The notes beneath the pieces are model-generated. The model searched no databases. It saw only the letters and a program-made list of their open reading frames with translations, and had not been told where the DNA came from. From NCBI GenBank assembly GCA_024672315.1, contig GCA_024672315.1_4714.1: a stretch of 64,000 nucleotides of DNA; one strand, 5' to 3'. Shown one piece after another: positions 1 through 64,000 of the stretch. The position numbers and the translations under genes were made by a program. The stretch is from a phage. How positions within the stretch are numbered: position 1 is the first letter of the stretch; every line of letters begins with the position of its first letter.

Positions 1-431
1 GTCGTGGTTGTTTCGGTTACCTGGATTACGTTCGTGAAGAAGAACACCAGTTCATTCGGCAGATCGATAGCACGCGTTGTAAACGCATCAAGGCTTACAG
101 AATGGTCAGTGTATCCAGAAATGTAATGAACACGCTTGGTTCCTGGTGCAAGGGCCAAGGATTCTTCTACAGCCATCATGAAATGGAAACGGCGTGTGCC
201 CCAACCATTCGCAATCTCCGAAACCCCCTCAGGTTCTGCAGACTGTTGCAACAAACCGGTTGCAAGCTTATTGATTGCTGATGGTGTTGTTGCCGTACCG
301 AATCGCGTCGTGTTAATGAAGTCTTCGATGCTACGCATGCTATCTGCGTGGAATCGTAGTGGACGACGTTGTACATTGTTGTACGGTGCGGTTTCAACCA
401 TCAGTATTTCACGAACATTCATCGGGATCAT
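1..431 (-). CDS. hypothetical protein, 3' end truncated by window edge
   Basis: Minus-strand ATG at 431..429 preceded by AAGAGGAAA; open frame runs to position 1 without a stop (own translation MIPMNVREILMVETAPYNN...). Absent from the ORF track because it has no in-window stop. Confidence 0.5.
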   Translation of the reverse strand, partial: MIPMNVREILMVETAPYNNVQRRPLRFHADSMRSIEDFINTTRFGTATTPSAINKLATGLLQQSAEPEGVSEIANGWGTRRFHFMMAVEESLALAPGTKRVHYISGYTDHSVSLDAFTTRAIDLPNELVFFFTNVIQVTETTT

Positions 432-432
432 T

Positions 433-2019
433 TTATTTTTTTCCTCTTAAATTTACTACGTGTTCATTTAATCGAACAACTAATTGCACAAGCTGCTGAC
501 GGATATCTGCTGGACAAAGCATCAATCCTTTACGGTCAGCTGGGACTTTCTCAAGGATTTCCGGGCCTGCTGCTGAAACATCCCAGTCCCATTCACAAAA
601 CGCATCGGCCACCATGTTAATACCGACAACCGGTAAAGTTGTACGTTCATCTTCATACATGGCGTGTGGATACAATTTATTGACAGTAATGATCTCCTGT
701 GGTTTTAATTGGTGGATAATCTGATAAACATCGTCGCGTTTAACCTGGATACCTACGGTCAGCGCTGCCAGTTGAGGAAAACCCCAATGGTCTAATAAGC
801 AAGCTGCAATCGCTAACGCTTTTGCTTGATGCACGGCTTCAATCGGTGCCAGACTTCTCGCCGGAAGATGGCTATCAAGCAACCATTGTGCCAGTGCTCG
901 GCATCCACGGTTGATTGGTTTTAACTCAACGGTGTCATCATGTTTAGCGTACGTGTATCCGTCGTAACGTTTTGCGATACGCGCATACATGTCTTCAACT
1001 TTACCGTAAGGTGCTGTTTCGTCGACGTCGTGCAACACACGTTCCATCTGGGTGAGATACGCAATATCAAGAATGAGTACACGCGGTGAACGTTTATCTT
1101 TCACCATCAACGCATCAATCACGCCTTGACTGTCTTCATCTTGCGCGTTCCCTCGTGGGGTTTTCTCACGAATAGGTCCGCTGAAACGTCGTTCCGTACA
1201 AAGGTTATTCACATAGCTAAAGATCAGTGTTACCAGATGCGTACAACTCACCAACACCCCATCTTTAACGACAGGCTGTACGGCTTGGTCCAAGTCGCGT
1301 ACGGCTAGACGACGGACGATAGCTTGTGAACGCAACCAGCCTGGCACTTTCTCCGTCGACATGTAATCCACGGTCATCGACAGCGTGATCTTTTTATCAC
1401 CCGTCTGTGCGCGGATATAGTCTTCCAGTCGGTCGTAAGCAGCGATATCATGAATGCGTGTTTTATACATCAGTGACATAGCCACTTCTTCTTTACGGAC
1501 TGTCCCGTACGTTTTCCCTGCGTCAATCAGAAACTCTGCCCAAATCGGCACCATCAGACGGACGTAGATCGCTAACGCCGTTAACTCAACGTAATCATTT
1601 CGTAAATAGGTTTTCTCGGGTATATCATCCTCACCTAATGTTGTTTTCATGTCCGGCGGTAATTTTACCCAACCTGGGGTATTACACAATGCCAGAATCT
1701 CTTCATACACAACCGGTTTGTAAATTTCACCAACGGCGCGACTCAACTCCTCCATTTGTTGCTGTGGAGCAATGTAGTTATCCATCGCTTCACGTGCTTT
1801 AACGAACCCTTCGAAGATGTCGTCGATTCGACGTGGGTTCTTTTGTTCTATCCAGGCGAGATACTTGTTAATCTCCCGCATCTGATTGCTAGCCATATCC
1901 CCATCGATCTTGATGTAACCCTGACCTGAAAATTCCACGGTACGTCCATCACGGTGTTTGATGAGGTAGTGATCCAGCTTTTCTTTTCCTTGCGTCGTAA
2001 TGACGGGCACTATGTGCAT
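433..2019 (-). CDS. hypothetical protein
   Basis: ORF-track 433..2154; start moved to internal ATG at 2019 (MHIVPV...), which has AAGAGG 5-6 nt upstream. Early-promoter-like motif about 58 nt upstream. Confidence 0.6.
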   Translation of the reverse strand: MHIVPVITTQGKEKLDHYLIKHRDGRTVEFSGQGYIKIDGDMASNQMREINKYLAWIEQKNPRRIDDIFEGFVKAREAMDNYIAPQQQMEELSRAVGEIYKPVVYEEILALCNTPGWVKLPPDMKTTLGEDDIPEKTYLRNDYVELTALAIYVRLMVPIWAEFLIDAGKTYGTVRKEEVAMSLMYKTRIHDIAAYDRLEDYIRAQTGDKKITLSMTVDYMSTEKVPGWLRSQAIVRRLAVRDLDQAVQPVVKDGVLVSCTHLVTLIFSYVNNLCTERRFSGPIREKTPRGNAQDEDSQGVIDALMVKDKRSPRVLILDIAYLTQMERVLHDVDETAPYGKVEDMYARIAKRYDGYTYAKHDDTVELKPINRGCRALAQWLLDSHLPARSLAPIEAVHQAKALAIAACLLDHWGFPQLAALTVGIQVKRDDVYQIIHQLKPQEIITVNKLYPHAMYEDERTTLPVVGINMVADAFCEWDWDVSAAGPEILEKVPADRKGLMLCPADIRQQLVQLVVRLNEHVVNLRGKK

Positions 2020-2076
2020 AACAACCTCTTTTCGCGGTTCCCTGTTAAAACGTCTTCTGTGACGTCTACCACAAAG

Positions 2077-2084
2077 GTAATATA
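2077..2084 (-). promoter_or_regulatory. putative phiKZ-type early promoter core (TATATTAC on minus strand)
   Basis: Plus-strand GGTAATATAAGC = minus-strand GCTTATATTACC, about 58 nt upstream of the 2019 start; shares the extended motif with sites at 7356, 13212 and 42173. Confidence 0.5.
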
Positions 2085-2223
2085 AGCGTGAATAATTTTG
2101 GATTCCGGCTGAGTTATCGCTCAGCATGCAAGGCATCCCGCCGAAGCGAGACACCTTGCACTAACGGAAAATATTCGCGTTACCTTCTGAATCGAAGACT
2201 CAGAATGCGATGCTAAAGCATGA

Positions 2224-3012
2224 TTAGAACGCTAAGCCATCAAAGGCTACGGACGGATCATCGTCGTCATTTGCGCTTGGCGCATCCCAACGGGTATCAG
2301 GGGCCGCTGAAGCCGAACTTGATGCGTTAGAGTTACCGTTGTACTGGCCGTTACCAGCATTACGGTTACCGCCGCCGTTGTTGTTACGGTTATAGCTATT
2401 GTTGCCACCATTACTTACGCTACGGCTTTCACCGTCGAAGTTGGTTGCGAGGATGCTTGGCAACACCGCGCGATGAATACGTACAAATTCCAACGCACAA
2501 AGCGGAGAAACAACCCCGATCTGTAAAGGTTGCCCAGACTCATCAACCAGAGCGTGGAAGCGCGGTGGCTTGAATACGAATTGGATGTTCGGTTTTTGGT
2601 ACGCTGTTACAGCGATATATACCGAACCATCATCGTTCTTACCAACCCATGTTGTACTTTCGGTAATCTGTTTCTTCTTACCTGGGTTATTGCGATCGTC
2701 GATAACCTTTTCGTTCTTCATCGCAAAGCGTTGGCCTGGTTTACCCTTAGCAACCTGCTCGAGGATCGCAAGCAGGTTATAGAACGCGTATGAGCTCATG
2801 CGTGCCCAAATGCTTTCAGCGCGACCCTGCTGGTCTTTACGACCGGTGTAAACCGTGATACGCGGTTGATTCTTAGCAACGCTAATTTTCAATGAGGGGA
2901 TTGAATTACCGCCCTCAACCTTTTCGTCCGCCCACAGTTTCCAGTTGTTGTCGTCATACGCTGTAGGAATAATGTTTCCTTGTGGTTTACTGCCCGAATT
3001 CCAATTGCTCAT
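2224..3012 (-). CDS. hypothetical protein, possible ssDNA-binding-like protein
   Basis: 262 aa; long N/G-rich low-complexity linker followed by an acidic C-terminal tail (DDDDPSVAFDGLAF), an organisation reminiscent of SSB proteins; GAGG RBS. Functional call is weak. Confidence 0.35.
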   Translation of the reverse strand: MSNWNSGSKPQGNIIPTAYDDNNWKLWADEKVEGGNSIPSLKISVAKNQPRITVYTGRKDQQGRAESIWARMSSYAFYNLLAILEQVAKGKPGQRFAMKNEKVIDDRNNPGKKKQITESTTWVGKNDDGSVYIAVTAYQKPNIQFVFKPPRFHALVDESGQPLQIGVVSPLCALEFVRIHRAVLPSILATNFDGESRSVSNGGNNSYNRNNNGGGNRNAGNGQYNGNSNASSSASAAPDTRWDAPSANDDDDPSVAFDGLAF

Positions 3013-3085
3013 TTTCAGCCTCGTTACGTAGTGTGAATCAATTTCTGGTTCAGATGATAGTCAATATTAGTTAAAAATTACAGCC

Positions 3086-3883
3086 TCAGCGGAACATGTC
3101 CAACAGAAAACGTTTTGCGAAGGGGTCACGTAACTGGTTGACGCCAAAGCGTGTACGGTCTTCCGTTGTTAATGGATTCCACTGACTCTGTTTCGCAAGA
3201 TCTAACAGCATCCTTTTTATTTTCACCGGCCCGCTGTTGAACTGTACGGCTTGGTCACCGAACGTTCCCAACGTCATCTTTGTAAATGGAAGGTTCGCAA
3301 CCTCTGGACGATCCCCACCAGTAAGTTTGGTTGACCACTGATGTTTTCGTTTCAAGGTTCCGGTATGGCTTTCTACCAAAATAAGTTCACCAAAACCGGT
3401 TCTTGCCAACAAGTCAGAAACATAGTGCGTGGTGATATACGATGTCTTGGTTATCGCGGGTAATTTACAATCCATCGATTCGATATTAGGGAGTCGATCT
3501 ACAGACGCCATCAACCCACGATAAAGTGTAGCGAGTCCTTTTTGTTTTTCGGTGTGTGGCTCCTTATGTGTAGCGTGCGGATAAACACGCTTTATTGACG
3601 CATAGGTTGGCGCATATATCCGCAAGCGAATATGGGGAACGAGTTCATTCACCAGCTGCCTTAGCTGTAGTAACTCGTTTTGAAAATCCCCTGTTATCAT
3701 CGATAATGGTAATTTATGTTGTTCAACGTCTTCAAAGCTTTCAACGAAATTGCGTGCTAAAGTACGCAGGTTGAACAACCAATCCATCGGTGTTTCTGGC
3801 TGTTGCTGTACGGCTGATAATGTTGCAGACGTACCTACCGATAAAGGATAATCACCTAACGTGCGGGCGTACATATTGCTCAT
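3086..3883 (-). CDS. hypothetical protein
   Basis: ORF-track 3086..3919; start moved to ATG at 3883 (MSNMYART...) preceded by AAGGAG. Confidence 0.55.
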   Translation of the reverse strand: MSNMYARTLGDYPLSVGTSATLSAVQQQPETPMDWLFNLRTLARNFVESFEDVEQHKLPLSMITGDFQNELLQLRQLVNELVPHIRLRIYAPTYASIKRVYPHATHKEPHTEKQKGLATLYRGLMASVDRLPNIESMDCKLPAITKTSYITTHYVSDLLARTGFGELILVESHTGTLKRKHQWSTKLTGGDRPEVANLPFTKMTLGTFGDQAVQFNSGPVKIKRMLLDLAKQSQWNPLTTEDRTRFGVNQLRDPFAKRFLLDMFR

Positions 3884-3902
3884 ACCCCACAACTCCTTCT
3901 TA

Positions 3903-5045
3903 TCATGGCAACGTATCAAGCCAAGCAGAAACCTTTAAGGCATCAACGTTCGGGTATTTATTACGAATGCGTTCGACCAACAAACGCTTAACGTTGTCCT
4001 TTGTCAAGTCCCCACCTTTCTCGATAACGTTATTGACGAAACTGTTCTTTAATAGCGACTGGTTGTTCTTAGCGTCCGTTTTAATTGACCAAACGAAGCC
4101 TGGATACAAAGAAGGAATGGAACGAAACGTTTTCGCCGCATCGTCTTCCTTATCACAGCGTATTCGGATATGATCACCCTTCTTCAATGGAGCCAATTCC
4201 CGTTCCAACACACGAATGATTTCATCTCCAACAAGACCGTGCAGTTTTATCGTCTTGTAGACATCTGCTTTCTTGTTCTCAACAAACTCCCACTGGTCGT
4301 TAAACGTTTCCGTTAACATATAACGGAGGTATCCCTTCGGACCTTCTTCACCGTGCGCCAAGCGACCAAATGAACCGCCAACCATGATACGTCCTTTCTG
4401 GGATTGTAAGTGGATATGTCCGCTCACGACCCACCCTTGGGTCTTCTCCACCATTGCGTTATACGCATCGCTGCTATGAACACATGTTGCTTTTAACGCT
4501 TCTGGTGGAAGTTGATATTCAAACGCACCGTGCATCAGAATAAAGTCCGGCGATCCCTTCTCATCAATAAGTCGGTTCACGGCCGACAACGTCACATCCG
4601 GGTCGTGGCTGTAGTTATCTGGAAGATAAAGTACTTTTAAACCAAAGTCTTCATCAACCATGCAGAGGTCATCGTAATAACGAACTTTCGCTCCTATCTC
4701 CATGACCTCGTTCTGTTCAACGAACCACTGACTTTGCTTCTGGTCGTGTAAATTGGTACCCTCAAGAAAGATCAATGTAATATCGTGTTTTCTCGCATAC
4801 CGTAACAACCAGGTACCCCAGGCACGAACAGCAACCACGTCACTCGTCACAAATGTCGTAATACGATCGAAGACATCGCCGCTGAACGTAATCACATCAA
4901 GCAGCGCAGGATCTTCTTTTGTAATGTAATAACGTAGTTGGCTAATCAGGTTTACTGTCGGTGTTTGACGGTGGATAAAGTGAATATCCGACAAGTTGAT
5001 TCCACGTAATACCCCAGGCGTTTTATTTCGACTGAAGTCTCGCAT
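3903..5045 (-). CDS. SbcD/Mre11-like metallophosphoesterase nuclease
   Basis: Calcineurin-like phosphoesterase motifs in order: LSDIHF (D-x-H), GDVFDR (GD-x-x-D), GTNLHD (GNHD-like), MHGAFE, SGHIHL (GH-x-H). Start overlaps the upstream stop (ATGA). Confidence 0.8.
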   Translation of the reverse strand: MRDFSRNKTPGVLRGINLSDIHFIHRQTPTVNLISQLRYYITKEDPALLDVITFSGDVFDRITTFVTSDVVAVRAWGTWLLRYARKHDITLIFLEGTNLHDQKQSQWFVEQNEVMEIGAKVRYYDDLCMVDEDFGLKVLYLPDNYSHDPDVTLSAVNRLIDEKGSPDFILMHGAFEYQLPPEALKATCVHSSDAYNAMVEKTQGWVVSGHIHLQSQKGRIMVGGSFGRLAHGEEGPKGYLRYMLTETFNDQWEFVENKKADVYKTIKLHGLVGDEIIRVLERELAPLKKGDHIRIRCDKEDDAAKTFRSIPSLYPGFVWSIKTDAKNNQSLLKNSFVNNVIEKGGDLTKDNVKRLLVERIRNKYPNVDALKVSAWLDTLP

Positions 5046-5827
5046 CAGAATTCCTCTAAATTGCTGCTGCTAATAGTCCCCGTCGTAGACGGCATGTTTC
5101 TACTACCCACCGACGCTGTTGTTGAAGAGGTTCTGGCTAGATTCAATCCGTTTAATAAACCACGCTCTTTTACCGTACGACGTGAACCATCACGAACGTC
5201 GTAAAGGGGTACGTTATAATGGTCAAAAATCCGAAGCCATTGCACGTAATCAGCAACAACATGGTCTTTGCTTTCATTCGGGGCAAAGCGATCAAGCTGA
5301 TGGTCGACGTAAGCTTTAGCGCTTTCAGGATTGAAGTTATACTGTCGGCGTGCTTTGTCCACCATCGCGAGGAAACATGTATTGGGGTCACGATTGATAT
5401 ATGAACGCGTCCGGATAAAGATAGCCGGTACCGTAAACAGAACCTTGTTGTTATTCCCGTCAGCAACGATGTTAACCGCACGATGTGGTTGGCCTGCTAT
5501 CTTGCACCAATCGTGAACAATGGTGCTATTACTCAACATCTCCGCGTATTCAGGATCCTGCGAAAACATTCCTGCGAACGGGTACAAGAAATGTTTAACG
5601 AACAGCGATTCGGGCAGGATGTTGGGACGCGTCATCTCCTGTAAACCTTTTCGTAGAAGCTCGCTGTTGTCTACCAGCTCCTGCCACATATCCGGTCGTG
5701 TTTTCGGGATGGACGGGTCCTGAGCACGACGAATGCGTTCTTCTTCATTTACAACCACTACCCCAGCCGGATACCCCAATAAATCCGTTCCTTCGCTAAC
5801 GTTGCTGTTAGTTTGGCGCGCCTTCAT
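5045..5827 (-). CDS. hypothetical protein
   Basis: 260-aa ORF, translationally coupled to the downstream nuclease gene. Confidence 0.5.
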   Translation of the reverse strand: MKARQTNSNVSEGTDLLGYPAGVVVVNEEERIRRAQDPSIPKTRPDMWQELVDNSELLRKGLQEMTRPNILPESLFVKHFLYPFAGMFSQDPEYAEMLSNSTIVHDWCKIAGQPHRAVNIVADGNNNKVLFTVPAIFIRTRSYINRDPNTCFLAMVDKARRQYNFNPESAKAYVDHQLDRFAPNESKDHVVADYVQWLRIFDHYNVPLYDVRDGSRRTVKERGLLNGLNLARTSSTTASVGSRNMPSTTGTISSSNLEEF

Positions 5828-6215
5828 TTACTTCCTCCTGCCACTTGATAAAATTACCACGCTCGGATCGCAGAACACCACCCAGATCGTACGATATACC
5901 TTTCTCTGTGACAATCCCTCCAATCTGGAGATCGACACGTTCCGTCGTCGGATCGATATACTTGACACGGACTTTCAATTCCACGCGATCGTAATAACGC
6001 ATTAAATAATCATACAACATCCGGTATGTCGCATCTTCCAATTTGGGTGCGCTATACTGCGATGTTGCAATGAGGTACGGTAGTGAAACGATGGAACCTT
6101 GATAGCAATACGACTGGGAATAATTCGATATTGCGAAATTGGTCATTAACCCATCCAACTTTTTACCCGATGCGGTTAAAAAGCTCGACAGTCCCGGTAA
6201 CGGATTCGATGCCAT
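5808..6215 (-). CDS. hypothetical protein
   Basis: 135-aa ORF in a same-strand gene array. Confidence 0.45.
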   Translation of the reverse strand: MASNPLPGLSSFLTASGKKLDGLMTNFAISNYSQSYCYQGSIVSLPYLIATSQYSAPKLEDATYRMLYDYLMRYYDRVELKVRVKYIDPTTERVDLQIGGIVTEKGISYDLGGVLRSERGNFIKWQEEVNEGAPN

Positions 6216-6228
6216 GAGGAACTCCTCT

Positions 6229-6702
6229 TTAAGCGTAATTCATTCCAACCAATCTATCGTAGTTAGGCATATGCCCTAACTCCAGTTCGACAGGCATGGA
6301 TACATTGGTGCGTGGTGCGTAAAATGTTCGCGTATGCATATCGATATACCCACAGTCCAAATAAACAATATCGGACAACTCCGACGGATGTTTAGGCGCG
6401 GGAATCTTTAATCGATTATAACACTCAAGCTGCCACCAAGCATGAAAAAAGTTATTGTAGGCGTACGATTTACTGTTGGCAACTTTAAGTCCGTAGATCA
6501 CCCATAACGCCGCCATGAAGTTGGTTGCGTTAATTCGCATCGGTTGTTCATTATTGAGCATGTACGTGTAGGTAAACAACGGTGTGTTACCGTCACCAAA
6601 ACGTCCGACTAAGGTATTGTTCGTGTGTTCGACCTCAAAGGAAAAATGCTGGCTGCTATTGCCATCAAAATGGATCATTCCGTTCTCCTCAAGCTTTTTC
6701 AT
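6229..6702 (-). CDS. hypothetical protein
   Basis: ORF-track 6229..6768 begins at a GTG inside a GC-rich hairpin; internal ATG at 6702 (MKKLEENG...) is preferred. Start uncertain. Confidence 0.45.
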   Translation of the reverse strand: MKKLEENGMIHFDGNSSQHFSFEVEHTNNTLVGRFGDGNTPLFTYTYMLNNEQPMRINATNFMAALWVIYGLKVANSKSYAYNNFFHAWWQLECYNRLKIPAPKHPSELSDIVYLDCGYIDMHTRTFYAPRTNVSMPVELELGHMPNYDRLVGMNYA

Positions 6703-6797
6703 TTCATAGAGTGGTGGAAATTCGTAGAAAGTTACAAAAATAAAAAAGAATGGGTAGCCCCTCCCCACCCGAAGGTAGGGAGAGACCGCAAATATAT

Positions 6798-7262
6798 TTA
6801 AACCAAAGCTGCGATAACGTCGTTAACATTGCGGCCTCGCAACTCTGCCGCTAAACGAATAACTTCATCCAGGGAACGGTTTGTACGAATCTTGGCCACT
6901 TTCCAATTTTCAGGATACTGTTCGAAGTTAAGCAACCAAGTCATTACCTTTGCTTGTTCCATACCGTTGAGTTTAATTGTCGTGCGCGGATTGGCTTTGA
7001 ACCACTTCTTGCTCAGCTGCGCCATACGGCGAACAGGGTAAGCGTAAGCGCGAGTCCAGTCTTTGGACAGATTGTCGAGTAATTCACAGTAGCTGTTGTC
7101 GTAGTCTTTGTTGATACGACGTAATAACCAGTTGGCGGTCATCTGATAAAGTTTATCATCTTCACGTAACCGCATACCTGCTACTGCTAAATAAATGATA
7201 AGACCTGCGCCCAGGATGAGAGACAGGATGAACAGAATTTGGGTTTCTTGTGCTAAAGTCAT
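6798..7262 (-). CDS. hypothetical membrane protein
   Basis: N-terminal hydrophobic helix (ILFILSLILGAGLIIYLAVAG); start set at ATG 7262 with GAGGA upstream; early-promoter-like motif upstream. Confidence 0.55.
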   Translation of the reverse strand: MTLAQETQILFILSLILGAGLIIYLAVAGMRLREDDKLYQMTANWLLRRINKDYDNSYCELLDNLSKDWTRAYAYPVRRMAQLSKKWFKANPRTTIKLNGMEQAKVMTWLLNFEQYPENWKVAKIRTNRSLDEVIRLAAELRGRNVNDVIAALV

Positions 7263-7355
7263 TTTACTATCCTCGGATTTCATTAGGATTTAATTTCCAA
7301 TATAAGGACAATGTGATATGCCTTATACAGTCGATTGATGTTGTACATCACCTAA

Positions 7356-7363
7356 GTAATATA
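7356..7363 (-). promoter_or_regulatory. putative phiKZ-type early promoter core (TATATTAC on minus strand)
   Basis: Plus-strand CCTAAGTAATATAGCC = minus-strand GGCTATATTACTTAGG, upstream of the 6798..7262 gene. Confidence 0.5.
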
Positions 7364-7381
7364 GCCGTGAAAAATAATGGA

Positions 7382-8179
7382 TTAACGTGTTCTCCTGTCA
7401 CGATGTGTATACGACTGAAGACCGATGTCCATATGCGGTAACGTCAGCGTCTGCCAGATCTGTCGTGCGTAGCGATCAAGCGTATAATCGTCAGTAACAC
7501 AATCGACGGGTTCGATGAGGTGAGTCGTATACTGGCTTTTCACAGAGAAAGGTTCGTTGTTAGCTGTATCTCCTAATCCGCTTTTCACCGTGAAGACAAG
7601 ACGTGTGACTATCATCGCCTTATGTTGCTGTTCATTGTAACGAAGGCTGCGGTATACGGCATAGCTTCCTCCTTTTAGGCTTCGGGTATAACGAAGGTCG
7701 GAGGTCGTCTCGGAAATCTGATACAGCATCCAGTCTAACGTATCTCGCCAGTACACATCATCCACATCAGGAACCGTGATACCGTACCGCGTAGGCAGCA
7801 ATTCTAAAAGCAATTTATAAAGACCGCGACGTAAGCCATGCTCTTCGGTTTCCGATAAACCGTTTCCAACGTAACGTGAAATACGTGTACGTAAATACGT
7901 ACGGATGAACATATTCGCCATCAGTGTTTTCACTCTGCTACTGGTATCCTCAAAGCGATCAACGCTGAAACTCGTTTCAATCAACCGTCCATTAAAATAC
8001 AATGCAGCAACATACATCGCATTATTGCTATCTCGTTCAATGTTTAAACGACCGCAGATATTGGCTGCGTCGTTCATGGTAAATTCTAATTTATCGTGTT
8101 CGATACGATAGATAATATCCTCCTGGGTTGCTAGGCTCGCAATGCGACGATAGCCCGGAGAAGTACGTTTTACACTCAT
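7382..8179 (-). CDS. hypothetical protein
   Basis: ORF-track 7382..8218; start moved to ATG 8179 (MSVKRTSPGY...) with GAGGA upstream. Confidence 0.5.
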   Translation of the reverse strand: MSVKRTSPGYRRIASLATQEDIIYRIEHDKLEFTMNDAANICGRLNIERDSNNAMYVAALYFNGRLIETSFSVDRFEDTSSRVKTLMANMFIRTYLRTRISRYVGNGLSETEEHGLRRGLYKLLLELLPTRYGITVPDVDDVYWRDTLDWMLYQISETTSDLRYTRSLKGGSYAVYRSLRYNEQQHKAMIVTRLVFTVKSGLGDTANNEPFSVKSQYTTHLIEPVDCVTDDYTLDRYARQIWQTLTLPHMDIGLQSYTHRDRRTR

Positions 8180-8220
8180 GATTGTCCTCGTTTTCAATTT
8201 TAAGATTGCGTGCGGCATAA

Positions 8221-8247
8221 ACCCTCCCCGCCTTATGCAGGGAGGGT
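8221..8247 (-). terminator. GC-rich hairpin, putative intrinsic terminator
   Basis: ACCCTCCC...GGGAGGGT inverted repeat followed on the minus strand by TTTAT; lies between the stop of 8262..8900 and the start of 7382..8179. Confidence 0.45.
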
Positions 8248-8261
8248 AGCCATTAAATGGA

Positions 8262-8900
8262 TTAACCTAATTTACCACCGGCGATATTGGTGAAATCTTC
8301 GCCATCAGGAACTTGCAGTAGGATACGTGCCATGTCCCAGTTGGTTAATGTGATTGCTTTATCATCGATACTCAGTTCTGGTAGGTCGAGTTCATGATCA
8401 TCAAACTCGTAGGAAATACTCCACGTTTCATCTGTTTTAGGATCGGTCATCAATACACCGTCTGTTACACGCATGTAGTCCGGATGCAGTTCATTACTGA
8501 ACGTACTGAACGGATCGGTGTAACATTCAGCATACCCCTCGATCTGCTGACGCTGTGCCTTCGTACGTAATTCAGGGCACGCCATGATCAGTTGTCGAGA
8601 TATACCGTTTGCCGCACGGAAGTCTTCCACGGTGATACATGGCATAACCACATCGTCATGGAAGATGTTCTCCGATTGTCTCAACAGCGTCTTACGGAGT
8701 TCAGCATAGTTTATCTGATTAAATGCGTCGAACGTTGCTAACGATTCAGCGTAAAAATGCTTTACGTGTTCGCTTGCGCCGCCGAGGCTATTCATCAGCT
8801 TGTGGCCGTACTCCATAAAGCTTTTATCGAGACCGGAGGACATTTCTCCGAACCTCAGTGCACGATAACTGTCTCGTCCACCTGTAAATATTTGCGCCAT
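8262..8900 (-). CDS. hypothetical protein
   Basis: 212-aa ORF; AAGGAGG RBS upstream of the ATG at 8900. Confidence 0.6.
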   Translation of the reverse strand: MAQIFTGGRDSYRALRFGEMSSGLDKSFMEYGHKLMNSLGGASEHVKHFYAESLATFDAFNQINYAELRKTLLRQSENIFHDDVVMPCITVEDFRAANGISRQLIMACPELRTKAQRQQIEGYAECYTDPFSTFSNELHPDYMRVTDGVLMTDPKTDETWSISYEFDDHELDLPELSIDDKAITLTNWDMARILLQVPDGEDFTNIAGGKLG

Positions 8901-8915
8901 TACAGGCGTCCTCCT

Positions 8916-9153
8916 TTAGCAATGGTTGTTAGTTGCTTCTATTTCGTCAAGATACGGTTCTACGTCATCGCCCTCCACGAATTCGTTGAACCAACAGTCA
9001 ATGGTAGAAATAACCGGTGACTGGTGTTCACATTTCTTAGATACCTTAAAAGGTACGTTATTATCCATCATACCGAGTTCGGGTCGAAAACGCCCGAAAT
9101 GTTTCGCAGTCCAAATGTCTGGGACGATATGGTTGTTCATAGCGTCTCCGTCG
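8916..9153 (-). CDS. RNA polymerase beta'-like subunit (nvRNAP-type), 3' exon encoding the catalytic loop
   Basis: In-frame minus-strand translation from 9153 reads DGDAMNNHIVPDIWTAKHFGRFRPELGMMDNNVPF..., matching the bacterial beta' segment DFDGDQMAVHVP...LMMSTNNILSP. The ORF track shows only a 74-aa fragment (8916..9140) because an in-frame stop lies upstream in the intron. Confidence 0.65.
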
Positions 9154-9530
9154 CTGTTTATCGACTATATCTTCATCCTCATTGCGAGGAGTCTCCCGTT
9201 TGGGTCTGTGTTTAACAGAGCCTACTCTACTCGACGTCGCGTCTTTCGATAGTCTGTGAGCACACATCTTAACAAACATTCGTGGATTCCTAAACAGGTG
9301 AATGTTCTTGTTGAGATGCTTCGCTGCGGATTATTCCCGTCCTACCTCTTTTACCGTACCCAGTTCATTACGCTGGCCCTCATCTATGTCACCACGATGA
9401 GTTGGTGTGTAGTCCGATTACAGAAACTTCCCGTCAATTAGAGAGTTTTAACTACGTTCCTGTTACCAGAAACCAGATCCCGACGGTATCAATAAATCAA
9501 CGTAAGTTATTGATTTAATTGAAAAAACTG
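9154..9530 (-). ncRNA. group I self-splicing intron (second intron in the nvRNAP-type beta' gene)
   Basis: Minus-strand core elements in canonical 5'-to-3' order: P-like AATTGACGGGAAG (plus 9427-9439), Q AATCCGCAGCG (9322-9332), R GCTCACAGACTATCG (9247-9261), S AAGATATAGTCGA (9161-9173). Exon nucleotide before the intron is U; intron ends in G at 9154. Only about 9 nt follow S, so no P9 is evident and the exact 3' boundary is uncertain. Confidence 0.6.
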
Positions 9531-9549
9531 AAATCTGCATTATCTAAAT
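9531..9549 (-). CDS. 19-nt micro-exon of the beta'-like gene encoding (Y)LDNADF
   Basis: Minus-strand AT TTA GAT AAT GCA GAT TT; joined to one upstream exon nucleotide (T) and to the downstream exon (C GAC GGA GAC) it gives YLDNADFDGD, restoring the universal NADFDGD Mg-binding motif. Flanked by intron 3' G (9550) and followed by the next intron. Confidence 0.5.
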
Positions 9550-9932
9550 CTTCAGTATGGTTCGCTACGCCATACCCGCACATACGTGCAACTTACGTCT
9601 TTCACGTAAGAAGAGACTATATCTTTCACCCTCAGCATTATCTGGTCGGGGCTCCCATTTCGGCGGTCATCTGACCGGTGGTTTCCCACGCCGCTTGGCC
9701 CTAACGCCCGTAAGCGATAGTCGTTGAGCGCATCTCCGTTCTGGAGACTTCGCTGCGGATTCCCCAATCCTTGCCGCTTTTACCATACCCGAATGATTAG
9801 TTCAGCCCCACGCGCTGTTCCCAGGCGTGGTTGGTGGACAAGGCTCTAAGTAGGTTCCCGCATTAGAGAGTTCCTCGTAACAACATTTCTGCGTTACTGG
9901 GCCTAACGACCCTTTCAAGATCATCACGCTTA
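9550..9932 (-). ncRNA. group I self-splicing intron (first intron in the nvRNAP-type beta' gene)
   Basis: Minus-strand P TAATGCGGGAA (plus 9855-9865), Q AATCCGCAGCG (9751-9761), R GCTCAACGACTATC (9716-9729), S AAGATATAGTC (9615-9625), P9-like hairpin CTTACG-tgaaaga-CGTAAG (9592-9610). The 5' boundary at 9933 is a best guess (exon ends in U, frame gives Tyr when joined to the micro-exon). Confidence 0.65.
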
Positions 9933-11151
9933 ACCCGATGGTGTTATCCTGCGGATCGCGTTTAACCTTGGTGATTTCAAGACATTGGTTACTGCTTCGG
10001 TCAAGTGATGGGTTTCGAACAAAGCCACACACAATCCCATCGAACGGTGTATCAGCAATAAGCTCATCATGCAGCTCGCTCATCATCGGATGATAATTAC
10101 GGACATGTTCCGCAACGAACGCACGTGCTGCTCTTGGTGAATAACCACGATGGAATAACTTGGATTGGATATGTTCTTTATTGGTTAAAGTAAATGGTGC
10201 GTATGGGAAATGCAGATGATAATAACGATGGTTCGCTGTTATCGAACTGATTACGGTACGCGTGGTAAATGGATGTAATGTACCTAATATGTTTTTACGT
10301 GTGATACCTTTCTTCTTACCGATGAACTCATCGAAAATCGCCGCATGGTATTGCAGCAGCTTCAATTGCACTTTCGCCATCCAGTTTTCTTTCTTTCTGG
10401 CGCTCAAAGGTGTTGTTGGATGATAGATACTGTTCAACGTACCGATAGCATCGATCGCACCTTCCATTTTGCTATCCGCATAACGACCGGTTGGCGTATT
10501 CTCGATAACGAACATCATGGCCGCAGGAAAGCTGATATACTGACTGAAGAACTTATCACGATGAATACGGATGAATTCTCGTAGCGTGTCAACTTTCTCC
10601 GTGTTCTTCGGTCCACGTAACGTCGGTCCTTTATACAAGATCTCCATGATGCGATCGAAGTTCTGTATAAAACTATTTACGCCACGTCGTATCCCGAATA
10701 CATCGAATTGCTGCTCCAGATAGTTCTTGAGTTCGATGGGTCGTTTTACATTTGGACGGTAACTGGCATCAATGAGCCACGTCATCGTTTCAAAGCTTTT
10801 GATATTCAACTCGCTTGCCAGCACGAGATGGACCAACGGGTTAATGAACGCATCGATTCCTTCAGGAACGCGCGCCCACACCGTCGAACGAATCTCCTGT
10901 TCTGCTGGGTAGGTTACAACCGTTTTACAGTTTGGACACACCGTGCCGAGCAGCTCACCACGATTGTAGAAACCACAACCACATTGTGGCGTGATATCCA
11001 ACGTATCGCTGGAGTAAACACGGGTGATAAAACTGTTTAATTTCTTCTTCTCTTCGACGACTTTTGTATCGTAATCGTTCAACAAAATCGGCGTAAAAGG
11101 AAGTTCTGCGAGCTGTCTATCGAAACTCACGATATCGAGCATGATGGCCAT
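9933..11151 (-). CDS. RNA polymerase beta'-like subunit (nvRNAP-type, N-terminal part), 5' exon
   Basis: Zn-finger-like CGCG...CPNC near the N-terminus; GKKKGITRKNILGTLHPFTTRTVISS resembles beta' [39 protein letters not shown] resembles NRAPTLHRLGIQAFEP (switch 2). ORF-track runs on to 9802, but the last ~43 codons are judged intron read-through. AGGAGA RBS. Lies immediately downstream of the chimallin candidate, as gp54-gp55 do in phiKZ. Confidence 0.7.
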
Positions 11152-11193
11152 GGGGTATCTCCTACAAATGAAAAAGAACGTTAGGACGTATAA

Positions 11194-11217
11194 GGGAGGG
11201 AGGTTGCCCTCCCTCCC
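11194..11217 (-). terminator. GC-rich hairpin, putative terminator/attenuator after the chimallin gene
   Basis: GGGAGGGAGG-ttgc-CCTCCCTCCC perfect 10-bp stem between the chimallin stop (11244) and the beta' start (11151). Confidence 0.45.
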
Positions 11218-11243
11218 GTCAGATTACATCGAACGTTCTTCCA

Positions 11244-13139
11244 TTAGAACAGGTTGAATGCCCCACCCATGTTGTTACCGCCAACATTCGGACGATCGCT
11301 ACGTGCGTAGATGTTGCCGGAGATGTTACCCAGACCACGAGCACGTGCTGCCATGTTACCACGAACAGCGGTACCTGCCAGGTGCTGGATGTTCTCAGGA
11401 CGGATGGTGAAGCCAGCATCAGCCGCAGCTTCGATCAGCGCCTGCAGTGCTAACGGATCGAAGTCGTAACGCATTGCCCAGCCGGTTTGTTCCCAGCTAC
11501 CAGACAGAACACGATCAATGATTTCGTGACGAGCGACAACACGCTGAGACATCGTCATATCGGTACGGTCGAAGCTGTCTTCCCAAGCTTCTACGGTATC
11601 CGGGTTAGTGATGTTCATCATGTACAGATCGTCCATATCACGAATATCGTGACGGTGACCATCCTGGTGGTTGTAGTAACCCAGCGGGATACGGTTACCG
11701 GTAGCGTAGACCAGCGGTTGGCCGTATTGATATTTCTTGCTGAAGCAACCCAGGGTAGTATCATCGAAGGCACGGTAGAGTGCTTTGTAACCTTCGGAGA
11801 TTTCTTGAACTTTACCGTCAACGTTGCCCGTAAAGATCTTCTCAGCCGCCGGGATCATACGCAGCAGCCAGCTATACTCGCCTTCTTCCGGTACGTCGAT
11901 AGAAATCAGCAGAGACGGATACAGAACCTGTTGCAGGAACTTGTAAATCTGCTCGTTGGTTTGCGTAGACAGATCCAGCGGTGCAGTCACTTCAGGATCC
12001 AGCACCATCGCCAGAGCACCTGGGTTATGCGGACCAATACCACGAGCCGCGTTGCTGATTAAAGACTGTGCCCATGCCATGCCGCTGTTCAGCGTAGCGA
12101 TGGTACCAATCAGACCCAGCACGAAGCTGTTCGGTGTGAACGCATCCAGCTCCAGCGGGTAAACGCTGGTCATCACGTAACGCGGCTGGTACTGTACAGT
12201 CGGCGGTACCGGATAGCCGTTAACCAGAACAGGGCCTTGGTTGAAGGTCGGGTTCTGCGGGCTGTAGGTCAGGTCAATGTAACCGGTGGTGGCGACCAGA
12301 CGCTGTTGACTATCGTAATCGCTCATCGCTTGACGGATGCGGTTAGAGATAGTTACAGTGATGTCAGAACGCACAGGGTTACCAACAATATCGCTGTCCT
12401 GCATACCGCTGGTGTTGTACTGAACGCTGCTGATTGGCTGATCGCTTGCCATCATGCCCAGGTTGAACTGCGGCAGACCCAGTTTATCACCGAGACGGAT
12501 TTCGATCGCGGTTTGGATTGCGTTATCTGCAGCAGACAGCAGGGTGGTTGCCAGATGCGCAGATTCAGCGGTGATTTCATTGGTCACCACAGCCAGACCA
12601 GCGATACGAACAGTACCGTTAGACTTACCGCCAATAGCTGAATACATTGCCGCCATGACTTCGTTGATGAACGTACCGTTCAGGTTATCAACCCAGGTAC
12701 GCGGTACCAGAATGTTACCATGCGGACCTTGTTCTTCACGACGCGGCAGCGGAGCCAGACCAGCAACCAGCGGCAGGACGTAACCGAAGAAGTGGTTATG
12801 ATCACCAACTTTTGCACCGCTCATAACAACCAGGGTCGGATACGGTACGCTGTACTGGTTCGGGTCAACCGCAACAAAGATGAAGTCGTCTTTGAACTGG
12901 GTATCTTCCAGATATTTCTCCATCAGACGACGGAGATTCAGTACCTGCTCGGAGCCGGTATTACGGCTGATACGACGGCTCAGTGTACGGTTGATCGTAC
13001 GCATCGTATGAGTTACTTTAGGACGGTCGGCAAAATCTGCAGCGGTTTCCAGCGCCTCATCAGCACGTTGTGCGGTGCGGGTTTCAGCTGCACGAATTTC
13101 TACATTATCGTTACCGTTATTACGTACGTCTAAGCCCAT
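11244..13139 (-). CDS. chmA: candidate chimallin (phage nucleus shell protein, ChmA-like)
   Basis: 631-aa ORF with AAGAGGAA RBS and codon usage typical of a highly expressed gene; early-promoter motif about 73 nt upstream; sits directly upstream of an nvRNAP-type beta' gene (phiKZ gp54-gp55 arrangement) and about 12 genes from the PhuZ homolog. Assignment is by size and synteny, not by a recognised motif. Confidence 0.55.
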   Translation of the reverse strand: MGLDVRNNGNDNVEIRAAETRTAQRADEALETAADFADRPKVTHTMRTINRTLSRRISRNTGSEQVLNLRRLMEKYLEDTQFKDDFIFVAVDPNQYSVPYPTLVVMSGAKVGDHNHFFGYVLPLVAGLAPLPRREEQGPHGNILVPRTWVDNLNGTFINEVMAAMYSAIGGKSNGTVRIAGLAVVTNEITAESAHLATTLLSAADNAIQTAIEIRLGDKLGLPQFNLGMMASDQPISSVQYNTSGMQDSDIVGNPVRSDITVTISNRIRQAMSDYDSQQRLVATTGYIDLTYSPQNPTFNQGPVLVNGYPVPPTVQYQPRYVMTSVYPLELDAFTPNSFVLGLIGTIATLNSGMAWAQSLISNAARGIGPHNPGALAMVLDPEVTAPLDLSTQTNEQIYKFLQQVLYPSLLISIDVPEEGEYSWLLRMIPAAEKIFTGNVDGKVQEISEGYKALYRAFDDTTLGCFSKKYQYGQPLVYATGNRIPLGYYNHQDGHRHDIRDMDDLYMMNITNPDTVEAWEDSFDRTDMTMSQRVVARHEIIDRVLSGSWEQTGWAMRYDFDPLALQALIEAAADAGFTIRPENIQHLAGTAVRGNMAARARGLGNISGNIYARSDRPNVGGNNMGGAFNLF

Positions 13140-13211
13140 TTGGGATTCCTCTTTTCTTAAACTTTATTAAATGACGTCATTGAATCAGCTTCTACTCGCT
13201 CATTCACCTAG

Positions 13212-13219
13212 GTAATATA
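13212..13219 (-). promoter_or_regulatory. putative phiKZ-type early promoter core (TATATTAC on minus strand)
   Basis: Plus-strand CCTAGGTAATATAACCC = minus-strand GGGTTATATTACCTAGG in the 254-nt divergent intergenic region upstream of the chimallin candidate. Confidence 0.55.
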
Positions 13220-13393
13220 ACCCTGAAATTTTTTTCAATATTGGTGTAACCGCATTGAACGATATAAACCCCTAGGCGAACGCTGCCGAGAAGCAACATT
13301 CTTTCTACATATAATCAGGATATGTCTGTAAACTTTTACTTCTCTTATTGAGAGTAATGTCATATCCGTTTACCATCTTCTTACGGAGTTCGT

Positions 13394-14488
13394 ATGTTTC
13401 GTGTTTTAAATAACCTCCCGCGAACATCATCGGGTGTGCAACCCGTCCCTCAGAAAGACTATCTAATACGCGAAGTTCAAAGAAACCTACAGACAATCCA
13501 GAACCACTATCAAGGTTTTACCTTCGCGGTTCAGAGCGATCACATCCTTGCGTTGCTGCTCGCACAGCTCCCTATGAGATACGACATCTCAGTACAAACT
13601 TACTACGACATGATTCTCGATCTTACCCCAGAATTGGGTAATCGTGTCAAGTTGACAACATCAAGATACGCGGGTAAGTTATTCGACGGTGCTTTCTATC
13701 CGGGATTGCACGAAGCTATTATTGCAACCGGTGAAAGTCGTCTTATTTCACGTGACGTTCTTGATAACTGGCGTAATTGGTCACCAGTTAGAATCGTGAC
13801 GCATCCATACGCAAATCTTCGTTACATTCCTCTTCACCGAAAGCAGATTGAAGAAGGACGAGGTTTTGCGGTTATTATGGTTGATGTGCCTTTATTAGCG
13901 CTACAGTATCGAATGTGGTCTTTGGTCATGGGTCATAACGACGACGGTAAATGGGTGGTTAAAGAACCGGTTACAAGCTTCCTTGCGAGTTTTCCGTTGG
14001 TTAACGCATTATACTCACACAACGATGTTGTTATACGCAATCGTTGTTTATGGATATCTCCGGCTAAGAATCCACTCAAATCACCAATTTACGTTAACGA
14101 CCTTGATAACGTATTCAGCCAAGTCGTTCTGTCCGTACAGCATCATTTATTACGAAGAAGACGAAGCTACACCGACATGCTTAAACAGATACCGAGTTTA
14201 TACGGAGATCAGTACCAAGCAACCCGAATGGGCTACACCGTCGATCTTCGACAAACACGATGGGCAAGGGATCTGGGTTGTCTGTCATTATGGCAACAAC
14301 TCGTCACATTGCAAAACGTATCTGAAAGCGTCGGGTTCAGCAGTCAAATCGATAATGACCTGTATCGTGCTGCCGACCGAAGTCTAAAAGAAGGTAACTG
14401 GGAGTCCTCTCCGTTACCTGGCGATTTAAGACGTGAAGTTATTGCACAGGTTGCCGACCTCTTAAAAATTCTTCCTGCTGGTGCATAA
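13394..14488 (+). CDS. hypothetical protein
   Basis: 364-aa plus-strand ORF divergent from the chimallin candidate; GGAG RBS; followed by a hairpin at 14508-14539. Confidence 0.55.
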   Translation: MFRVLNNLPRTSSGVQPVPQKDYLIREVQRNLQTIQNHYQGFTFAVQSDHILALLLAQLPMRYDISVQTYYDMILDLTPELGNRVKLTTSRYAGKLFDGAFYPGLHEAIIATGESRLISRDVLDNWRNWSPVRIVTHPYANLRYIPLHRKQIEEGRGFAVIMVDVPLLALQYRMWSLVMGHNDDGKWVVKEPVTSFLASFPLVNALYSHNDVVIRNRCLWISPAKNPLKSPIYVNDLDNVFSQVVLSVQHHLLRRRRSYTDMLKQIPSLYGDQYQATRMGYTVDLRQTRWARDLGCLSLWQQLVTLQNVSESVGFSSQIDNDLYRAADRSLKEGNWESSPLPGDLRREVIAQVADLLKILPAGA

Positions 14489-14507
14489 TCACCTCCCTCT
14501 TCCCTTG

Positions 14508-14539
14508 CATCCTCCCAACCCGTAAGGGAAGGGAGGATG
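14508..14539. terminator. GC-rich hairpin between convergent genes
   Basis: CATCCTCCC-(14-nt loop)-GGGAGGATG between the 3' ends of 13394..14488 (+) and 14555..16708 (-). Confidence 0.4.
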
Positions 14540-14554
14540 GGGTGGTGGATTATG

Positions 14555-16708
14555 TTACTCTGTGGTTTCTCGCTTCGGTAAATAACTTGCTGCAATGTCT
14601 TGGGCTAACAATGTATTGTTTTTATTCGAGATGAAAATACCGTAACTTTCCATTAACGCGTAATACGAACGCACGAGCGTAGAGATCAATCGACGAATAT
14701 CCATACCTTGAATAAAGATATCGGGAAGCCCGGAGGCTTCGATCACCGGTAATGGTATCGTTAAGTTGCTTATCGTTTTCTTATCGTTACGTACAATCCA
14801 ATCACGGAAACGTTGTTGTAACCCTTTATCCTCCCAGGAATCAATCCAATCGTTAAGAAGCGTTTTGTTCTTCGTCGCCAACGGCACACGAACCCCAACA
14901 TAGGGTGGTTCCTGGCAATGGCCGTACGATTGAGCAAACACCTCTTCCCACATATCGTAAGACTGTTTCGTTACTGCAACATGCGGTTTCACTTTAACAC
15001 GTGTTAAGAAATCAGGATCACCACGTTTCATGGACTCAACGATTTCGTTTTCTAACGAGATAATATCGTCAAGAACCAATCGAATGCTGATCTTCTCATT
15101 ACGTAACAGCTTATCCATGATACCGCACATCATGCGTTCAACACGTTTGACGATCATTTTTGGTGCTGACGCATCGCGCATAACCGGACCTTTCAATTCC
15201 AGCTTCGGTGGATTGATAGGAACCCCTTCACGCATGGTCATGTAACCGTAATAGTTTTTACCCATCGAGGTTAACGACAGAATCAAGAACATATATTCGT
15301 TCTTCATTTCCATCACGTACATATGCTCTTTCGCCACACCGATATTACCAGAACACATCGCCATCAGATGGACTGTAATCTGCGTAACCAGATAGATAAG
15401 CGTGTTTGCTAAGCGCGTCGAAACTGGATTGATCTCCATATTTCCAAATCGCCACTGAACCCACTCCTGGCAGGTAAACACTGTCGAGTCGGTATCAGAC
15501 AACACACCCACTTCACGGATTGCTGATGGGAAAGCATAAACGCCAGCCGGTTGATTCTCGGTACGCCAGAACGCCATAATCAAATCAGCGTAGCTTTGGA
15601 TACGCTGTAGCATTAATTTTGTCGTTGCTGCGGTAAGACGATAACCAAGTTCATTTCCTTTTTCTAGCGCTACGTAAATCGCCTCCCCATTCAAGAACTC
15701 CGTGCATTGTGCTGTAATCCAAGCAACCGTGTTGTTATCCATGGAAGCAATAATGGCTTTAGCCTCTTCCATCGTTTCAACAGGTTCGGATGCCAGTTCA
15801 CATAACGAGTCAAGAAAATCTCGAACAAATTCAGGATTAAGCTCACGTAACGAGTACAGGTTATTGCTGTACATGTAGCAGGCGCGTTCTAATGGCGTTA
15901 AACCGGTAATTAGCTCCCGGATGGTCAGCTCTTTCTCTGGGTCGAAAGTATATCGATGCAAGCATTTCGATACGTTAGCCCAAACCTCTTCCGGCGTAGG
16001 GTAATGCAGTTTGTATTTTACCATTACCTGCTCAATGGCTTTACGATCGCTATTACGAACAATGCTCACGATGTTTTCAATTGCGATATCACAATCGTAA
16101 TAATGGAAATTGCCCGCAAGGAAGCGTTCGTTGTTCGCATTGGCTGAACCTGAAGCACAGCGACATGTTGTCGTTAAGCTTGGATGCGCAATCGGATTAT
16201 AAAAAGGGTTGAACTTGGACGCCTGGGTTCCTGACAAACTGTTGTTATCTAACTTGGTGTTGGTTTGTCGCTTATCGTGTAACTCAGCTTCATCTTTACG
16301 TCCGTGTGCTTGTGCTATCGACATTTGTTTCTTTTGTTTCTTACGCAACTTACCGTTTTCAACCGCAAAGTCGCTTAGCACACTGGAGCGTGTCTCACGT
16401 GGATAACAGTTAGCCCACACCGGCGTGATAATTAAATTATTTTCTTTAATATCGTTGAAGTATTGGCTGAACTTGATGACTTCTTTTTCACGATTTCCTT
16501 CGGTACGCTGTGTTAATACCAGGCAGTCGGGATCAACCATCCCGTATTTTCCACCAGGACGAACCGTTTCAAGAACAAACTGCAACGCTTCCTGCTGAGA
16601 TATCCCACGCATGCGCATTAAGAATAGGGTATAATCCTGTACCGCTTCTTTGGTCATATCCAACGTACGACCATATCCGTTTTCATCGTAAAAGAACGGA
16701 TTTTCCAT
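14555..16708 (-). CDS. hypothetical protein (717 aa)
   Basis: Long uninterrupted ORF; contains a DTDS-like tetrapeptide (VGVLSDTDSTVF) but no recognisable ordered polymerase motifs, so no function is assigned. Confidence 0.5.
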   Translation of the reverse strand: MENPFFYDENGYGRTLDMTKEAVQDYTLFLMRMRGISQQEALQFVLETVRPGGKYGMVDPDCLVLTQRTEGNREKEVIKFSQYFNDIKENNLIITPVWANCYPRETRSSVLSDFAVENGKLRKKQKKQMSIAQAHGRKDEAELHDKRQTNTKLDNNSLSGTQASKFNPFYNPIAHPSLTTTCRCASGSANANNERFLAGNFHYYDCDIAIENIVSIVRNSDRKAIEQVMVKYKLHYPTPEEVWANVSKCLHRYTFDPEKELTIRELITGLTPLERACYMYSNNLYSLRELNPEFVRDFLDSLCELASEPVETMEEAKAIIASMDNNTVAWITAQCTEFLNGEAIYVALEKGNELGYRLTAATTKLMLQRIQSYADLIMAFWRTENQPAGVYAFPSAIREVGVLSDTDSTVFTCQEWVQWRFGNMEINPVSTRLANTLIYLVTQITVHLMAMCSGNIGVAKEHMYVMEMKNEYMFLILSLTSMGKNYYGYMTMREGVPINPPKLELKGPVMRDASAPKMIVKRVERMMCGIMDKLLRNEKISIRLVLDDIISLENEIVESMKRGDPDFLTRVKVKPHVAVTKQSYDMWEEVFAQSYGHCQEPPYVGVRVPLATKNKTLLNDWIDSWEDKGLQQRFRDWIVRNDKKTISNLTIPLPVIEASGLPDIFIQGMDIRRLISTLVRSYYALMESYGIFISNKNNTLLAQDIAASYLPKRETTE

Positions 16709-16782
16709 AAATCCTCCAAAAGTTATTTAGTCTGTCTACATCATCTCGTATATCTGTTAAAAAAGAAGGACGGCATAAAAAA

Positions 16783-16810
16783 GAACCGATCCAGCCGAAG
16801 CCAGATCGGT
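16783..16810 (-). terminator. putative rho-independent terminator
   Basis: AACCGATC-(12-nt loop)-GATCGGTT followed on the minus strand by CTTTTTTAT; downstream of the 17008..17421 gene. Confidence 0.5.
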
Positions 16811-17007
16811 TAAAAAGGATAATAACTGACAGAAAGATATCGATGATGTTCGTGAAACAAGATCTTCTCTCGTGCACAATGATGCTAGATCAGAGGGAGG
16901 TTGTAACACGAGAGGCGATTCGCCAAAGAAGGAATAAAAAACACGAATCTATCTTATTTCACTGATGGCACTAACCACTCAAAATATATAGTACTGTATG
17001 TAAAAGT

Positions 17008-17421
17008 TTACTGATTAATCAAGTCGTTAGCAACAATCTTAGTGTAACCTGCCTGATTAAGAATCTGATTAATTTTCGTCACGTCGGTCGCATCCTCAAT
17101 AACGATGCTGGGTTTATAGATCAGCGTCTTGGTAACGACGATTGTACTCTCCTTAATCCAAGGAATCCCTAGAATCACATACTCGCCATCGGCTGTAATG
17201 ACCTCGACGTAATTGTATCTCGTCGGATCGTTCGGTACACTAGACGGGAGCCGGGAATAAATCTGTTGGTGAATGGCGTCTACATCACGGCCGTTGCGCA
17301 CAGCCGTACGATAATTGTACACGGCGCTAATTTCTACTCCGTTGAAGTTAACCCCAAGTTCTGGGGCGTATACATCAAAACTCACAACAGAGCCAATCTT
17401 TTCTAAATCAGAAGCTGGCAT
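17008..17421 (-). CDS. hypothetical protein
   Basis: 137-aa ORF. Confidence 0.5.
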   Translation of the reverse strand: MPASDLEKIGSVVSFDVYAPELGVNFNGVEISAVYNYRTAVRNGRDVDAIHQQIYSRLPSSVPNDPTRYNYVEVITADGEYVILGIPWIKESTIVVTKTLIYKPSIVIEDATDVTKINQILNQAGYTKIVANDLINQ

Positions 17422-17432
17422 AATAGCATCCT

Positions 17433-17831
17433 TTATTTAAAAATGTATTCGTATCCGAAGGTCGTCGCCGACCAGACCCGGATAGATGATAGTGTTCCGC
17501 CACGATAAAACGTTTTTGTGAATTCCATATCCTGGGCAACACGATAATAAACACGTCCGATAATACGCACGATAAGGTTTCGTGATAACGATCTCTCCTC
17601 GCAGTACTCATCGATAAAGTCATCGTCGATATCCGATAAGACAACATCTGCAATTTCTTGCAGTAGATTCCTCATCAGCATCTGCCTTCCTTCGGTACCC
17701 CACCCAGACAAACAGTAATCGTCTTCTGCCTGACTATAGATGTCGTTAACCGCCTGTTCGAGCAGTTGCTCAAGATAGTAGTCATCGCGTTTTATAACGT
17801 GGCGACGGCGCTCAGTGGCGTATTTTTCCAT
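17433..17831 (-). CDS. hypothetical protein
   Basis: ORF-track 17433..17954 overlaps the upstream gene by 163 nt; internal ATG at 17831 is proposed. Start uncertain. Confidence 0.4.
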   Translation of the reverse strand: MEKYATERRRHVIKRDDYYLEQLLEQAVNDIYSQAEDDYCLSGWGTEGRQMLMRNLLQEIADVVLSDIDDDFIDEYCEERSLSRNLIVRIIGRVYYRVAQDMEFTKTFYRGGTLSSIRVWSATTFGYEYIFK

Positions 17832-18280
17832 CCTGTGTTTCTCTTGTTCGGCGTATGTATTAACGACGCCACAGTCTTTTCTGGATCGTCCCACAATGCA
17901 CGACGAAAACTGGATACTACCATAACGGTAGGATAGATTTGTACAACCTCCCATCCGTAACGATGTGCGTTAGTCGTACGTCCGACATTGAACAGACATA
18001 GCTGATTTAAGAAACAGAGCTGCATCTTCGTAAACAACACCATGTCTTCACGTTTAACGTATCCGAGGATATACGCATTCTCGAACGCCTCGCGTGACAA
18101 GACGGGACGATTAAGATACCGCAACGCCAGTACCAACAACGTTGTTATGCGCAACGGATCTTCTGGGTCATTCATGGTGCTCAGCTCTGCTTGTAACCAG
18201 TCAGGGATAGTAACCGTCAGACGATAGGTATCTGTTCCACGATCAACCACATTCAATGTTGAAAAAGGCAACATATCCAT
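17792..18280 (-). CDS. hypothetical protein
   Basis: 162-aa ORF; GAAGGAA upstream of the ATG at 18280. Confidence 0.5.
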   Translation of the reverse strand: MDMLPFSTLNVVDRGTDTYRLTVTIPDWLQAELSTMNDPEDPLRITTLLVLALRYLNRPVLSREAFENAYILGYVKREDMVLFTKMQLCFLNQLCLFNVGRTTNAHRYGWEVVQIYPTVMVVSSFRRALWDDPEKTVASLIHTPNKRNTGWKNTPLSAVATL

Positions 18281-18737
18281 GAATTCCTTCTAGCTCGAGG
18301 TTGTTCTCGCCGGTCTTCGGTAATAACCCACTGGCCGTTAACATCTGTGTCATCGAGTAGTCAAAGCACGGAAATATCAGGTTAACGGTTTCCTGGATCG
18401 CGTCAACATAACTATAAATGGCTTCATAATACTCACCATCATGATCTACGCTAACCAGTTCCTGACACAGTTCTTCGCTTATCATTTCATATACCGGTGG
18501 ATACCACGATTGAAATGGTCGCTGCATACGTAACGACCAATACTCGTACGTCGTATACTGAAGCACGTCATATGCCGATACGTTAATGCGGTCGAAGAAA
18601 GTATACTTGTCCATATGCTGATACAACATCGCCAGCACGGTTTCCAAGCACACCGATATCCGCACGCCGTCATCTTTCCCGTTAAGAAAATTAGGTTTCT
18701 GCCGATAACGCACAAATGCCGACGGCTTCGATTGCAT
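18243..18737 (-). CDS. hypothetical protein
   Basis: ORF-track 18243..18818; start moved to ATG 18737, which overlaps the upstream stop (TAATG) and has a GGTGG RBS. Confidence 0.45.
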   Translation of the reverse strand: MQSKPSAFVRYRQKPNFLNGKDDGVRISVCLETVLAMLYQHMDKYTFFDRINVSAYDVLQYTTYEYWSLRMQRPFQSWYPPVYEMISEELCQELVSVDHDGEYYEAIYSYVDAIQETVNLIFPCFDYSMTQMLTASGLLPKTGENNLELEGIHGYVAFFNIECG

Positions 18738-19420
18738 TATTCCACCACCAACCATAACGTCATACTCGTATCTAACGTAAAATTGAAATGCCACCAATCT
18801 TCTACACGTGGAATCCACGTACGAAGGATTTGGTTAACTTCGCTTCGCATCACCGATAAACGACAACGAAAATCGAACTTCTCATCATGGCCGTAGTCTT
18901 CATGCATGAAAACTTCATCCAGAACGAACTCAAGTTGCATGTCGACATCACGGCCAGAGATATTCCGTTTGTACAAATACAACTCAATCGTGTCGTAAAG
19001 CAACGTATGAATATCATAATTTCCGTTCGGTGAGAAATAAGGTAACCGCTCATCGAGCATCGAAAACAGATATTCGCTGTAGTTTAATAACGGGATGATG
19101 TACCGACGCCCTGTCTGTGGTGTGCGAATATGTATCGAAACCTGACTTGGGCGCGGAATAACCGACGGCTTAGAATCGTCTCTCTGAAATTGCTCTAAAG
19201 ATCGCAACAAAGGTGGCCGCATTGTAACTCTCCAACGCCCAATTGTAAGGCCCTTCCAACATGTGTTCCCATACGTGAATAAACTCACTACCGAAGACAG
19301 GCTCCAGCGCCATGGTGAGATTCGTAAGTTCTGACGCGGCCGCATGGTAAGCATCAACATGTCTTTCCATTGACGGATCGTCTTCATTGAAAATACGTTC
19401 TGTATCGCCAGCCCGCTCAA
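18737..19420 (-). CDS. hypothetical protein
   Basis: ORF-track coordinates; the 5' part overlaps the upstream gene in another frame, so the true start is probably internal (candidates at 19222 or 19060). Confidence 0.35.
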   Translation of the reverse strand: MSGLAIQNVFSMKTIRQWKDMLMLTMRPRQNLRISPWRWSLSSVVSLFTYGNTCWKGLTIGRWRVTMRPPLLRSLEQFQRDDSKPSVIPRPSQVSIHIRTPQTGRRYIIPLLNYSEYLFSMLDERLPYFSPNGNYDIHTLLYDTIELYLYKRNISGRDVDMQLEFVLDEVFMHEDYGHDEKFDFRCRLSVMRSEVNQILRTWIPRVEDWWHFNFTLDTSMTLWLVVE

Positions 19421-19799
19421 TAAGTTCGGTAATGAGATCTGTCCATGTCTCGTGACACGTCATCATTTCCTGCTCTCGACTTAGTATGCCGATGTCTGCG
19501 TGGACGCTGGACTCGAACCGGTCTAAAAGGACCCGAAGAACGTGCACCTTGTCGATGTATTTCACCGTTATCCAAGAAAGCGGTTGCCATCGACTCAACA
19601 TCCATCCGGTACTCGGGAACCCCAAACTCATATAGTACGGGTTGCACCGGACCGAAGACGGAGCGACGTTGTTTAAATCGTTCCTTAAGGGCAAGGCCTT
19701 GTTTAATATAAACGGGTTCATTGGCGAGCTGTTCCGCTTTTCGTTTTGCGTGAGCCAATCGAAGTTCTTCCAATTGCCCAAGCCATTCAAATTGTTCAT
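19170..19799 (-). CDS. hypothetical protein
   Basis: ORF-track coordinates; overlaps the upstream gene by about 380 nt, so the true start is probably internal (about 19466). Confidence 0.35.
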   Translation of the reverse strand: MNNLNGLGNWKNFDWLTQNEKRNSSPMNPFILNKALPLRNDLNNVAPSSVRCNPYYMSLGFPSTGWMLSRWQPLSWITVKYIDKVHVLRVLLDRFESSVHADIGILSREQEMMTCHETWTDLITELIERAGDTERIFNEDDPSMERHVDAYHAAASELTNLTMALEPVFGSEFIHVWEHMLEGPYNWALESYNAATFVAIFRAISERRF

Positions 19800-20394
19800 C
19801 TGTTAGCTCCTGGGGACGTTCAACAATCGCGCCAGACGGGCAGATATTGATCGTAATGTTAATTGACGGCATCGCCATCACTCGAGGATTACTATTACGT
19901 ACGCGGACAACGTGTTCGGTTGCTGATTTACGATCGACGCAATACTCTGTTTCTTGGAACTCAAATGCTTTTAACGGCGTTGGTTTTGTTTGACGTTTAG
20001 GAACGCGGCCAAGATCAACAATATAGGCATAATCGCACACACGTTCTATTCCGTAAATACGGTTATCCGACCAGTTCTTACCAAACAGCTTATTGTGATG
20101 ATAAGACAGATATTCGGTTACCATACCCTGGACAACATCGAAGTCTTCTCGAAATTCAGGTTGGTACCAAATCGGGCCGAGAATATCTGCGAACGATTCA
20201 TGACGATATCGAGGATCATGTCGAGTCCAGGTCATTCTCTGGTTAAGATCGAAATCCACCAACAACTCGGTTAATTGCAATTTTTCCTTCGGAGAAAGCT
20301 GGCGTTGATGATGCAAACTCAGGCAATCGATAAGCGGTAATGAAACCCACGATGCTAATGTGTACAAATCGATCCTGGCTAATCTCTTGGTCAT
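19417..20394 (-). CDS. hypothetical protein
   Basis: 325-aa ORF. Confidence 0.5.
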   Translation of the reverse strand: MTKRLARIDLYTLASWVSLPLIDCLSLHHQRQLSPKEKLQLTELLVDFDLNQRMTWTRHDPRYRHESFADILGPIWYQPEFREDFDVVQGMVTEYLSYHHNKLFGKNWSDNRIYGIERVCDYAYIVDLGRVPKRQTKPTPLKAFEFQETEYCVDRKSATEHVVRVRNSNPRVMAMPSINITINICPSGAIVERPQELTDEQFEWLGQLEELRLAHAKRKAEQLANEPVYIKQGLALKERFKQRRSVFGPVQPVLYEFGVPEYRMDVESMATAFLDNGEIHRQGARSSGPFRPVRVQRPRRHRHTKSRAGNDDVSRDMDRSHYRTY

Positions 20395-20485
20395 ACTCTT
20401 TTCCTAAGTCCCCATTGTTTATACACACGATATCTGGGAATAGTTAAAATATACGGCGTAAAACGAAGCAGGAGAGTTTCTGACG

Positions 20486-20806
20486 TCATTTTCTCCCTCT
20501 TCGAATACCACCGATACCTCTTTCGTCTAAGACGTCCCAGGCACGCTTTATTTCATCCTCCGTTGCTCTGGTATCTGGAGGGACAACCATAACACAGTCG
20601 TGGAATGGCCAATGTGTAGGTCTGGGATTAGCGAACAAATCATCCCATTCAAATGTCCATTCTTTCTTTGAGCGATTGTAATAGAGCGTAAGGTACGTGT
20701 TGGTATACGCCGGATAACCACGCATAACCTCAATATCCTTGCGATCTTGCCGTTCCTGATTCCAATCGTTAAACCGCTTTCTTATTTTCTCCCACCACTT
20801 TCCCAT
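20486..20806 (-). CDS. hypothetical protein
   Basis: 106-aa ORF. Confidence 0.45.
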   Translation of the reverse strand: MGKWWEKIRKRFNDWNQERQDRKDIEVMRGYPAYTNTYLTLYYNRSKKEWTFEWDDLFANPRPTHWPFHDCVMVVPPDTRATEDEIKRAWDVLDERGIGGIRRGRK

Positions 20807-20859
20807 GCTTTCTCCTACGCGGCATAAAAGCCTGCCCCGAAGGACAGGCTCGATAGAAC

Positions 20860-21060
20860 TTAATAACCATCCAATTTCAATGAAGGATGGTTGACGATAT
20901 GTGCGTGTTTTGCTGGGTCATATAGCTGATATGGAAAATAGCCATGCCATTGACGGCCTTGGCATTTCGTACACAGGAACTGACCAGCACTTTGTCGATT
21001 CTCGTAAGCGAGTTCGGTACTATCAACATGACCGCAACGTTCGCAGATAAACAGCGACAT
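20860..21060 (-). CDS. small zinc-ribbon-like protein
   Basis: 66 aa with two CxxC pairs (CERCGH...CTKCQG). Confidence 0.4.
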   Translation of the reverse strand: MSLFICERCGHVDSTELAYENRQSAGQFLCTKCQGRQWHGYFPYQLYDPAKHAHIVNHPSLKLDGY

Positions 21061-21097
21061 AGCGCATCCCCATTCACTTGAACTTTTTGGTTCGGTG

Positions 21098-22078
21098 TTA
21101 GAAAAGCAAGAAACCGCTATTCTTCGCTTCCGCTACAGTTTCGTCACCAACTTTCGGTGCCTGTTGACGTGCGTTACGATGTTCGATGTAACGTTTCGCT
21201 TCGTCCGCGATCTGTTTGATAATACCCCCTAAACGATCGGTACTTAAAACAAACGACGTCGCTTCACGAATCGGGCTGCTTTCAGGCACAAAACCATCAC
21301 AGCTGTAAATAGCGCTAACGCCCATGACTTTGGTCGCGTCTTTCGGATAAAGCGTACAGAAAGCAATCGGGCTATCGTTCTCTTTCGTCCAATCGTATCC
21401 CATGAACGTATTCAGTTCGGTGATCGTTGGTTCCAAACCGGTAACACGCGGATGGTTTAAGAAGTTTTCCAGGTCGGCGCTGTCAAGACGACGGTTCTCG
21501 CCAGAAAACAGAACACAAAGCTGGCTAATAACAACCTGCACGTCCAGGTTGACATCCTGCTCCGATTTCCCATTTTCGCCATTCATGTGATAGCTAACAA
21601 TCACTGGACGTTTCAACCCTTCTGCGGCTGCCATCAGTCCTTTGAAGGTGCGATCGGCGTTGATCGTCTGACGCTCATCATCGAACGAGGCAACGATACA
21701 ACACACCACACGTTCACCGCGTTCCAGCAGATTAGCAACCAACGCAGGACCGGCAACAGAACCTGAACCACCGCTCAAACTAAAGACCACGATATTAAAT
21801 TTACCTGGCGTATGCTTATTGAGAATACCTGGGATTTGTGAACAGATCAGCTCAGCGTTCTCATCACGCTTCTTACCGGAACCGTCTAGCTCACGACCAG
21901 CTGCATCTTTAAAGATGTAAATATGATCGTCGCCCAGTGTGCTATCGCGTAGGTTAGCGCGGCTGGTATCAACATACGTCATGCTGTGTAATCCTTTCGC
22001 GACTTCGCCTTCAAATGCTGAGCCGATTTCGCCACCACAACCACCGACAGCCCAAATATGTACTTGGTTCTCTTGCAT
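21098..22078 (-). CDS. phuZ: PhuZ-like phage tubulin (tubulin/FtsZ-family GTPase)
   Basis: 326 aa; N-terminal AVGGCGGEIGSAF resembles the FtsZ GGGGxN motif; FSLSGGSGSVAGP resembles the tubulin signature GGGTGSG; N-A-D in a T7-loop-like position; size matches PhuZ; AGGAG RBS. Confidence 0.8.
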   Translation of the reverse strand: MQENQVHIWAVGGCGGEIGSAFEGEVAKGLHSMTYVDTSRANLRDSTLGDDHIYIFKDAAGRELDGSGKKRDENAELICSQIPGILNKHTPGKFNIVVFSLSGGSGSVAGPALVANLLERGERVVCCIVASFDDERQTINADRTFKGLMAAAEGLKRPVIVSYHMNGENGKSEQDVNLDVQVVISQLCVLFSGENRRLDSADLENFLNHPRVTGLEPTITELNTFMGYDWTKENDSPIAFCTLYPKDATKVMGVSAIYSCDGFVPESSPIREATSFVLSTDRLGGIIKQIADEAKRYIEHRNARQQAPKVGDETVAEAKNSGFLLF

Positions 22079-22142
22079 GTGAACTCCTAACTTAATATGT
22101 ATTTAACGCACAATGAATCTTACTTTGCTAAAGGGGTGACCC

Positions 22143-22985
22143 ATGGGTGCTATTGACTACAGTGTAGATCGTATCTGTCGTACAATACCGGCAGATATCC
22201 TACAGTATTGCTATATCGATCGTTACGACTGGCGTAATCGCTATCCTCGTTCCGTAGAAGACATCATTACCGATTGGGTAATCCGTAAACGGGTTATCGG
22301 CGACATCGATATCTACGGGGGACTACAAACCGTTATTCCCCTTGATGATGCCGGTGTCACTATCGAAGAAGTCACCATTAACTGTTATGTTTTCCACATC
22401 CCGTTGGAAGCCACGCAGGGACGTTATATCACGTCTGCATTATCCATTATTTCAGGGAGCGTGAACAACTACGGAATAAACTATAACGGTCAATGGGGCG
22501 CTTTCAACCAAACCCAATTTCAACGTCAGCTTTGCGGATGGAACCCCGCAAGCAACACATTACAGCAAGGGATGAACGCGTTCGGTCCCATGAACGTTCT
22601 TAGTACAGCCAACGTTGATATCATCGCCCCTAACACCATCATGGTGAACAACGTCACGCCTGTACAATTTCCCCTGAGTCTACGTTGTTTCCTTGCCCAC
22701 GATCCGGAACTTACTAACCTCAGCATGGAGGTTTGGAACGACTTCTACAAACTCTGTTTATACGCCACACAAAGTGACATCTACAACAGAACCGTTATCC
22801 GTCTTGATAGAGGTGTTACAGCACAAGGACAAGAAGTCGGTGCATTCAAGGAATACATCGATCGCTTTGCTGATGCTGAAAACACATATCAGGAATTCCT
22901 GAACGAAACGTGGGCTGGCGTTGCTGCCTGGAACGATCCACAAACTAAACGTCGCGCCATTCGTTTGCAAACCGGTTACTTCTGA
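22143..22985 (+). CDS. hypothetical protein
   Basis: 280-aa plus-strand ORF divergent from the tubulin gene. Confidence 0.5.
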   Translation: MGAIDYSVDRICRTIPADILQYCYIDRYDWRNRYPRSVEDIITDWVIRKRVIGDIDIYGGLQTVIPLDDAGVTIEEVTINCYVFHIPLEATQGRYITSALSIISGSVNNYGINYNGQWGAFNQTQFQRQLCGWNPASNTLQQGMNAFGPMNVLSTANVDIIAPNTIMVNNVTPVQFPLSLRCFLAHDPELTNLSMEVWNDFYKLCLYATQSDIYNRTVIRLDRGVTAQGQEVGAFKEYIDRFADAENTYQEFLNETWAGVAAWNDPQTKRRAIRLQTGYF

Positions 22986-23512
22986 TTAACGATAGCTTCC
23001 TCCCTCGGTGTTTTCGAGGGAGGTATTTGCCGTTTAAACACTTTCAGCACGTTCGTAAATTCAGCAGCAATAATACAGGCCGAGGTTGATAGCTTATTGC
23101 TGAAAATGAGATCGTCCGGTAAACAATCGAACTGAATACCGTATTGCGTCTTTGTCTCATCAACGATCAATGACGGTGTCGATCTTGTCTTCGCAATGTC
23201 GGTGATATACAAACGTAAAAATAATTCACCGTCTTCGCTATCCATAAAACGATAGGCGTTACCAGAAAACGCAACACATGGTGTAACGATAAATTGAACA
23301 CGATCGTCGATCGGATGGATATTTAACCAACGTTCGATATCATTACTACTCACATTTTGCATATTTACTACGGTAAAAGCAAATAGCGTATCGTGATGCT
23401 TGGAATAATGCAGCACATACGCCGCACCTTTCTTTTTGTGAATCCCTTCAATGTATTCTATTGTCGTATAGCCGGATTTATATAGCTTTACTTGCGGTTT
23501 CTCACTCATCAT
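22976..23512 (-). CDS. hypothetical protein
   Basis: ORF-track 22976..23593; start moved to ATG 23512, which overlaps the upstream stop (ATGATGA). Confidence 0.45.
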   Translation of the reverse strand: MMSEKPQVKLYKSGYTTIEYIEGIHKKKGAAYVLHYSKHHDTLFAFTVVNMQNVSSNDIERWLNIHPIDDRVQFIVTPCVAFSGNAYRFMDSEDGELFLRLYITDIAKTRSTPSLIVDETKTQYGIQFDCLPDDLIFSNKLSTSACIIAAEFTNVLKVFKRQIPPSKTPREEAIVNQK

Positions 23513-23808
23513 AACAGCCCTTCCCGTTTCATCGCAGCGCGCATACTTGCGTAAAGCGCATTCTTCATCGCACCTGGACGCAACGGATAACAAATCTCAT
23601 ATCGACGTCCTTGTTTTACAGCAATTTTCCTTCCGTTCAGAAACAACGTGCCATTATCCAACAACAACTCACCTTGTAGTATCATGAGTCCTGCTTTAAC
23701 ATGACGTCCTTCTTCTTTCGTTAAGACCTTATAGCCGTGTTTATCCAATAACCACAATTCGTAGATACCATGCGCAGCCTTCGGCATTACTTTCTTCTTC
23801 GTCGTCAT
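23509..23808 (-). CDS. hypothetical protein
   Basis: 99-aa ORF with AAGGAGG RBS. Confidence 0.55.
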   Translation of the reverse strand: MTTKKKVMPKAAHGIYELWLLDKHGYKVLTKEEGRHVKAGLMILQGELLLDNGTLFLNGRKIAVKQGRRYEICYPLRPGAMKNALYASMRAAMKREGLL

Positions 23809-23820
23809 GGAAGATCCTCC

Positions 23821-24195
23821 TTAAACTCCTTGTCGGATCATCACCAACCGGAGCATGTTGTATTCCAATGTAGCGCTTTCTAATTCGAATTCATATCGAT
23901 ACCAGAAATTCGGCTCTAATTGACCTACAACACATTTACGAACATCTGTCTGCACCTTCCTCGACAGCACCTGTAACAGTTGTGTTATCTCCGGCTTGAA
24001 GTAATGCGCCAAACCTAACTGATCAGAATAAAACAGGCCACAATCAAAGATGGCCTGTAAAATAACATATTCAACCATCAGGTGACGCGCATCGGGGTCA
24101 GGGAATGGCGAACGTAAAGCGAGGTCTAACACATCGACGATTGGGCCGACATAAATGGCGGCGCGGTACTCACGAATAACACTGATGTTATCCAT
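23821..24195 (-). CDS. hypothetical protein
   Basis: 124-aa ORF. Confidence 0.45.
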   Translation of the reverse strand: MDNISVIREYRAAIYVGPIVDVLDLALRSPFPDPDARHLMVEYVILQAIFDCGLFYSDQLGLAHYFKPEITQLLQVLSRKVQTDVRKCVVGQLEPNFWYRYEFELESATLEYNMLRLVMIRQGV

Positions 24196-24208
24196 GGTAG
24201 CCTATTCA

Positions 24209-25033
24209 TTAACTATCGCTTTCTGATGTATCGACGTAGTTGAAAATACGATCCCGTAAACACTCGTAACGAGGCAACGCGCTAAGAATGATCATCTTCA
24301 ACTGCATCGCGATCGATACGCGTTCTTCATCCGATGCATCATCTCCCCATTTACCCGGCTTAACCTGAATAGGTTCATGCGGATCCTGCGGGAATATAAA
24401 ACTTAACAACAGATAATCCGTACGGAACTCCCACACTTCTCGACCGTCGTTATCGGTTTCTTTACGTAACGTGAAGAGTTGACGTTCGGTGGTTGGATCC
24501 AGCATCAGCGGTCGACCACGAACAATCTCCAGTTTACGTGGGCTGACGAACGTCGTACGTTCGGGAAGGTATTTTTCAACATCATCCGTATCCAACAAGA
24601 ACAAAATGATGTCGTCGAAATACTTCGGTGCGTACGTGTGTATCGGTTCACCGTCGCTATACGAAGAGATCTCTTGGAGTATTGGTGTCTTACACGAAAA
24701 GTTCTGGCATGAACCACGGGTGATCGGTAAGGTGGTCCATTGATGTTCTGTAGACAATTCAACAGGCACCAACGGATAGTCATCAATGAATACCACACAC
24801 GTTGTGCTAATGGGTATTCTTCCGTCATTACCCGGTTCAAAAACCAAACGTATCTTACCAGTAATCAGCGCCATCTCATCTGGCATTAAATGGCTTGCTG
24901 ACCGGGCAAGTCTGAAACCGCTCGCCTGTTTATAAGGTTCGGGTTTATAGCCACGGACAATAAGAGAGACATCCGCAAGTTCAACGCTCACGAATGCATC
25001 TTTGGTGTCTTCATTGTTCGTCGTTAACGTCAT
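24209..25033 (-). CDS. hypothetical protein
   Basis: 274-aa ORF; GGAGAAAA RBS. Confidence 0.55.
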   Translation of the reverse strand: MTLTTNNEDTKDAFVSVELADVSLIVRGYKPEPYKQASGFRLARSASHLMPDEMALITGKIRLVFEPGNDGRIPISTTCVVFIDDYPLVPVELSTEHQWTTLPITRGSCQNFSCKTPILQEISSYSDGEPIHTYAPKYFDDIILFLLDTDDVEKYLPERTTFVSPRKLEIVRGRPLMLDPTTERQLFTLRKETDNDGREVWEFRTDYLLLSFIFPQDPHEPIQVKPGKWGDDASDEERVSIAMQLKMIILSALPRYECLRDRIFNYVDTSESDS

Positions 25034-26048
25034 TGTTCATTTTCTCCATTGCAACGAATCGTTCAAGCTCGCGTAATAAACGCTCTTTTAACGCAGGATC
25101 AACTTCCGGAGCATGTTTATCACGATACCATTCGGTCCCGTTGTATTGCAGGCTAACATGCCACGTTCCTAACGGGCTTTCCTCTGCAGCAGCGATGAAA
25201 TTCTTAACGCCGGTTTTGGTAGGATACTCCATGATAGGAACAGCCTGCTTCAGATCCATTACGGTAAGATCCTGGAAGTTATAATCCAGAAGCGTTAACG
25301 CACGTTTGTCGCGTAACAGTAACCCGCAATCCAAGATGGTGAAATCAATACCCCAGAAACGTAACTTACCTCCAACCCCAACAGGAGTGTGACCACGATA
25401 AACCGCGAGATAAATCTCACCTTTATCGGTTTCTTTGTTGTATCCAGCAATAAAAGCGGCTGTGATTAATGGTTGGTGTCCTTTCGCTAAGAAGACAGGG
25501 TGGTTATGATACAACCAGTCACTACGAATCAGATCGGTAACCTGACCTAAACGTGCTGTTGGTACCATCACCGATCCCAGAGTCTCATCAACAGGAACCT
25601 GGTAATATTCAAACAGAACACCATCGATTTCTTCGGTAGCGTAAGGCGTACGTGTAGGATCGTTAAGGAGTTTACGGAGTTTTGTGTCGATTTCGTTAAC
25701 ACGGCTACCCTGCTCTTTCTCACGACTGCCGATAACAAAAGCAACAAGATTGCGCACGCTAACAAAAACATCATCTTTCTCAGTGTCGCTGAGATCAGCT
25801 TCATCCGGCATTGTTGTCCAATGTAACGGACCTTCAACAACCTTAAGCCATTTATCTTCACGTTCAGGATAAACAAAAGGCTTATGCACAGGAACACTGG
25901 TGTGCTGAACTCGCAATAACAGGCTACATAACGGCGGTAATGTTTTCTCTAGAGGAGGAACAATACCTGAGGTAACGGAAATAACGTAACGATTAAGAAC
26001 AAGAGAAGCTGAATAAGTGATGTTATCTAATCCTGGTAATTGATCCAT
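25011..26048 (-). CDS. hypothetical protein
   Basis: 345-aa ORF; AAGGA RBS; 305-nt AT-rich leader upstream. Confidence 0.55.
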   Translation of the reverse strand: MDQLPGLDNITYSASLVLNRYVISVTSGIVPPLEKTLPPLCSLLLRVQHTSVPVHKPFVYPEREDKWLKVVEGPLHWTTMPDEADLSDTEKDDVFVSVRNLVAFVIGSREKEQGSRVNEIDTKLRKLLNDPTRTPYATEEIDGVLFEYYQVPVDETLGSVMVPTARLGQVTDLIRSDWLYHNHPVFLAKGHQPLITAAFIAGYNKETDKGEIYLAVYRGHTPVGVGGKLRFWGIDFTILDCGLLLRDKRALTLLDYNFQDLTVMDLKQAVPIMEYPTKTGVKNFIAAAEESPLGTWHVSLQYNGTEWYRDKHAPEVDPALKERLLRELERFVAMEKMNNDVNDEQ

Positions 26049-26303
26049 GATAGAAATCCTTAGTATATTTGATATGTTGTTTAATTGACATATTAAGTTT
26101 AAAAGAGGTTATGTTTTACGTATTGTTAATAACGTATTCTTATCTCTATTAAGTTATGTTCTATCTAAAGATAGTAAACAGATATAATGCTCCCCACCTC
26201 CCCATTCTCCCAAGTAATACTGGCCTACCGGCCCTCTCCTTTTTAAGGGAGAGAGTAAGCATTCAGTATTGCTCAAATGAATAAGCAAAACAGTATAAAC
26301 TTA

Positions 26304-26327
26304 CCGTCTCGAGATAACTCGAGACGG
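26304..26327 (-). terminator. putative intrinsic terminator
   Basis: CCGTCTCGAG-ataa-CTCGAGACGG perfect 10-bp stem just downstream of the 26354 stop; followed on the minus strand by TAAGTTTATACTGTTTT. Confidence 0.5.
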
Positions 26328-26353
26328 CGTAGTATCTGTTTATCTCTTTTATG

Positions 26354-26707
26354 TTAACAGCCTATTTCTGCATGAACCTTTAACGATTCGAATACATCTT
26401 CCTTCTTTATCATCGTCTTGTATAAACGTGATTGAGCAATGATCTTTATCCATTGTTGCGGATCGCGTAAATTCACATTTTCAAAACGGGGTGGGGTATT
26501 ATCTCCGTCGAGTCGGATATACCCTAAGAGCAATCCTTCATGGTGTCCTCGACGGATTTCGATATGCGGTTTGAGGAAGATGCGGTTATCTGGTGGATAC
26601 CAGCTTACGGTGTAATAATGGTTTCCTGAAACAACGAACTCATGAACGGTTTTTGTTTCATCATCAATGACCGCGTTTACGCTGGGAATCATTAATTTTT
26701 GAAGCAC
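26354..26707 (-). CDS. hypothetical protein
   Basis: 117-aa ORF. Confidence 0.5.
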   Translation of the reverse strand: MLQKLMIPSVNAVIDDETKTVHEFVVSGNHYYTVSWYPPDNRIFLKPHIEIRRGHHEGLLLGYIRLDGDNTPPRFENVNLRDPQQWIKIIAQSRLYKTMIKKEDVFESLKVHAEIGC

Positions 26708-27291
26708 GGGACATAAACCTCCATCAACATCGCATAAAGCGCACCAAGCCCATGCAGGACTTGGTTAGGTGCAAAGGTCGGTGTGTAACATACTTGTTCG
26801 GTTGGTGCTTGTTGACGTAAGTCTAGCGGATCCCCGTTAATAAGCATCTGCAGGAGATCGGCGTCATCTTGCAATGTGTCTTCATCGATGTATGCGTCAA
26901 CACAAAGCAGTCGGTGTAACTGTTCTGGTTTAATTGAAATACCGACAACCATGCAGTTGTTGTAAGTGGCGTTGTCCAGAAAGAAGTGAATGACACCCGC
27001 CTGAGGATCGCCACCGTAGTGGAGCCAACGCGTAAAGCCAGCCGACATCATCCATAGCGGGTTGTGTTGTAACGCACTGACGACGCGGGTCTCGAATTCC
27101 AAACCAAACTTCTGGAAGATCGCACCCATCTGGAAACGATCTTCATCGAGACGGTAGCGGAATATACAAGCATCCGATCCCGTTGAGTTGTCGTACACCG
27201 AAAGATACCCACGATGGATTTCCACGGTAACATTGTTGTCGTCAAGCGTAGCGCTCGCAACGCCGTTAGAAAAGGTTGGAACAAAGCTCAT
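26692..27291 (-). CDS. hypothetical protein
   Basis: 199-aa ORF. Confidence 0.5.
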   Translation of the reverse strand: MSFVPTFSNGVASATLDDNNVTVEIHRGYLSVYDNSTGSDACIFRYRLDEDRFQMGAIFQKFGLEFETRVVSALQHNPLWMMSAGFTRWLHYGGDPQAGVIHFFLDNATYNNCMVVGISIKPEQLHRLLCVDAYIDEDTLQDDADLLQMLINGDPLDLRQQAPTEQVCYTPTFAPNQVLHGLGALYAMLMEVYVPCFKN

Positions 27292-27839
27292 CTTGTAATC
27301 CTTAATTTACCTGAATGAATTATTGTTGACGGGTCCACGACGCGACCGTATTTCGCATTACGTAATACACGATGTCCAAAGAAGTCGGCGGTTTCCAAAA
27401 CAACCGTGTAACAACCCAGCTGATGTTGATGTCCCCAAAACCGTTCAATGGGAATCCAGCAGGGCGACATGCCTTTGTGTCGCCAATCCGTAACACAACC
27501 GAATTCAGCAAACTGTTCAGTAAACCACTCGTCAATGTCGGTATCCGTAAAGAGAAATACGTGGTTTTTAACCAGATAAGCGAACCCAGGATAAAAAAGC
27601 TGAGGGTCATCCGGGTCACGTAGATAAACACGAAGTTTGTCTAGCGTACCCTCGACAACGATTGTATCGGGTAATCCTGGCGGCGTGAACCGAAGTTGGA
27701 AGTTATCCTCGTTTGCCGAGGCGTTAACCAAATACCCCAGTTGAAGGGGTCGATGCAGTTCGAAAAGGTTAAACGTTAATGCATATTCGATATACTCTAA
27801 TCCTATATTCATGTCTGACCTATGTGGTATGGACGGCAT
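27288..27839 (-). CDS. hypothetical protein
   Basis: 183-aa ORF; a near-consensus promoter-like motif (TACATTACC on minus) lies about 30 nt upstream. Confidence 0.5.
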   Translation of the reverse strand: MPSIPHRSDMNIGLEYIEYALTFNLFELHRPLQLGYLVNASANEDNFQLRFTPPGLPDTIVVEGTLDKLRVYLRDPDDPQLFYPGFAYLVKNHVFLFTDTDIDEWFTEQFAEFGCVTDWRHKGMSPCWIPIERFWGHQHQLGCYTVVLETADFFGHRVLRNAKYGRVVDPSTIIHSGKLRITR

Positions 27840-27944
27840 TGCATTGCCTTCCGCGAGTGTAATCAGGAAGGTAATGTAGGTTTATTTTAATCTCCATTTC
27901 GCGATGATATGACAGTCTTTATTACGTTTACCATCTGAGGGAGC

Positions 27945-29189
27945 ATGCTCATGTCTTCTATTTTACAGGTGTTTAATGCGCATGCGGAAGGCATTGACAT
28001 CGACGAGTATTTTGTTAATCAGGTTATCCGTTACGCGACACGCTTCCGTACGCAAGACCAAGAACATATGCGTTTTTTCGGTGGGGTTCTGTTAGGTGTA
28101 CAGAAAATCCGATTCACAACAAGACATAACGATATGTGGTTTTCCGACGTCTTGATGATGGATGAAGAAAGCTTACGGCGCGATTTGAGTAAACTGCCCT
28201 TTTACAATACACAGACCAACCGTGTCGCCTCGAACGCCTTTAATCTAAGTTGCTGTTGGTTGCTTTATGCGATCTTCCACAGCAAACAAATCAAAAAAGA
28301 AAAGGTTCGTGAAGCCGGGATGCTTGCAGCAATGCAAGTCCTCCATTATAAATTCATTTGCGGTCTGGTAGCACGACGTTATCCTTATAACGCTGATCCG
28401 GCTATCGCTATTAAGGCGTACGATGAGTTAACACTCAAATCAGGCATCAAGCGCATGAATAGCTGGAATGAGTACATCGACGAACGCTGTAATGCCATCA
28501 TTGCGCGCAATAGTACACATTTCAGTCGCTGGTCAACCCTGGAACCTGATAGTGTCGCCGAACGTTTTGTACGTGATGTGAATACTGGAATCCGTAAGGT
28601 TATCAACCGTATCACCGATACGTACTACGCGATGTACGAAGAAGGTAAGAAGATAGGCACGTCTTCTCAAACTGTAGAATTAGACGATGGTCTCGCTGTT
28701 CGCGATATTAAACGCAACGAAACCACTTATCGTCAATATCTGTTCGAGATCGCTTATGACCGAACAAGTTTCGTTAAACGTGAACTCATGGTCGTCATCC
28801 TCGACGTGCATCATACGACCAATCTTTTATCCCTTGAGCGAGCGTTAAGCTATATCAGCGCTAACGTAGAACGACCGACAAGAGACGGAAAACAGGTCTC
28901 TCAGATGTTGCGGCTTGTAATGGAACATGCTATCGAGTATATCATCTTGAATAAGGTCGATATGCGCGATCTCACGTTCTTATTCTACATGCGTAACGTG
29001 TACACGTCTAACCGTACCAGCAACCCGAAACTGTTAGAGCTGCGTAAACTCGGCTCTGAAGTCATTAAGAAAGCAACCAACGCGAGAAACGACGCTGAAG
29101 CCGCAGCGACACGTACCGGTGTCTTTCTGTATATCCTGCTTCGGGTGTTTAGCCGTAACTATTACGTTCGACGTGCGATGTCACGTTAA
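27945..29189 (+). CDS. hypothetical protein
   Basis: 414-aa plus-strand ORF; GAGGGAG RBS. Confidence 0.55.
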   Translation: MLMSSILQVFNAHAEGIDIDEYFVNQVIRYATRFRTQDQEHMRFFGGVLLGVQKIRFTTRHNDMWFSDVLMMDEESLRRDLSKLPFYNTQTNRVASNAFNLSCCWLLYAIFHSKQIKKEKVREAGMLAAMQVLHYKFICGLVARRYPYNADPAIAIKAYDELTLKSGIKRMNSWNEYIDERCNAIIARNSTHFSRWSTLEPDSVAERFVRDVNTGIRKVINRITDTYYAMYEEGKKIGTSSQTVELDDGLAVRDIKRNETTYRQYLFEIAYDRTSFVKRELMVVILDVHHTTNLLSLERALSYISANVERPTRDGKQVSQMLRLVMEHAIEYIILNKVDMRDLTFLFYMRNVYTSNRTSNPKLLELRKLGSEVIKKATNARNDAEAAATRTGVFLYILLRVFSRNYYVRRAMSR

Positions 29190-29341
29190 CAATGTAACGG
29201 TAAAACTTTACTGACGTTGGTTATTATTTGAAGCATAGGGCTTCACCCAGGAGTACCATCCCTTTAAGTCGTTTGTCCTCTCCTGGTTAACTGTCGTTCT
29301 CTCACAGTGCTCGACAGACCAAAAATGCTCAGGCCTCATAG

Positions 29342-29370
29342 CCTCCTCTGGGAATGGAACCCAGAGGAGG
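29342..29370 (-). terminator. GC-rich hairpin, putative terminator
   Basis: CCTCCTCTGGG-aatggaa-CCCAGAGGAGG perfect 11-bp stem downstream of the 29383 stop. Confidence 0.45.
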
Positions 29371-29382
29371 ACTATGTTTGCC

Positions 29383-29691
29383 TTAAAATTCAATGCGACC
29401 TTTTGTCGTAAACAATACACCTCTTTGCCAACAGAAAAGATCCTCCGATTGAGCACAAACACGAATACCCGCATCGAATAGATGTTTTGTTCTGGCGCTT
29501 AAACAATCTGGATCTTCTACATACAACAGAAGACGTTGGCATTTATTTTGAATGCGTTCGACAAGGATATTCTTATCGCTTAAAATAAAATGCGCGTTAT
29601 CTGTTAAGTTATCGTCGGTTTCCAGCTGCTTGACAAGTTTGATTAAAATACGTAATTGCTCAAGTGTGTCATGATCAAGTGAATCACCCAT
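29383..29691 (-). CDS. hypothetical protein
   Basis: ORF-track 29383..29703; start moved to ATG 29691 with GAGG upstream. Confidence 0.45.
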   Translation of the reverse strand: MGDSLDHDTLEQLRILIKLVKQLETDDNLTDNAHFILSDKNILVERIQNKCQRLLLYVEDPDCLSARTKHLFDAGIRVCAQSEDLFCWQRGVLFTTKGRIEF

Positions 29692-29735
29692 GGCGTACCT
29701 CAACGTTATACGTCGTTTGTATTATAATACGCTAT

Positions 29736-29765
29736 AGTCTCCCCGCCTATATTAACGGGGAGTCT
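29736..29765 (-). terminator. hairpin downstream of the terminase gene
   Basis: AGTCTCCCCG-(loop CCTATATTAA)-CGGGGAGTCT with one mismatch; lies between the terminase stop (29777) and the next start. Confidence 0.4.
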
Positions 29766-29776
29766 GCAGACTACTC

Positions 29777-32008
29777 TTAGAAAAAACCGCCCGGACGGTA
29801 TTGACCCATCGTCATCCACGCATTACGAGAAATATTCCGTTCATTCGAAGAGCGGCTTATTTGACGATAAGTATTCGCTCGTTCCTCCCTTGCTTTCGTG
29901 ATCATCGCATCAATAGAAACAGCCGCTGAATCCTCCCCACGTATTTTTCCTTTATACGTAAGAAGCTCTGCCTCCAATCGATCCAAGATAAGGCCGTTGG
30001 TTTCGGTCTTAAGCAACTCATAAATTTCAGCAACGCGCTGACGTAGCTTCGCTTGCTGTTGGTTAAGATACGCTTCATACGGATCGATTTCACCCGTCAC
30101 AGATGCCGGTAAACGACTCATGACTTTAAGCGGATCGATACCGTAATGAATCTGTTTCTTAGCACGCTTGATGAACCACATCGCTAACATCCAGGCGAAC
30201 GTCATGTCATCATGCATTCCATCCTGGTGATCGACACGCCCATCTTTGATAACCAATCCAAGGATCTCGGAACACAACATCTTGTCGCGTAATTGCCCGC
30301 GAGTTTCTACAATACCTTCCATCAAGATGTCGGAATACAACTCCATACGTTTGCGTGCATCCGTTGTGAAGCCCAAATGCCGTTTACGTTGAGCGTACCA
30401 ACTTTCATCACGCATGCTCAATGGCAGTTTCAGGTCTTCGAACATCGCTGGGTTATCAGCATGTCTGTCCACAATCGTGTTGTATACACGTTTGAACACG
30501 TCGATGCCCGCTTGTCTCAGGAACTCTTCAATTGCGTCTAACAACATGATTGCACTGCTTTTACGTTCAGGAATCAACGTAACGTTCTTAAAACGCATCA
30601 TGAAGTTGGCCATCCAACGAGCAAAAGAAAGCAGGCTCAGTTTATTAAAACGTCCTGTCGCAACAACTTCTGCTGTTTCCACATCCACCATCACCAAACC
30701 GATAGCGTCACGACCTATCGCATCACTGGTATCTAAACCAGCAACCACCTTATTGTTCTGCATGTATGTCTCGATTTGACCTCGAGGTATATACCAGTTA
30801 ATGCAGTAGCCTTCAGGTGAGATCTCGATATGGTCGATTTCACGTTGTCCCGCCATGATCATCTCAACCATCTCAGCGGTTAACGGACTTTCTGCTGAAC
30901 CGTTGGTCCAAATGTTCATGTAGTCGCGGTCTTTCTGAAGTTTATCACCTTCCGTTTCGTTCATGGTTTTTGCTAACCATTCGTCACTGAAGCCCAGCTG
31001 AGCATGGTTCCATTGTGCCCCGATCCTGACGGTCGCTTTGCTGAGCTCGCACGGTACGTTGTTCAATACCGTCTGATGCAGATGCTTTTCGTTACGGCAG
31101 TCAAAGAAACTTTCAGAGAACGGCGCTGAACGCATGAAAACTTCATAAGCCCATTTACCTTCACGTTTATCCAATTCACCTGCCGTTGTCGTATAGATGA
31201 TACTTGTCAGGTCGCCGTTGCTTAATGCTTCGTCACGTGCTGCACCCATCGCACCGATACCAGCAGGAACAATGATTTCGATGTATTTCGTAAACGCGGT
31301 TTCGTCGCTGTGGAATAGCGGGGTTGTTAGACCACGACCGATGTTTGTTGCTTGTTTCTTATCCGAACGCGGAATCTTTACCGATAACTTGTTCTTAAAC
31401 CGCGTGTAGGTTACGTTCTCTTTGTTCGATGAATCGCGACTATCCAGCGTCCAGAGATATGCAGGCAACAGATCGCGTATACTACGCACGTCTTCTACCG
31501 TTTTCGTACGGGCATCACCGTCTTTTGTTAACTGAATAACCTCGGTGTTTCGACTACGAACATAGGTTAGATAACAGAACAATCCTAACATGGTCATGGA
31601 TTTACCGGTCTGACGTATCTGTATCTGATACCAGTTCGTTCGGGTAAATATCCCCCAAAGCATCGGAATGTTACCACGGTTAGCACGGAATGAAATTTTG
31701 TTATCGCCCGCTTTAGCCGGAACACGCATCACTTCACGGAAGAAGTACCACGGATTAAGATAGCATTCCGCACTGATCATCTGAATCTGTTCTGACGTCA
31801 AATTCGGTGCGTGGGGATCAACGCCAATCAATCTTGGGTTTAATAACGCCATGAAAAACGCAGAGTTCCGGACACCGAATTCACGACGATACAAGATCGC
31901 TAAATCACGCCAACTTGTGTTTGTTGTTTCCCAGTGTGGAACAGCCTGAGGAAAATAATCCCAATCTTCCTCAAACAGGATGATTTTCTTCGGATCAACA
32001 ATCGACAT
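29777..32008 (-). CDS. terL: terminase large subunit
   Basis: 743 aa; Walker A-like IRQTGKSMT in the N-terminal half; nuclease-like acidic motifs AGLDTSDAIGRDAIGLVMVDV and HQDGMHDDMTFAW in the C-terminal half; GGAGGAG RBS. Confidence 0.7.
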   Translation of the reverse strand: MSIVDPKKIILFEEDWDYFPQAVPHWETTNTSWRDLAILYRREFGVRNSAFFMALLNPRLIGVDPHAPNLTSEQIQMISAECYLNPWYFFREVMRVPAKAGDNKISFRANRGNIPMLWGIFTRTNWYQIQIRQTGKSMTMLGLFCYLTYVRSRNTEVIQLTKDGDARTKTVEDVRSIRDLLPAYLWTLDSRDSSNKENVTYTRFKNKLSVKIPRSDKKQATNIGRGLTTPLFHSDETAFTKYIEIIVPAGIGAMGAARDEALSNGDLTSIIYTTTAGELDKREGKWAYEVFMRSAPFSESFFDCRNEKHLHQTVLNNVPCELSKATVRIGAQWNHAQLGFSDEWLAKTMNETEGDKLQKDRDYMNIWTNGSAESPLTAEMVEMIMAGQREIDHIEISPEGYCINWYIPRGQIETYMQNNKVVAGLDTSDAIGRDAIGLVMVDVETAEVVATGRFNKLSLLSFARWMANFMMRFKNVTLIPERKSSAIMLLDAIEEFLRQAGIDVFKRVYNTIVDRHADNPAMFEDLKLPLSMRDESWYAQRKRHLGFTTDARKRMELYSDILMEGIVETRGQLRDKMLCSEILGLVIKDGRVDHQDGMHDDMTFAWMLAMWFIKRAKKQIHYGIDPLKVMSRLPASVTGEIDPYEAYLNQQQAKLRQRVAEIYELLKTETNGLILDRLEAELLTYKGKIRGEDSAAVSIDAMITKAREERANTYRQISRSSNERNISRNAWMTMGQYRPGGFF

Positions 32009-32019
32009 ATAAACTCCTC

Positions 32020-32048
32020 CGATGGAGGGTGCCCAGCACCCTCCATCG
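32020..32048 (-). terminator. GC-rich hairpin abutting the terminase RBS
   Basis: CGATGGAGGGTG-cccag-CACCCTCCATCG perfect 12-bp stem; its 3' arm ends immediately before the GGAGGAG of the terminase gene. Confidence 0.45.
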
Positions 32049-32058
32049 TTGTATTACC

Positions 32059-33798
32059 TTATGCGACTTTACTAATAACGACTGCTGTGATACCGAGATG
32101 TAGGTCGACGCCATTCTGTACTTTAATCCAACGGATATACAGGTTAGCGTTATCCTGTCCCGTACCACCTGGGACGTTATTGTTCCTATTCCATTGCGAG
32201 ATTTCGAAACGTTTCTGCACGTTAGGACCAACCATGATTTCAAAGTGGGTCGGTTCTGGTGCTTTCGATTCCGTTTTCTCAAGATAGAGCGGATGCGTCG
32301 GGTAGTAAAGCTGCTTCAACCATTCACCCAGATCTGAGTGTTTGTTCGTCAAGTCAACATACGCGTTACCAGCAACATCGTAAGTAAACAACGCTTTCGT
32401 GTTACGACCGTACACATCCGTTGTCGTCGGCGTTGTTTGCGAGCTGAACGTTACTGTCCAGTAGTCACCGGATGTTGCCGAACCTGCTTGCAGTAGCGTC
32501 ATTCGAATAGTCTGCGTATGACGTACGCGCTTGTAAACGGTAGGATCGACTTCATCTAACCAGATGTTGTACGCAAATTCCTGAGGTTGTCCGTATTTCT
32601 TCGGATTAAACTCAGGACTGTTCAGTGCCAATTGTACTTTATCGGTTACGTTGTAGTATCGCTCACGGTCAACGTTGTACAACCAGAATACCAGCTCATA
32701 TCCCACCGCATCAGATACCCATTGCGGATAGCAGAACAGTTTAACACTGTATGCCCCTTTCGCTTCTTTAGAAACAACGGTATAAGGGACACTAATATGT
32801 TTCACTGCACCAGGTAACGCGTAGGACGTGTCCTCATCGTCGTCCAGGTAGTAGTGTAACGCCAGCGGATGTTTGCTGTTGATGACCTGGGACGTGAAGA
32901 CGTTAAGGCCGTCCAACACAACCTTGTTACCAGTAACCGGCCATTGTTTAATGGAGCCGTCACTGTAGGTGACTTCAGCCTGAAGGTCAACGGAGTCCAG
33001 GTTGACGTTGATCGGTAACTCGAGTAGTTTGGTATCGCTGCTGCTCAACCACGTTGACTTCAGTCGTACCCCGTCTTCCAGAATATATTTAATACCCTGG
33101 TCTGGGGTGCGTACATAGTCAGTGATACGAACGATCATGCGTTTCATGGATAGCGGCTGCGGACCGTCACCATAACCTACTACCATCACCTGCTCAAAAT
33201 CTTCGACCGGCTTGATGCAGTAACCTTCGCGGGGTGCCCAGATAGCTTTATTCGTTCCGTCTTTGTAAGCGATAAGCTGGCACGGAATGAAATCGCTAAT
33301 CTTATTCCCGCTGTTATCATACATCGCACTGATGATTTCGCCTTTGGCGCTAATATCAGAACCGCGGAACACCGCGATACGTCGAATATCCGAGCCGTGT
33401 AGATGGAAACGACGATCGATGTTCATTGTAGCAGGGATCGTGTTCGTATTAATCAATACACGCCATGTGTCGTATGACCACGTAGGATCAATACCTTCGA
33501 AGGTTGTCGTCCCATCACCCTGGCCGTCGAACGGAGCAGACAGCTGACCGATAAGTTTAAGGGTACTTAGTTTAGTGCGATCGTCTACGGCGATAACGCG
33601 GTACACCGCATTCGTATCCCAGTCTTCAACTTTATCATCCACGTTGGGAACGTAAAGTTTCCAGTCTTCTTCAACGCCATTATAGATCTCTTTATACGCA
33701 TAGGTGGTATAGCGTCTGTCGAGATCCTGAATAGCGAGTTTATCCGGATGCTGTTGTGCATAAAGCACCGGATTGGTAATCTCTCTTCCCATTATCAC
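32059..33798 (-). CDS. hypothetical protein, probable virion structural protein
   Basis: 579-aa ORF between terminase and tail genes; start overlaps the upstream stop (ATGA). Confidence 0.5.
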   Translation of the reverse strand: MIMGREITNPVLYAQQHPDKLAIQDLDRRYTTYAYKEIYNGVEEDWKLYVPNVDDKVEDWDTNAVYRVIAVDDRTKLSTLKLIGQLSAPFDGQGDGTTTFEGIDPTWSYDTWRVLINTNTIPATMNIDRRFHLHGSDIRRIAVFRGSDISAKGEIISAMYDNSGNKISDFIPCQLIAYKDGTNKAIWAPREGYCIKPVEDFEQVMVVGYGDGPQPLSMKRMIVRITDYVRTPDQGIKYILEDGVRLKSTWLSSSDTKLLELPINVNLDSVDLQAEVTYSDGSIKQWPVTGNKVVLDGLNVFTSQVINSKHPLALHYYLDDDEDTSYALPGAVKHISVPYTVVSKEAKGAYSVKLFCYPQWVSDAVGYELVFWLYNVDRERYYNVTDKVQLALNSPEFNPKKYGQPQEFAYNIWLDEVDPTVYKRVRHTQTIRMTLLQAGSATSGDYWTVTFSSQTTPTTTDVYGRNTKALFTYDVAGNAYVDLTNKHSDLGEWLKQLYYPTHPLYLEKTESKAPEPTHFEIMVGPNVQKRFEISQWNRNNNVPGGTGQDNANLYIRWIKVQNGVDLHLGITAVVISKVA

Positions 33799-36389
33799 TC
33801 ACCTTTGATTGTGTAAAACTTCGTGAAGTCCACGCGATCTTTCAAGAACTCACGACTGACGCGTTCTAAGAACCGCAGTTGTTTAACCGTAACTTCAAGC
33901 GGCGTCCAACTGTCGTGTGGATGAATAGAGACCATCCGCCAATCGTAATTACGTAACGCAGGATCGTAGTCATAGAACCATTTATACGGCTCCATGAAAT
34001 CCATCAGTTTAACGTCCTGCATGTCAGGATCGGGATCGATAACACCATTGATAAGATCGTACGTTACCGCCATCAACGTTGGGCTGATAAGCTGGTATTT
34101 GTTTTCAATCGTTACCGGCGTATCGTACTTCACACGAGGGAAATACAAGGACATATAGTCTTCAACGCGTTTATCGGTTTCAAGACTTTTGTCGCGTAGA
34201 TAATACGTGTCTGTGTTCACGAGACCGCGGATAGGGGCAATAACGTGGTAAATCGCATAAGGTACCCCATCGTTGACTTTGATGTCGGCAGGGTATTGCG
34301 TGTCCTCTGCGGTAACCACTTCGCTACGATCGTAAATACGTCCACCAACCACAATACGAACAACGTGATCGTCACGAACATTAAACACATCGTCGTAAGA
34401 AAGCTGATTATGCATCGTCCAACCGGTATCGTAAACGGTTTCACCGGTTAAGTCCGTACGCGGAAAACCGGTGCATCTCACGGTAACCGTGTGTGTGTTC
34501 CCTTCACTGAAATAACGTTTCGCGTTGATCACGATCGTTGGCCATTTTACGATATAGTCGATATCGCGTACCAAGCTGTAGCTTTTGGTTGCTCGCTCGT
34601 CACCTAACCACACTTCGATTTGACCAGGTTCGAAAGGCAGCGGATATTCAACATCAATACCTGTCGTAACATCCAACCATACGGTGTGGTTACGATGTTG
34701 TACTGTGGTCTTATACGCTAAGAAGTAGGTGTCGAACAATACTAAACCGGTTTGCTTTCTTCCATCCAACGACCATTTTATCACCCCGTTCTCTTCCGTT
34801 ACCACAGAAGCATCGTCGGTAACATCCTTCCATGTGTTCGCAACAGGTTGTCCGTTACGAAGGTTTACGCTATAGCAACGGTAGCTTGCCCATTCACGGA
34901 TTGGGACGTCGGCAACACCCATTACGTAATCAAGCGTTCTCCCACCAACACCCGATCGACCCTCAACATAGGACGTGGTTTCATATTGCGGATAAAAATG
35001 TCGACCTGCCGGATGTTGCGTGATACCCAATAATAGACCGTCACTGTCGTACTCGAAAAACGTCGCATTTGCACGCAAACCCCACGGTACTTCAGCAGTA
35101 GGTGTACCCATATCGTCAGTAACGCGTTGTGGACTATCTGCAACCAGTTTCGCCATCGCGTTATACCCGTAAGCGGAGGTCACCATGTCGATCGTGATAT
35201 TGCTTTCCTTATTACGCATGATGCGTGTATAATCACTGGCTTCAAGCGTACGTGCAAAGAACTCAGGTATATTAGCGTTCTGTTCTAACATCGCACCGAC
35301 GATGACGTCGTCTGGAAGTTTATACAACTCGTGGATGCGGTTATGTTCAAAGGTTAACTGCGTTTTCAAACCGCTATCACGGACAACCACTTCCAGGGTT
35401 AAATCACGAAGCGATTCTGCGCCATCAATCCGTTCAACGAAGTAGCTGACATAATCAACAGGAATCCCGTAATCACGATGCGTGAGCATGCGGATACTAT
35501 TTTCCTGGTTGGTGTGGTAATAACGTCCTTTTCCGTTAGGGCCTTTCACGTAGATATCAACGTCATCACGATACCGGATCTTGGTATCCACTTCATCTTT
35601 CGGTGGATGAATAAGATACTTCACTTTTTTGTCCAGATCGCTATTGTACGTTTTAAGATCTTCTACACGGAAGCTGTACCGATGAACAACCGTACCGTCA
35701 TAGACGACCTGAATGCTATCACCAATCTTAAAACTTGACGGCGGAATGTCTTCAACCGCTTCACCGTTGATGCTGCAGTGCGTCCAGCCGATACCGGTTT
35801 CCTGGATCTTTTTACGCCAGGCGTATAGCTGGCGCTGCCACTGCAGAACCTGTGTCGAGCTGGTTACGATCCCCCCAAGGACATGCACTTCACGCCCCGT
35901 CGGTTTCGTGTATGATGGATAGCCTTCCGCGAAGTCAGCGTTGAGATAAGTGCGCCAGTAATAATCACCAACGCCAAGGTCAGCGATATTCGGTTGGTCT
36001 AGCACACAGACCAGCATCGTTTCGTTTTCCAGATTACCCGTCCACGTTAATGTCAACGGGAATTCTTTACCGTCCTCGGTATAGATATTGTAATACGATC
36101 CCTTCACTTCACAGAACTTGCTGAGTTCTCGCCACCACAACCGCCCAGCCCCGACATTAAAATCCTCTCCCATATGTCGTCCAATAACAAACACATGGAA
36201 CGTATTCGTATCGTCAGGAAGATTGAATGTACGATGCCAAGCCGTAAAGTTTTTTACTGCGCCGGTCTTTCCGGTAATACGACGCATCTTGATACGATGC
36301 TGGTTGTCCATTAATGGACGACAGTTCACATTCAGCGCAGCATGATTTATCAAGTATTGCGCTGTAGGATTAGAAGCGTTCAACACCAC
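33795..36389 (-). CDS. hypothetical protein, probable virion structural protein
   Basis: 864-aa ORF in the terminase-to-sheath interval. Confidence 0.5.
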   Translation of the reverse strand: MVLNASNPTAQYLINHAALNVNCRPLMDNQHRIKMRRITGKTGAVKNFTAWHRTFNLPDDTNTFHVFVIGRHMGEDFNVGAGRLWWRELSKFCEVKGSYYNIYTEDGKEFPLTLTWTGNLENETMLVCVLDQPNIADLGVGDYYWRTYLNADFAEGYPSYTKPTGREVHVLGGIVTSSTQVLQWQRQLYAWRKKIQETGIGWTHCSINGEAVEDIPPSSFKIGDSIQVVYDGTVVHRYSFRVEDLKTYNSDLDKKVKYLIHPPKDEVDTKIRYRDDVDIYVKGPNGKGRYYHTNQENSIRMLTHRDYGIPVDYVSYFVERIDGAESLRDLTLEVVVRDSGLKTQLTFEHNRIHELYKLPDDVIVGAMLEQNANIPEFFARTLEASDYTRIMRNKESNITIDMVTSAYGYNAMAKLVADSPQRVTDDMGTPTAEVPWGLRANATFFEYDSDGLLLGITQHPAGRHFYPQYETTSYVEGRSGVGGRTLDYVMGVADVPIREWASYRCYSVNLRNGQPVANTWKDVTDDASVVTEENGVIKWSLDGRKQTGLVLFDTYFLAYKTTVQHRNHTVWLDVTTGIDVEYPLPFEPGQIEVWLGDERATKSYSLVRDIDYIVKWPTIVINAKRYFSEGNTHTVTVRCTGFPRTDLTGETVYDTGWTMHNQLSYDDVFNVRDDHVVRIVVGGRIYDRSEVVTAEDTQYPADIKVNDGVPYAIYHVIAPIRGLVNTDTYYLRDKSLETDKRVEDYMSLYFPRVKYDTPVTIENKYQLISPTLMAVTYDLINGVIDPDPDMQDVKLMDFMEPYKWFYDYDPALRNYDWRMVSIHPHDSWTPLEVTVKQLRFLERVSREFLKDRVDFTKFYTIKGE

Positions 36390-37317
36390 GGCATGCCTCC
36401 AGGAGGTATTTCATGTTGGCTTGGAAATCATTGACGTCACGCGCCATACGACGCTGATCCGCCATGAGACGAGCCAACACGGTATCACGGTAACCACGAT
36501 CGTGGTCGGCAGCAGAGCATAAAAGAATAAATGTTGGTGGATGCTCTAAAGCAATCCCAGCAACTTCTTTACTATAACCCCCAACCCAGCTGTAAGCGGT
36601 GATTTCAAACAACAACGCTTGGGTTAACGTGTTCAAACGGGGACTAATATTACTTTCTTTTAATGCTGTTACGAAAGCTGCCATGTTAGGGATATAACCA
36701 AGGTTTTCGGTTACGATACCGATGCTCGCAAAATCGTAACGAAGCGTTGTCTGGATGGTGCGCACCATAGTTAGTCTTTCATTATTTGTAAGGCTATCTT
36801 TAAACAGGCAAAGATAATACCATGCTGTTATGATGGCAACATCACGACGTTGTTGAAGGTCCAACCCTAAACGCTGTGTGATTTGTCCGCTAATCCAATC
36901 ACAAAAGACACGCATCGGGATAGGGCCAAGACGTTCAAAAGGACGTGTGCCCAAGGATTCCCATCCTACCTGAAGATACGCACGTGATTGAAGAAAGTTA
37001 TATTCACGTTCGTTAACAACGGTAGTACGCGATCCTGGGCGTGAAGTATCTGTTGGGGTGCGCGCGTAGGCGCGTTGGTCGATAACAACGCGCTGTCCGT
37101 CCATCACTGTTTTAATAACCAACGGATGGCCGAAAGAAGGGATATCGTCCAACGTATTTTTGTTGCCGATGACTTCGAGAACGGGAGTGTTTACGCCACT
37201 TTCTTCACCGGGTGCACTTAACAATCCGCCGACGTAAGCAACTTCGATAGCGGTTCGGATACGGTCAATGCCTTTTAGTTTTGTTCCAACAGTTGTGTCG
37301 TAAGGAGAGATGAACAT
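36370..37317 (-). CDS. hypothetical protein
   Basis: 315-aa ORF divergent from the sheath gene. Confidence 0.5.
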   Translation of the reverse strand: MFISPYDTTVGTKLKGIDRIRTAIEVAYVGGLLSAPGEESGVNTPVLEVIGNKNTLDDIPSFGHPLVIKTVMDGQRVVIDQRAYARTPTDTSRPGSRTTVVNEREYNFLQSRAYLQVGWESLGTRPFERLGPIPMRVFCDWISGQITQRLGLDLQQRRDVAIITAWYYLCLFKDSLTNNERLTMVRTIQTTLRYDFASIGIVTENLGYIPNMAAFVTALKESNISPRLNTLTQALLFEITAYSWVGGYSKEVAGIALEHPPTFILLCSAADHDRGYRDTVLARLMADQRRMARDVNDFQANMKYLLEACRGVERF

Positions 37318-37460
37318 ATGTAATTCCTTTATTACGGCATATAAGAAAACGGGTTAAGCACACAGATTTACGCATAATTGTAATATTTTACGTTATGCCT
37401 ATGACATTGTGTCACGTGTGCAATTATGTCATACAATTTCCTTAAATTAAGGAGAGTTCC

Positions 37461-39533
37461 ATGAGGCTTAAGAATAGCACGCCTCGCGCGATTTTTACGG
37501 GCTTTAAAGAGGGTCTTACCACGGATCCGGTTACAGCCCCAGAGATCACGCCCATTCACCTCCCGTATGTTTTCATTCAGGGTGGTCGTGGTAAAGAGGA
37601 CACCTTGCTGTTAACAGGGGACGCCCTGTCTACAGTCTATGGTGAAGATATGCTGAACTACCGCAGTAAGTACGCTTCTCCGGCAACACTGATTGCTCGC
37701 CAGGCGGCTTCTACAGGTAGCGCGATCTTCACAAAACGTTTGGTTGCGCCGGATGCAACGGCAGCACGCATCCGTATCGGTGTTGAAGTGGTCGCCGATA
37801 AACTGGTCGTTTACCAGCGTAACGCTGACGGGTCCTTTATGAAGGACACCGATGGCAACAAAATCCCTGACGGCGATAAAACCGTTGACGGGGTGAAAAT
37901 GCGTTGGATTGTTAACCACGACAAAGATGCCGTAGCGCCTAACGCCTTCGGTAAAGATGAAGTGGTTATCGGACAAATGACCGCAGCTGATGGTACCCAG
38001 AGCAACTACTATCCTATTCTGGATGGAATGGTGAGCTGGCGTGGTGCTGAAGGGGACAACATCGGCTTACGTCTGGAAGCACCGACCGCGCTGAGCAGCA
38101 ACCCTACCCGTACCGATATCATCGAACGCATCGGTGCTTTCCTGTACCGCATTCAGTTCGTGGAACGTAAGTCTTCACGTACTGCGCCGACGGTCATTCG
38201 TACGATCAGCGGCATGGAACAAGAAACCTTCGCGTTGCAGGAAGGTGTTATCCAGCCTGATGACGAAACCGATCTGTCCTTCGGTAAAGTGGTCGTTGAT
38301 GCCTACGAGTATAATGAGACGGGTAACACCCCGATCTTTGCTCCGATGGATCAGATGCATCTTTATCAGAAGAACATCGATGAAGTCGTCAAGAAGCTGT
38401 ACGAATCTGAAAGCAAAGTTAACAAAGATCTGTTAACCGACGTTGAATTCGTCGAAGGTCAGATGAACATCTTCACCGGTGTCGATTACAACGGCATCCC
38501 TTATCAAACCATCGAAGTTCTCGATGCGGATCAGGGCGGCGTCATCTTTGATGGTACCAGCACCTTCTACGCAATTGATGGTAGCGACGGTGACGTTGAC
38601 TGGGATACCTTCGACGCGTTAGCGAAACAGCAGTTCGAATCGTTCGGCAGAATGGGCGAAGATCTGGAAGACATGGCTTTCTATCCGTTCTCCATCGTGT
38701 ATGACATTGGTTACAAAGTCGACACGAAGAAAGCGATGGCAAACGTCTTGTCTCTGCGTCCGGATGTCATGATCATTGCGTCAACCCATACCTGGAAGGG
38801 TGTGGAACTGAATGTCGATGAAGAAAGCTCCATGGGCGCAATGCTGCGTAACTACTATCGTCTGCATCCAGAAAGCGTGCTTTACAATACCCCAGCTTGC
38901 CGTGCTGCTGTATTCATGCAATACGGTGAAAGCATCGAAGCACCAAGCCTGGGTAAAGTTCCGTTGACGCTGGAAGTTGCTAATAAACTGGCAACTTACA
39001 TGGGTGCTTCGGATGGTGTTATCCGTGGTACCCGCATCGATAACAACCCTGGTAACGTTGTCACAACGATGCGTAAAATCAACAAGACGTATCGTAACGC
39101 AACGGTCCGTGATCGTGATTGGGAAAACGGCTTGAACTATGTTCAGACCTACAACCGTAATTCCAACTTCTTCCCGGCTTGGGGTACGATCTACAATAAC
39201 GACCGTTCGGTATGGCGTTCGTTGATCAACGTGATCATCGGTTGCGATCTGACTCGTGTCTGCTATCGTCTCTGGGCAGAAACCACCGGTACTACAGGAA
39301 TGGATGAAACGCTGTTCCTGAAACTGATGGGCGAACGCTTCCTGGAATACACCACGGGCCGTTACAACGACCACGTGACTGTTAAGGGACGTTTCTACCT
39401 GGATAAAGAAGACGGTTATAACGGCTTCAGCTATCACGGCGATATCAGCCTGATCGGCGATCCAGGCATGACCGTGGGTACGTTTACCATCACCGGGCTG
39501 CGTCGTAACACCGAAGCAGCAGAAGCGGCGTAA
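37461..39533 (+). CDS. putative contractile tail sheath protein
   Basis: 690 aa, the size of phiKZ-type sheath proteins; AAGGAGAG RBS; biased codon usage; immediately followed by a ~300-aa gene. Call is by size and gene order. Confidence 0.55.
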   Translation: MRLKNSTPRAIFTGFKEGLTTDPVTAPEITPIHLPYVFIQGGRGKEDTLLLTGDALSTVYGEDMLNYRSKYASPATLIARQAASTGSAIFTKRLVAPDATAARIRIGVEVVADKLVVYQRNADGSFMKDTDGNKIPDGDKTVDGVKMRWIVNHDKDAVAPNAFGKDEVVIGQMTAADGTQSNYYPILDGMVSWRGAEGDNIGLRLEAPTALSSNPTRTDIIERIGAFLYRIQFVERKSSRTAPTVIRTISGMEQETFALQEGVIQPDDETDLSFGKVVVDAYEYNETGNTPIFAPMDQMHLYQKNIDEVVKKLYESESKVNKDLLTDVEFVEGQMNIFTGVDYNGIPYQTIEVLDADQGGVIFDGTSTFYAIDGSDGDVDWDTFDALAKQQFESFGRMGEDLEDMAFYPFSIVYDIGYKVDTKKAMANVLSLRPDVMIIASTHTWKGVELNVDEESSMGAMLRNYYRLHPESVLYNTPACRAAVFMQYGESIEAPSLGKVPLTLEVANKLATYMGASDGVIRGTRIDNNPGNVVTTMRKINKTYRNATVRDRDWENGLNYVQTYNRNSNFFPAWGTIYNNDRSVWRSLINVIIGCDLTRVCYRLWAETTGTTGMDETLFLKLMGERFLEYTTGRYNDHVTVKGRFYLDKEDGYNGFSYHGDISLIGDPGMTVGTFTITGLRRNTEAAEAA

Positions 39534-39548
39534 TGAGAGGAGTCCATA

Positions 39549-40439
39549 ATGCGTCCTGATAATACCCTACTCGGTGAACAGGGTGTTGGTGCTCTTAGCA
39601 ACGCGGCTATGGTCGATATTCGTGCGGGTGCCCAAAACGGGTACATCAGCAATATCGGTACGTACGTTGCTAACGCCAACTACATTCCGAACCAAATGTT
39701 CTGTCTCCTGCTGGAGGCACCACGTGGTTTCAACTATCTGCCTAACCCGGATGTACAGATTGGTTATCTGAAGGCGTTGGTAGAAGAAGTTGCGCATTCG
39801 ATTACCGGTCTGCAACGCGGATTGGAAGTTGAATTCGTTAGCGTCCCGGTTTCTGGTTCCGGTGAAATCCAGGAAGAAGTCTCTGACGTTAAACGTCCTC
39901 GCTCTAACCCGACTTTCGGGATCTATGAGAAAGAAGGTCGTTCCGTTAGCTACTTCCTGGAACAATGGATCACGTATCTGTTGATGGATCCGGATGCCAA
40001 ATATCCGATGTTGTCGTCTATCGTATCCACCGGTGGTCCAACCGACCTGCTGGCGGATTATCGTAGCGCAACAATGCTGTTCGTTGAGCCAGACCGTCAA
40101 CACAAGAAAGTGGTTAACGCCTGGCTGTGCACGAACATGATGCCTCACGGTACCGGTGACTGGACATCACGTCGTAACAAGAACGATGCGCCAAACGTGG
40201 TAGAATTGAGCATTCAGTTCACCGCGTTAACACAGACCAACTACGGCGTGCGTGCTTTTGCACAACGTCTGCTGGATAAGATGAACCTGCTTAAAGTGAA
40301 CCCGGATTTCCGTCCGGCTTATCTGAGCGACATCGATCCGGCTGTGGCAGCGCAGAAGGTTGGCTACACCTTCGACTTTGATAACAACGATACCTTTGAG
40401 GTACCGAATACTTATCAAAACGTAACACCTCGCGTGTAA
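39549..40439 (+). CDS. putative tail tube protein
   Basis: 296 aa directly downstream of the sheath candidate with GAGAGGAG RBS; followed by a strong hairpin. Confidence 0.45.
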   Translation: MRPDNTLLGEQGVGALSNAAMVDIRAGAQNGYISNIGTYVANANYIPNQMFCLLLEAPRGFNYLPNPDVQIGYLKALVEEVAHSITGLQRGLEVEFVSVPVSGSGEIQEEVSDVKRPRSNPTFGIYEKEGRSVSYFLEQWITYLLMDPDAKYPMLSSIVSTGGPTDLLADYRSATMLFVEPDRQHKKVVNAWLCTNMMPHGTGDWTSRRNKNDAPNVVELSIQFTALTQTNYGVRAFAQRLLDKMNLLKVNPDFRPAYLSDIDPAVAAQKVGYTFDFDNNDTFEVPNTYQNVTPRV

Positions 40440-40465
40440 CGTAAAAAAAAAGCATATTAACCTCC

Positions 40466-40500
40466 CTTCCTTCCCTAGCCGTCAAGGCCGGGGAAGGAAG
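40466..40500. terminator. bidirectional intrinsic terminator
   Basis: CTTCCTTCCC-(15-nt loop)-GGGAAGGAAG perfect 10-bp stem; T-rich run follows on the plus strand (GTTTATGGTTTATTT) and a T9 run on the minus strand; lies between convergent genes. Confidence 0.6.
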
Positions 40501-40513
40501 GTTTATGGTTTAT

Positions 40514-41053
40514 TTACTGTGTGTTCTTAGCTTCACGAATGAAAATAACATCAGGATATTCTTGGGATTCAATGAATTCAGGATTACGATAACGACGAAT
40601 ATGACGCATCGTCGTACAAGCAAGTTTGTAAAGATGTTCCTCCTCACGTTGTGTTAATAACATCAGTTGCGCGTCTGGGATCACGAATGGGAGTCTTTCA
40701 CTCACGTATTCTCGAAGGTCATCGAGATCATCGTGATGAATGCCCTCTGAGAGCTTATATAACGCTTCCAGCAATTCTAATCCACCGAACTGGTAACTTC
40801 CTATTGTTGTCTTAAACAATGCGCCAGAACGCGTGGTGGATGCTCTATCGGCGACATCGTATTGTTCTAACATATATCCGTAGACCATGCTACGTCGATC
40901 CAGTGTATCCGTAACGAGATTACGCCACCGTTCCAGTCTTTCGAGCGCTTTGTCGATAGAGTAAACGATCATGCCATGTTCATCCAACTCTTCCGCAATA
41001 CCCAATAGTTCATTGTTGTTAGGTTTTGCTGCACCGATAAGAAAAACACTCAT
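40514..41053 (-). CDS. hypothetical protein
   Basis: 179-aa ORF. Confidence 0.5.
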   Translation of the reverse strand: MSVFLIGAAKPNNNELLGIAEELDEHGMIVYSIDKALERLERWRNLVTDTLDRRSMVYGYMLEQYDVADRASTTRSGALFKTTIGSYQFGGLELLEALYKLSEGIHHDDLDDLREYVSERLPFVIPDAQLMLLTQREEEHLYKLACTTMRHIRRYRNPEFIESQEYPDVIFIREAKNTQ

Positions 41054-41466
41054 TACTCAAACTCCTTATTCCAAAACTCGATTAATGAATCGAGCTGTTC
41101 CTTACTGGTTATCTCACCTCCCCTAACAAAATGAAATCGTTCTTGAATGGCGATCTTTTCCAGGATATCGGTAAGCAAATGACGGTGACAGAAATTTCCT
41201 GCAGGACAATAACACCCTAACACCACAACCGGATGGGAGAATAAAGCCAACCATTCCGGTGTATGATCAACAAAGCTTTTGCGCATAAGCGTGTAGTAGC
41301 CTGCGGTATATTCATCCTCGGTTAACGTTTTTGATTTGATTCCTGTAACAAGTTCCCATGAAGGTGCGAAGAGTGGGTTACCTGTTTTCACCGTCGTGTC
41401 CAGTAGGAACGCTCGTGTGTCTGAAAGCCAACGATGTTTGGCTAATTGAAGGGTGTATAAAAACAC
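41053..41466 (-). CDS. hypothetical protein
   Basis: 137-aa ORF; the ORF-track start is a GTG; contains a Cys/His cluster (CYCPAGNFCHRH). Confidence 0.4.
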   Translation of the reverse strand: MFLYTLQLAKHRWLSDTRAFLLDTTVKTGNPLFAPSWELVTGIKSKTLTEDEYTAGYYTLMRKSFVDHTPEWLALFSHPVVVLGCYCPAGNFCHRHLLTDILEKIAIQERFHFVRGGEITSKEQLDSLIEFWNKEFE

Positions 41467-41569
41467 AGCGCTAACCCCAAAGGATAAAAATAAAACCTTG
41501 ACATAACCACCACCGCAACCCCATACAGGGCTACGGTGGGGTCATACAGAGAGACGTGTTAGGTTACAA

Positions 41570-42049
41570 TCAGTCTTTCAGCAGCTCAGCTGCATACGCA
41601 CTGATGTTGTCGCGAATATGCTTAACCTGAGTTGTTGGGAAAGATTTCTTATACGCGGTGGTCAGGCGTCCGTAAACCTGTTTCTTCTCGTTAGAGCCGA
41701 AACCAACTTCAGCGCTGCGTTGAACGGTTGCGGACACAACGTCTTTGCCCAGCGGCAGGGTTACAGAAACAACGTCAACCTGTTTGTTATCCGCCATGAA
41801 CTGCGCGCCAACGCGGCCAACCGCCAGACCGTGAGCCAGACCGATATCGGTGGTCAGTTTCTGTGCTTTTTCCAGGATTTCTTTTTCTTCCGGTGTTACC
41901 AGAGTACCCAGGAAATCACTGCCTAGCTTCTGGCTACCAGATTCGTCCAGTTTAATACCAGCGGCGATTTTATCAGAAAGAGCCTGAACTTCCGGACGTA
42001 CGTTAGAAGTGGTTTCAGTCGCTACGGTGGTTTCTACAGCTTCAGACAT
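41570..42049 (-). CDS. hypothetical protein, candidate abundant early protein
   Basis: 159-aa ORF with strongly biased codon usage, GGAG RBS and an early-promoter motif about 120 nt upstream. Confidence 0.55.
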   Translation of the reverse strand: MSEAVETTVATETTSNVRPEVQALSDKIAAGIKLDESGSQKLGSDFLGTLVTPEEKEILEKAQKLTTDIGLAHGLAVGRVGAQFMADNKQVDVVSVTLPLGKDVVSATVQRSAEVGFGSNEKKQVYGRLTTAYKKSFPTTQVKHIRDNISAYAAELLKD

Positions 42050-42172
42050 GTTAATACTCCAATTAGTTTTTTCGATCGATCAAAAGGATAAAATCAGAAG
42101 ATTCTTTCTTCATAGGGAAAACACAAGTCGGTTAAGGTTTACTTCTTAAACTCCTTGCGTTCTATCAGTTAG

Positions 42173-42180
42173 GTAATATA
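42173..42180 (-). promoter_or_regulatory. putative phiKZ-type early promoter core (TATATTAC on minus strand)
   Basis: Plus-strand GTTAGGTAATATAGACC = minus-strand GGTCTATATTACCTAAC upstream of the 41570..42049 gene. Confidence 0.5.
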
Positions 42181-42184
42181 GACC

Positions 42185-42985
42185 TCAACTTTTTTCCAAT
42201 AATGCCGCAACGTTCCGTGCGAAGCGAATCACCTTGTAATTGCGGGTCTGTTTGATATCTTCTTCCCCATCACTGTCACCTTCAGACGGATCTTCCCACA
42301 TGAAGTCTTGTTCGTCCGCTTTCTGTAAGTAGCGGTATAACTGCACCATGCTGCGTGCGGTCGGAGAGATAGCGCGAAGCTCATCCAATTCTTCATCCGT
42401 CAACAGAACGTGCGATGAACGCAGCGGCTCCATTGTCGTATTACACAACAGACGAATCAGCAGATCGACGCACGGAATAACAGAACCTGGTGCGGCGATT
42501 TCTGGGTGTAACGTATAACCCCAATATACGGTGTTAAAATACGTCAAAACAGCAGGTAGTGACGGATGTTCCATCGCACGACCAATTTGTTGTCTTACGA
42601 TAGATGCACGATCGTTCAATACATCGAAAGTAATCTGCTGCGGTTCCATAACCGCAAGTGAAATACCGTATGCGTCAGCCACGCCCAGGATTTCATGAAG
42701 GGCCGAACGTTCTTCTTCGGCGGATATTGTCCCGATTGCTTTACGCCCTGCAAGGTCAATCAGCATCGGTGAAACAGCTTCTTTAACCGCATTAAAAGAA
42801 GCCTGGTAAGCGTGTTTGTGAATATACAATGTCCACGCTAATGCGCGTTCAGCCGCATGAAGCAGATCGACATAAGACAGTTCTTGATGGCATGGGCCAT
42901 ACACGCTCACAGCAAGCTTGGTGGCTTTCTCAGAGGCTTGCATAATAACATCCGGTGATTTAGGCATATCGCGTTCTTCTTGCAT
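42185..42985 (-). CDS. hypothetical protein
   Basis: 266-aa ORF. Confidence 0.5.
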   Translation of the reverse strand: MQEERDMPKSPDVIMQASEKATKLAVSVYGPCHQELSYVDLLHAAERALAWTLYIHKHAYQASFNAVKEAVSPMLIDLAGRKAIGTISAEEERSALHEILGVADAYGISLAVMEPQQITFDVLNDRASIVRQQIGRAMEHPSLPAVLTYFNTVYWGYTLHPEIAAPGSVIPCVDLLIRLLCNTTMEPLRSSHVLLTDEELDELRAISPTARSMVQLYRYLQKADEQDFMWEDPSEGDSDGEEDIKQTRNYKVIRFARNVAALLEKS

Positions 42986-43087
42986 CTTTTAAATTCCTAC
43001 TTAACAATAAAGTTCATATACGGCGTATGTATCCGTAGAATAATGGGTTCTGGTAAGATCTTACATCAAAATGACGGCATAAAAAGT

Positions 43088-43115
43088 ACCTCCTTACCCA
43101 CATGGGTAAGGAGGT
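43088..43115 (-). terminator. putative rho-independent terminator
   Basis: ACCTCCTTACCCA-catg-TGGGTAAGGAGGT palindrome followed on the minus strand by ACTTTTTATGCC; downstream of the 43269 stop. Confidence 0.5.
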
Positions 43116-43268
43116 TCGTCCATCACGACGAAAGGACGTTATGTGACGCGGTGTCCATAACGGCCCTGGTAGCAGGCATCAAAGATAACAAAAAGGATGT
43201 AAGTTGAGCTAAACCACCTAAATACGGTAACGATTACTTCCGTACACAATATAACGTAACGTATTTTT

Positions 43269-44078
43269 TTACCAATGATTAAAGCTGCCCGCTTTAACGA
43301 CGTCACAACGTAGGTGGTTACGTAACTGATCCAGGAAGACAACCGGACTGTCGCCAGACAACATGGCCAGCGCGTGTTGACCACCTGAACGAACAACAAG
43401 CTCATCAACCATTGGTGCTGTAATCGGAAGATCATACGCGTCCATGATTGCTTTGGCTTCCTGTTCTACGTCTTTCTGGAACCCTTCCATCGTCGGAGAG
43501 TCATATTTGGTTGCAAACTCGATCCCAGGCAAGTTAACGTAATCGTAAGTCATGACACGGGTCATAACACGACGGCGCTCACGTTGCCAGATCTGAGGAT
43601 CAGTTAATGCGCGAACCGAAAAACATACGTTCACCAGCGGTGTTTCAAAATCTTTACGTAATGGATCACCGTACGGTCCGCAAGGAATAACATCCCCCAT
43701 CACCATTACGACAGGACGACCACGACGATCGCGTCCAGCTTCCTCTAACCAAATCTTAGAAAAACAATGGCTCACCTTCGTTTCTTCGATTCGTAATGCT
43801 CGCTGTAAAAAGCTGGTTGCATCCTGACCGATCTCCGGTTTAGGGTGACCGTATTCACCTTTCAACGAACGATTGCGCGCGTTTGTTTGCAATAAACTGT
43901 TTTCCAGGAACAGCGGTTTCGAACGCTCAAGTTCGTAATATTCTTCGGTATTGTTAAAACAGTTAAATCCGCCGATAACACAGGTGTAGGCACCGTCAGC
44001 ATTAGGACGGATAATACCTTTCTTATTCACACCAAGATAACTGGTGCAAACAAGATTACTAATTGGTGGTTGCATCAT
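43269..44078 (-). CDS. hypothetical protein
   Basis: 269-aa ORF; AAAGGGG RBS. Confidence 0.5.
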   Translation of the reverse strand: MMQPPISNLVCTSYLGVNKKGIIRPNADGAYTCVIGGFNCFNNTEEYYELERSKPLFLENSLLQTNARNRSLKGEYGHPKPEIGQDATSFLQRALRIEETKVSHCFSKIWLEEAGRDRRGRPVVMVMGDVIPCGPYGDPLRKDFETPLVNVCFSVRALTDPQIWQRERRRVMTRVMTYDYVNLPGIEFATKYDSPTMEGFQKDVEQEAKAIMDAYDLPITAPMVDELVVRSGGQHALAMLSGDSPVVFLDQLRNHLRCDVVKAGSFNHW

Positions 44079-44156
44079 AACCCCTTTATAAGCAACTGAA
44101 TGAAAAAGCGTTACCTTCCCACTTTTACGTCAAGAAGGCGACGTGTAAGCGTTATA

Positions 44157-44888
44157 TCACCATTCATACGATCCGGCGCACTGATGCCCCAATAGTACCA
44201 ACGCGTCGTCTTTGGCCGCCAGATATTTTTCTAACGTTATCCGTGAAACAGACACATTAGAGAAATCCATCACGCCTAAGCGATGATCGTAATGGTTAAT
44301 TTGCATCCGGTAATAACCTTTCTTTACCACCAGAAACTCGCCTTGACGCAACCATAGCGGAACGTTGTCAACCTCCGCATGGATATAAAACACCGGACAT
44401 TCTGTCGTAACGGAGTTTTCCTTCCCATCGCTATCTGTAATCTTCCCTTTGGGAACAGCCGCGATAAAACATTCACCGATACGCTCGGTTTGGTACCCGT
44501 TTGGATAACGCGGATCGTGAAATAACCAATGCTCATCGCTAATATCAACATCGGATAATAACGTACGATGTGGACGTAAGGCGATATCAAACGGAACACG
44601 ATAGATAACGTACCCGCCTAACCAATGGGCTAAGTGACCGCCGGAATAGTACTGCTTGATTGCGGTACTGTAACCGTATATACACCCCATCAAACTGCTG
44701 GATACACAGATCCTTGGAAACGACCCGTCTTCCATACGCAAGGTACGTTGTGGGATACGCGGCATCATCGTTTTCAGTTCGGTGTCGGTGCTGATATGCA
44801 ATAAACCGAAAGGAAGCGTTTTACTCGGTACCCACGCGCAACGTTCCATGATCGCTCTTGGGACAATAGTCTCGATAGACGATAACAT
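44157..44888 (-). CDS. hypothetical protein
   Basis: 243-aa ORF; GAGGGGG RBS. Confidence 0.5.
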   Translation of the reverse strand: MLSSIETIVPRAIMERCAWVPSKTLPFGLLHISTDTELKTMMPRIPQRTLRMEDGSFPRICVSSSLMGCIYGYSTAIKQYYSGGHLAHWLGGYVIYRVPFDIALRPHRTLLSDVDISDEHWLFHDPRYPNGYQTERIGECFIAAVPKGKITDSDGKENSVTTECPVFYIHAEVDNVPLWLRQGEFLVVKKGYYRMQINHYDHRLGVMDFSNVSVSRITLEKYLAAKDDALVLLGHQCAGSYEW

Positions 44889-44889
44889 A

Positions 44890-45600
44890 TCACCCCCTCA
44901 GAATCGCTTCTGTTTCGCTGATCGTATCCGCAGGATAAACCAAACTACTATCGATTGCGTTATTCACGTAACCACCCATTAAGTTGGTGATGGTGTTTGT
45001 ACCACTATCGATAATGTTTCGTAATCCGATGTCGATGGCTTTTAACGTACTGCGTTCCTCATCCGAAAGCAGACGCCACGCTCGACGACGATCGTTGGGG
45101 TCGCGTGTGGTGATAGAAGCCAGAACAGAATAGATGCTGCTGTCTGCGTTCAATTTAACGCCAGCCAATTTCGCTGACGTGTAGAGCAGCTGATATTTTT
45201 CTTTCTCAGTGTACCACCATGGCACTTTACCGAGCGTATAGATCTCGTTATACATCAGCCATGGGAAAGAGTTTCGCATCACGACATCGGTCGACACCAA
45301 CACCGTGTCGCCGGGAAGAAACACAAATTCATAAAACGGCTGACCATCCATGGTAATCTCACGGATGTCAGACGGGTCGATATGGAGCTGGGTCAATGCG
45401 TGGCTGACACCATACTGTCCATCAGGAAGAATAATCGGGCAGCACGCACAAACCCGGTTCTCACTCCCGATGATAGATAAACCCAATCCCTCGTAACGGA
45501 CGGGTGTCAGAATCGAACACCCGCCACGAGTAACAACAGATTTATCTTCTTGTATGTCCCAGTCCGCAAGCACCGCAGCACCGTTGCGGACAAGCGCCAT
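44890..45600 (-). CDS. hypothetical protein
   Basis: 236-aa ORF tightly packed with its neighbours. Confidence 0.5.
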   Translation of the reverse strand: MALVRNGAAVLADWDIQEDKSVVTRGGCSILTPVRYEGLGLSIIGSENRVCACCPIILPDGQYGVSHALTQLHIDPSDIREITMDGQPFYEFVFLPGDTVLVSTDVVMRNSFPWLMYNEIYTLGKVPWWYTEKEKYQLLYTSAKLAGVKLNADSSIYSVLASITTRDPNDRRRAWRLLSDEERSTLKAIDIGLRNIIDSGTNTITNLMGGYVNNAIDSSLVYPADTISETEAILRG

Positions 45601-47124
45601 TTACACCTCGCTAATCTGGATAACGTAAAGCTGCTGGGCCACGTAATCGGTGGTCAGATGCATCGTTGCGATGGTCGCTGCTTCGAACACCGTGAGTTCA
45701 GGACGTTCACGCATAATCAAATCGATCTCGTCGATGAGACGGTTAACGCCTTGAGCGTCTTCATGATGCATCGTTTTCACGTAGAGTGTACGGAAATACT
45801 GCTGGAAGTTAGCTACGTCGGTATCGGTAAGGTTAGCAACTTCACCACGCACAATTTCCATGACCTTCTTACGGGTATCTTCATCGAGGTCTACCGTAAT
45901 CAGGTCAGCAAATACACCCTGCAATGCCAGCGCGTATGCACGTAAGCGGTTTGCGGCTTGCTGGCTGGCTTTCATGTTGATGTAGTTACGGTAATGCTGC
46001 ATGAAGCCAGCACCGTTAGCCAGCAGTTCATCTTTACTGATGAGTTCACGCTCTAACAGGACAGCTGCGGTTAATGCTTCCGGTGAACCGCCTTCTTGCA
46101 GATAACCCATGTAGACATCTGCGTTAACGAAAATCGTCATCGCTGACGCGTCTTCAGCACGTTGAATCTGAGAAGCTGACGGTGCAGAAAGAATCAGTTC
46201 ACCACGCTCCATACGCAGGATACGATCACGACCGACGCGTGCCATCCCGTTAATCGCTGCAGCACGAGCTTGTTGCATTTTAGCGCGGTAGTTTTCAAGC
46301 ATCATGTCGTTGCCGTCCTGGATATCTTCCAGCAGGTTAACGGCCCACATATAGCAGAGGAATGCAGGAGTTGCCGCAGCGCGGGAACCGTGGAATGCAA
46401 CGTTATCGCTATCCGGATACGTAATCAGATAAGCGGTGTTGTTCGAAGAAGGAGCGGAACCACGGAAGAAATAGTTGTAGATGTCTTCCAGTGCCTGGTC
46501 GCTCATCCCTTCCGTCGCTTGCTGTACAAAGCGATCCAGGTTTTCATTACCGGTATACAGCAACGTACGCAGCTTATCACCGGTGATAAACGCAAGCTTT
46601 CCGGTTGGAGTGAAATCGTTATTAATCGAAATCAAGCCGTTAAGATCGTAATCGCTAACTAAGGCCTGGTACTCTTCGGAGTTATAAAACTCAGGATAGT
46701 AACTCAGACTTACTGTCGGGATCAGTTTCGGTGCCAGGATGATCGAATCGATGCGTTTTTCCAGTTCCGGGTACAGCGCACGGCATTTCGGCAGGATGGT
46801 ATTACGCGCCAACTCTTTGGCATACACCACTTTTTCCACCACGTCTTGAACTGCGGTCTGTAAAACTTCATCGTGGATATAAACCTCGCGTTCGCTGGCA
46901 GGTGCTACAACGCCATCTTCGGTTTCATCAAGTGTTTCAGCAACAACCATACGTTCAGCACTAAGCTGCACCAACGCATCTGCGTCTTCCGGTGGCTGGT
47001 TCCAATGCATGGTTTCACAAACCGCGGCTAACGGGGTACCTGGAATGGCTGCGACGATTTGGTTACGTTTGATAAACCCTTCGACAATAGGCTCAACGGC
47101 ATAAACGGTTTTATTGGTGATCAT
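45601..47124 (-). CDS. hypothetical protein
   Basis: 507-aa ORF. Confidence 0.5.
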   Translation of the reverse strand: MITNKTVYAVEPIVEGFIKRNQIVAAIPGTPLAAVCETMHWNQPPEDADALVQLSAERMVVAETLDETEDGVVAPASEREVYIHDEVLQTAVQDVVEKVVYAKELARNTILPKCRALYPELEKRIDSIILAPKLIPTVSLSYYPEFYNSEEYQALVSDYDLNGLISINNDFTPTGKLAFITGDKLRTLLYTGNENLDRFVQQATEGMSDQALEDIYNYFFRGSAPSSNNTAYLITYPDSDNVAFHGSRAAATPAFLCYMWAVNLLEDIQDGNDMMLENYRAKMQQARAAAINGMARVGRDRILRMERGELILSAPSASQIQRAEDASAMTIFVNADVYMGYLQEGGSPEALTAAVLLERELISKDELLANGAGFMQHYRNYINMKASQQAANRLRAYALALQGVFADLITVDLDEDTRKKVMEIVRGEVANLTDTDVANFQQYFRTLYVKTMHHEDAQGVNRLIDEIDLIMRERPELTVFEAATIATMHLTTDYVAQQLYVIQISEV

Positions 47125-47357
47125 TACTGCGCTCCCTCCAACGCATTACTACCTACGGGTTCTTTGGTTTCCAGACGGCTGTTTAAGCGCGCAGCAACCG
47201 CATCTTCCAATCCCAACGGCATAACCTTTTTGTTCACGTCGGGATCGGCGGCATCATTACCAACGGTTTGACGTACGACCTCAGCAACCAACGTTACCGC
47301 GTTCGTCAGCGCAACAAAGCTCGCTGCCCGAGCCGTGTTAAGTTGTTCTTGGTTCAT
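47124..47357 (-). CDS. hypothetical protein
   Basis: 77-aa ORF with AAGGAAAAG RBS. Confidence 0.4.
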   Translation of the reverse strand: MNQEQLNTARAASFVALTNAVTLVAEVVRQTVGNDAADPDVNKKVMPLGLEDAVAARLNSRLETKEPVGSNALEGAQ

Positions 47358-47432
47358 TCACTTTTCCTTTTAATGTCAGAGCATCGCATTCTTGACATGC
47401 GTCAAGAAGGTATTGCGTTCAGCGAAATAAAC

Positions 47433-47458
47433 GAGCAGGGGCATGACGCCCCCTGCTC
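47433..47458 (-). terminator. intrinsic terminator immediately after the RNAP beta-like gene
   Basis: GAGCAGGGG-catgacg-CCCCTGCTC hairpin starting 1 nt after the TAA at 47459-47461, followed on the minus strand by GTTTATTTCG; a T-rich run also follows on the plus strand. Confidence 0.6.
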
Positions 47459-50400
47459 TTATTTAGCGTCGTTAAAGTAAATATCAACAGCTCGTTCCGT
47501 TGCGTAGAGGAGACCAAGATTCACAGTCCCAACCACTTCCGGTGAACCGATGATACGGTTAGCGATACTGGTGCCACTGAAGATAGCATCAAGGGTGTGC
47601 CCGTCTTCGGTTTTGTTCACACCATGACCCACGGAAGAGACAACGGATTTCGCTTGTGCTGCGAAGGTACCTTTATCACCCATCCCCGCACCAAGGTCGT
47701 AACGCATGAAAATACGGATAGCGATCTGGTTCTCGCCTAACGGATTACCGTCTATTCTCACGTTACTGTTATTGATACGCCCTGTTGTTGCCTCGCTGAG
47801 TTTCAGTTCCTTGACGCGTTTAGCTCGCGCTTTATCCGCTTCACCGACGAGCGCCGCCATGGTTTCGCTCATATCCTCAATCTGAGCGCGGTACAGTACA
47901 TCGATCTGTACAACTTCACCATGAACATCAGCACGTGGGTTATACTGACTCATACGACGTAATGCTTCAACGGCTTCCTGACTCTCATCACTCAGATCAG
48001 TTGCGATCGGTTCTTCCAGTGTTGCAAGAATCGTTCGCGGTTCAACGTGGTCGCCGATTTTCACAAGACCACGAATGTTGAGATGGGCGTCAACGATAAG
48101 CGTACGGCTCTTAATCGATGGTGTTACGAGACGATCAGCAAGATTGTCGAAGATATACGAACTGTCCTCGTGAGTCTCTGGAATATCCAGAATACCGACA
48201 AGAGACAGAACACCTGCGCGCCAAACAACCTGACCCGGGTTCCACCAATCGCGTTTAAAATAAAGACGATGGAAAACCACCACATCCTGATCCTTAACGC
48301 GATCCCCGACTTTATAATCGGTAATGAGATCATGGGGATAATACTTACCTGGTCCTTTCCCGATTATCGTACCGAGCTGGAAAACCTCTTCCCCTAACTC
48401 TGGATCGTCGTATTGTATCGTAAGCGCGGTTTTGGTGACCTTCTTCACAACACCATCGCCTTGGGCAGCTGCTGCGAAGAGCTTACCAACACGATGCGCG
48501 ATGACAGTCTCACCACCTGTACGCCACGGTTGTACATCGTAACCTTCAGCAGCAATCATGCGGTTGTGTTGGATCCCGACAAAGACCAGACGTTTTCCAT
48601 CGTCGCGGTCTACAGCCGGAACAGCTAACGCTGACGTACTCATTACCGATGAAATGCCGTCTGTCTTTTCATCGAATGGTCGTGTTTCACCATATACCGA
48701 CACGATATTAGCATTAGGTGCGAGGTAAGCAGAAATACCTACGTCCCCGCTATCTTTCGTACCCTCTGACACAATACCAACATCGGACTTGTCGTATTCA
48801 CGATCGCGTGCGCGTCGAAGCGATGTCTTTGAACGACCTCCGATACCGGTCATCGTCGCTTCTTCACCCTGCTTGATATCCAACATCGGGTTGGTTTCAT
48901 CAATCACGATGGAAGCACTGTCGTCGAGAATCTGGTTCCAGACACTTACCGGACTGATTGATATTTTCTGGCGATTTCCTTGACTGCTGTTCTCATTCTG
49001 ACGAATAGCACCAACCAGGTCCTTATACACCAATTCAGCGAACTTATCGTACGTTTTAAAACGTTGGTAGTTCACATCGTTCGTGTTAGGAGCCCAATCA
49101 TCCAGAAGCAGTTCAACAGCACGCAGTAACAACATGGCGAAATCGGTAGGTTCTCCCATGTTCTGTAGCAACGTACGGCTTACCGGATCAACGAAAAGAC
49201 GCTCCATGAGTTCAAGTTCGCGTAAATGACGAACCTTAAGTCCAGCACCATCGACAACGTTAAAATAGATATCTCGATTGTCAAAAGCGCCGCGAGCGTA
49301 ACCGATGTAGTTACGGTATTCGTTAAACCCACCCAGCAACAACGTCGTCATGCGATCGTCTTTACTGAAGATCAAACTTTCGTCATCAAAGCTCACCGCG
49401 AATTCATCGGGTGCTAGACCCATACGAGAACCGCGAGGTACCGTACGATAGTTCGCTTTAAGATGTTCTAATAACGGGGTAAGTCCACCCAGATAACTTA
49501 GAACAACACCGACCGGAATACGTACACCCATGAATTCAAGATCGGCGGCTTCGATCGGCATCTTAGCCGCATTGATACCGAAGAAATCAGGGAACGTCCC
49601 TACAGGTGTTGGTGTTTGTCCTGACTGACAGATATAGAGCTGATTGCGTTTATCGATTGCTAAGAATTCACCCAGCGTGTTACGCGCAAACGTCAGGAGC
49701 CCTTCGGCTAACTGTTCGTTGAACCGATCTTCCCCGATGAACTCCGGCAATGTCTTTGTATCGAGACGTATATCCCAATCAGCAAATTGGATTTGGGTAT
49801 AGTTGCGTGCAAGCACAGCGAAGTAATACGGAACTTTGACGGCCGGATCAAAGACGTTACCGCGTTTCAACGTGGTTAAGGGTGAGGATTTATCGTAATA
49901 CATCGCCGTAAGTTGACGTGTTAGCCAACGACCGGCGTTATTAACGACGCGCTCTGAACGTTTAACAAACACCTTACCGTAGGCGGTACTCAACGCAACT
50001 TCAGATGACGATACCTTTCTAATAGGTTTATCAACACGTTGTTTACGCATCCGGTATTTGATGCCGTTAACGACATAAATGCCATCCTTACGAACCTTCG
50101 GCAACATCACCGGGAACGTGGTCGGGACACCGCCTACGGGAGCCAGTTTAATCGTGATGACTTGATAATCCCCCATCACGTCAACAACATCTTCGACTTT
50201 ATATCCCGTAACAGGGTAACCCGCCTGCTGTACCGCAACAACAGCGGCTGCGATGTCCTTTTGCATTACGTGTTCAACGTAATGTTTATCCCACACCGCA
50301 AGCGTCGATTTACACAGGCTCTTATCGACGATAACATCCGCTTCCGGCATAACCTTTGCAGGAGCTAATTTCGCGGCTTTTGGTTTAACTTCAACATACT

Positions 50401-51805
50401 CGGCAAGTGTTAATCCAGAACCGTCGGGTGCTTCGATTTCATGGATGGCGTCAGCATTACGCATCGCTGCTTTATATTGGACACCGCTTAACTGACCTGC
50501 ATCGGCCAGATCGCTCGCGCGCACCAACACCGCATCCGATAACGACTGAATATACTCACCGTGTGTTTTTGGTAACGTTGTCGCGTCAAAGACATCAACC
50601 TTTTCTTCTTCGGTATCGTCGGTAACGACTTCGAAGAGATCGTCGGTAATGTCCTGATCTTCATCAGGTTGGAAATCCGGTTGTACTTCTACCCCAGGTA
50701 CTTCACGGACATCTTCGAACGAGCGTTCTACAATGGCGTTCCACGCATCAGCGTCATCGTCTTCATCCGACCCGCCGACCAACTCAGCTTCTAACTCATC
50801 GGGATCAAGAACGGTAGCCAGATCCTCACCGTTAGGAAGCACGACGTCGCGATCATCGTACTCCGCATCCGGGCTGTCCGCAAGAATATCTCGCTCCTGA
50901 CGAAGAACCTGTTCCTCTTCTTGTTTCTGTTCTTCTTCATTCGCGCTCTGCGACCACAGACGTGTTACCGCCATCATCCAACGACGTTGGAAGGTTTCAA
51001 GTGTCGTTTTATCGAGTTCTTCCCCTTCCTTTACAAGTCCGGTACGCCATTCTTCCAGCAGGCCGAGATTCAGCGTAAAGAAGTACACGCCGTCTGTGAA
51101 TACAACGTTAAGCTTGTCCAGCGTGGCTCTGTCTAACGAAGCCATCGTGCTGTTCTCACGATCGGTTCCCAGCCAGCGGAAGAAGTCAAAGAACGACAGC
51201 TCCTCCGGTGTGGCGAAATTCATGAGGTTGTTACGGGTCGGTGCCTGTTGCGTGGTACGCATCAACGAAATCTTCGGCAATGTTGACGGTATACGGAACA
51301 ACAAAAAGTGTTGGCGATCGCTTTGCTGTGCGATTTCGTTGGCTTTCGACCAAATTGTTTTACGTACATTGAACCATTCATCATACCAACGGGTGAGCGT
51401 TGGACGATAAATGTACATGTGGTTAAGATGCGCGTAGTTAGCAACGATCTGAGCGTTGATGTTTTTCTCCACCGTGCTTAGATCGGTAACCAAACGAAAA
51501 CGACGATGTGATGCACGATAATCCAATTTCGCTCGTGGGAGTTGGAATCGTTGATCGCGTCGAGGTGCACCCTGTTTGGTTGCGAGATCATCAGCAAACG
51601 AAATCCATAGTTGAGCATTTTCTTTACTCAGCATGTATTCGTTTTCTGGAGGACCTATCAATGAAGGATCCGTTGCGATGTAATGATAGACAGCATAACG
51701 CGGCAGCTGCAATAGCTGCACTAAACGTAATCTTGGTGATAGTAACTCTTGGTAGCGTCTGACACCAAACTGTCGGTAGTAATCAAGGTATTTAAGTTTT
51801 GCCAT
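47459..51805 (-). CDS. multisubunit RNA polymerase beta-like subunit (vRNAP-type, N-terminal part of beta)
   Basis: 1448 aa; TGIGGRSK...VGIVSEGTKDSGDVGISAYLAPNANI resembles the beta fork-loop region; GDKGTFAAQAKSVVSS...TEDGHTLDAIFSGTSIANRIIG resembles the GDKxxxRHGxKG...DENGxPVDIVLNP region; the protein ends about 60 aa after this, with no GEME-type C-terminal region, consistent with a split beta. GGAG RBS. Large acidic insertion in the N-terminal half. Confidence 0.75.
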   Translation of the reverse strand: MAKLKYLDYYRQFGVRRYQELLSPRLRLVQLLQLPRYAVYHYIATDPSLIGPPENEYMLSKENAQLWISFADDLATKQGAPRRDQRFQLPRAKLDYRASHRRFRLVTDLSTVEKNINAQIVANYAHLNHMYIYRPTLTRWYDEWFNVRKTIWSKANEIAQQSDRQHFLLFRIPSTLPKISLMRTTQQAPTRNNLMNFATPEELSFFDFFRWLGTDRENSTMASLDRATLDKLNVVFTDGVYFFTLNLGLLEEWRTGLVKEGEELDKTTLETFQRRWMMAVTRLWSQSANEEEQKQEEEQVLRQERDILADSPDAEYDDRDVVLPNGEDLATVLDPDELEAELVGGSDEDDDADAWNAIVERSFEDVREVPGVEVQPDFQPDEDQDITDDLFEVVTDDTEEEKVDVFDATTLPKTHGEYIQSLSDAVLVRASDLADAGQLSGVQYKAAMRNADAIHEIEAPDGSGLTLAEYVEVKPKAAKLAPAKVMPEADVIVDKSLCKSTLAVWDKHYVEHVMQKDIAAAVVAVQQAGYPVTGYKVEDVVDVMGDYQVITIKLAPVGGVPTTFPVMLPKVRKDGIYVVNGIKYRMRKQRVDKPIRKVSSSEVALSTAYGKVFVKRSERVVNNAGRWLTRQLTAMYYDKSSPLTTLKRGNVFDPAVKVPYYFAVLARNYTQIQFADWDIRLDTKTLPEFIGEDRFNEQLAEGLLTFARNTLGEFLAIDKRNQLYICQSGQTPTPVGTFPDFFGINAAKMPIEAADLEFMGVRIPVGVVLSYLGGLTPLLEHLKANYRTVPRGSRMGLAPDEFAVSFDDESLIFSKDDRMTTLLLGGFNEYRNYIGYARGAFDNRDIYFNVVDGAGLKVRHLRELELMERLFVDPVSRTLLQNMGEPTDFAMLLLRAVELLLDDWAPNTNDVNYQRFKTYDKFAELVYKDLVGAIRQNENSSQGNRQKISISPVSVWNQILDDSASIVIDETNPMLDIKQGEEATMTGIGGRSKTSLRRARDREYDKSDVGIVSEGTKDSGDVGISAYLAPNANIVSVYGETRPFDEKTDGISSVMSTSALAVPAVDRDDGKRLVFVGIQHNRMIAAEGYDVQPWRTGGETVIAHRVGKLFAAAAQGDGVVKKVTKTALTIQYDDPELGEEVFQLGTIIGKGPGKYYPHDLITDYKVGDRVKDQDVVVFHRLYFKRDWWNPGQVVWRAGVLSLVGILDIPETHEDSSYIFDNLADRLVTPSIKSRTLIVDAHLNIRGLVKIGDHVEPRTILATLEEPIATDLSDESQEAVEALRRMSQYNPRADVHGEVVQIDVLYRAQIEDMSETMAALVGEADKARAKRVKELKLSEATTGRINNSNVRIDGNPLGENQIAIRIFMRYDLGAGMGDKGTFAAQAKSVVSSVGHGVNKTEDGHTLDAIFSGTSIANRIIGSPEVVGTVNLGLLYATERAVDIYFNDAK

Positions 51806-51808
51806 GGG

Positions 51809-51988
51809 TTAGGCTCCACGAGGTCCCGTTAAGTTGCGTAATAGGAACGCAACCGTATCGTAACCAATATCGATGTTGAATTTATTTTTACCACTTACCC
51901 AGAAAGCACGCTTCTTGTGCGAGTTGGTAATTTCGTCAATGGCTTCCATGGAATAAAGAACGTTAACCGAGACCGTATCGCCGTCGAA
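51809..51988 (-). CDS. RNA polymerase beta'-like subunit (vRNAP-type), 3' exon encoding the catalytic loop
   Basis: Minus-strand in-frame translation from 51988: FDGDTVSVNVLYSMEAIDEITNSHKK...GPRGA-stop, matching beta' [20 protein letters not shown]; stop lies 3 nt before the beta-like gene's ATG. Not in the ORF track (no start codon). Confidence 0.65.
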   Translation of the reverse strand, partial: FDGDTVSVNVLYSMEAIDEITNSHKKRAFWVSGKNKFNIDIGYDTVAFLLRNLTGPRGA

Positions 51989-52507
51989 CCTTGTCTTCGC
52001 CTCAGGTCGCTACGCTGAGACCGCCTGCGTGGATACGTACATCACAGGCTGCTTGCACTTTCATGCAAGAGGAGACTATATCAAACCGTCAGCTTCACCT
52101 GCTACGGTAACCTACACTTCGAAGACGCTTGTCCTCTACAGGGTGGTAAATCCCTTAGTCGTTGAACCTGCGTTGTTTCACATTCTTGTTTGCAAGAATG
52201 CCGTATTGCTACGCAACAACCAGGCTGCTGATTGCCCATTATCACGCACCTTAGCACCGCTTACGCGGCTTTTCTTTCAGCCTAAGCCTCCGTGGGAGGT
52301 AGTGCATCTCAACTGTTGTTTCCGCCTTTCGGCACCTCATGGGTTGTTGAGCTTTAGGGGTTCCCAGCAATTCGTAGGTTTTTCAAGCACTCCCTTTCGG
52401 GAATACCGGACCAATTCAGTTAGTAAACAACATTATTACCATCCCTCATTCTTAAGGGTTAATTTTTTAAAATGATAAAATTAATGTGTTTTTGGGCTAA
52501 CTCGAAG
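51989..52507 (-). ncRNA. group I self-splicing intron in the vRNAP-type beta' gene
   Basis: Minus-strand P CGAATTGCTGGGAA (plus 52361-52374), Q AATCAGCAGC (52225-52234), R GGTTCAACGACTAA (52155-52168), S GATATAGTC (within 52072-52084), P9-like hairpin CTTGCA-tgaaag-TGCAAG (52052-52069). Exon nucleotide before the intron is U (52508); intron ends in G (51989). Splicing gives ...YLAGLGGD|FDGDTV.... Confidence 0.7.
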
Positions 52508-53974
52508 ATCACCGCCTAAACCGGCGAGGTATGGCGCAGGAACAATAGTCGTTTCTACGAACGAAGCATTAGGTAACCAGTCGGGGTATTCCCATGCGAT
52601 AAATCGTTCATCCGTTATTGGTTCCCAGTTACTATCCAGTTCGGTTTTCGGTTTTGCAGCGACGGTTGTACGCGCGTAACAGGTTAACGGGATAACGGAT
52701 TGCATACCCGATACCGGATAACGTGTTACCATCGCAGCCAGGTTATTCCAGTACTTATATCCGGCGATATAGATAAGCTCGGTGTAAGTAATGGGGTGAA
52801 CATCCGCACCAGGTTTATTCAACATCTCTGGGGGTAATTCACTCATACCACGGAATAACCGAAACGAATCGTTGTTCACATAGACGAGGCAAAGATAACG
52901 TCCATTAACCATGATAGGCTCGTTACGCACACCAGGATCGCTTAAGGTGTTCAATAAACGTTCTATTCCGTCCCATGTTGTAAAGTCATCGATGGTATCT
53001 GGGTCTAACGTGACACGTTCACGTTCCATCGTTTCGATATCGATAAGTTCAACTTCTGTAACATCACGGACAAATATTTCCTGCAAAATCCCCGTACGTA
53101 GCGCATGTTGCGTTACAGGGAGAGCAGCTTTACTCATCTGGTATAACCCTAACTGAACCGCGGTACAGGAAGGCTGGTTAGGCGACCCTAATACCTCCGT
53201 TGTGGGGTTAATTGCCGAAATAACGTTACGGGTTGAGTTCCAAACGCGACGTGAGCCGAACTTACCTTGGAAGATCCCTTTCTTACCCTGGAACATATCC
53301 AACAGTAAAGCGTAGATATCGTTAAATGTTCTCTGTAAGCTCCAACGTTGACCGTCGTAAACGGGATCAGAATAATCTTTTAATCCATCAGGGACGGTGT
53401 TAGAAATTGCAAGGAAACGACGATACAACTCCGTGATTTCTTGCTCGCTTTCATACCCACCTTCTTTTACTTCTATTTCACGTAAGCCTGCAGGCAATAC
53501 CAGTAAGTGACGGGTCATCGCTTTGAACATGTTCTCTTCGACAACTTTAATTCGTAGCTCTCGTTGAGCTGAACCCGTTGAAACGAACTTGATATCAGCG
53601 ACGTGTTGTGCAAAGAACCCGTATCCTGTTTGTCCTGTTAATGCATCAGACGCAACGAAGTCGCGTTGTTCAGGATCCCAACGAGCATACGCCTTTCCCG
53701 ACATGATATCACCATAGAGGTGTTTTAGTCGAATGAGGCGGTCGTAAATGACGGGATGCAGGATTTCAACTTTGCATTCAATCACCGCAAATCGACGGTC
53801 TCGATCTTCACTACCTGCGCTACCAAAGATGGTGTAAGAATAGAAACCATCATCGTGGAAATTACCGGTGCTTGGGTCACGAATGCTCATGCTCGTGATC
53901 TTGGGGAGAAAACGTAACTGCTGTTTATCGAGGTGTAAAATGCTAATGTTAAACGGCTCTCTGACTTTAGCCAT
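52508..53974 (-). CDS. RNA polymerase beta'-like subunit (vRNAP-type, N-terminal part), 5' exon
   Basis: DGFYSYTIFG...RRFAVIECKVEILHPVIY resembles beta' DGLFCARIFG...RRERMGHIELASPTAHIWF but lacks the Zn-finger cysteines; GKKGIFQGKFGSRRVWNSTRNVIS resembles [23 protein letters not shown]. Start set at ATG 53974 with AGAGGAG (ORF-track 54016). ORF-track end 52481 includes 27 nt of intron read-through. Confidence 0.7.
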
Positions 53975-54219
53975 GGAGACACTCCTCTTTACCACCACCG
54001 GCTGCGGCGGTATCATCTGAACACACGAGAGACGTAATGGGTGATGGCGTCACCCATCGCTTCCTTGCCTGATGCCAGGAAGTTATTAGGTTACGTACCG
54101 GCTTGATAAAATCAAGCAGGCGATGTGTGAAGTTACGCTTCAACATTATCAATGCCGAAGGTAAGCTTCGTGCATCACGTTCCAACGTAACATGGGAACG
54201 TATCGAACTGGAGGTATAC

Positions 54220-57200
54220 ATGGTAGATAAAACCCGTGTTGAGGGTGATGATAATTGGGATAACTGGGATGAAGACTTCTCCCTGGATCTCGATTTCAAC
54301 GAACCCAAAGACGATCGTAAACCGATAACACGCTTTGCGATAGGAGCGGTTAAAGGTGCCGCTGAGGATCTTACTTCCTACGAAAGAATGAAGGAGATCG
54401 CCAGAAACGCATTGCCTAAGGGCTACAGCGACGGTATGGATCTTATCGATTCCGCCGTCGGATCCACGAAGGAACTATACAATGAAGCCGTTCGTGACGT
54501 TCTTCCTAAGGTCCAAAGCTCAAAACGGTTAGCTGCACAACTGACCAAGAAATACCGCGCGAGCATGCCCGATTTCTCGAAGAAAATTCTCGAGCAATGG
54601 GAGCGAGAAGCCAAGGAAGAAGACGAACGTAAACATGCTGAAGAAACCCTTCGTCAACGCATGGCGAGCGCGGGGGACGATGAGATTGCCCGCAAGGTTG
54701 CCGAGGCATTAGGCGAATCAGCAAACCAAAACGCGGATCAGTTCGCTGAACAGCAAGCGAAAGAGAGTATCCGTGACGATATCGCTGATAAACGGTACGC
54801 TGTAACCAACAAACAAATGAGTGCGATGCAAGAAGGCGTCGCCAAGATGGTTGGTTTCAACAACGAATTCGCTGCACGTTACATGCGTAAAAGCCTGGAA
54901 CTGAAATATCGTTCCTTAGCGATTCAACGTGCAAGTTTTGATCAGCATAAAAAGTTAGCCGAAGTCTATATCGGTTTATTACAAAACATCCAGAAGAATA
55001 CGGCTTTACCTGATGCGGCTAAAGCGAAAATGTCGGAAGAATTCCGTCGTAGCGCATACCAACGTTTCTTTGGTAATGCGTTAGATGCGATGGGTTCTTT
55101 CGAGAACCGTTTCTTTGCCGATGTTAAGAAGAACCTTGCCACCAACGCATTAGGTGCTTTAAAAGGCGTCGTGTCTGGCGCAAACGATGCGTTATACGGT
55201 TTAAACGAAGCGCGTGACTCGATGTCCATGATGGACGGGATGGGGTCAGAAGGCGATATTAAGGAAATGCAAGGAAAGATGTTGGGTCAGTTCATTGGCT
55301 CAACTGTCGCACCATGGATGGCTAATAAAGGCAGGATGGCGTTACGTGATTTAGCAAAACGCCACCCCAATGCTAAATTCGCAAGTGCGTTAAAAGCCGT
55401 GGATCAAGGTGGTGAGGCTGCCGCTTACACGACGCGTAATCTCGGTAAACTGCTCCAGGAAGATATTCGTAAAAACGAATTCAATCTTAGCGATCCGTTT
55501 TACAAGCAATTAATACGCGGCGCAGGGCGTTGGGCGTTCAACATGGACAGCGGACGTAACTTCCGTGTGATGAACGACACCGCTGAAACGCTGGCGGAGC
55601 AAACGTCTTTCGACGGTTTAACCTACCGCAGCATCAACGAGGTTATTCCAGGCTTTCTTGCACGCATTCTGAAAAGCAGTGAAGGTATCCGCACCGGAAA
55701 CAGCGATCCTGACTACGAGGTCTATGACGGCATCAGCGGGCAATTCGTGTCTCAGCGCACGCGTGAGCAAAGCGTCAACGACACACTGTTTAACAAACGT
55801 ACGTTTGGTTATTACGCCAGCCGTTTCAACGAGGTTATCTCGGTCATCGATCCCGATAAGAAATTATCGGAAAAAGCCAGGAAGGCACTGGCTAAGCAGC
55901 TGGCACGAGATAGCGACGCAAACATCGCATTCGACCCAGCTCGTTTTACGGATGAAAGCAACTTCGATCGTAGTATTGACCGCGACGCTATTAAGGAACT
56001 TTCCACGTACTTTCGTGATCGTTACGGTATTCGTGACGATATCAACGATAAGGGCGAACGTCATCAGGTCATTGGAAACCGCGGGCAATATTACACGGAA
56101 CGTAACCGAGCTGACCTTCGCTACGGTAATCTGAAATCTTTACAGCCGGATATTCAGCGTAACCTTAACCTACTGAAACGTACTGGTGACGTCCAATATC
56201 TGGAACGTATTGGTATCGTAACGAGAAATAGCGACGGAAGCTACTCGGTTAATCACGATCGGTATTTCTCTGAAATCGATCGATACATCGACCGACCGGA
56301 GTACGCTGAACGTAACGACGTTAATACGCGATTAACCGCTCAGGAAACAAGAGCGCTGGCGTTGGGTTATCGTGACGCAAAACCATCAGCTGATGACGTC
56401 CAAAATGCGGGTCTGCCACACATCGGTCGTAAGGCTGTTGGAACAGTAACCGTTGATGAAAACATCGGCTACGATAAATGGTGGAACGACACAGGTGTTA
56501 TCACCACATCGCTTGAAGAACAGAATCGAGCGTGGCAAGAACTCTATCTCGAAGCGTTATCTGAAGCATCCGAACAACGTACTGAAATGCTTGCGTTACT
56601 GAAAGCCATTTCTGAGAAAGACCGGTCTAATAACGTTTCGTTGGACGGCGAAGATGTACCTGAAGGTACGGCACCCATTTCATTTATCGATCGTGCCAAA
56701 CAAAAACTCGGTGCACGCAACCCCTTTAAAGGCGGCCGTAATCTCCTCTGGAAAGGAATTAAAAATACCGCACGTTGGGGTGTTAAAGGCGCGCGCTGGG
56801 GTGCAGAACGCACGTTGGGTAGTTTGGTAAATTCTGGCCGTCGCATTATCAATTTCAACCGTTTTGTGTTCGGTGCATTATCCAAAGTCGATCAGGTTCC
56901 GTTTGACATTTACGTTAAAGGGGAATCCCAACCACGCATACTGGCTGCTAAACTTCGTCAGGGGTTATACTTCGACGAAGCGACAGGAAAAGCCGTAAAA
57001 CGGATGAAGGATATCAAAGGCCCACTCGTTGATGCTGATGGAAACATCGTAATCAGCAACGAGGATATCGAGAAAGGGTTGGTCACTCGCGCGGGTCGTG
57101 CCTTTGAGAATTCAGGACTTAAGGCGTGGGCACGTGAAGGTCTTAATGGAATCACGACGGTATTAAGTCTACCACGGATGTTAAAACGCGGTGCGGTCGA

Positions 57201-60200
57201 GATCTACAAACAGCTTGACAAGACGCCCGACGTTTACGTCAAGGGAGAATCAACGCCTCGTCTGTTGTCCATGGTGTTAGCAGCGGGTGGGTATTTCCGT
57301 CGGTCGGATGGACAAGTCATCAAAAATCTTGAAGACATCGATGGTGATGTTGTTGATGCACAAGGTAACGTCGTACTTACGCTTGCCGACATGCAGAAAG
57401 GACTTGTCGATAAATACGGTAAAGCGATTCGTCGCTTAAAAGAAAAGCTCATCAACTTCGGTGTAAAAGCTTTTACGTTACCGTTAACGCTGCTACGTAA
57501 GACAAAGGACATCCTTAAAGCCCTTCCAGGTAAAGCCGTTAACGGTCTACGACGGATGGGATTAAACTTCCAATCACCTGACGCATTACTGGTGGGAACA
57601 ACGTCGAGTATGGTAGATCGTCTCGATGCGATTTACCAGCTTCTTGACCAGCGTATGCCGGGTGGTGATAAGGATTACCGCGATTGGAATGGCGATGGTG
57701 TTCGAGAAGGATCGCTGGAAGACCTAAAACGTAAGCGTGAAGCCAAGGAAAACGGTAAGGACGACACCGGCAAAGATTCCAATAAAGGGGAAGAAAAGGA
57801 GAAGAAACGAGGATTACTCGGAAGCCTTTTCGATATGCTCGGCGATACCGCATTAGGCAAACGACTCATGGCGAGTCCGCTTGGAAAAATTCTAGGTGGT
57901 CTTGGGGCGGTGTTAAGCGGCGGTGCATCGTTAACCGGGTTGTTGGGCAAGGGTCTCATTAGTGGAACCGGCGCGCTGGTCAAGGGGGGACTAAGTGCGG
58001 CAGGATGGTTAGGACGTGGTGCGTTAATGGCGGGTGGGGCCGCGTTGAACGCCGTTGGTGGGTTATCGGGATTAGGTGCATTCCTTATCTCACCTGTTGG
58101 GCTTGCTATCGCTGGCGGTGCATTGGCTGCTTATGCTGGATGGAAGATCTATCAGCATTTCGCTGAGAAGCCTGACCCGATGCAGAAACTCCGTCTTATT
58201 GCATACGGTGCAAAAGGGGACGATAAAGACTTCAATAAGAAGCTGCTTGCGACAGAAACATACCTCACCGATCACGTGGTTATGACCGGGGATACCATCG
58301 GATTCGATCCGAAAGCGGATTCTGAAAAGATTCTCGAAATCTGGGAATTGTCCCTGGAAGATTCCGACCGAATGAACGAATGGAAACGCTGGTATCTGCA
58401 TCGTTTTATTCCTGTTTTCGCTCGTGCGTACAAACTCTGGAAAGAGCATATGCCGGACGAGAAGAAATACATGGAAATGGATAAATATCCGAACGGTGAG
58501 AACAAAGTGAAATGGTCGGAAGCGTTTATCTGGCCTTCCGATAGTCCTGACGGTCCGTATTACGTCGAAGCTAACCCGTTGGGTTCTTCTGGTGCGACGC
58601 GTTATATTGCTGGTCAAGACGTCAAAACCTTGATGCTGAAACAACTCGAAGCCATCAAGAAAGAGTACCAGAATCAGATTAAGCAATACACTCATGATGA
58701 GGCTATTGCTGATTGGTCACGGATGTCTGACACGCAACGTAAATCCGTTGCGCCTAACGCATTACGCGGTCAGAAAGCGTCGTTACGTTTTAACGATAAA
58801 CGTTACAACAGTGCTGGCGCTAAAGGACGACAGAAGCTTGACGCAACCGCGGTTATTGAAAGCGTAGACCGTCGTGGTAGAAAATGGGTTGCCGGTGGAT
58901 ACATCGATGAACTCACCAGTCTCCGTGTTCGTGCGTACGGTATCAAGGTTCCGTTGTTAAGTCAGATAAAAGTGCTGATGGAACTCGAAGACGCTGTAGA
59001 ACCTGGCGTAGTCGCTGAAGGTAAAGGTGTTAAATACGGTGGCGATCTTGTTGCGCTCTACAAGAAATTCGCGACGAAGTTCGGAAGAGACGTTAACAGC
59101 AAGCGGGATCAGGATATCTGGTTCGCTTGGATGAATAACCGTTTCCTGCCCGTCTTTTTAACCTATTACCAACAAGTTAGCGACATGGGCGGTCAAGGAC
59201 TTCTGTCCGACGTGGTACAGAACCTGAAAGACAGCCAACGCTGGGAAATCGGTGAAGCACTTGTCGCAACGCAATACCGTGATGAGAAAGGTACACTGCA
59301 GCCTGTATGGTCCTGGAATAGTTGTGGTTTCTCCGGTACTGAAGCTAACACCACCAGCAGTTCAACAAAGAGCCAGCTCGATCTGTTAAAAGAATATGCG
59401 GATAAAGAGAAGGTTCGTGAGAAGAACGCGGAAGCATCGCAAGAGGATGCCGATAAATTATCGAAGATCCAAGAGCTGATGATGAAGCAGGCTGGGTACG
59501 AGAAGAAAGACGGTGTCTGGCAGAAGAAATCACGCATTACCGGCGGGATGAGTAACGCCGAAGCGAATTACAACCCCAATGGGAATAGGGTAGGTGCAAG
59601 CAGCTTTACTGCTTCGGCTACTTCCAGTGCTGGGTTGGGGTCAACCGGCGATCTTACTGGATTGCCTAACATGGGCTTACAGAAACCTGCAATGGGACCA
59701 GGTCCTGAAGCTGGACGTCGTGCGCTTGTTAAATCCGCTGTAAAACGCGGCATTACCGATCCAATGGAAATGGCGATGTTCCTCGCGAACATCGAACATG
59801 AATCAGGGAACTACACTCACGTACGTGAGGGGAACTATAAGACACCAGAGCGTCTTAAACAGGTCTTCCCTTACAAATTCCGTGATGTACAGGATGCCGC
59901 ACAGACGATCAGCATGGGGCCGGAAGCGGTATTCGAACGTGTGTATGGTAATCGTAAAGATCTCGGGAACACACAGAAAGGGGACGGGGCGAAGTATTTA
60001 GGACGTGGCTTCATTCAGGTTACCGGTAAAGCTAACTACGCTCGTCTGTCCAAGACCTTGAATAAGGATCTTGTCAGCGATCCGACATACCTGGAAACGC
60101 CGGAAGGTGCGGCGGAAGGTAGTGTCGCATGGTGGCTCAACCGAGGTAACGTGTTACGCGATCCCGCAAAACGGGGTGATGTACGCCAAGTTCGTTATCT

Positions 60201-60885
60201 GGTTAACGGCGGTTTTAACGGATTACGCGATGTTGAACAACGTTCAGCTTATTGGATTCAGGCGGCTAAGAATGGCACCCTGAAGAGAATGATGGACGAG
60301 TTATCAGGGTCAACATCAGACGATCAAGCTGAAGGACCGACCACTGCCGAACAGGTGAAGAACGAAGCAGCACAAGAGGCAAACGGAACACCTGCTGTAA
60401 GCAACGATCCGCAAGCCCCAGTATCTTCTACTACCCCTGAAGCTAAACCGTCTGCGGCTGCCGGGACGGCCCCAGCACCTGGAGAAGCATCACCAACGCC
60501 TGGAAGTTTCGAAACAGCAAAAGCCGCGGCAGGACAACCGACATCAACTCCAGCACCTAGCGATTTGCCGTCAAACCCGGGCGCAAATCGAGGGATATCG
60601 GTTCCGAATACGCCTGCACAGGTTGCGCAGTCTGCGACACAAACATCGGTTGCAAGTGAGAACTTCTACGGTAGCGCAGGTGAAATTCTCCGACAGCAGC
60701 TGACCACGCAGCAGAACATCGAGAAGAACACCGGTAGAACGAATGAACTTATTTCGGAATTAATCCAAGCCGTTAAGGGTTCTTCTATCGGTAAGGGTTC
60801 TGCAGGTCCTTCTCAACAACAGACGATGTCGCTACCTAATCGTCCGCAAGGAATCTCTCCAACACGGACAAGGTACGCACAGTAG
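54220..60885 (+). CDS. giant virion-associated protein with C-terminal GH19-type lysozyme domain (phiKZ gp181-like)
   Basis: ORF-track 54103..60885 begins at a TTG; ATG at 54220 has GGAGG 7 nt upstream. A Gly/Ala/Leu-rich hydrophobic segment (LGGLGAVLSGGASLTGLLGKGLISGTGALVKGGLSAAGWLGRGALMAGGAALNAVGG) lies mid-protein; the C-terminal domain contains IEHESGNYTHVREG and YLGRGFIQVTGKANY, typical GH19 lysozyme/chitinase signatures. Gene order (RNAP beta, beta', giant hydrolase) matches phiKZ gp178-gp180-gp181. Confidence 0.8.
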   Translation: MVDKTRVEGDDNWDNWDEDFSLDLDFNEPKDDRKPITRFAIGAVKGAAEDLTSYERMKEIARNALPKGYSDGMDLIDSAVGSTKELYNEAVRDVLPKVQSSKRLAAQLTKKYRASMPDFSKKILEQWEREAKEEDERKHAEETLRQRMASAGDDEIARKVAEALGESANQNADQFAEQQAKESIRDDIADKRYAVTNKQMSAMQEGVAKMVGFNNEFAARYMRKSLELKYRSLAIQRASFDQHKKLAEVYIGLLQNIQKNTALPDAAKAKMSEEFRRSAYQRFFGNALDAMGSFENRFFADVKKNLATNALGALKGVVSGANDALYGLNEARDSMSMMDGMGSEGDIKEMQGKMLGQFIGSTVAPWMANKGRMALRDLAKRHPNAKFASALKAVDQGGEAAAYTTRNLGKLLQEDIRKNEFNLSDPFYKQLIRGAGRWAFNMDSGRNFRVMNDTAETLAEQTSFDGLTYRSINEVIPGFLARILKSSEGIRTGNSDPDYEVYDGISGQFVSQRTREQSVNDTLFNKRTFGYYASRFNEVISVIDPDKKLSEKARKALAKQLARDSDANIAFDPARFTDESNFDRSIDRDAIKELSTYFRDRYGIRDDINDKGERHQVIGNRGQYYTERNRADLRYGNLKSLQPDIQRNLNLLKRTGDVQYLERIGIVTRNSDGSYSVNHDRYFSEIDRYIDRPEYAERNDVNTRLTAQETRALALGYRDAKPSADDVQNAGLPHIGRKAVGTVTVDENIGYDKWWNDTGVITTSLEEQNRAWQELYLEALSEASEQRTEMLALLKAISEKDRSNNVSLDGEDVPEGTAPISFIDRAKQKLGARNPFKGGRNLLWKGIKNTARWGVKGARWGAERTLGSLVNSGRRIINFNRFVFGALSKVDQVPFDIYVKGESQPRILAAKLRQGLYFDEATGKAVKRMKDIKGPLVDADGNIVISNEDIEKGLVTRAGRAFENSGLKAWAREGLNGITTVLSLPRMLKRGAVEIYKQLDKTPDVYVKGESTPRLLSMVLAAGGYFRRSDGQVIKNLEDIDGDVVDAQGNVVLTLADMQKGLVDKYGKAIRRLKEKLINFGVKAFTLPLTLLRKTKDILKALPGKAVNGLRRMGLNFQSPDALLVGTTSSMVDRLDAIYQLLDQRMPGGDKDYRDWNGDGVREGSLEDLKRKREAKENGKDDTGKDSNKGEEKEKKRGLLGSLFDMLGDTALGKRLMASPLGKILGGLGAVLSGGASLTGLLGKGLISGTGALVKGGLSAAGWLGRGALMAGGAALNAVGGLSGLGAFLISPVGLAIAGGALAAYAGWKIYQHFAEKPDPMQKLRLIAYGAKGDDKDFNKKLLATETYLTDHVVMTGDTIGFDPKADSEKILEIWELSLEDSDRMNEWKRWYLHRFIPVFARAYKLWKEHMPDEKKYMEMDKYPNGENKVKWSEAFIWPSDSPDGPYYVEANPLGSSGATRYIAGQDVKTLMLKQLEAIKKEYQNQIKQYTHDEAIADWSRMSDTQRKSVAPNALRGQKASLRFNDKRYNSAGAKGRQKLDATAVIESVDRRGRKWVAGGYIDELTSLRVRAYGIKVPLLSQIKVLMELEDAVEPGVVAEGKGVKYGGDLVALYKKFATKFGRDVNSKRDQDIWFAWMNNRFLPVFLTYYQQVSDMGGQGLLSDVVQNLKDSQRWEIGEALVATQYRDEKGTLQPVWSWNSCGFSGTEANTTSSSTKSQLDLLKEYADKEKVREKNAEASQEDADKLSKIQELMMKQAGYEKKDGVWQKKSRITGGMSNAEANYNPNGNRVGASSFTASATSSAGLGSTGDLTGLPNMGLQKPAMGPGPEAGRRALVKSAVKRGITDPMEMAMFLANIEHESGNYTHVREGNYKTPERLKQVFPYKFRDVQDAAQTISMGPEAVFERVYGNRKDLGNTQKGDGAKYLGRGFIQVTGKANYARLSKTLNKDLVSDPTYLETPEGAAEGSVAWWLNRGNVLRDPAKRGDVRQVRYLVNGGFNGLRDVEQRSAYWIQAAKNGTLKRMMDELSGSTSDDQAEGPTTAEQVKNEAAQEANGTPAVSNDPQAPVSSTTPEAKPSAAAGTAPAPGEASPTPGSFETAKAAAGQPTSTPAPSDLPSNPGANRGISVPNTPAQVAQSATQTSVASENFYGSAGEILRQQLTTQQNIEKNTGRTNELISELIQAVKGSSIGKGSAGPSQQQTMSLPNRPQGISPTRTRYAQ

Positions 60886-60895
60886 TCATTAGTTA

Positions 60896-60916
60896 AGGGC
60901 GGGAGATTCCCGCCCT
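60896..60916 (+). terminator. putative intrinsic terminator
   Basis: AGGGCGGGA-gat-TCCCGCCCT followed by CTTCTTG, 10 nt after the stop of the giant gene. Confidence 0.45.
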
Positions 60917-60934
60917 CTTCTTGAGGAATGTTAC

Positions 60935-63076
60935 ATGGGTATTCTTGTTCAAAACGCCCTAATAACCAAACAAGCGTTTTTATTACCTGGCGATAGCAGC
61001 ACGCTTAGTGCTGACATGATTAAAGCGAGACATACACCGTATTCCTACGATAACGTCGATGATACCACCTTAGGTGGGAACTGGGTGCTTAACCCGCCAC
61101 CGCAATATACCAAATTTGCCGACATCAAAGAACGCCGACGTGCGGTTATGCCGGGATCAACGGGCATGGGCCGAGGCTATAGTGAAAGCATTAACAGCTT
61201 TAAAGAAGTCGTTACCTTACGATTCGGTAAACCTCGCTTTACAGGCGCAAGTATCTTCTTTACCGATTTCTACGACGCCGATGTTGCCGTAACGGTTAAA
61301 ACCGGTCGCGATCCCGGTATTCTTTATTACGCAGCCAAAGCGTATACCACCGTTCTTTCTTACCTCACACCGCTACCTTACCTGTATATGGTTGGACGTA
61401 TCGGTCGATATTTCCTGGGTAAGCCTACCAGTCAATATTACTATCAAGTACCAACCATGCACGTGTATTGGGCGTCTTTCCAGACGCTGGTAAACCAAAC
61501 AGCGATAAACATGGGTCTTATCGCCGGTGCCGGTAAAGATAAAGGCTACGTGGAAGAAGGGGGTACCGTACTCCATCAATATTCAATCGGTGGTCAGAAC
61601 GTTGAAGAATTCATCAACTACGCCTCTAAGACGCTACCGGGGATTTATAAGAAAGGTGGTGGGATCGATATCTACCAGATTGCAACACGTCGTCAGCGTA
61701 TACAAAACGCATGGGTACGTCGTATTCAATCCATGATGGAAAACGATTACTCGTCTTACGAGGAGTTCTGGAACGATCTTGATAAACGACTTGATAGCGG
61801 AGCATTTCCATCGGATGTAACCGGTCGTACGTTAACGCAGTATCTCGCCGACACACAGAAGTCTGCTGTTTACAGTGCGACAGCTGGTGATAATAAACAA
61901 ACGATGGACGACCTTTTATTCGGAAGGGCCTCATACACCAACAAGGATGCTGATGCTAACTTCAATGTCTCAGCGGCTACCTCCGACGGCGGTACGTCAA
62001 CACAGAGTCAGGGTACAACAGCCAATGTCGGTAATTCAACATCGGGGACAACGCAGGCTTCAACAGCAGCATCCACGGCTGGAGGCGCGAACGTACAGAG
62101 CAAAGGAATCGGACAAACGAATGCAGCCGAAGAAGCTACGTTTCTTGATCTGATGGACGCTGAATTGGCCGACGGTGCTCAGTTCATCAGTTTTCGAGTC
62201 GATTCTGTCACCAGTGTAACCGAAACGTTTTCAAACAGTGCTTCAGAAAGTTCAATCGCACAGACGATGAACAGCCGTGCACAAGCGAACATCGAACGTC
62301 GTTTCACCCTCTCCGGCGGTAATACAGGTTGGGCTGTACTGGACGAAGCCATCAAAGCCGGTTCCGACCTCGTTAATGGCGCTATTTCCGGGATGGGTTT
62401 GGATGGTATTTTTGGTGCCTTCATGGGTTCCGGCTTCGCTGACATTCCGAAATTCTATTCTGGGTCTTCGGTAAGTCTACCGCGTGCGGATCTGACGATG
62501 GAATTGCGTTCCTGGAGTGGGGATCGTTGGTCGATCTTTACGAACCTCATGGTACCTCTTTTAGCGATCCTTGCAGGTGGTTTACCTCAGGCTACCGGTA
62601 AATCGTCCTACGGGATGCCATTCATGTGTGAGTGTTATATTCCCGGTAAAGTCCAGATTAAAATGGGTCTTATCGATAACATCACTGTGACGCGTCATGT
62701 TGGGAACGTACCATCAACGCGTGAGCGATTACCGTTGGGTATCGATGTCAGCTTCAGTGTTTATGACCTGTCGTCCATCGTCGCCATGCCGATCACAACG
62801 ACAGCCGCATCGATCGCAAAACTGGATCCTCGTGGCTTCTTAAGTGATCTTCTTGCTGATGATACCCCACTCAACAACTATCTTGCTGTATTATCGGCAT
62901 TGACACTTACGGAACAAGTTTACATGATTCCTGATTTAAGTCGTCGTATGCATAAAACCATGGCCGATATCGATAGTTTCTGGAGCAAAGGTAATTTTGC
63001 TAGCTGGTTATCTGACACCATGCCAGGCAGGATAGCATCAGGGCTGTTATGGAAACGTACAGAACGACCGTTCTGA
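60935..63076 (+). CDS. hypothetical protein, probable virion protein
   Basis: 713-aa ORF directly downstream of the giant hydrolase gene; S/T/G-rich central region. Confidence 0.5.
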   Translation: MGILVQNALITKQAFLLPGDSSTLSADMIKARHTPYSYDNVDDTTLGGNWVLNPPPQYTKFADIKERRRAVMPGSTGMGRGYSESINSFKEVVTLRFGKPRFTGASIFFTDFYDADVAVTVKTGRDPGILYYAAKAYTTVLSYLTPLPYLYMVGRIGRYFLGKPTSQYYYQVPTMHVYWASFQTLVNQTAINMGLIAGAGKDKGYVEEGGTVLHQYSIGGQNVEEFINYASKTLPGIYKKGGGIDIYQIATRRQRIQNAWVRRIQSMMENDYSSYEEFWNDLDKRLDSGAFPSDVTGRTLTQYLADTQKSAVYSATAGDNKQTMDDLLFGRASYTNKDADANFNVSAATSDGGTSTQSQGTTANVGNSTSGTTQASTAASTAGGANVQSKGIGQTNAAEEATFLDLMDAELADGAQFISFRVDSVTSVTETFSNSASESSIAQTMNSRAQANIERRFTLSGGNTGWAVLDEAIKAGSDLVNGAISGMGLDGIFGAFMGSGFADIPKFYSGSSVSLPRADLTMELRSWSGDRWSIFTNLMVPLLAILAGGLPQATGKSSYGMPFMCECYIPGKVQIKMGLIDNITVTRHVGNVPSTRERLPLGIDVSFSVYDLSSIVAMPITTTAASIAKLDPRGFLSDLLADDTPLNNYLAVLSALTLTEQVYMIPDLSRRMHKTMADIDSFWSKGNFASWLSDTMPGRIASGLLWKRTERPF

Positions 63077-63094
63077 TATTCACCGCATAAACCC

Positions 63095-63126
63095 CCCTCT
63101 CCCTTCCCTGATGGGTCGGGAGAGGG
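63095..63126. terminator. GC-rich hairpin between convergent genes
   Basis: CCCTCTCCC-(14-nt loop)-GGGAGAGGG between the ends of 60935..63076 (+) and 63133..63933 (-). Confidence 0.45.
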
Positions 63127-63132
63127 ATTATG

Positions 63133-63933
63133 TTAACCTAACGTCACTGTCGGTAAATCAGGATAAAGTTTCTTCAATCCCGCCATCGTGGTGGTAGTCG
63201 TATAATTCTTACCCATCACAGCAAGAGATGCGTATTTCCTACTGCGGGAGAAAAGGGAATAAAACCCACTGGATGTTTCCATCCACATCGTGAGGAGTTC
63301 TGCATCCTTACCGTGATAGTTCGTTTTACCCCATCCGGGTTTAAACGCATCGGCAAAATCAATTAAACGCGAGGCTTCAGCGTCGTATTCTTTAAGGGTA
63401 AGGTACGATGGGATACGGTAGTTACGGAACAGTAACGTAATGAGTTCAGGGACAACGCTACGGGCACGTTCAGCCGTAATGAGTTCGGTGATAACAGCAG
63501 CTGTACGGAAATCGCCGTTAAGACCAACGCTGCTTAACGATTCCGCTAAAGTGGTCGCCATCGCCACTTTATCCTCCGCTGACCCAGAGTCATACAGACT
63601 ACGTACATCGATATAGTTGCCTGCTAATGCGGCTTGACGAATCAACGACGTGACAACCGTCCGGTTCGTCTTATAGTCGTTGTAGCTGAATTCGGTTCGC
63701 GTTTTCCCTTGATCCTCGAGATACCGATCAACAATCGTCGACAGTTTATAATACTCATCGCCAGACATCAGACTATCGAGAAGCTTAACATTTCCATCTT
63801 TATCGATAAGCTTCCCTAACGCACCATTGGATTGCTGGTTAATGGTGCTGTAAATCTGGTCTTTTACTTGCGATAGGATGTTATCGGTTGACGATATATT
63901 CAGGCCAGTAACATCTTTGATCTTATTCATCAA
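63133..63933 (-). CDS. hypothetical protein
   Basis: 266-aa ORF near the window edge; the true start could lie beyond the window. Confidence 0.4.
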   Translation of the reverse strand: MMNKIKDVTGLNISSTDNILSQVKDQIYSTINQQSNGALGKLIDKDGNVKLLDSLMSGDEYYKLSTIVDRYLEDQGKTRTEFSYNDYKTNRTVVTSLIRQAALAGNYIDVRSLYDSGSAEDKVAMATTLAESLSSVGLNGDFRTAAVITELITAERARSVVPELITLLFRNYRIPSYLTLKEYDAEASRLIDFADAFKPGWGKTNYHGKDAELLTMWMETSSGFYSLFSRSRKYASLAVMGKNYTTTTTMAGLKKLYPDLPTVTLG

Positions 63934-64000
63934 CGCGTTTTCATTCAGGGAGATTTTGCCTCCGCTGATATCGATGAAAGAATTAAGATCGCTTATGGAA

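Follow-up and report, generated by a model that had tools for sequence, protein, structure and literature searches.

Early-promoter-like elements upstream of chimallin, RNA polymerase subunit and ChmC genes in a Goslar-like chimallivirus

The early promoters of phiKZ, which are served by the virion RNA polymerase (vRNAP), number 28-32 sites with the core TATATTAC, according to the account of Ceyssens 2014 in PMC7058600 and to passages of PMC8244752 and PMC10914365. Comparable consensus sequences have been published for 201phi2-1 (TTAWTAVAA_HYWTTTRARR_BTATATTACDWHDGTG; PMC7058600 Table 2), where transcription start sites (TSS) have been mapped (PMC11512511), and for N1M2 (...TTTCARRYAKATATTATYWAAGTGWA; PMC7058600). 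Conservation beyond the core, near -20 and -30, has been described for phiKZ and 201phi2-1 (PMC8244752, PMC11512511). Transcription in phiKZ and phiR1-37 begins 6 nt past the consensus, and for AR9 the element is given as ...TATATTAT-N6-G+1, with AAATATATATTAT-N6-G+1 as its early promoter (PMC5312081). Goslar serves as the model nucleus-forming phage of E. coli; we found no Goslar promoter motif in the literature searched, and the Goslar genome and RNA-seq papers do not contain the word 'promoter'. Here we analysed a 64,000-nt stretch of phage DNA (the window) that represents a Goslar-like E. coli chimallivirus with ~97% identity to phage Goslar. An initial annotation of this DNA had proposed that TATATTAC, correctly identified there as the published phiKZ early-promoter core (PMC7058600 Table 2), recurs upstream of minus-strand genes as an early-promoter-like motif.

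Architecture and distribution of the element

The window contains four matches to TATATTAC, each on the minus strand and each where the initial annotation had placed it (P1 to P4; Table 1). The start codons do lie 58-124 nt away, as had been reported: 58 nt separate the end of the P1 core from the ATG of the PHIKZ068 homologue, and for P2 the distance is 94 nt to a Shine-Dalgarno-backed ATG at 7262, the start annotated in Goslar. The longer reading GnyTATATTACyTA describes three of the sites, while P1 reads GCT-TATATTAC-CTT. The description as intergenic holds for the 8-mers but not for all of the extended elements, as the 5' TTAA of P2 runs into the upstream gene's stop codon (7382-7384) and the upstream half of P4 consists of the final codons and stop (42185-42202) of the preceding gene (42185-42985). 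P1 falls within a mechanically longer GTG ORF (433-2154), yet ahead of the ATG at 2019 that homology supports. A weaker variant, TACATTACC, is present one nucleotide away from where it had been reported (27870-27878, not 27869-27877).

Table 1. Elements and genes in the window, with predicted start positions and matrix scores
Feature	Coordinates	Strand	Core	Predicted start (G)	Goslar counterpart of start	Bits, Goslar matrix / cross-validated	Remarks
P1 early-promoter-like element	2067..2106	-	TATATTAC, 2084-2077	2070	160777	43.2 / 33.1	
P2 early-promoter-like element	7346..7385	-	7363-7356	7349	166055	52.1 / 51.0	top-scoring element of the window
P3 early-promoter-like element	13202..13241	-	13219-13212	13205	172964	46.7 / 38.7	A-tract type (ATTGAAAAAAATTT); predicted start 66 nt ahead of chimallin ATG
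P4 early-promoter-like element	42163..42202	-	42180-42173	42166	201930	42.9 / 31.7	A-tract type
Weak variant	27861..27900	-	TACATTAC, 27878-27871	27864		14.7 / 13.6	
PHIKZ068 homologue	433..2019	-					first gene behind P1; E = 5e-28, residues 23-518 vs 20-517 of 7OGP chain B
ChmC homologue (Goslar gp176)	2224..3012	-					end of P2 run; position of gp176
gp182 homologue	6798..7262	-					first gene behind P2; 154 aa, no family match
nvRNAP beta' subunit (PHIKZ055 homologue)	9802..11151	-					second behind P3; E = 1.5e-59 to 7OGP chain A; phrog_2987
Hairpin GGGAGGGAGGG-CAA-CCTCCCTCCC	11190..11220	-					between chimallin and nvRNAP beta' gene
Chimallin (nuclear shell protein)	11244..13139	-					first gene behind P3; Goslar gp246 'nuclear shell protein'
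159-aa gene (Goslar gp214 homologue)	41570..42049	-					behind P4; phrog_9746
Three of five vRNAP subunit genes	44890..54016	-					homologues of gp210 (44890-45600), gp207 (47459-51805), gp205 (52481-54016)

Chance recurrence of an A/T-rich 8-mer would account for the bare TATATTAC count, which is not significant (4 seen versus 2.15 expected; at least 4 in 17/100 shuffles). The extended pattern TAYATTACY-N4-TG was matched five times in the window versus 0.11 expected, a count reached in 0/100 shuffles, although this pattern was a post hoc choice made with the data already seen. The post hoc problem was avoided with a cross-validated matrix trained on eight Goslar sites, all outside the window's homologous region. 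This matrix recovered just the four sites in the window, at 32-51 bits against a maximum of 12.4 in 100 random windows; the next match after the weak variant scored 2.6. These results, along with the orthologous conservation described below, refute chance, whose probability we regard as negligible.

The element spans ~38 nt, is bounded and orientation-specific, and consists of an A/T-rich upstream part, TTTCAcGg, TAYATTAC, N5 and TG. The upstream part comes in two flavours, TTAAyNCA or TTGAAAAAAA. We found 12 strong sites in the Goslar genome (about 43-55 bits; next best 15), all with the TAYATTAC core, which in one third of them is TACATTAC, and with core-to-start-codon distances of 39 to 166 nt. 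Upstream, TTT is conserved at -11..-9 relative to the core, with A/T-rich blocks further 5'. Information content falls to zero outside -21..+16 relative to the core, and the element is therefore not a dispersed repeat. The TG at +6/+7 after the core is invariant: it is present at all 12 sites in Goslar, at the five in the window and at seven in phiKZ. In the weak variant the TG is correctly spaced and the upstream TTTCAcGg block is missing; this site, in the divergent gap ahead of the gp225 homologue, is probably also a vRNAP early promoter.

Motif copies equally frequent inside genes and on the non-coding strand, which the initial annotation had named as evidence against its proposal, were not what a genome-wide search of Goslar with strand and position statistics revealed. 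Non-coding DNA makes up 7% of this genome, yet 11 of the 12 strong sites fall between genes, and each of the 12 is in the sense orientation. TAYATTAC-N5-TG is intergenic in 12 of 13 Goslar copies, versus 0/10 for TAYATTAC without TG, all of which lie in coding sequence (Fisher p = 1e-5 for the intergenic versus coding contrast). Placement of the extended signature is thus non-random.

Host sigma-70 promoters, in which TATATT and a hexamer further 5' would serve as -10 and -35 boxes for early-gene transcription by E. coli RNA polymerase, find some agreement in this architecture: TATATT matches TATAAT at 5/6 positions, and in the TTAAyNCA flavour TTAATC, which matches TTGACA at 3/6, lies 16 nt upstream of it. 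However, a scan for -35 and -10 hexamers 16-18 nt apart with at least 9/12 matches called 0/4 sites, and the lone nearby match (7401-7374) depends on window-specific bases that are different in Goslar. Sigma-70-like matches were rarer than in shuffles (18 vs 24.1; 15 vs 29.3 +/- 6.5). The A-tract flavour is without a -35-like hexamer, the invariant positions (core TTAC, C at -8, TG at +6/+7, TTTCA directly before the core) are not sigma-70 determinants, and phiKZ-type infection proceeds independently of host RNAP (PMC7598289). We consider transcription from sigma-70 promoters at these sites extremely improbable.

Conservation at the chimallin locus and in close relatives

The Goslar matrix was used to scan the chimallin locus of seven distant phages (4-4.7 kb per phage, both strands), where chimallin protein identity is only ~24%. 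The site just upstream of chimallin was the top match in 5/7 of these phages. In Noxifer it ranked second (17.2 bits versus 18.7 for another upstream site), and in RTH11 there was no convincing match at the chimallin locus across the same interval. Ungapped alignment with the chimallin-upstream site was obtained for phiKZ, RAY, Eowyn, RSL2, Noxifer and PhiPA3, and a primary TSS with an early motif has been reported for PHIKZ054 (PMC8244752). The A-tract flavour is the type conserved at chimallin across the family. In three Goslar-like contigs the elements are identical or near-identical. A related contig, L007, carries a 33-nt insertion directly 3' of the P1 core with TG still at +6/+7; among close relatives, which are 95-97% identical throughout, this indel is the only signal of selective constraint.

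A strand-specific element located 51-117 nt ahead of start codons could also act in RNA, as a signal in the 5' leader for processing, stability or translation, with the real start further upstream. A figure legend speaks for this, ambiguously: the chmA 'TSS sequence' is said to start 91 nt upstream of the ATG (Extended Data Fig. 4 legend, PMC10541120), a point 11 nt upstream of the core, and if this were the true chmA start the core would be transcribed. The figure of 91 nt recurs for the following gene and so probably reflects a convention of display. Against an RNA-level role, the element is non-palindromic and has no conserved secondary structure, its flanks at 3/4 sites fold no better than shuffles, its distance to the start codon varies as noted above for the 12 Goslar sites, and homologous phiKZ-class elements sit upstream of mapped primary 5' ends. 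We therefore judge an RNA-level signal highly unlikely.

Genes served and the early programme they suggest

The initial annotation had considered the genes behind these sites consistent with an early class, and their identities bear this out. Behind P1 lies the homologue of PHIKZ068 (gp68), the sigma-like fifth subunit of the phiKZ non-virion RNA polymerase (nvRNAP; PMC13282480, PMC7598289), followed off the window's left edge by PicA (Goslar gp174). P2 serves the run from gp182 to gp176, the latter being ChmC (10.64898/2026.04.21.720040). P3 is followed by chimallin and the PHIKZ055 homologue, and P4 by the 159-aa gene and the next two genes. The hairpin inside the P3 unit is likely an attenuator or terminator, to judge by its sequence; the intergenic 7-mers with the highest enrichment in Goslar are CCCTCCC/GGGAGGG and T-runs. 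Goslar virions contain all five vRNAP subunits by mass spectrometry (10.64898/2026.04.21.720040); in the window scan no matrix match was found ahead of the genes for vRNAP subunits or of structural genes on the plus strand. In published Goslar RNA-seq, chmA, picA and chmC, which are reported early, were at normal transcript levels in infections arrested at the vesicle stage, the stage at which vRNAP alone colocalises with DNA (PMC10541120).

These data support an early-promoter interpretation, and we put at roughly 0.85 the probability that the four sites are early promoters read by the virion-packaged multisubunit vRNAP that is injected with the DNA. Use by the nvRNAP or a phage-encoded factor, as a promoter or operator-like site of a middle or continuous class, was weighed against this reading: enzyme identity cannot be read from sequence, PHIKZ054 carries an early plus a middle promoter (PMC8244752), and some continuously expressed AR9 genes have two promoters. 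However, the element agrees with the early consensus at each position and differs from the motifs published for middle and late promoters (TACT plus an A-repeat with its centre at -22; TATG at +1). Two of the operons encode nvRNAP subunits, whose first expression cannot depend on nvRNAP, and chmA, picA and chmC are transcribed in the vesicle-arrested infections. A middle or continuous class is thus unlikely.

If the sites are read by vRNAP, the G of the invariant TG would be +1, as predicted from the spacing in other phages, and the core TAYATTAC would span -14 to -7. The polymerase would enter with the DNA and produce a first wave of mRNA from these sites, comprising the sigma-like nvRNAP subunit and PicA from P1, the run ending in ChmC from P2, chimallin and, beyond the hairpin, the nvRNAP beta' subunit from P3, and a small operon from P4. 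The injected polymerase may thereby build both the nucleus shell and the second polymerase for the later takeover.

Genes reachable from 12-14 sites without crossing a plus-strand gene amount to 95/247 in Goslar, versus 175 reported expressed at 5 min (PMC10541120), and other promoters or long read-through must therefore exist. The 64-nt gap ahead of PhuZ, a gene reported early, contains no element. It is conceivable, although we find it doubtful, that early gene expression in the Goslar lineage starts from a very small set of vRNAP promoters (12 strong plus 1-2 degenerate, versus ~30 in phiKZ). This would imply very long polycistronic early transcripts that pass through hairpins and run antisense across plus-strand genes, the 27878 site as the sole early start for a ~13-kb PhuZ and DNA polymerase block, and two upstream flavours that distinguish sub-classes by strength or timing.

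The five window sites and twelve strong Goslar sites, with a predicted +1 for each, form a testable promoter map. It shows chimallin, two subunits of the second polymerase, PicA and ChmC as the genes first reachable for the injected polymerase, and it reveals a mismatch between the count of motif sites and the 175 genes reported early. The elements are short and portable, which lends them to engineering or reporter use. The existing picture of how these phages function is unchanged.

Comparison with known promoter systems

The elements most resemble a set that includes the phiKZ early promoters. The 8-nt core is identical, TG follows at +6/+7, placement is on the sense strand before early operons, and the upstream T-run and A/T-rich part occur in both flavours (A-tract; TTCAAAC/TTAA). 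In the first 50 kb of phiKZ, 7/7 TATATTAC sites share this layout, with A/T-rich sequence containing TTT, the core, and TG 6-7 nt on. The two chimallin promoters match at 32/50 positions ungapped, and both start 80 nt before the ATG. Goslar differs in its G+C-rich spacer between T-run and core (CACGGC, versus AAACAG or AAGATC in phiKZ), in having 12 strong sites rather than 28-32 per genome, and in the TACATTAC core of one third of its sites.

The 201phi2-1 consensus has the same order of blocks over ~35 nt (TTAWTA..., TTT-RARR, TATATTAC, N4-5, GTG), with conservation around -10, -20 and -30, whereas here the core is followed by C or T, bases that its D excludes, and host and G+C content differ. 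N1M2, a motif-only prediction, likewise has TTTCA-RR directly before the core and GTGA after it, ahead of RNA polymerase and unknown-function genes, but the last base of its core is T (ATATTAT), not C, and it has 31 sites versus 12 in Goslar. AR9 shares a TATATTA-type core, six bases and a G start; its early promoter is read by a virion multisubunit RNAP independently of protein synthesis. AR9 is not a chimallivirus, has uracil-containing DNA and is without the TTTCAcGg block. Extended -10 promoters of sigma-70 share an A/T-rich hexamer near -10, whereas here there is no -35 element at 16-18 nt and the invariant positions differ. The core, upstream positions, sense-strand placement, encoded vRNAP and orthologous conservation are those of the phiKZ-type class, and the elements described here add to the promoters of this class known from phiKZ and its relatives.

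A bounded minus-strand element in the window and in Goslar

Over 4 kb surrounding the chimallin candidate, the window matches Escherichia phage vB_EcoM_Goslar at 97.4% identity. Its identity to three Goslar-like IMG/VR contigs is 95-98%, and it therefore represents a distinct Goslar-like chimallivirus. The whole annotated Goslar genome (7% non-coding; 216 of 247 genes on the minus strand; window counterpart at ~158.7-223.8 kb) was used for a genome-wide motif test and an annotation check. A sequence search returned TATATTAC at the four window positions named in the initial annotation, all on the minus strand. This count is unremarkable by itself (4 observed versus 2.15 expected; 17 of 100 shuffles reach 4). 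Each copy, read in its minus-strand context, is embedded in a much longer common element, and 8 of the 10 TATATTAC copies in Goslar have this same context. A matrix from those eight sites retrieved four further Goslar sites with the core TACATTAC. With a matrix of all 12 sites, each scores 43-55 bits, versus 15 for the runner-up across 237 kb. Counted from the core's first T, information content in these sites is limited to -21 to +16, falling to zero beyond. The element is a bounded cis-element of ~38 nt with the consensus tAat.cAaaa..TTTCAcG.cTAtATTACcTa.gTGAt. A dispersed repeat was rejected, as similarity ends sharply at -21 and +16.

To guard against circularity, the window was scanned with a cross-validated matrix made only from the eight Goslar sites outside the window-homologous region. 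After the four sites (P1 to P4) and a degenerate fifth, the weak variant, the next best match scored 2.6 bits, and the maximum over 100 random windows was 12.4. TAYATTACY-N4-TG has five matches in the window versus 0.11 expected. Some details of the initial description needed revision: its extended motif GnyTATATTACyTA fails at site 2084, where the core is followed by CTT in place of yTA; the weak variant lies at 27870-27878, not 27869-27877; and the sites, described as intergenic, are not wholly so once the extended element is considered, which at 7363 runs into the stop codon of the gene upstream and at 42180 into the last codons of the gene upstream there.

Early-promoter-like elements, with scores from the cross-validated matrix and starts predicted from the spacing in the known class
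Element	Core start (window)	Strand	Score (bits)	Predicted +1	Genes behind
P1	2084	minus	33.1	2070 (G)	homologue of PHIKZ068 (sigma-like subunit of the non-virion RNA polymerase, nvRNAP; E = 5e-28), then PicA (Goslar gp174), beyond the left window edge
P2	7363	minus	51.0	7349 (G)	run gp182 to gp176 (gp176 = ChmC)
P3	13219	minus	38.7	13205 (G)	chimallin, GGGAGGGAGGG/CCTCCCTCCC hairpin, PHIKZ055 homologue (nvRNAP beta', E = 1.5e-59)
P4	42180	minus	31.7	42166 (G)	three small genes, function-less in family searches
Weak variant	27878	minus	13.6	27864 (G; Goslar 187625)	gp225 homologue
Goslar strong site		minus		2553	
Goslar strong site		minus		15053	
Goslar strong site		minus		43252	
Goslar strong site		minus		49718	
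Goslar strong site		minus		86691	
Goslar strong site		minus		113783	
Goslar strong site		minus		142786	
Goslar strong site		minus		160777	
Goslar strong site		minus		166055	
Goslar strong site		minus		172964	
Goslar strong site		minus		201930	
Goslar strong site		minus		226681	

All 12 strong Goslar sites are on the minus strand, 39-166 nt upstream of a start codon, and 11 are intergenic. TAYATTAC-N5-TG is intergenic in 12 of 13 Goslar copies, versus 0 of 10 for TAYATTAC lacking the TG (Fisher p = 1e-5). The motif thus does not show an equal frequency within genes and on the non-coding strand, the distribution that the initial annotation had set against its promoter reading. The twelfth strong site lies within the 62-codon annotated ORF gp047 (Goslar 49584-49772, locus L003); since this is a full-strength element (45.9 bits), the ORF may be spurious. 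At Goslar sites 43266, 49732 and 86705, a GGGnGAGG...TATGC sequence 38-41 nt upstream resembles a Shine-Dalgarno sequence plus start codon, or half of a hairpin.

A relaxed-core search (one mismatch plus TG) of Goslar intergenic DNA gave no convincing additional sites, its degenerate candidate at 134262 being inseparable from noise. Goslar 151634 (minus strand; locus L006, ~1634) holds a second weak variant, TACATAAC, which scores 15.2 bits and lacks TG at +6/+7; it is found 103 nt upstream of the RNA polymerase beta-like gene gp165 and shares GGAGAT-N10-aCCTACAT with the weak site of the window. A second promoter class based on these two weak sites (GGAGAT-N10-ACCTACATWACCT) had no more members at up to two mismatches. 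In IMG/VR, TTCACGRCTAYATTACYT occurs only in the three Goslar-like contigs and in three unrelated contigs, which were rejected as chance matches, having neither matrix score nor Goslar similarity.

Genes served and conservation upstream of chimallin

Pfam and PHROGs assigned no function to the first gene after P2 or the first after P4. In Goslar RNA-seq, chmA, picA and chmC had normal transcript levels in early-vesicle arrest, and the virion-packaged RNA polymerase (vRNAP) colocalised with DNA in the early vesicle of arrested infections (PMC10541120). No element was found before the vRNAP subunit genes (homologues of gp205, gp207 and gp210) or the plus-strand structural genes.

Since a chimallin search in IMG/VR yielded close relatives only, seven distant loci, with chimallins ~24% identical to that of the window, were taken from a phage collection. 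P3 aligned without gaps with the chimallin-upstream sites of phiKZ, RAY, RSL2, Eowyn, PhiPA3 and Noxifer; it shares 32 of 50 positions with the phiKZ site, and the core start lies 80 nt from the ATG in both. When 4-4.7 kb loci were scanned on both strands with the Goslar matrix, the chimallin-upstream site was the best match in five of the seven phages and ranked second in Noxifer (17.2 bits, versus 18.7 for another upstream site); Xanthomonas phage RTH11 had no convincing match upstream of chimallin. The primary TSS of PHIKZ054 is reported to bear the early motif (PMC8244752).

Several further features were observed. The promoter orthologous to site 2084 in IMGVR_UViG_3300011560_000001 (L007, 21018-21060) carries a ~33-nt insertion directly 3' of TATATTACCT that duplicates TTACCT and leaves TG at +6/+7. 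A GGGAGGGAGGG-CAA-CCTCCCTCCC hairpin follows chimallin (window 11190-11220, minus strand), and the Goslar intergenic 7-mers with the highest enrichment (10-15-fold) are CCCTCCC, GGGAGGG and T7; together, these suggest a putative phage-typical polypurine/polypyrimidine terminator hairpin. On the minus strand, 52052-52436 holds a group I intron (Rfam RF00028, 63.6 bits), between the virion-RNAP ORFs at 47459-51805 and 52481-54016. At this position Goslar carries an intron plus the 490-aa ORF gp206, similar to phiKZ ORF179; gp206 has no counterpart in the window, where the gap between the RNAP ORFs is just 675 nt. Adjoining the nvRNAP beta' gene, window 9140-9920 differs from Goslar and lacks ~1.4 kb including the HNH endonuclease gp186; its 9158-9543 segment (386 nt) shares 96% identity with the group I intron annotated in Goslar and falls below the Rfam gathering score, and 9544-9910 (~367 nt) has no Goslar counterpart.

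Alternative readings and the reach of the sites

A role as sigma-70 promoters fails: a sigma-70 scan called none of the sites, and sigma-70-type matches are, if anything, depleted relative to shuffled sequence (18 versus 24.1 ± 4.7 in window 1-15000; 15 versus 29.3 ± 6.5 in 26000-44000). Use by nvRNAP or a phage factor is an unlikely reading that agrees badly both with the middle and late motifs in the literature and with the presence of nvRNAP subunit genes in two of the served operons. Action at the RNA level lacks structural support. In a check for terminators upstream of the promoters, RNA folding was significant at P1 only. There, a cluster of strong hairpins occupies 2103-2225 (minus strand) between ChmC and P1, among them a perfect 16-bp stem capped by a UUCG loop, and no U-run follows (-52.6 kcal/mol, z = -4.8).

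Some observations run against the early-promoter reading. A figure legend begins the chmA 'TSS sequence' 91 nt before the ATG (PMC10541120), 11 nt upstream of the core; this number is probably a display convention, since the next gene carries the same one. Starting from the 12 strong and two weak Goslar sites, uninterrupted co-directional runs comprise 95 of 247 genes, versus 175 genes reported as expressed at 5 min (PMC10541120). PhuZ (window 21098-22078) is also reported to be early, and the 64-nt gap upstream of it contains no element. Either read-through is long, therefore, or promoters of other types must exist.

Relation to the published early-promoter class

We found no description of Goslar promoters in the papers searched, and the word 'promoter' is absent from both the genome paper and the RNA-seq paper. 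The promoter class itself is well established, and any phage of this kind is expected to carry its motifs. Bioinformatic searches can locate such a motif in all jumbo phages that encode an RNAP; it is centred near -10 and was an early promoter wherever tested (PMC7598289). In phiKZ and phiR1-37, the consensus is followed 6 nt later by the transcription start, and the AR9 early promoter reads AAATATATATTAT-N6-G+1 (PMC5312081); given this spacing, the downstream G is the predicted +1 in the window. The reading of the window sites as ordinary members of this class is correct and well supported. The blocks of the window element and their order correspond to those in the consensi of phiKZ (TATATTAC), 201phi2-1 (TTAWTAVAA_HYWTTTRARR_BTATATTACDWHDGTG), and N1M2 and OBP (...TTTCARRYAKATATTATYWAAGTG) (PMC7058600). 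phiKZ has seven TATATTAC copies within 1-50 kb; every one is sense-oriented ahead of a gene and has TG at +6/+7, and both upstream flavours of the window, the A-tract and the TTAAyNCA type, are present.

Follow-up and report, generated by a model that had tools for sequence, protein, structure and literature searches.

The window analysed here, a 64,000-nt stretch of DNA, comes from a Goslar-like chimallivirus with 96% identity to Escherichia phage Goslar. The first-pass annotation had described hairpins in its intergenic gaps with one C/T-rich and one G/A-rich arm, and 12 to 13 such loci were confirmed when a locus was called skewed if one arm was at least about 75-80% pyrimidine or purine. 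The pyrimidine arm comes first at 6756, 8221, 14508, 22999, 26232, 29342 (73%), 29739, 40465, 43088 and 63094, and the purine arm at 11194, 47433 and 60896. All three examples quoted earlier were located, at 8221-8247 (ACCCTCCCTGC/GCGGGGAGGGT), 29342-29370 (CCTCCTCTGGG/CCCAGAGGAGG) and 40465-40501 (CCTTCCTTCCC.../...GGGGAAGGAAGG); the locus at 6756 falls just beyond the range covered there (8221-63126). Several copies are already annotated as putative terminators in the Goslar GenBank record.

Hairpin loci between convergent and tandem genes

Four gaps between convergent genes carry hairpins, all four of them Watson-Crick perfect and of equal folding energy on both strands. The G190/G191 gap (14490..14548) holds a two-tier palindrome, CATCCTCCC-AA-CCC-GTAA-GGG-AA-GGGAGGATG, with an additional outer stem, no G-U pairs and ATTATG following on both strands, and it reads as a bidirectional terminator. 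The palindrome in the G211/G212 gap (29337..29376), whose arms are separated by 7 nt and flanked by CATAG...CTATG (z -6.3 and -6.5 against shuffled sequence), reads likewise. The G218/G219 gap (40459..40511) contains the two-tier, pyrimidine-first form CCTTCCTTCCC(U)AGCC-GUCAA-GGC(C)GGGGAAGGAAGG, with tails TTTATG on the + strand and TTAATATG on the - strand, and in the G233/G234 gap (63085..63134) the two-tier element CCCTCTCCC-UU-CCC-UGAU-GGG-UC-GGGAGAGGG has pure pyrimidine and pure purine arms and TTATG on both strands.

Most other loci lie on the - strand. Pyrimidine-first hairpins are found 10 nt past the G182 stop codon (6756..6787, GGTCTCTCCCTACC-UUCG-GGTGGGGAGGGGCT, dG -26, z -3.9), with a long U tract in the tail ACCCATTCTTTTTTATTTTT and TTAT at +12; 14 nt past the G184 stop (8213..8247, loop AUAAG, tail TTATGCCG), where the ATG of the tail is the annotated G183 start codon; and 14 nt past the G213 stop (29739..29762, CTCCCCGTT-AAUAUA-GGCGGGGAG, tail ACTATAGCGTATTAT). 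Another, ACCTCCTTACCC-AUGU-GGGTAAGGAGGT with tail ACTTTTTATGCCGT (43075..43115, z -5.4), lies in the 283-nt G223/G222 gap. The weak, pyrimidine-first hairpin CTCTCTCC-CUUAAAAA-GGAGAGGG (26232..26255) in the 305-nt G208/G207 gap is a doubtful member of the family, with z -2.2 and no TTAT tail. On the + strand, CCTCCCTCGG-UGUUU-UCGAGGGAGG followed by TATTTGCCGT (22999..23023, z -4.9) has its pyrimidine arm first and lies within the 3' end of the convergent overlapping gene G203.

The purine arm leads in GGGAGGGAGG-GCAA-CCTCCCTCCC (11194..11217, - strand, z -5.2), which is located 26 nt past the G189 stop within a longer stem ending CTTTTTCATTT and has TTATACG directly 3' of it; in GAGCAGGGG-8 nt-CCCCTGCTC with tail GTTTATTTCG (47433..47458, - strand), directly past the G228 stop and a terminator in the Goslar annotation; and in AGGGCGGGA-GAU-TCCCGCCCT (60896..60916, + strand), 10 nt past the G232 stop and 18 nt upstream of the G233 start. 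It mostly leads in CGATGGAGGGTGC-UGG-GCACCCTCCATCG (32020..32048, - strand, z -5.4), 10 nt past the G214 stop, and GAGGAGTTTATATG, the ribosome-binding site and start codon of G213, follows directly. Arms of mixed composition occur on the - strand in AACCGATCTGGC-UUCG-GCTGGATCGGTT (16771..16811), which shares the tail motif (CTTTTTTATGCCGT) and is a terminator in the Goslar annotation, and in GCCGTCTCGAG-UUAU-CTCGAGACGGT with tail AAGTTTATACTG (26303..26328), 25 nt past the G208 stop. Also on this strand are GAGCCTGTCC-UUCG-GGGCAGGCTT plus TTATGCCG (20820..20851), 8 nt past the G200 stop, 21 nt upstream of the G199 start and again a terminator in the Goslar annotation, and the long hairpin CCACCGTAGCCCU-GUAU-GGGGTTGCGGTGG (41501..41547, z -6.1), 30 nt past the G221 stop with TTATG within its outer stem.

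Enrichment, strand asymmetry and the tail motif

At a threshold of dG<=-14 kcal/mol, the 4,655 nt of intergenic DNA contained 18 hairpin loci, 11 of them skewed, while 200 dinucleotide shuffles of the same DNA gave means of 1.3+-1.1 loci and 0.3+-0.55 skewed loci. Coding DNA yielded 33 loci at this threshold, of which 1 was skewed (Fisher p=6.7e-6 against 11/18), and that one, at 22999, lies 13 nt past the G202 stop codon. Among loci with dG<=-18, 13 of 16 were intergenic. Measured against shuffles, z for individual folds ranged from -3 to -6.5, except at 26232. The enrichment over shuffled sequence, the rarity of skewed arms in coding hairpins and the fold energies thus all bore out the earlier description.

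Strand-specific hairpins lie 0-30 nt downstream of a stop codon in 18 of 23 cases. In tandem gaps the sense strand folds far more strongly than the antisense strand, with about 25 G-U pairs on the former versus 3 on the latter; at 6756 (-25.2 versus -12.3) all 4 G-U pairs, and at 41501..41547 (-32.8 versus -18.7) all 5, are on the sense strand. The first-pass annotation had described several of the hairpins as behaving like intrinsic terminators, and had also suggested that they represent a phage-specific signal rather than generic terminators. Their position after stop codons, the match between G-U pairs and transcription direction and the two-way hairpins in convergent gaps uphold the former. 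The latter stands in that the copies form a related family with a lineage-specific style, but the hairpins are, on the same three grounds, still terminators.

The U-rich tracts reported after the hairpins proved to be short tails, usually TTAT(G) and not a long U run, with mostly 2-5 U in 10 nt. A generic terminator scan detected some of the window sites only, 6756, 16784, 43088 and 47433 among them. Of 33 strong strand-specific hairpins, 7 have TTATG in the next 13 nt, compared with a background of 0.7% and with 0/8 in the T4 control, and TTAT is missing at 2126, 26232 and 60896. TTATGCCG occurs 8 times (2.3 expected), 4 times directly 3' of a hairpin. Over 70 cases from the window and Goslar the tail consensus is T-TATG-C(56%)-Y(78%)-G(49%)-T, which equals the phiKZ tail TTATKYYGT. 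This conserved TTATG-CYGT tail, overlooked in the first-pass annotation, is the most sequence-specific part of the element.

Relationship among the copies and to mapped terminators

For a covariance model (R1), 22 copies were taken from elsewhere in the Goslar genome, beyond the region that the window represents. The model matched six window loci, namely 63094 (the top match, E=5e-11, both strands), 14508 (E=1.7e-9 and 2.7e-8), 40465 (E=8e-6 and 3e-3), 22999 (E=5e-4), 43088 (E=2e-3) and 8221 (E=0.021), together with about 14 phiKZ post-gene loci, including all those fitting the published consensus. The three or four purine-arm-first loci were not matched, and nothing significant was obtained from T4 or from 40 kb of SPN3US. 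Stems are often two-tiered, as in CCCTCCTCC-AA-CCC-GTAA-GGG-AA-GGAGGAGGG, and in IMG/VR the exact two-tier form was found in only three Goslar-like contigs. Across the copies, paired positions make up 98.7% of cells, and the pairs are almost only C-G and U-A; since copies differ only by C-G to U-A swaps, pyrimidines stay on the 5' arm. Compared with their Goslar orthologues, loops vary while stems are identical or switch between wobble and Watson-Crick pairing. These sequence comparisons support a related set with a lineage-specific style over random generic terminators.

In phiKZ, 61 terminators at termination sites mapped by ONT-cappable-seq define the motif 5'-BCCYCCCCHWWDGGGRRGGBYTTATKYYGT-3' (Putzeys et al. 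2024, PMC10914365), which motif A of 201phi2-1 (n=59) resembles (PMC11512511), and in both phages the motifs coincide with RNA 3' ends (PMC10914365; PMC11512511). Eight 201phi2-1 terminators, picked across motifs, are reported to terminate in vivo in the uninfected host with the host RNA polymerase (PMC11512511), so the evidence does not require that a phage polymerase or an RNA-binding factor specifically recognise the elements, a possibility raised earlier for the window. The literature searched contained no transcript-end data for the window phage or Goslar. The window hairpins share with these motifs the C/T-rich 5' arm, the G/A-rich 3' arm, the TTATG-YYGT tail, the location just 3' of genes, the many copies per genome and the palindromic CATA...TATG copies between convergent genes, and the Goslar-built model finds both the window and the phiKZ sets. 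However, in phiKZ the stem is fixed at 7-8 bp and carries a 4-nt loop, whereas window stems have 9-14 bp and in many cases two tiers, the inner one a CCC/GGG stem beyond a 2x2 internal loop. Some window terminators combine the tail with mixed arms and some are purine-arm-first, and the published phiKZ consensus had no site in the window within 3 mismatches.

The hairpins also resemble Rho-independent terminators in having a GC-rich stem-loop directly 3' of a gene and then a T-containing tract, but their U tract is usually only UUAU, with a conserved G and CYGT after it, their stem sequences are mutually related, and their strongly segregated arm composition is absent from the T4 control and from SPN3US terminators.

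Proposed function and alternative readings

Most likely, these hairpins, whose structure, position, strand asymmetry, tail motif, family membership and cross-genus detection were observed directly, are the Goslar-like version of the conserved terminator motif mapped in phiKZ and 201phi2-1; the match makes them most likely a signal that is specific to the phage lineage yet of a known kind. We put at roughly 0.8 the probability that they are RNA-level transcription terminators of the sequence-conserved class first mapped in phiKZ, with a C/T-rich 5' arm, a G/A-rich 3' arm and then TTATG-CYGT in the Goslar-like chimallivirus. Against this count the poor U tract of most tails, the few hairpins without TTAT, the purine-arm-first loci missed by R1 and the possibility, taken up below, that 3' ends mapped in relatives arise otherwise than by termination. 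SPN3US, also a chimallivirus, moreover has ordinary long-U terminators; the motif is thus no general requirement of chimallivirus polymerases.

Termination in the window phage, and the polymerase acted on, are what we infer. The nascent RNA would fold into a very stable GC-rich stem 0-30 nt past the stop codon, and the polymerase, by then on a short U-A-U tract 2-8 nt beyond the stem, would release the transcript. The TATG of the tail, being also the phiKZ late promoter core, suggests a candidate pause mechanism. In convergent gaps, the perfectly complementary palindrome with CATA...TATG flanks would halt transcription from both sides, a pyrimidine-first hairpin being pyrimidine-first when read from either strand. 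The arm composition probably arose because the copies were derived from, or held to, a single template, and because compensatory change would have proceeded only via G-U intermediates (C-G <-> U-G <-> U-A), so that a purine never moved to the 5' arm. An extra functional preference for a G-rich 3' arm beside UAU|G is possible.

It is unlikely that the elements are composite terminator-promoter cassettes, in which the TATG that follows the hairpin would serve the non-virion polymerase as its late-promoter core, with transcription starting at its G, and each element would end one transcript and start the next. TATG, the invariant part of the terminator tail, is also the phiKZ late promoter core, with a start at G; it is essential in vitro and is read on the non-template strand by a beta-like subunit of the non-virion polymerase (Yakunina 2015, PMC4666361; PMC12809450). 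In tandem gaps the next start codon follows the TATG at a distance of 17-100 nt, and at 20828 the TATG would yield a 17-nt leader with AGGAG. However, TATG is present on both strands in all four convergent gaps, with no gene downstream, and at 8221 the annotated start codon lies within it. The prototype late promoter P119L has AT-rich surroundings and no upstream hairpin, whereas terminator TATGs have a stem before them and CYGT after them, and this CYGT was not found at other intergenic TATGs.

Elements for RNA stability or processing, or sites bound by ChmC, which is associated with the nuclear shell, or by another phage RNA-binding protein, acting other than in termination, are less probable still. 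Conservation does exceed pairing needs (internal AA/AA loop, inner CCC-GTAA-GGG stem, CYGT tail), and 3'-end mapping in relatives alone cannot separate termination from processing; in principle, such ends could also be left by processing or by an exonuclease that stalls at the hairpin. RNase III substrates are about 20 bp, however, and the 9-14 bp stems fall below this length; ChmC eCLIP peaks map 25-30 nt past start codons, with no motif; and in uninfected cells a two-reporter trap shows termination by 201phi2-1 elements (PMC11512511).

The hairpins were also said to abut ribosome-binding sites, which is true at 8221, 20828, 32020 and 60896. As translational operators, their anti-Shine-Dalgarno-like pyrimidine arm would sequester a Shine-Dalgarno purine arm, and translation of the downstream gene would be controlled by or coupled through the hairpin. 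The arm GGGGAGGG at 8221 lies 3 nt upstream of the annotated G183 ATG, 32020 and 60896 directly adjoin ribosome-binding sites, and the 43088 arms AAGGAGGT/ACCTCCTTA are a perfect Shine-Dalgarno/anti-Shine-Dalgarno mimic, judged by the 3' end of 16S rRNA. We consider this role very improbable, as the downstream ribosome-binding site falls within an arm in only 1 of about 13 hairpins, and the start codon concerned is itself in doubt: 39 nt further downstream lies an in-frame ATG with a normal site (GAGGA-5 nt-ATG), so the overlap at 8221 may reflect a mis-called start codon. In addition, a Shine-Dalgarno sequence separate from the hairpin serves most of the downstream genes, no gene lies downstream of the convergent-gap copies, and purine-arm-first copies are left unexplained.

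Least probable of all is that the elements are dispersed DNA repeats of a selfish or recombinogenic kind (REP/MITE-like), or else DNA cruciform sites, and occupy gaps because they are tolerated there, as the G-U pairing in tandem gaps is sense-strand-specific and meaningless for DNA, placement is tight past stop codons and not anywhere in gaps, the directional tail is conserved, and the motif class is also present in phiKZ, which shares no nucleotide similarity. What favours such repeats is that each Goslar-type genome carries about 10-13 near-identical 32-nt palindromes and that at 4-5 loci close relatives differ by an inversion of the loop or central segment, the inversions showing hairpin dynamics at the DNA level.

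Hairpins with skewed arms in the intergenic gaps

By megablast, the genome closest to the window is that of Escherichia phage vB_EcoM_Goslar (MK327938), with 96% identity over roughly 159.8-223.8 kb, and the source of the window is, judging from its sequence, a Goslar-like chimallivirus jumbo phage. Gene calls were carried over from Goslar via tblastn, and each start, stop and upstream ribosome-binding site was checked; the G numbers below denote these gene calls. The minus strand carries most of the genes, and intergenic gaps, counted from a length of 15 nt upward, sum to 4,655 nt (7% of the window). Three approaches (a perfect-stem enumerator, folds of whole gaps, and a core-stem enumerator that permits one interruption) converged on one set of very stable hairpins, referred to below by their start coordinates in the window. 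The last approach replaced RNALfold-style local folding in 60-nt windows, which yielded 1,380 loose structures and was dropped because weak outer pairs absorbed the TTAT tails of the hairpins and diluted their arm composition.

The first-pass annotation had described at least twelve intergenic hairpins with one pyrimidine-rich and one purine-rich arm, and the three examples it quoted are present at 8221-8247, 29342-29370 and 40465-40501. Ten loci have a pyrimidine 5' arm and a purine 3' arm (6756, 8221, 14508, 22999, 26232, 29342, 29739, 40465, 43088 and 63094), the pyrimidine content of the 5' arm being 73-100%. The purine arm comes first at 11194, 47433, 60896 and, in part, 32020, and strong hairpins with arms of mixed composition are found at 2126, 16784, 20828, 26303 and 41501. 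At dG<=-14 kcal/mol there are 18 intergenic loci, 11 of them with an arm of at least 75% pyrimidine or purine, whereas 200 rounds of dinucleotide shuffling of these gaps gave means of 1.3+-1.1 loci and 0.3+-0.55 skewed loci. Coding DNA, with 13 times more sequence, has 33 loci at this threshold but only one that is skewed (Fisher p=6.7e-6), namely 22999, which lies 13 nt past the G202 stop codon within an overlapping, convergent gene. Individual folds gave z=-3 to -6.5 relative to shuffles, the exception being the weak hairpin 26232 (z=-2.2). Since skewed hairpins are not equally frequent in coding regions (1/33 versus 11/18), the original observation stands; it is confirmed and statistically strong. 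At gathering thresholds, Rfam returned a single match in the window, a group I intron, and no curated family covers the hairpins.

Tail, position and strand of the hairpins

Within a few bases 3' of most hairpins we found TTAT, usually TTATG and often TTATGCCG(T), a feature that the first-pass annotation had not mentioned. The TTATGCCG(T) tail is exact at 8221, 16784, 20828 and 43088 and approximate at 63094, 14508, 40465, 41501, 11194 and 47433, and TTAT or TATG lies no more than 12 nt from the stem at about 14 of 19 loci. TTATG occurs within 13 nt 3' of seven of 33 strong strand-specific hairpins, against a background of 0.7% (about 30-fold enrichment); a like enrichment is seen in the remaining Goslar genome, and the control, 50 kb of T4, gave 0/8. 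Taken together, the window and 150 kb of Goslar contain 70 hairpin-linked TATGs, which give the tail consensus T-TATG-C(56%)-Y(78%)-G(49%)-T(43%), and in the same comparison the CYGT context is absent around other intergenic TATGs. In all four convergent gaps, TATG is present 3' of the stem on both strands, with no downstream gene for a promoter to serve. The first 10 nt after the stem contain 0 to 7 U, the criterion applied for Rho-independent terminators being at least about 5 U of 8 directly after a GC-rich stem. A generic terminator scan listed 6770-6752, 16811-16784, 43115-43088, 47458-47433, 32020-32048 and 29342-29370, without 8221, 14508, 40465, 63094, 22999 or 29739.

Of 23 strand-specific cases, 18 have the start of the stem 0-30 nt past a stop codon. 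In same-strand gaps, about 25 G-U pairs form on the transcribed strand versus 3 on the other, and the sense fold is much stronger than the antisense fold, as at 6756 (-25.2 versus -12.3) and 41501 (-32.8 versus -18.7). This sense-strand bias, together with better sense folding, fits RNA-level elements acting along the direction of transcription, and the strand pattern argues against a DNA-level role. The hairpins of the convergent gaps (14508, 29342, 40465 and 63094; four of four gaps) are perfectly Watson-Crick paired, with equal energy on both strands. As a pyrimidine-first hairpin stays pyrimidine-first when read on the complementary strand, the compositional style suits two-way use.

Some hairpins had also been said to abut ribosome-binding sites, and 32020, 20828 and 60896 do adjoin the next gene's own site. 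An operator that sequesters the Shine-Dalgarno sequence cannot explain the hairpin family, as the ribosome-binding sites of other genes are separate from the hairpins and the convergent-gap copies have no downstream gene; the one locus with such a site inside an arm is 8221, where the start codon is open to doubt. This hairpin has GGGGAGGG-TTT-ATG at its end, and this ATG, within the tail TTATGCCG (window 8218, minus strand), is the annotated start of G183. Another ATG in the same frame, 39 nt further downstream at 8179, is part of a normal GAGGA-CAATC-ATG site, so the annotated start may be an artefact, and the terminator at 8221 may mimic a ribosome-binding site plus start codon. A G-rich arm followed by TATG may likewise mislead gene callers in other Goslar-like genomes. 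At 43088-43115, the 5' arm, ACCTCCTTA, has the same sequence as the 3' terminus of E. coli 16S rRNA and faces TAAGGAGGT as the 3' arm, so that this stem reproduces the Shine-Dalgarno/anti-Shine-Dalgarno duplex perfectly.

RNase III processing sites require about two helical turns of near-continuous duplex (at least 20 bp), and the core stems here, at 9-16 bp, are too short for this; only 41501 attains 21 pairs, wobble pairs included. A dispersed repeat of the REP/MITE type is contradicted by the sense-specific G-U pairs and folding energy and by the tight distance to stop codons.

Relationship to the terminators of phiKZ and 201phi2-1

Most likely (with a probability of about 0.8), these hairpins are transcription terminators of the class first mapped in phiKZ, and we infer that they terminate transcription in this phage as well. 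ONT-cappable-seq of phiKZ mapped 133 termination regions, with bidirectional terminator regions between convergent genes (PMC10914365). The map of 201phi2-1 comprises 132 termination sites, and its motif A (n=59) is said to be one that "strongly resembles" that of phiKZ; eight terminators picked across motifs were strong in a reporter trap in uninfected Pseudomonas (PMC11512511). The window hairpins have in common with those of phiKZ: an arm composition of the CCYCCCC/GGGRRGG type; a tail of the TTAT-K-YYGT type immediately 3' of the stem; placement after genes, with bidirectional copies in convergent gaps; and detection by one sequence-plus-structure profile. They differ in geometry from the phiKZ motif, which has a 7-bp stem, a 4-nt loop and a 2-nt spacer. 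At up to 3 mismatches, the published phiKZ consensus matches five sites in 50 kb of phiKZ, all of them also found by our profile and all ending in TTATG, and none in the window, because the stems there are longer and often two-tiered. The family link is therefore shown by the covariance model and the tail statistics. The phiKZ terminator after the major capsid gene reads CATAGGCCCTCCC-TTCG-GGGAGGGC-TTTATG-TTGT.

Elsewhere in the Goslar genome there is a stereotyped two-tier form, CCCTCCTCC-AA-CCC-GTAA-GGG-AA-GGAGGAGGG-N1-3-TATG-CTGT, with outer and inner stems separated by a 2x2 internal loop. In an alignment of 22 copies, 98.7% of the pair cells are paired; shuffling lowers this value to 86%, and sliding the partner columns lowers it to 51-71%. 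Covariation is seen at six of the 11 pairs. Nearly all pairs are of the C-G or U-A type, so that the pyrimidines remain on the 5' side. The covariance model R1 was built from these 22 copies, none of which comes from the region orthologous to the window. It matches six window loci with E-values of 5e-11 to 0.02 (63094, 14508, 40465, 22999, 43088 and 8221), the best being 63094 (5e-11 on both strands). It also matches about 14 post-gene sites in the first 50 kb of phiKZ, including all the consensus matches, and gives a single weak match in T4 (E=0.055). No match was obtained in positions 1-40000 of the chimallivirus Salmonella phage SPN3US, where terminators are ordinary hairpins with an A tract, a stem and a long U tract and the CCYCC/GGRGG-TTATG form is not seen; judging from these 40 kb, the motif is thus lineage-specific rather than universal in chimalliviruses. 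In IMG/VR, with 2.9 million contigs, only three contain the exact two-tier pattern, in about 10-13 copies apiece; one is Goslar itself and the others are two relatives. As the window is approximately 95-96% identical to each of these contigs, it represents a fourth member of the lineage.

The earlier suggestion of a phage-specific signal, possibly recognized by the phage RNA polymerases or an RNA-binding factor, holds in that the signal is lineage-specific and conserved in sequence; it is nevertheless a signal for termination, and signals of this kind are known from related phages, so the hairpins are not evidence for a new factor. ChmC was considered as an RNA-binding factor and rejected, its eCLIP binding in PhiPA3 being near start codons and without a motif. 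The Goslar GenBank record labels several copies "putative transcriptional terminator", and a literature search found no transcript-end map for Goslar.

These results extend the conserved phiKZ/201phi2-1 terminator class to the E. coli-infecting Goslar lineage. The novelty is modest, consisting of the two-tier, palindromic and often bidirectional Goslar form and of a TATG core common with promoters. A usable consensus and a covariance model now exist for this form and should aid annotation of operon ends in Goslar-like phages, and E. coli engineering can make use of compact, strong terminators that act in both directions.

Arm composition, the TATG core and loop inversions

The copies may all be related to one template, and the cheapest compensatory path, C-G to U-G to U-A, would then keep the purine on the same arm, matching the covariation seen. 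An arm consisting only of purines or pyrimidines would be unable to pair with itself, which might favour fast and unambiguous folding. The elemental pause consensus of multisubunit polymerases has G at -10/-11, Y at -1 and G at +1, and with the G-rich arm on the 3' side, GG-N8-UAU|G would fit this consensus.

TATG is the essential core of phiKZ late promoters, with its G as the start site (PMC4666361), and a beta-like subunit of the non-virion polymerase reads TATG on the non-template strand (PMC12809450). It is conceivable, though rather unlikely, that TATG after the hairpins acts as a polymerase-specific pause signal. With the active site at the G of TATG, the RNA 3' end would be UAU and the base of the stem would lie 5-8 nt behind, the geometry required for hairpin-driven release, and the promoter pocket, by re-engaging TATG during elongation, could supply a pause in place of a long U tract. 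A generic G(-10/-11)...Y(-1)G(+1) elemental pause, which the G-rich 3' arm satisfies automatically, could serve instead. A polymerase-specific pause at TATG, if true, would explain: the purine arm on the 3' side; the retention of the tail from Pseudomonas to E. coli phages; and the core common to promoter and terminator. The occurrence of TATG in both late promoters and terminators bears on pausing and termination by sigma-less polymerases. When TATG was considered as a promoter element, no hairpin was found upstream of the prototype phiKZ late promoter P119L. Gaps between divergent genes, which must hold promoters, repeat (A)TATGACA at 13364 (minus), 27908 (plus), 37400 (plus) and 37433 (minus), with AC after TATG rather than the CYGT of the terminators; (A)TATGACA may be the form that the phiKZ TATG late promoter takes in the Goslar lineage.

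Relative to their Goslar orthologues, stems are identical or show wobble-to-Watson-Crick differences (6756, 14490 and 41501), and substitutions fall in loops (22999, 26303, 29739 and 47433) and flanks. The loop is inverted between window and Goslar at 43088 (AUGU/ACAU, 43100-43103) and 60896 (GAU/AUC, 60905-60907), and the loop or central segment is also the reverse complement of that in Goslar at 41501 (41513-41535) and 63094 (63104-63117; UUCCCUGAUGGGUC in the window, AACCCGUGAGGGAA in Goslar), the stems being unchanged. The loop of 32020 (32033-32035) is possibly inverted, too. Two changes that came after the inversion at 41501 create G-U pairs confined to the sense strand. At 96% identity between the two genomes, four to five flips in about 19 loci suggest that DNA-level inversion mediated by the hairpins, or template switching, is frequent.

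The group I intron called by Rfam lies at 52052-52436 (minus), and the HNH/NUMOD1 homing-endonuclease genes Goslar_00186 and Goslar_00230 are missing from the window. Approximately 368 nt of DNA are extra relative to Goslar at 9544-9910 (region 9140-9910) and adjoin a homologue of the second group I intron annotated in Goslar, which Rfam did not call in the window. Absence of the intron of G188, an RNA polymerase gene, was rejected, as BLAST shows the intron-homologous DNA to be present but rearranged.

The strongest hairpin of the window, at 2126-2161 (minus; 16 bp, UUCG loop, dG -26.5), forms four G-U pairs, all of them in the sense-strand fold. Its arms are of mixed composition, no TTAT tail follows, and it overlaps the GTG codon annotated as the start of G175; this hairpin falls outside the terminator family. 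A C(UUCG)G tetraloop closes several terminator-like hairpins (6770-6773, 16796-16799, 20838-20841 and 2142-2145), and two-tier copies carry GUAA/UUAC-type loops in its place. Besides a terminator hairpin, each of three unusually long same-strand gaps of 283-305 nt (16709-17007, 26049-26353 and 42986-43268) has other predicted structure; these gaps could hold small RNAs, as reported in phiKZ-like phages, or small unannotated ORFs.

Follow-up and report, generated by a model that had tools for sequence, protein, structure and literature searches.

On the minus strand of the 64-kb stretch of phage DNA analyzed here (the window, 64,000 nt), a 631-aa chimallin ORF (13139..11244) is followed by a 449-aa ORF (11151..9802) and a 74-aa ORF (9140..8916). 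Chimallin is the phage nuclear shell protein, the name its counterpart carries in the Goslar RefSeq record, and PF25677 (Chimallin) is found on the homologous genes of genomes L006 to L019. A megablast search with positions 8800..11300 returned Escherichia phage Goslar as the sole close match (97.9% nucleotide identity); judged by this 98% identity, the window comes from a close relative of Goslar. The order of the chimallin and beta' genes is that of gp54-gp55 in phiKZ. The 449-aa ORF had been described, in an initial annotation made from the letters alone, as a beta' fragment that degenerates into about 43 nonhomologous codons; the ORF is present, and its nonhomologous tail comprises 35 codons.

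The split gene was mapped as three exons and two group I introns, all on the minus strand. Exon 1 (11151..9909) holds codons 1 to 414 and the first base (T9909) of Tyr415, ending ...ATG ATC TTG AAA GGG T. It is followed by intron 1 (9908..9544, 365 nt, "type X"), a 13-nt micro-exon (9543..9531; AUAAUGCAGAUUU, ATAATGCAGATTT), intron 2 (9530..9154, 377 nt, "type A"), and exon 3 (9153..8916). The micro-exon codes for bases 2 and 3 of Tyr, Asn-Ala-Asp, and the first two bases of Phe; exon 3 (C GAC GGA GAC GCT ATG AAC ... TAA) supplies the third base of Phe and continues DGDAMNNHIVP... to the stop. The predicted spliced junctions are GGGT^ATAATGCAGATTT^CGACGG, or in extended form GAAAGGGT^ATAATGCAGATTT^CGACGGAGACGCTATGAAC (^, junction).

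The boundaries were taken from natural alleles. In a blastn comparison, the window aligned with Goslar (L001) in three blocks (11300..9911 with L001 1501..2890, 9543..9158 with 2893..3278, and 9140..8800 with 4714..5054). Goslar lacks window positions 9908..9544 and reads ...ATG ATC CTC AAA GGT TAT AAT GCC GAC TT^cag...; according to this intron 1-minus allele, T9909 is the last base before the 5' splice site (GGG T^CGTTAG) and G9544 the last before the 3' splice site (TTTAG^ATAATG), which makes the micro-exon 13 nt long. Intron 1 is likewise missing, with precise exon continuity, from six sister genomes; like Goslar, L009 to L011 and L014 have an uninterrupted GGT/GGC TAT AAT. Intron 2 is 96% identical to the Goslar intron and is missing from L007, L013, L015, L004, and L012, in which GAT TTC GAC is contiguous. 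For each window junction there is thus at least one natural allele with uninterrupted exons and without the intron concerned. The limits of intron 2 and the start of exon 3 at C9153, in the frame C-GAC-GGA-GAC-GCT-ATG, are those proposed in the initial annotation. The arrangement is not a twintron, in which one intron interrupts another with no exon between them: the 13 nt between the introns are coding and conserved, and each intron stands alone in some genomes.

Splicing in silico (11151..9909 + 9543..9531 + 9153..8916) yielded 1494 nt, or 497 codons, reading ...GLSVMILKGYNADFDGDAMNNHIVP..., with ...SVMILKGYNADFDGDAMNNHIVP as the motif region of the predicted 497-aa (~57-kDa) product. A phmmer search of PDB chains matched this product to phiKZ gp55 (7OGP_A, 508 aa; E = 1.1e-74; residues 21-476), an alignment called for in the initial annotation that proved gap-free at both junctions ("lkgyNADFDGDamN" versus "lkapNADFDGDqlN"). 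The product also matched PHROG 2987 end to end (positions 1-474 of 478, E = 4e-133), and Pfam RNA_pol_Rpb1_2 (PF00623) was above its cut-off. The nearest uninterrupted homologues, P0002 (65% identity) and P0003 (62%), have the motif regions KGYNADFDGDAMN and TAYNADFDGDEMN, respectively (longer reads, ILKGYNADFDGDAMN and LTAYNADFDGDEMN). By colinear homology that includes the DPBB NADFDGD motif, together with the adjacent chimallin gene, the split gene is a non-virion RNA polymerase (nvRNAP) beta' gene of the phiKZ gp55 type. The initial annotation had foreseen that joining would restore NADFDGD, which it does, within ...GLSVMILKGYNADFDGD... and not the ...TIGYLDNADFDGD... given there. The sole other beta' gene in the window, that of the virion enzyme, is intron-split as well. 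For exon 3, gene callers give only the internal 74-aa ORF, which occurs on hundreds of Goslar-like contigs.

Both introns matched the Rfam group I model RF00028 (Intron_gpI) over its full length (1-253) in a permissive scan of 8800..10200 (1.4 kb), intron 2 at 9521..9154(-) with 47.8 bits (E = 1e-10) and intron 1 at 9929..9593(-) with 30.8 bits (E = 1.2e-5). The covariance-model check suggested earlier thus found both introns, each below the Rfam gathering threshold of 50 bits; for this reason both were missed when the whole window was scanned at that threshold, which returned one intron only, a third one at 52436..52052. Two sets of core elements in canonical order had been reported on the minus strand, and this is correct: the Q element AATCCGCAGCG occurs exactly twice in 64 kb (9761..9751 and 9332..9322), as does the S element AAGATATAGTC (S/P7', 9625..9615 and 9173..9163), in Q-then-S order. 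The covariance-model alignments and manual structures contain the conserved group I core, with P3-P8, the P4/P6 stack, the P3/P7 pseudoknot, and the Q/R/S order. At ~60% identity to each other, the introns are distinct ribozymes. Both have a 50-60-nt insert between P7 and P3' that forms conserved hairpins; introns of subgroup IA (phage type, e.g., T4 td) carry the additional helices P7.1/P7.2 at that position, and IA is a candidate assignment for the two.

In both introns the 5' splice site follows a U that pairs with a guide G, a P10 can form, and the 3'-terminal base is G (G9544 and G9154, respectively). Intron 1 has a 4-bp P1 (GGGU/GCCC; guide at 9902..9899) and a P10 of UAAUG with CGUUA (9908..9904); the latter guide is CAUUA in L005 and L008, where all pairs are Watson-Crick. 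The intron 2 guide (5'-CGUCG-GGAUCUG-3', 9485..9474) sits 50 nt into the intron, past a 13-bp P1 extension hairpin; its first part (9485..9481) forms P10 with CGACG of exon 3, and its second part (9480..9474) forms P1 with CAGAUUU of the micro-exon, placing a U.G pair at the splice site. A simpler P1 through AAAUC near the splice site was rejected, as it gives U-A in place of U.G and shows no covariation. The partition of the micro-exon is exact: base 1 is free, bases 2-6 (UAAUG) belong to P10 of intron 1, and bases 7-13 (CAGAUUU) belong to P1 of intron 2.

The P1 exon/guide haplotypes of intron 2, CAGAUUU/GGAUCUG and CCGACUU/GAGUCGG, are linked in 9/9 genomes, so that two pairs have changed on both sides, the guide following synonymous changes in the exon. 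A manual structure of intron 2 with 84 bp (P1, the P1 extension, and P2-P8) is 99.6% paired over nine variants and includes four double-compensatory pairs, two of them in P1; none of 500 shuffles reached its covariation score. The corresponding structure of intron 1 (83 bp) is 99.5% paired over seven natural variants, with two double-compensatory pairs and eight one-sided changes that preserve pairing; its proposed P2 (12-16/28-32) has one pair broken in three of the seven and may be misdrawn. Slid controls were 34-44% paired for both introns and 36-42% for intron 2. The variants are ~97% identical, so few events underlie the covariation, and the same sequences served to derive the structures; because of this relatedness and derivation, we regard the modeled structures and their covariation as supportive, not decisive. 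Comparison of minimum free energies with shuffled sequences gave weak z-scores of -1.9 and -1.2, a measure that is uninformative for pseudoknotted ribozymes.

The initial annotation had remarked that intron 2 has almost no sequence after S, and only 9 nt (GATAAACAG) indeed lie past the S/P7 strand. The Goslar intron continues after GAUAA with UUACGUGCACCGAC...(336-aa HNH/NUMOD1 ORF)...GUCGGUGCACGUAA-G, a 14-bp P9 stem whose loop contains the ORF. In L008 to L010 and L014 the P9 stem is different (AGUUUAAUUUG.../...CAAAUUAAACU) and carries a 320-aa HNH ORF. The two HNH ORFs (HNH_3/NUMOD1) are only 28% identical and lie in a ribozyme backbone that is ~97% identical. The entire P9 cassette is missing from the window, L005, L006, and L011 (GAUAA[A]CAG); intron 2 has little sequence past S because it is an endonuclease-less form without the P9 hairpin. 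No endonuclease ORF was found between 9154 and 9908 in the window ORF list, so that neither window intron encodes a homing endonuclease of its own. The endonuclease in the intron 2 of sister phages is I-HmuI-like (HNH).

Scanning viral contigs with the spliced protein and looking up the 74-aa ORF yielded twelve more Goslar-like genomes (183-245 kb), in each of which the stretch from ...ATGATC to ATGAAC... was parsed. Together with Goslar and the window, these make 14 genomes with eight intron architectures: X only (L007, L013, L015); A only (L011); A with the 320-aa HNH ORF (L009, L010, L014); X + A (the window, L006); X + A-HNH (L008); A-HNH (336 aa) + B (Goslar); X + A + B, with two consecutive 13-nt micro-exons, ATAATGCAGATTT and CGACGGTGACGCT (L005); and two B-like introns around an 18-nt exon (L004, L012). 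Four insertion sites are used, GGN T^AT AAY GCN^GAY TT^C GAC GGN GAY GCN^ATG. Eight architectures among 14 genomes that are ~97% identical amount to the presence/absence polymorphism at one site that characterizes mobile introns. A fully intron-less allele of the Goslar type was not found in a collection of 5.8 billion proteins. After removal of the introns in silico, all 14 genomes gave a 497-aa ORF with identical GLSVMILKGYNADFDGDAMNNHIVPDI, and 2 of the 497 residues were variable. Within the 27 nt for YNADFDGDA, all nine third positions are polymorphic in the 14 genomes and every change is synonymous; nucleotide diversity (pi) is 0.146 in this hot spot, the most diverse stretch of the gene, compared with 0.023 in the rest. 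This pattern of high diversity and synonymous-only change argues for translation of the micro-exon in the predicted frame and for a distinctive history of the hot spot.

We infer, with considerable confidence, that the beta' gene is split inside its YNADFDGD codons by two different group I introns flanking a 13-nt exon, and that self-splicing produces the 497-aa protein. The anatomy, the boundaries, the family matches, the guide pairings with their covariation, and the conserved spliced frame are established from sequence; the act of splicing, its order, and the mechanism of mobility are the inferred part. Each intron would remove itself by the standard two-step, guanosine-initiated transesterification. 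In intron 1, GGGU of the exon would pair with GCCC (P1, U.G at the cleavage site), and UAAUG/CGUUA (P10) would align the micro-exon; in intron 2, CAGAUUU of the micro-exon would pair with GGAUCUG (P1, U.G at the site), and CGACG/CGUCG (P10) would align exon 3. Since the guides use nonoverlapping halves of the micro-exon, the two ribozymes could be folded together on a single precursor, and either could splice first. Removal of both at the correct sites would give the 497-aa protein with an intact NADFDGD, and skipping of the 13-nt exon would give a frameshift. The HNH-bearing intron 2 of sister phages, with its ORF in the P9 loop, makes the locus part of a mobile-intron hot spot, in which the HNH-bearing form probably drives mobility and the window introns would be endonuclease-less passengers. 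These were possibly spread by co-conversion beside an endonuclease-bearing copy, and they are probably retained because only precise deletion restores the essential YNADFDGD. That introns 13 nt away are co-converted with the HNH form, or protect the site, is speculation.

The comparative data bear directly on the boundaries first proposed for intron 1, in which exon 1 ended at 9933, intron 1 ran from 9932 to 9550, and a 19-nt micro-exon occupied 9549..9531, with the junction GGGT(9933)^ATTTAGATAATG and the product ...TIGYLDNADFDGD... cited above. GGGT occurs at both 9936..9933 and 9912..9909, the nominal start of the Rfam alignment is 9929, and this map keeps the reading frame and conforms to the U(-1)/terminal-G rule. 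The genomes without intron 1 (Goslar and six more), however, read ...GLSVMILKG Y NADF colinearly, and phiKZ gp55 and the intron-less homologues align without gaps to the 13-nt version; the 19-nt version deletes eight conserved residues (LSVMILKG), inserts LD, and splits the conserved Tyr from NADFDGD, and the P10 UAAUG/CGUUA fits G9544^A9543, not G9550^A9549. The map is refuted by these data, and we give it practically no credence. The earlier GGGT had been taken for the end of exon 1, which according to Goslar and phiKZ gp55 is T9909, and the 3' end of intron 1 had been set at G9550 in place of G9544, the position given by the Goslar allele; the 19 nt are present as quoted and include six intron bases. 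What stands of the initial annotation is its main proposal, two group I introns around an NADF micro-exon in a phiKZ-gp55-type gene, which agrees with the covariance-model matches, the intron-minus alleles, the gp55 alignment, and the P1 covariation; its map of intron 1 was wrong at both ends. It is also very improbable that the introns are decayed relics in a gene that is not spliced, with the 449-aa and 74-aa ORFs giving separate products or forming a pseudogene and another catalytic subunit being used. Such a reading would accommodate two Rfam scores below gathering, an intron 2 without P9, public annotation of the pieces as separate coding sequences, and the natural splitting of RNAP subunits in jumbo phages (PMC7598289). 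Yet no unspliced product contains NADFDGD, the micro-exon and the start of exon 3 vary only synonymously in the 14 genomes, with few variable residues overall, compensatory changes preserve the ribozyme helices while the P1 guide follows the synonymous exon changes, and the window offers no alternative beta' gene except the intron-split one for the virion enzyme.

A more serious alternative, which we nevertheless consider unlikely, is that splicing is not autonomous or does not always include the micro-exon: a protein or RNA chaperone would be needed, or the 13-nt exon would sometimes be skipped, as in Twort orf142, and the frameshifted product would tune the polymerase level. Skipping is documented for the tandem introns of Twort (23-nt exon) and Coxiella (34 nt) and for engineered tandems from Tetrahymena (24 nt) (PMC10136302); in the window, however, the introns are ~60% identical, unlike Twort I2/I3, with distinct guides, the P10 guide of intron 1 does not match exon 3, and the frameshift has no evident use. 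Chimallivirus transcription is separated from ribosomes (PMC12908238), and efficient splicing of T4 introns depends on translation, according to work cited in PMC10914365. The absence of P9 from intron 2, together with the P1 of only 4 bp in intron 1, suggests that autonomous activity may be weak or helper-dependent. Against a need of one intron for the other, some alleles have X alone and some have A alone, so that each intron should work without its partner.

It is well established that essential phage genes can carry group I introns with HNH endonucleases at catalytic residues; chimallivirus RNAP genes provide examples (PhiPA3 gp210 and phiKZ gp55, gp71-73, and gp180). The window locus is a variation on the situation of phiKZ gp55, where one intron lies in the same motif. 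The phiKZ locus is split into PHIKZ055 (420 aa), the HNH gene PHIKZ056, and PHIKZ056.1, with a group I core of 75.6 bits, and its junction, CCT AAT^...G^GCT GAT TTT GAC GGC GAT, falls at N^ADFDGD. The gene family, the adjoining chimallin gene, and the interrupted motif are shared. phiKZ differs in having a single intron, inserted at N^A, whose endonuclease ORF lies on its 5' side; in the window, the 13-nt exon is flanked by two introns that lack an endonuclease and occupy sites other than that of phiKZ (G-T^AT and TT^C). The PDB chain of phiKZ gp55 is the joined 508-aa protein, and native gp55 is the full joined product of 56 kDa (PMC4666361). In phiKZ, splicing of the predicted introns, that of gp55 included, went undetected by Oxford Nanopore (ONT) transcriptomics (PMC10914365); gp55 is among the intron-containing genes listed in later papers. 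In PhiPA3, the virion RNAP beta gene gp210 contains a group I intron with an HNH nicking endonuclease, for which a role in phage-phage competition has been shown (PMC11620839; Birkholz et al. 2024). The insertion is again at conserved catalytic residues of a chimallivirus RNAP gene, and it differs in affecting the beta subunit, following two conserved Asp residues, and being a single intron with its endonuclease present; in the window introns the endonuclease was lost or never present.

Very short exons between tandem self-splicing group I introns of one gene are found in Twort orf142, which has three group I introns and a 23-nt exon between two IA2 introns, and in Coxiella burnetii 23S rRNA, where the exon is 34 nt (PMC10136302); for the window, splicing is predicted. 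The window exon is shorter (13 nt; 12 nt in L018), lies within a catalytic motif, and is wholly consumed by two guide pairings; its introns differ from each other, and skipping would abolish the product instead of preserving the frame. The Goslar locus is also closely similar: gp247, Intron_gpI, HNH gp186, and gp185 share the intron 2 backbone and site with the window, and the exons are 98% identical. Goslar differs in lacking intron 1, in the P9 hairpin with the 336-aa HNH/NUMOD1 ORF, and in a further 355-nt intron 13 nt downstream, after GCT. Its RefSeq order is nuclear shell protein, "RNA polymerase beta subunit" (423 aa), ncRNA "Intron_gpI," HNH endonuclease, and a 79-aa hypothetical protein; one intron only is annotated, and the coding pieces are not joined. 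The introns are not mentioned in the Goslar genome paper or the Goslar structure preprint. The searchable literature yielded no 12- to 13-nt exon common to two group I ribozymes inside NADFDGD, no two such micro-exons in succession, and no eight-architecture polymorphism.

More distant homologues (30-39% identity) include about 13 of 73 with gene calls ending inside the motif, after NA, NAD, NADFD, or NADFDG. L016 has a group I intron (87.8 bits) directly after GAC GGT, followed by an HNH gene, and in L018 a 12-nt micro-exon, GATTTCGACGGT, is flanked by two introns whose scores of 54.8 and 68.3 bits exceed the Rfam threshold. L017, L019, and L020 gave no Rfam intron match at E < 0.1; Q/R-like elements are visible in L017. 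Most cultured chimalliviruses have an uninterrupted gene: in 259 of 290 phage records, a single piece spans 80% or more of the query.

At least seven distinct insertion sites were read: the four of the Goslar-like genomes, N^A in phiKZ, G^D in the distant relatives L016 and L018, and D^F in GGDFDGD, the homologous motif in the paralogous gene for the virion RNAP in the window. The truncated gene calls suggest an eighth site, after NADFD. At least four intron lineages occupy these sites, and the type B lineage appears to have been re-targeted between two ...ACGCU^ sites by a change of the P10 guide alone, as expected for reverse splicing. A broader reading, tentative and in our judgment somewhat doubtful, is that chimallivirus beta' genes have a contested landing pad in the ~30 nt for (G)YNADFDGDA(M), where neighboring introns may interact functionally and splicing may take place in the ribosome-free phage nucleus. 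Endonuclease-less introns 13 nt from an HNH-bearing one could hitch-hike by co-conversion or could shield their allele by destroying the recognition site. If the landing-pad reading holds, the 12- to 13-nt micro-exons (two in a row in L005) would represent the minimum spacing that allows one P10 and the next P1.

The locus offers a compact natural system for the minimal exon length that two independent group I ribozymes can share, for how tandem introns avoid exon skipping, and for how endonuclease-bearing and endonuclease-less introns compete or cooperate within one catalytic motif. Its eight architectures occur in otherwise near-identical genomes, and Goslar is a model phage already used in phage-nucleus biology; since transcription is separated from translation in these phages, the locus bears on where and how phage introns splice without ribosomes. 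The map also sets right how an essential polymerase subunit of Goslar-like phages is annotated; for this subunit, predicted to be one 497-aa protein, public records give a truncated "RNA polymerase beta subunit" and a "hypothetical protein" of 74-79 aa. For Goslar itself the predicted junction k-mers are GCCGACTT^CGACGGTGACGCT^ATGAACAAC, and in the predicted joined protein of the window the tryptic peptide GYNADFDGDAMNNHIVPDIWTAK spans all three exons.

A third group I intron was found at 51989..52507 (minus strand) of the window, within the virion-RNAP β′ gene; it is 519 nt long and scores 63.6 bits against Rfam, above the gathering score. The upstream exon (52508..54016) and the downstream exon, which runs from 51988 to a TAA just before 51805, are both on the minus strand. 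The intron lies inside the gene's own catalytic motif (GGT GAT ^ intron ^ TTC GAC GGC GAT), and joining the exons in silico gives ...LGGDFDGDTVSVN. The spliced 562-aa product had a full-length match to PHROG 2986 (E=1e-178), and the annotation of Escherichia phage Goslar places an Intron_gpI at the equivalent position. Introns are present in the nvRNAP and virion-RNAP β′ genes of the window, and therefore both β′ paralogues are interrupted in the same motif, a situation also reported for phiKZ gp55 and gp180.

The 3′ end of intron X, the first nvRNAP intron (9544..9579), contains a terminal hairpin with the loop (N)GUAGCGA(A), exemplified by GGGUAUGG-CGUAGCGAA-CCAUACU, and GAAGA...G comes after the hairpin. 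The same hairpin ends the type B introns and the virion-RNAP intron at 52 kb, and the cores of the three are otherwise only 50-63% identical. The hairpin may be a shared peripheral module.

Type B introns comprise a single lineage (73-84% identical), represented by the first intron of two Goslar-like sister genomes, L004 (IMGVR_UViG_3300011560_000001) and L012 (ENA ERZ28647777), and by the last intron of Goslar and a third sister genome, L005. They occupy two different sites, each preceded by ACGCT, and share the P1 guide GGC; the P10 guides are CAAA in L004/L012 and UCAU in Goslar/L005, each matching its own 3′ exon. This looks like a lineage re-targeted to a nearby site. The self-complementary P7 pairs of the three subtypes all differ (GAAUAC/GUAUUC, GAUCAU/AUGAUC, and GAGUA/UACUC).

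A U·G wobble at the 5′ splice site is near-universal among group I introns. In the second intron of L004 and L012, C rather than U precedes this site (GAT GCC^AGAGCCATGGCC), and the guide CAUGGC would form a C-G pair in place of the wobble. This allele type is the commonest in public assemblies (434-aa gene call, 84 contigs).

The HNH endonuclease genes of the Goslar locus (L001, 3279..4345) and of another sister genome (L008, about 3440..4500) share only 28% identity, and each sits within a separate P9 stem. The two genes are nevertheless placed identically, and the intron backbones around them are ∼97% identical. On sequence comparison, the endonuclease cassette has evidently been exchanged or acquired twice.

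Goslar-like phage contigs of 234-247 kb, recovered through the P0001 protein cluster, were present in numerous assemblies of isolates recorded as Salmonella enterica, E. coli, Shigella, or Enterobacter hormaechei, which suggests that lytic Goslar-like jumbo phages are often carried in cultures. One cluster member, P0080 from Shigella sonnei, has another different tail, STLICNFV, after KG at site 1 (the intron X site). In L018, a distant chimallivirus contig, an IS605 OrfB/TnpB-like (Cas12f-like) gene (6019..7245) lies ∼1 kb downstream of the twin-intron β′ gene.

Follow-up and report, generated by a model that had tools for sequence, protein, structure and literature searches.

A chimallin gene of a Goslarvirus and the intron-split nvRNAP beta' gene beside it

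Does the long open reading frame (ORF) at 11244..13139 encode chimallin (ChmA), the protein of the phage-nucleus shell, or is it a large structural gene such as the one for the major capsid protein? A sequence-only reading of the window (the whole 64,000-nt stretch of phage DNA analyzed here) had favored chimallin on the grounds of size, context, codon bias, and an early-promoter motif, and these features proved sufficient to call the gene without a homology search. Our analysis leaves hardly any doubt that the ORF is the chmA gene of a Goslarvirus, one of the Chimalliviridae, with E. coli and related enterobacteria as its hosts, and we found no evidence contradicting this identity. The ORF lies on the minus strand, which the earlier reading had not specified, and runs from an ATG through the expected 631 codons to a stop. 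An open frame of 631 codons at 48% GC is far above chance expectation, and on the plus strand this interval is riddled with stops; the four plus-strand ORFs inside it (109 to 191 aa) were set aside as antisense artifacts. The N terminus, MGLDVRNNG..., is shared with the characterized Goslar orthologue.

In a megablast search, the sole match to the gene was Goslar HOV27_gp246, annotated "nuclear shell protein," the alignment covering 100% of the gene at 96.5% identity. The encoded protein is 97.5% identical to Goslar chimallin, with differences at 16 of 631 residues and no indels. Goslar ChmA is gp189 in GenBank (MK327938) and HOV27_gp246/YP_009820873.1 in RefSeq, and its cryo-EM structures are available as PDB entries 7SQT, 7SQU, and 7SQV. 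A phmmer search against all PDB chains aligned residues 1 to 631 with 7sqt_A, "Chimallin" (E = 0, 1400 bits), and also returned PhiPA3 PhuN (8fne, E = 1.8e-22), 201phi2-1 chimallin (7sqq, E = 1.6e-11), and a further chimallin chain (8igg, E = 1.6e-11). The gapless identity to 7sqt_A, together with the matches to three other solved chimallins, indicates that the protein very probably adopts the chimallin fold. Pfam family PF25677 (Chimallin_Phikzvirus) matched residues 19 to 596, covering profile positions 10 to 592 of 627 and scoring 98.3 bits where the curated cutoff is 27 (E = 4.1e-28), and PHROG 4795, "nuclear shell protein," matched with an E value of 1.8e-54. The sequence-only reading had proposed a profile comparison with known chimallins as a check on its call; PF25677, PHROG 4795, and 7sqq all matched, so an objection based on lack of similarity fails. 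Homologues were detected by tblastn in 111 of 50,697 phage records. Among the matches listed, these belonged to jumbo phages (records of 223 to 322 kb) of Pseudomonas, Erwinia, Ralstonia, Burkholderia, and other hosts, several were annotated "nuclear shell protein," and all except Goslar had <30% identity to the protein. Family PF25677 is shared with 201phi2-1 gp105 (7SQQ) and PhiPA3 gp53/PhuN (8FNE), and the 631-aa length is shared with gp105, whereas identity to these two proteins is only about 19 to 23%. The Goslar and 201phi2-1 chimallins have a common fold and lattice, with an r.m.s.d. of 1.8 Å (PMC9365700); in Goslar-type chimallins, CTS2 is shorter and has another binding mode than in 201phi2-1 (PMC9365700).

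The Pfam, PHROG, and PDB searches with the protein returned chimallin or nuclear shell protein only and no capsid family, and the major capsid protein of Goslar is gp41, a separate gene encoded elsewhere. The proposal that the ORF encodes an HK97-fold major capsid protein, which the earlier reading had already judged the poorer fit, is therefore refuted at the sequence level, and the probability that we assign to it is negligible. What the gene has in common with a capsid gene is generic, namely that it is large and highly codon biased in a jumbo phage. This bias is as strong as had been claimed: among 53 crude gene calls in the window, chmA has the minimum ENC (34.7; mean, 50.4; SD, 5.3) and the second-highest E. 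coli CAI (0.635; mean, 0.292; SD, 0.096; z = +3.6), the CAI weights being those of the Sharp-Li E. coli set. CTG accounts for 89% of its Leu codons and CGT for 95% of its Arg codons. The structural genes with raised CAI in the window are those for the tail sheath (37461..39533) and a virion protein (39549..40439), and chimallin has been detected in virion preparations solely as carried-over nucleus fragments.

The gene neighborhood (Table 1) also agrees with the chimallin assignment made by homology. The next gene downstream of chmA, starting at 11151 on the minus strand, encodes a homologue of phiKZ gp55, an nvRNAP beta' subunit (PDB 7OGP_A, E = 1.5e-59). The proposed position of chmA directly upstream of an nvRNAP-type beta' gene was thus correct, as was the comparison with phiKZ gp54-gp55 (chimallin, then the N-terminal subunit of the nvRNAP beta'), since chmA and the gp55 homologue follow each other in the same order. 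The solved phiKZ beta' chain is likewise named as a fusion, PHIKZ055/PHIKZ056.1. In the window, the beta' gene contains two group I introns with a 13-nt micro-exon between them. In the Goslar annotation, chmA and PhuZ are separated by 11 genes, in line with the distance of about 12 genes given in the sequence-only reading and with the published Goslar numbering of ChmA as gp189 and PhuZ as gp201 (PMC9891218). Core genes of the Chimalliviridae, namely the gp55 homologue and the divergent DNA polymerase of PF20286, accompany chmA, with PhuZ as an accessory gene. For two neighboring proteins, of 364 and 159 aa, Pfam and PDB searches gave no match. Over its first 25 kb, the window is 97.5% identical to Goslar, and two further stretches are 96 to 98% identical, which identifies the phage as a close Goslarvirus relative. 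The locus is like that of Goslar in chmA length (631 aa), neighboring genes, upstream motif, leader, and 3' hairpin, and unlike it in the 16 chimallin substitutions and in the intron content of the adjacent beta' gene.

Table 1. Features at and around chmA, with window coordinates
Feature	Position	Strand	Basis or remark
Beta' exon 3, C GAC GGA GAC GCT ATG... = DGDAMN... to stop	8916..9153	-	Goslar equivalent: "hypothetical protein" HOV27_gp185
Group I intron A, 377 nt, no ORF	9154..9530	-	RF00028, 47.8 bits, E = 1e-10, below gathering score
Micro-exon ATAATGCAGATTT, 13 nt, encodes (Y)NAD(F) of NADFDGD	9531..9543	-	Deduced splice
Group I intron C, 365 nt, follows exon U, ends in G	9544..9908	-	RF00028, 30.8 bits, E = 1.2e-5, below gathering score
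Beta' exon 1, ends ...MILKG + T of Tyr codon (U9909)	9909..11151	-	phiKZ gp55 homology
Long hairpin from chmA stop codon	11167..11245	-	Folding, -41.1 kcal/mol
Shine-Dalgarno AGAGGA	13147-13152	-	About 7 nt before chmA ATG
5' leader, 65 nt	13140..13204	-	Direct sequence reading
Early-promoter motif TTTCAGGGT-TATATTAC-CTAGGTG, A-rich run ahead	13205..13228	-	Consensus match; promoter candidate
Divergently transcribed conserved gene, 364 aa, Goslar gp245 homologue	13394..14488	+	PHROG 3938, 4.3e-53
Divergent family B DNA polymerase	14555..16708	-	PF20286, 1.6e-204
PhuZ tubulin	21098..22078	-	PHROG "tubulin PhuZ," 2.9e-68; Pfam

The early-promoter motif noted by the earlier reading is present upstream of chmA. 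Its core, TATATTAC (13212-13219, minus strand), ends 73 nt upstream of the ATG and stands in the extended form AAAAAAATTTCAGGGT-TATATTAC-CTAGGTG, which reproduces the conserved blocks of the phiKZ, 201phi2-1, and OBP early-promoter consensus (PMC7058600). The published consensus is TATATTAC for phiKZ and ..WTTTRARR_BTATATTACDWHDGTG for 201phi2-1 (PMC7058600). The bare 8-mer occurs four times in the window compared with 2.15 expected, a count that 17 of 100 shuffles reach and that is not significant alone; the case for an early promoter is instead made by the strand, intergenic position, and shared flanks of the copies. All four are on the minus strand and have flanks of the form WWWW-TTYNASG-NN-TATATTAC-YTNNNTG. 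Three are intergenic when judged by a crude ORF set spanning 92.6% of the window, and the fourth (2077-2084) is so only if the start of Goslar gp175 is carried over by mapping coordinates. In the literature, such motifs mark early genes transcribed by the virion RNA polymerase, and it is presumably this polymerase, injected from the virion, that uses the chmA copy. ChmA is among the early proteins made in Goslar infection (PMC10541120).

At the other end of the gene, the hairpin that begins at the stop codon has a z score of -6.05, and 0 of 200 shuffles folded as well. The inner stem is 10 bp of G/C (GGGAGGGAGG/CCUCCCUCCC), a U-run at 11171-11179 follows the outer stem, and the hairpin is likely an intrinsic terminator or an mRNA-stabilizing 3' structure. 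A scan for sigma-70 promoters and simple terminators around chmA gave chance-level, irrelevant matches and missed this hairpin, which was later found by folding. The simplest reading is that chmA forms a largely self-contained early unit made up of promoter, 65-nt leader, coding sequence (CDS), and terminator. The promoter motif, the extreme codon adaptation, and the 3' hairpin are sequence signals compatible with early, abundant expression.

The promoter motif, leader, and 3' hairpin are identical in six Goslarvirus genomes, and Goslar and four other Goslarvirus contigs have the same 121 nt upstream and 96 nt downstream of the CDS as the window, bar one base at -113. The chmA CDS differs from that of Goslar at 3.5% of positions and the flanking regions are near-identical; dN/dS for the gene compared with Goslar is 0.11, indicating purifying selection. 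These values bear on the possibility that chmA is a decaying or nonfunctional chimallin copy in a bacterial assembly, an idea that might be drawn from the recording of the exact protein from E. coli assemblies under the name "hypothetical protein [Escherichia coli]" (NCBI HCJ5982503.1/HCJ8148490.1). We regard decay as very improbable given that the frame is full length without a single indel relative to Goslar, that its dN/dS is low, and that conservation of its promoter, leader, and 3' hairpin is perfect. Moreover, the contigs carrying it are about 234 to 240 kb, the size of a complete phage genome, megablast found no chmA copy in complete E. coli RefSeq genomes, and the records fit the 237 lytic Goslarvirus genomes reported from bacterial assemblies (PMC12768965).

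The intact chmA identified here is not new in itself. The exact protein is found on 31 contigs of up to 240 kb, and the 90% cluster to which it belongs counts 249 members, drawn from metagenomes and from assemblies of E. coli and Salmonella. Goslarvirus has grown from 1 to 237 genomes through sequences found inside bacterial assemblies (PMC12768965). Since the exact sequence is public and this expansion has been published, the window chmA is a known protein in a reported lineage, and its orthologue group has already been characterized structurally, cytologically, and genetically, so the chmA call adds nothing new. Considering that the exact protein is still labeled "hypothetical protein" in HCJ5982503.1, records of this kind could be re-annotated.

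The 16 substitutions from Goslar to the window protein are G38D, Q39R, R81Q, A167S, A177V, A326V, T338S, Y436F, K439N, E441D, E443K, R445Q, V461T, L474Q, H488Y, and V621G. None falls at about residues 43 to 56, 590 to 611, or 622 to 631. A similar picture emerged from the 16 Goslarvirus chimallin variants of the 90% cluster, all of which are 631 aa long. Their alignment has 39 variable columns, with none at about 43 to 56 (the N-terminal segment, NTS), 598 to 611 (most of CTS1), or 622 to 631 (CTS2); residues 596 and 597, at the edge of CTS1, do vary. The boundaries of NTS, CTS1, and CTS2 in Goslar-type proteins are approximate, as they were moved over from 201phi2-1 numbering. Within those boundaries, the N-terminal segment and the lattice-linking segments CTS1 and CTS2 all appear to be present in the window protein.

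Substitutions are concentrated elsewhere: residues 430 to 450 hold 5 of the 16 differences from Goslar, clustered at 436 to 445, and this surface may therefore behave unlike that of Goslar. It could be supposed that the window protein is a functional chimallin whose variable patch at 436 to 447 confers partner-binding or immune-evasion properties different from those of Goslar. Three of the five differences, which lie inside 10 residues, change charge (K439N, E443K, and R445Q), the same positions vary among other Goslarvirus alleles, and local dN/dS in the 430-to-450 patch is about 1.1. This ratio derives from tiny counts, 5.5 nonsynonymous versus 1.5 synonymous changes, and relaxed constraint on a surface loop explains the pattern equally well; we consider such altered properties unlikely. 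It is also conceivable, though doubtful enough that we would not expect it, that Goslarvirus chimallin in general bears a fast-evolving surface patch at 436 to 447 along with smaller variable clusters at 76 to 90 and 455 to 474; a host sensor, or co-evolving phage proteins associated with the shell, could be exerting diversifying selection on the patch. In that case, an interaction surface of the phage nucleus would be marked out by the natural variation in ChmA.

What the window chimallin does can be outlined from work on the Goslar protein and 201phi2-1 gp105, carried over to this allele by orthology. In Goslar-infected E. coli, GFP-ChmA forms the shell (PMC9891218), and cryo-EM and in situ lattice structures of chimallin have been published (PMC9365700). 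When Goslar ChmA is knocked down, plaquing falls by a factor of at least 10,000 and infection stops at the early vesicle stage (PMC10541120). The chimallin lattice encloses phage DNA and separates transcription from translation (PMC9365700; PMC12908238). On this basis we infer the timing and level of expression, the self-assembly, and the localization of the window chimallin. The injected virion RNA polymerase would transcribe chmA early from its TATATTAC-type promoter, and host ribosomes would translate the mRNA very efficiently, aided by the E. coli-tuned codons. The product would form homotetramers joined via the N-terminal segment, and the tetramers would assemble into a square lattice via two flexible C-terminal segments. 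Closure of the lattice would then give rise to a phage nucleus around replicating phage DNA, from which host nucleases and ribosomes would be excluded.

A side observation on the adjacent beta' gene holds more scientific content than the chmA call. The 449-aa ORF downstream of chmA reads into an intron, and the break in the beta' gene falls at the catalytic motif NADFDGD, where two group I introns flank the 13-nt micro-exon (Table 1). Intron boundaries were derived from BLAST breakpoints relative to Goslar, sub-threshold Rfam matches, and reading of the sequence; at the Rfam gathering threshold, the sole match in the window was an intron at 52052-52436, and the beta' introns were seen only in E-value mode. 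At the splice junctions, every 5' exon ends in U and every intron ends in G. With the splice deduced here, both the reading frame and the NADFDGD motif are restored, and the predicted mature mRNA would read ...AAAGGGT/ATAATGCAGATTT/CGACGGAGAC... across the junctions. The predicted spliced product is 497 aa long, reads ...MILKGYNADFDGDAMNNH..., and differs by 1 residue from its spliced Goslar counterpart. Its alignment with phiKZ gp55/56.1 runs through the junctions and improves the E value from 1.5e-59 to 1.1e-74.

Goslar beta' differs in its introns: the first site is empty (no intron C), intron A carries the HNH endonuclease gp186 (1440 nt), and a different 13-nt micro-exon and intron B (355 nt) follow. 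Between window intron A and the 5' 375 nt of the gp186-carrying Goslar intron, identity is 95%. The four introns proved too divergent for a helpful MAFFT alignment; compared globally in pairs, they had identities of 49 to 57%, except for the 95% between the two A introns. We considered whether window intron C is Goslar intron B and dropped the idea, which is unsupported because the two are 56% identical.

Intron content was compared across six Goslarvirus genomes, namely the window, Goslar, and those labeled L003 to L006. The window has introns C and A, Goslar has A with HNH and B, L003 has A and B, L004 has C only, L005 has A only, and L006 has C and an A intron that carries a 320-aa HNH-type ORF only 28% identical to gp186. 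Occupancy thus differs in all six genomes: 26 nt of sequence coding for NADFDGD contain three insertion sites, filled in six combinations. The gene offers a compact natural setting in which to study how introns and homing endonucleases turn over in nucleus-forming phages that circulate together. The chimallin protein is identical across L003 to L006, and the chmA DNA of L003 is the same as that of the window, yet the two genomes have different intron sets 100 nt away.

The gene for the nvRNAP beta' subunit, the homologue of phiKZ gp55, is interrupted in the window at its catalytic NADFDGD motif, where two group I introns enclose a micro-exon of 13 nt (see the table). The splice sites are predicted; the splice deduced from the sequence would restore both the reading frame and the NADFDGD motif, and alignment of phiKZ gp55 with the deduced spliced product improves to an E value of 1.1e-74. 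We also compared the beta' locus of Goslar (L001 13989..17277) and of four other Goslarvirus contigs (L003 to L006). The gene has three intron sites (C, A, and B) inside 26 nt, and each of the six genomes compared had a different combination: C+A; A(HNH)+B; A+B; C alone; A alone; and C+A carrying a different HNH ORF. These intron sets differ even between genomes whose DNA for the chimallin gene, chmA, is identical. In the Goslar RefSeq record, only one intron is annotated at this locus, and exon 3 is labeled a hypothetical protein.

A third group I intron lies in the stretch that separates ORF 52481..54016 from ORF 47459..51805; the corresponding Goslar genes carry the annotation "RNA polymerase beta subunit." Since Goslar is ~1.5 kb longer over the interval spanning this intron, the window seems, as at the beta' gene, to be without an insert that Goslar has there.

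Features of the window, with strand and context
Feature	Position	Strand	Context
nvRNAP beta' gene	8916..11151	minus	adjoins chmA
Group I intron (site C)	9544..9908	minus	one side of micro-exon
Micro-exon	9531..9543	minus	between the two introns
Group I intron (site A)	9154..9530	minus	other side of micro-exon
Third group I intron	52052..52436	minus	Rfam RF00028, 63.6 bits (above gathering score)
Extended early-promoter motif	2077-2084	minus	~57 nt upstream of Goslar gp175-equivalent start
Extended early-promoter motif	7356-7363	minus	ends 73 nt upstream of ORF 6798..7283
TATATTAC early-promoter motif	42173-42180	minus	124 nt upstream of 159-aa protein gene
159-aa protein gene	41570..42049	minus	Goslar HOV27_gp214 homologue; PHROG 9746
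364-aa gene	13394..14488	plus	between chmA and DNA polymerase gene

Within chimallin, substitutions relative to Goslar clustered in residues 436 to 447 (Y436F, K439N, E441D, E443K, and R445Q), at positions also variable in other Goslarvirus alleles. Local dN/dS in this patch was ~1.1, on very small counts, versus 0.11 for the whole gene.

Among the further early-promoter copies, the one preceding ORF 6798..7283 (161 aa) has the same spacing as that of chmA. The 159-aa protein, whose gene follows another copy, had no match in Pfam or PDB searches; its codon adaptation (CAI, 0.649; ENC, 34.9) is as high as that of chimallin, and it is probably another early, very abundant protein. The 364-aa gene, the lone plus-strand gene in its interval, is kept in Goslar (gp245) and belongs to PHROG 3938, with a weak match (7.3e-11) to a "virion structural protein" PHROG.
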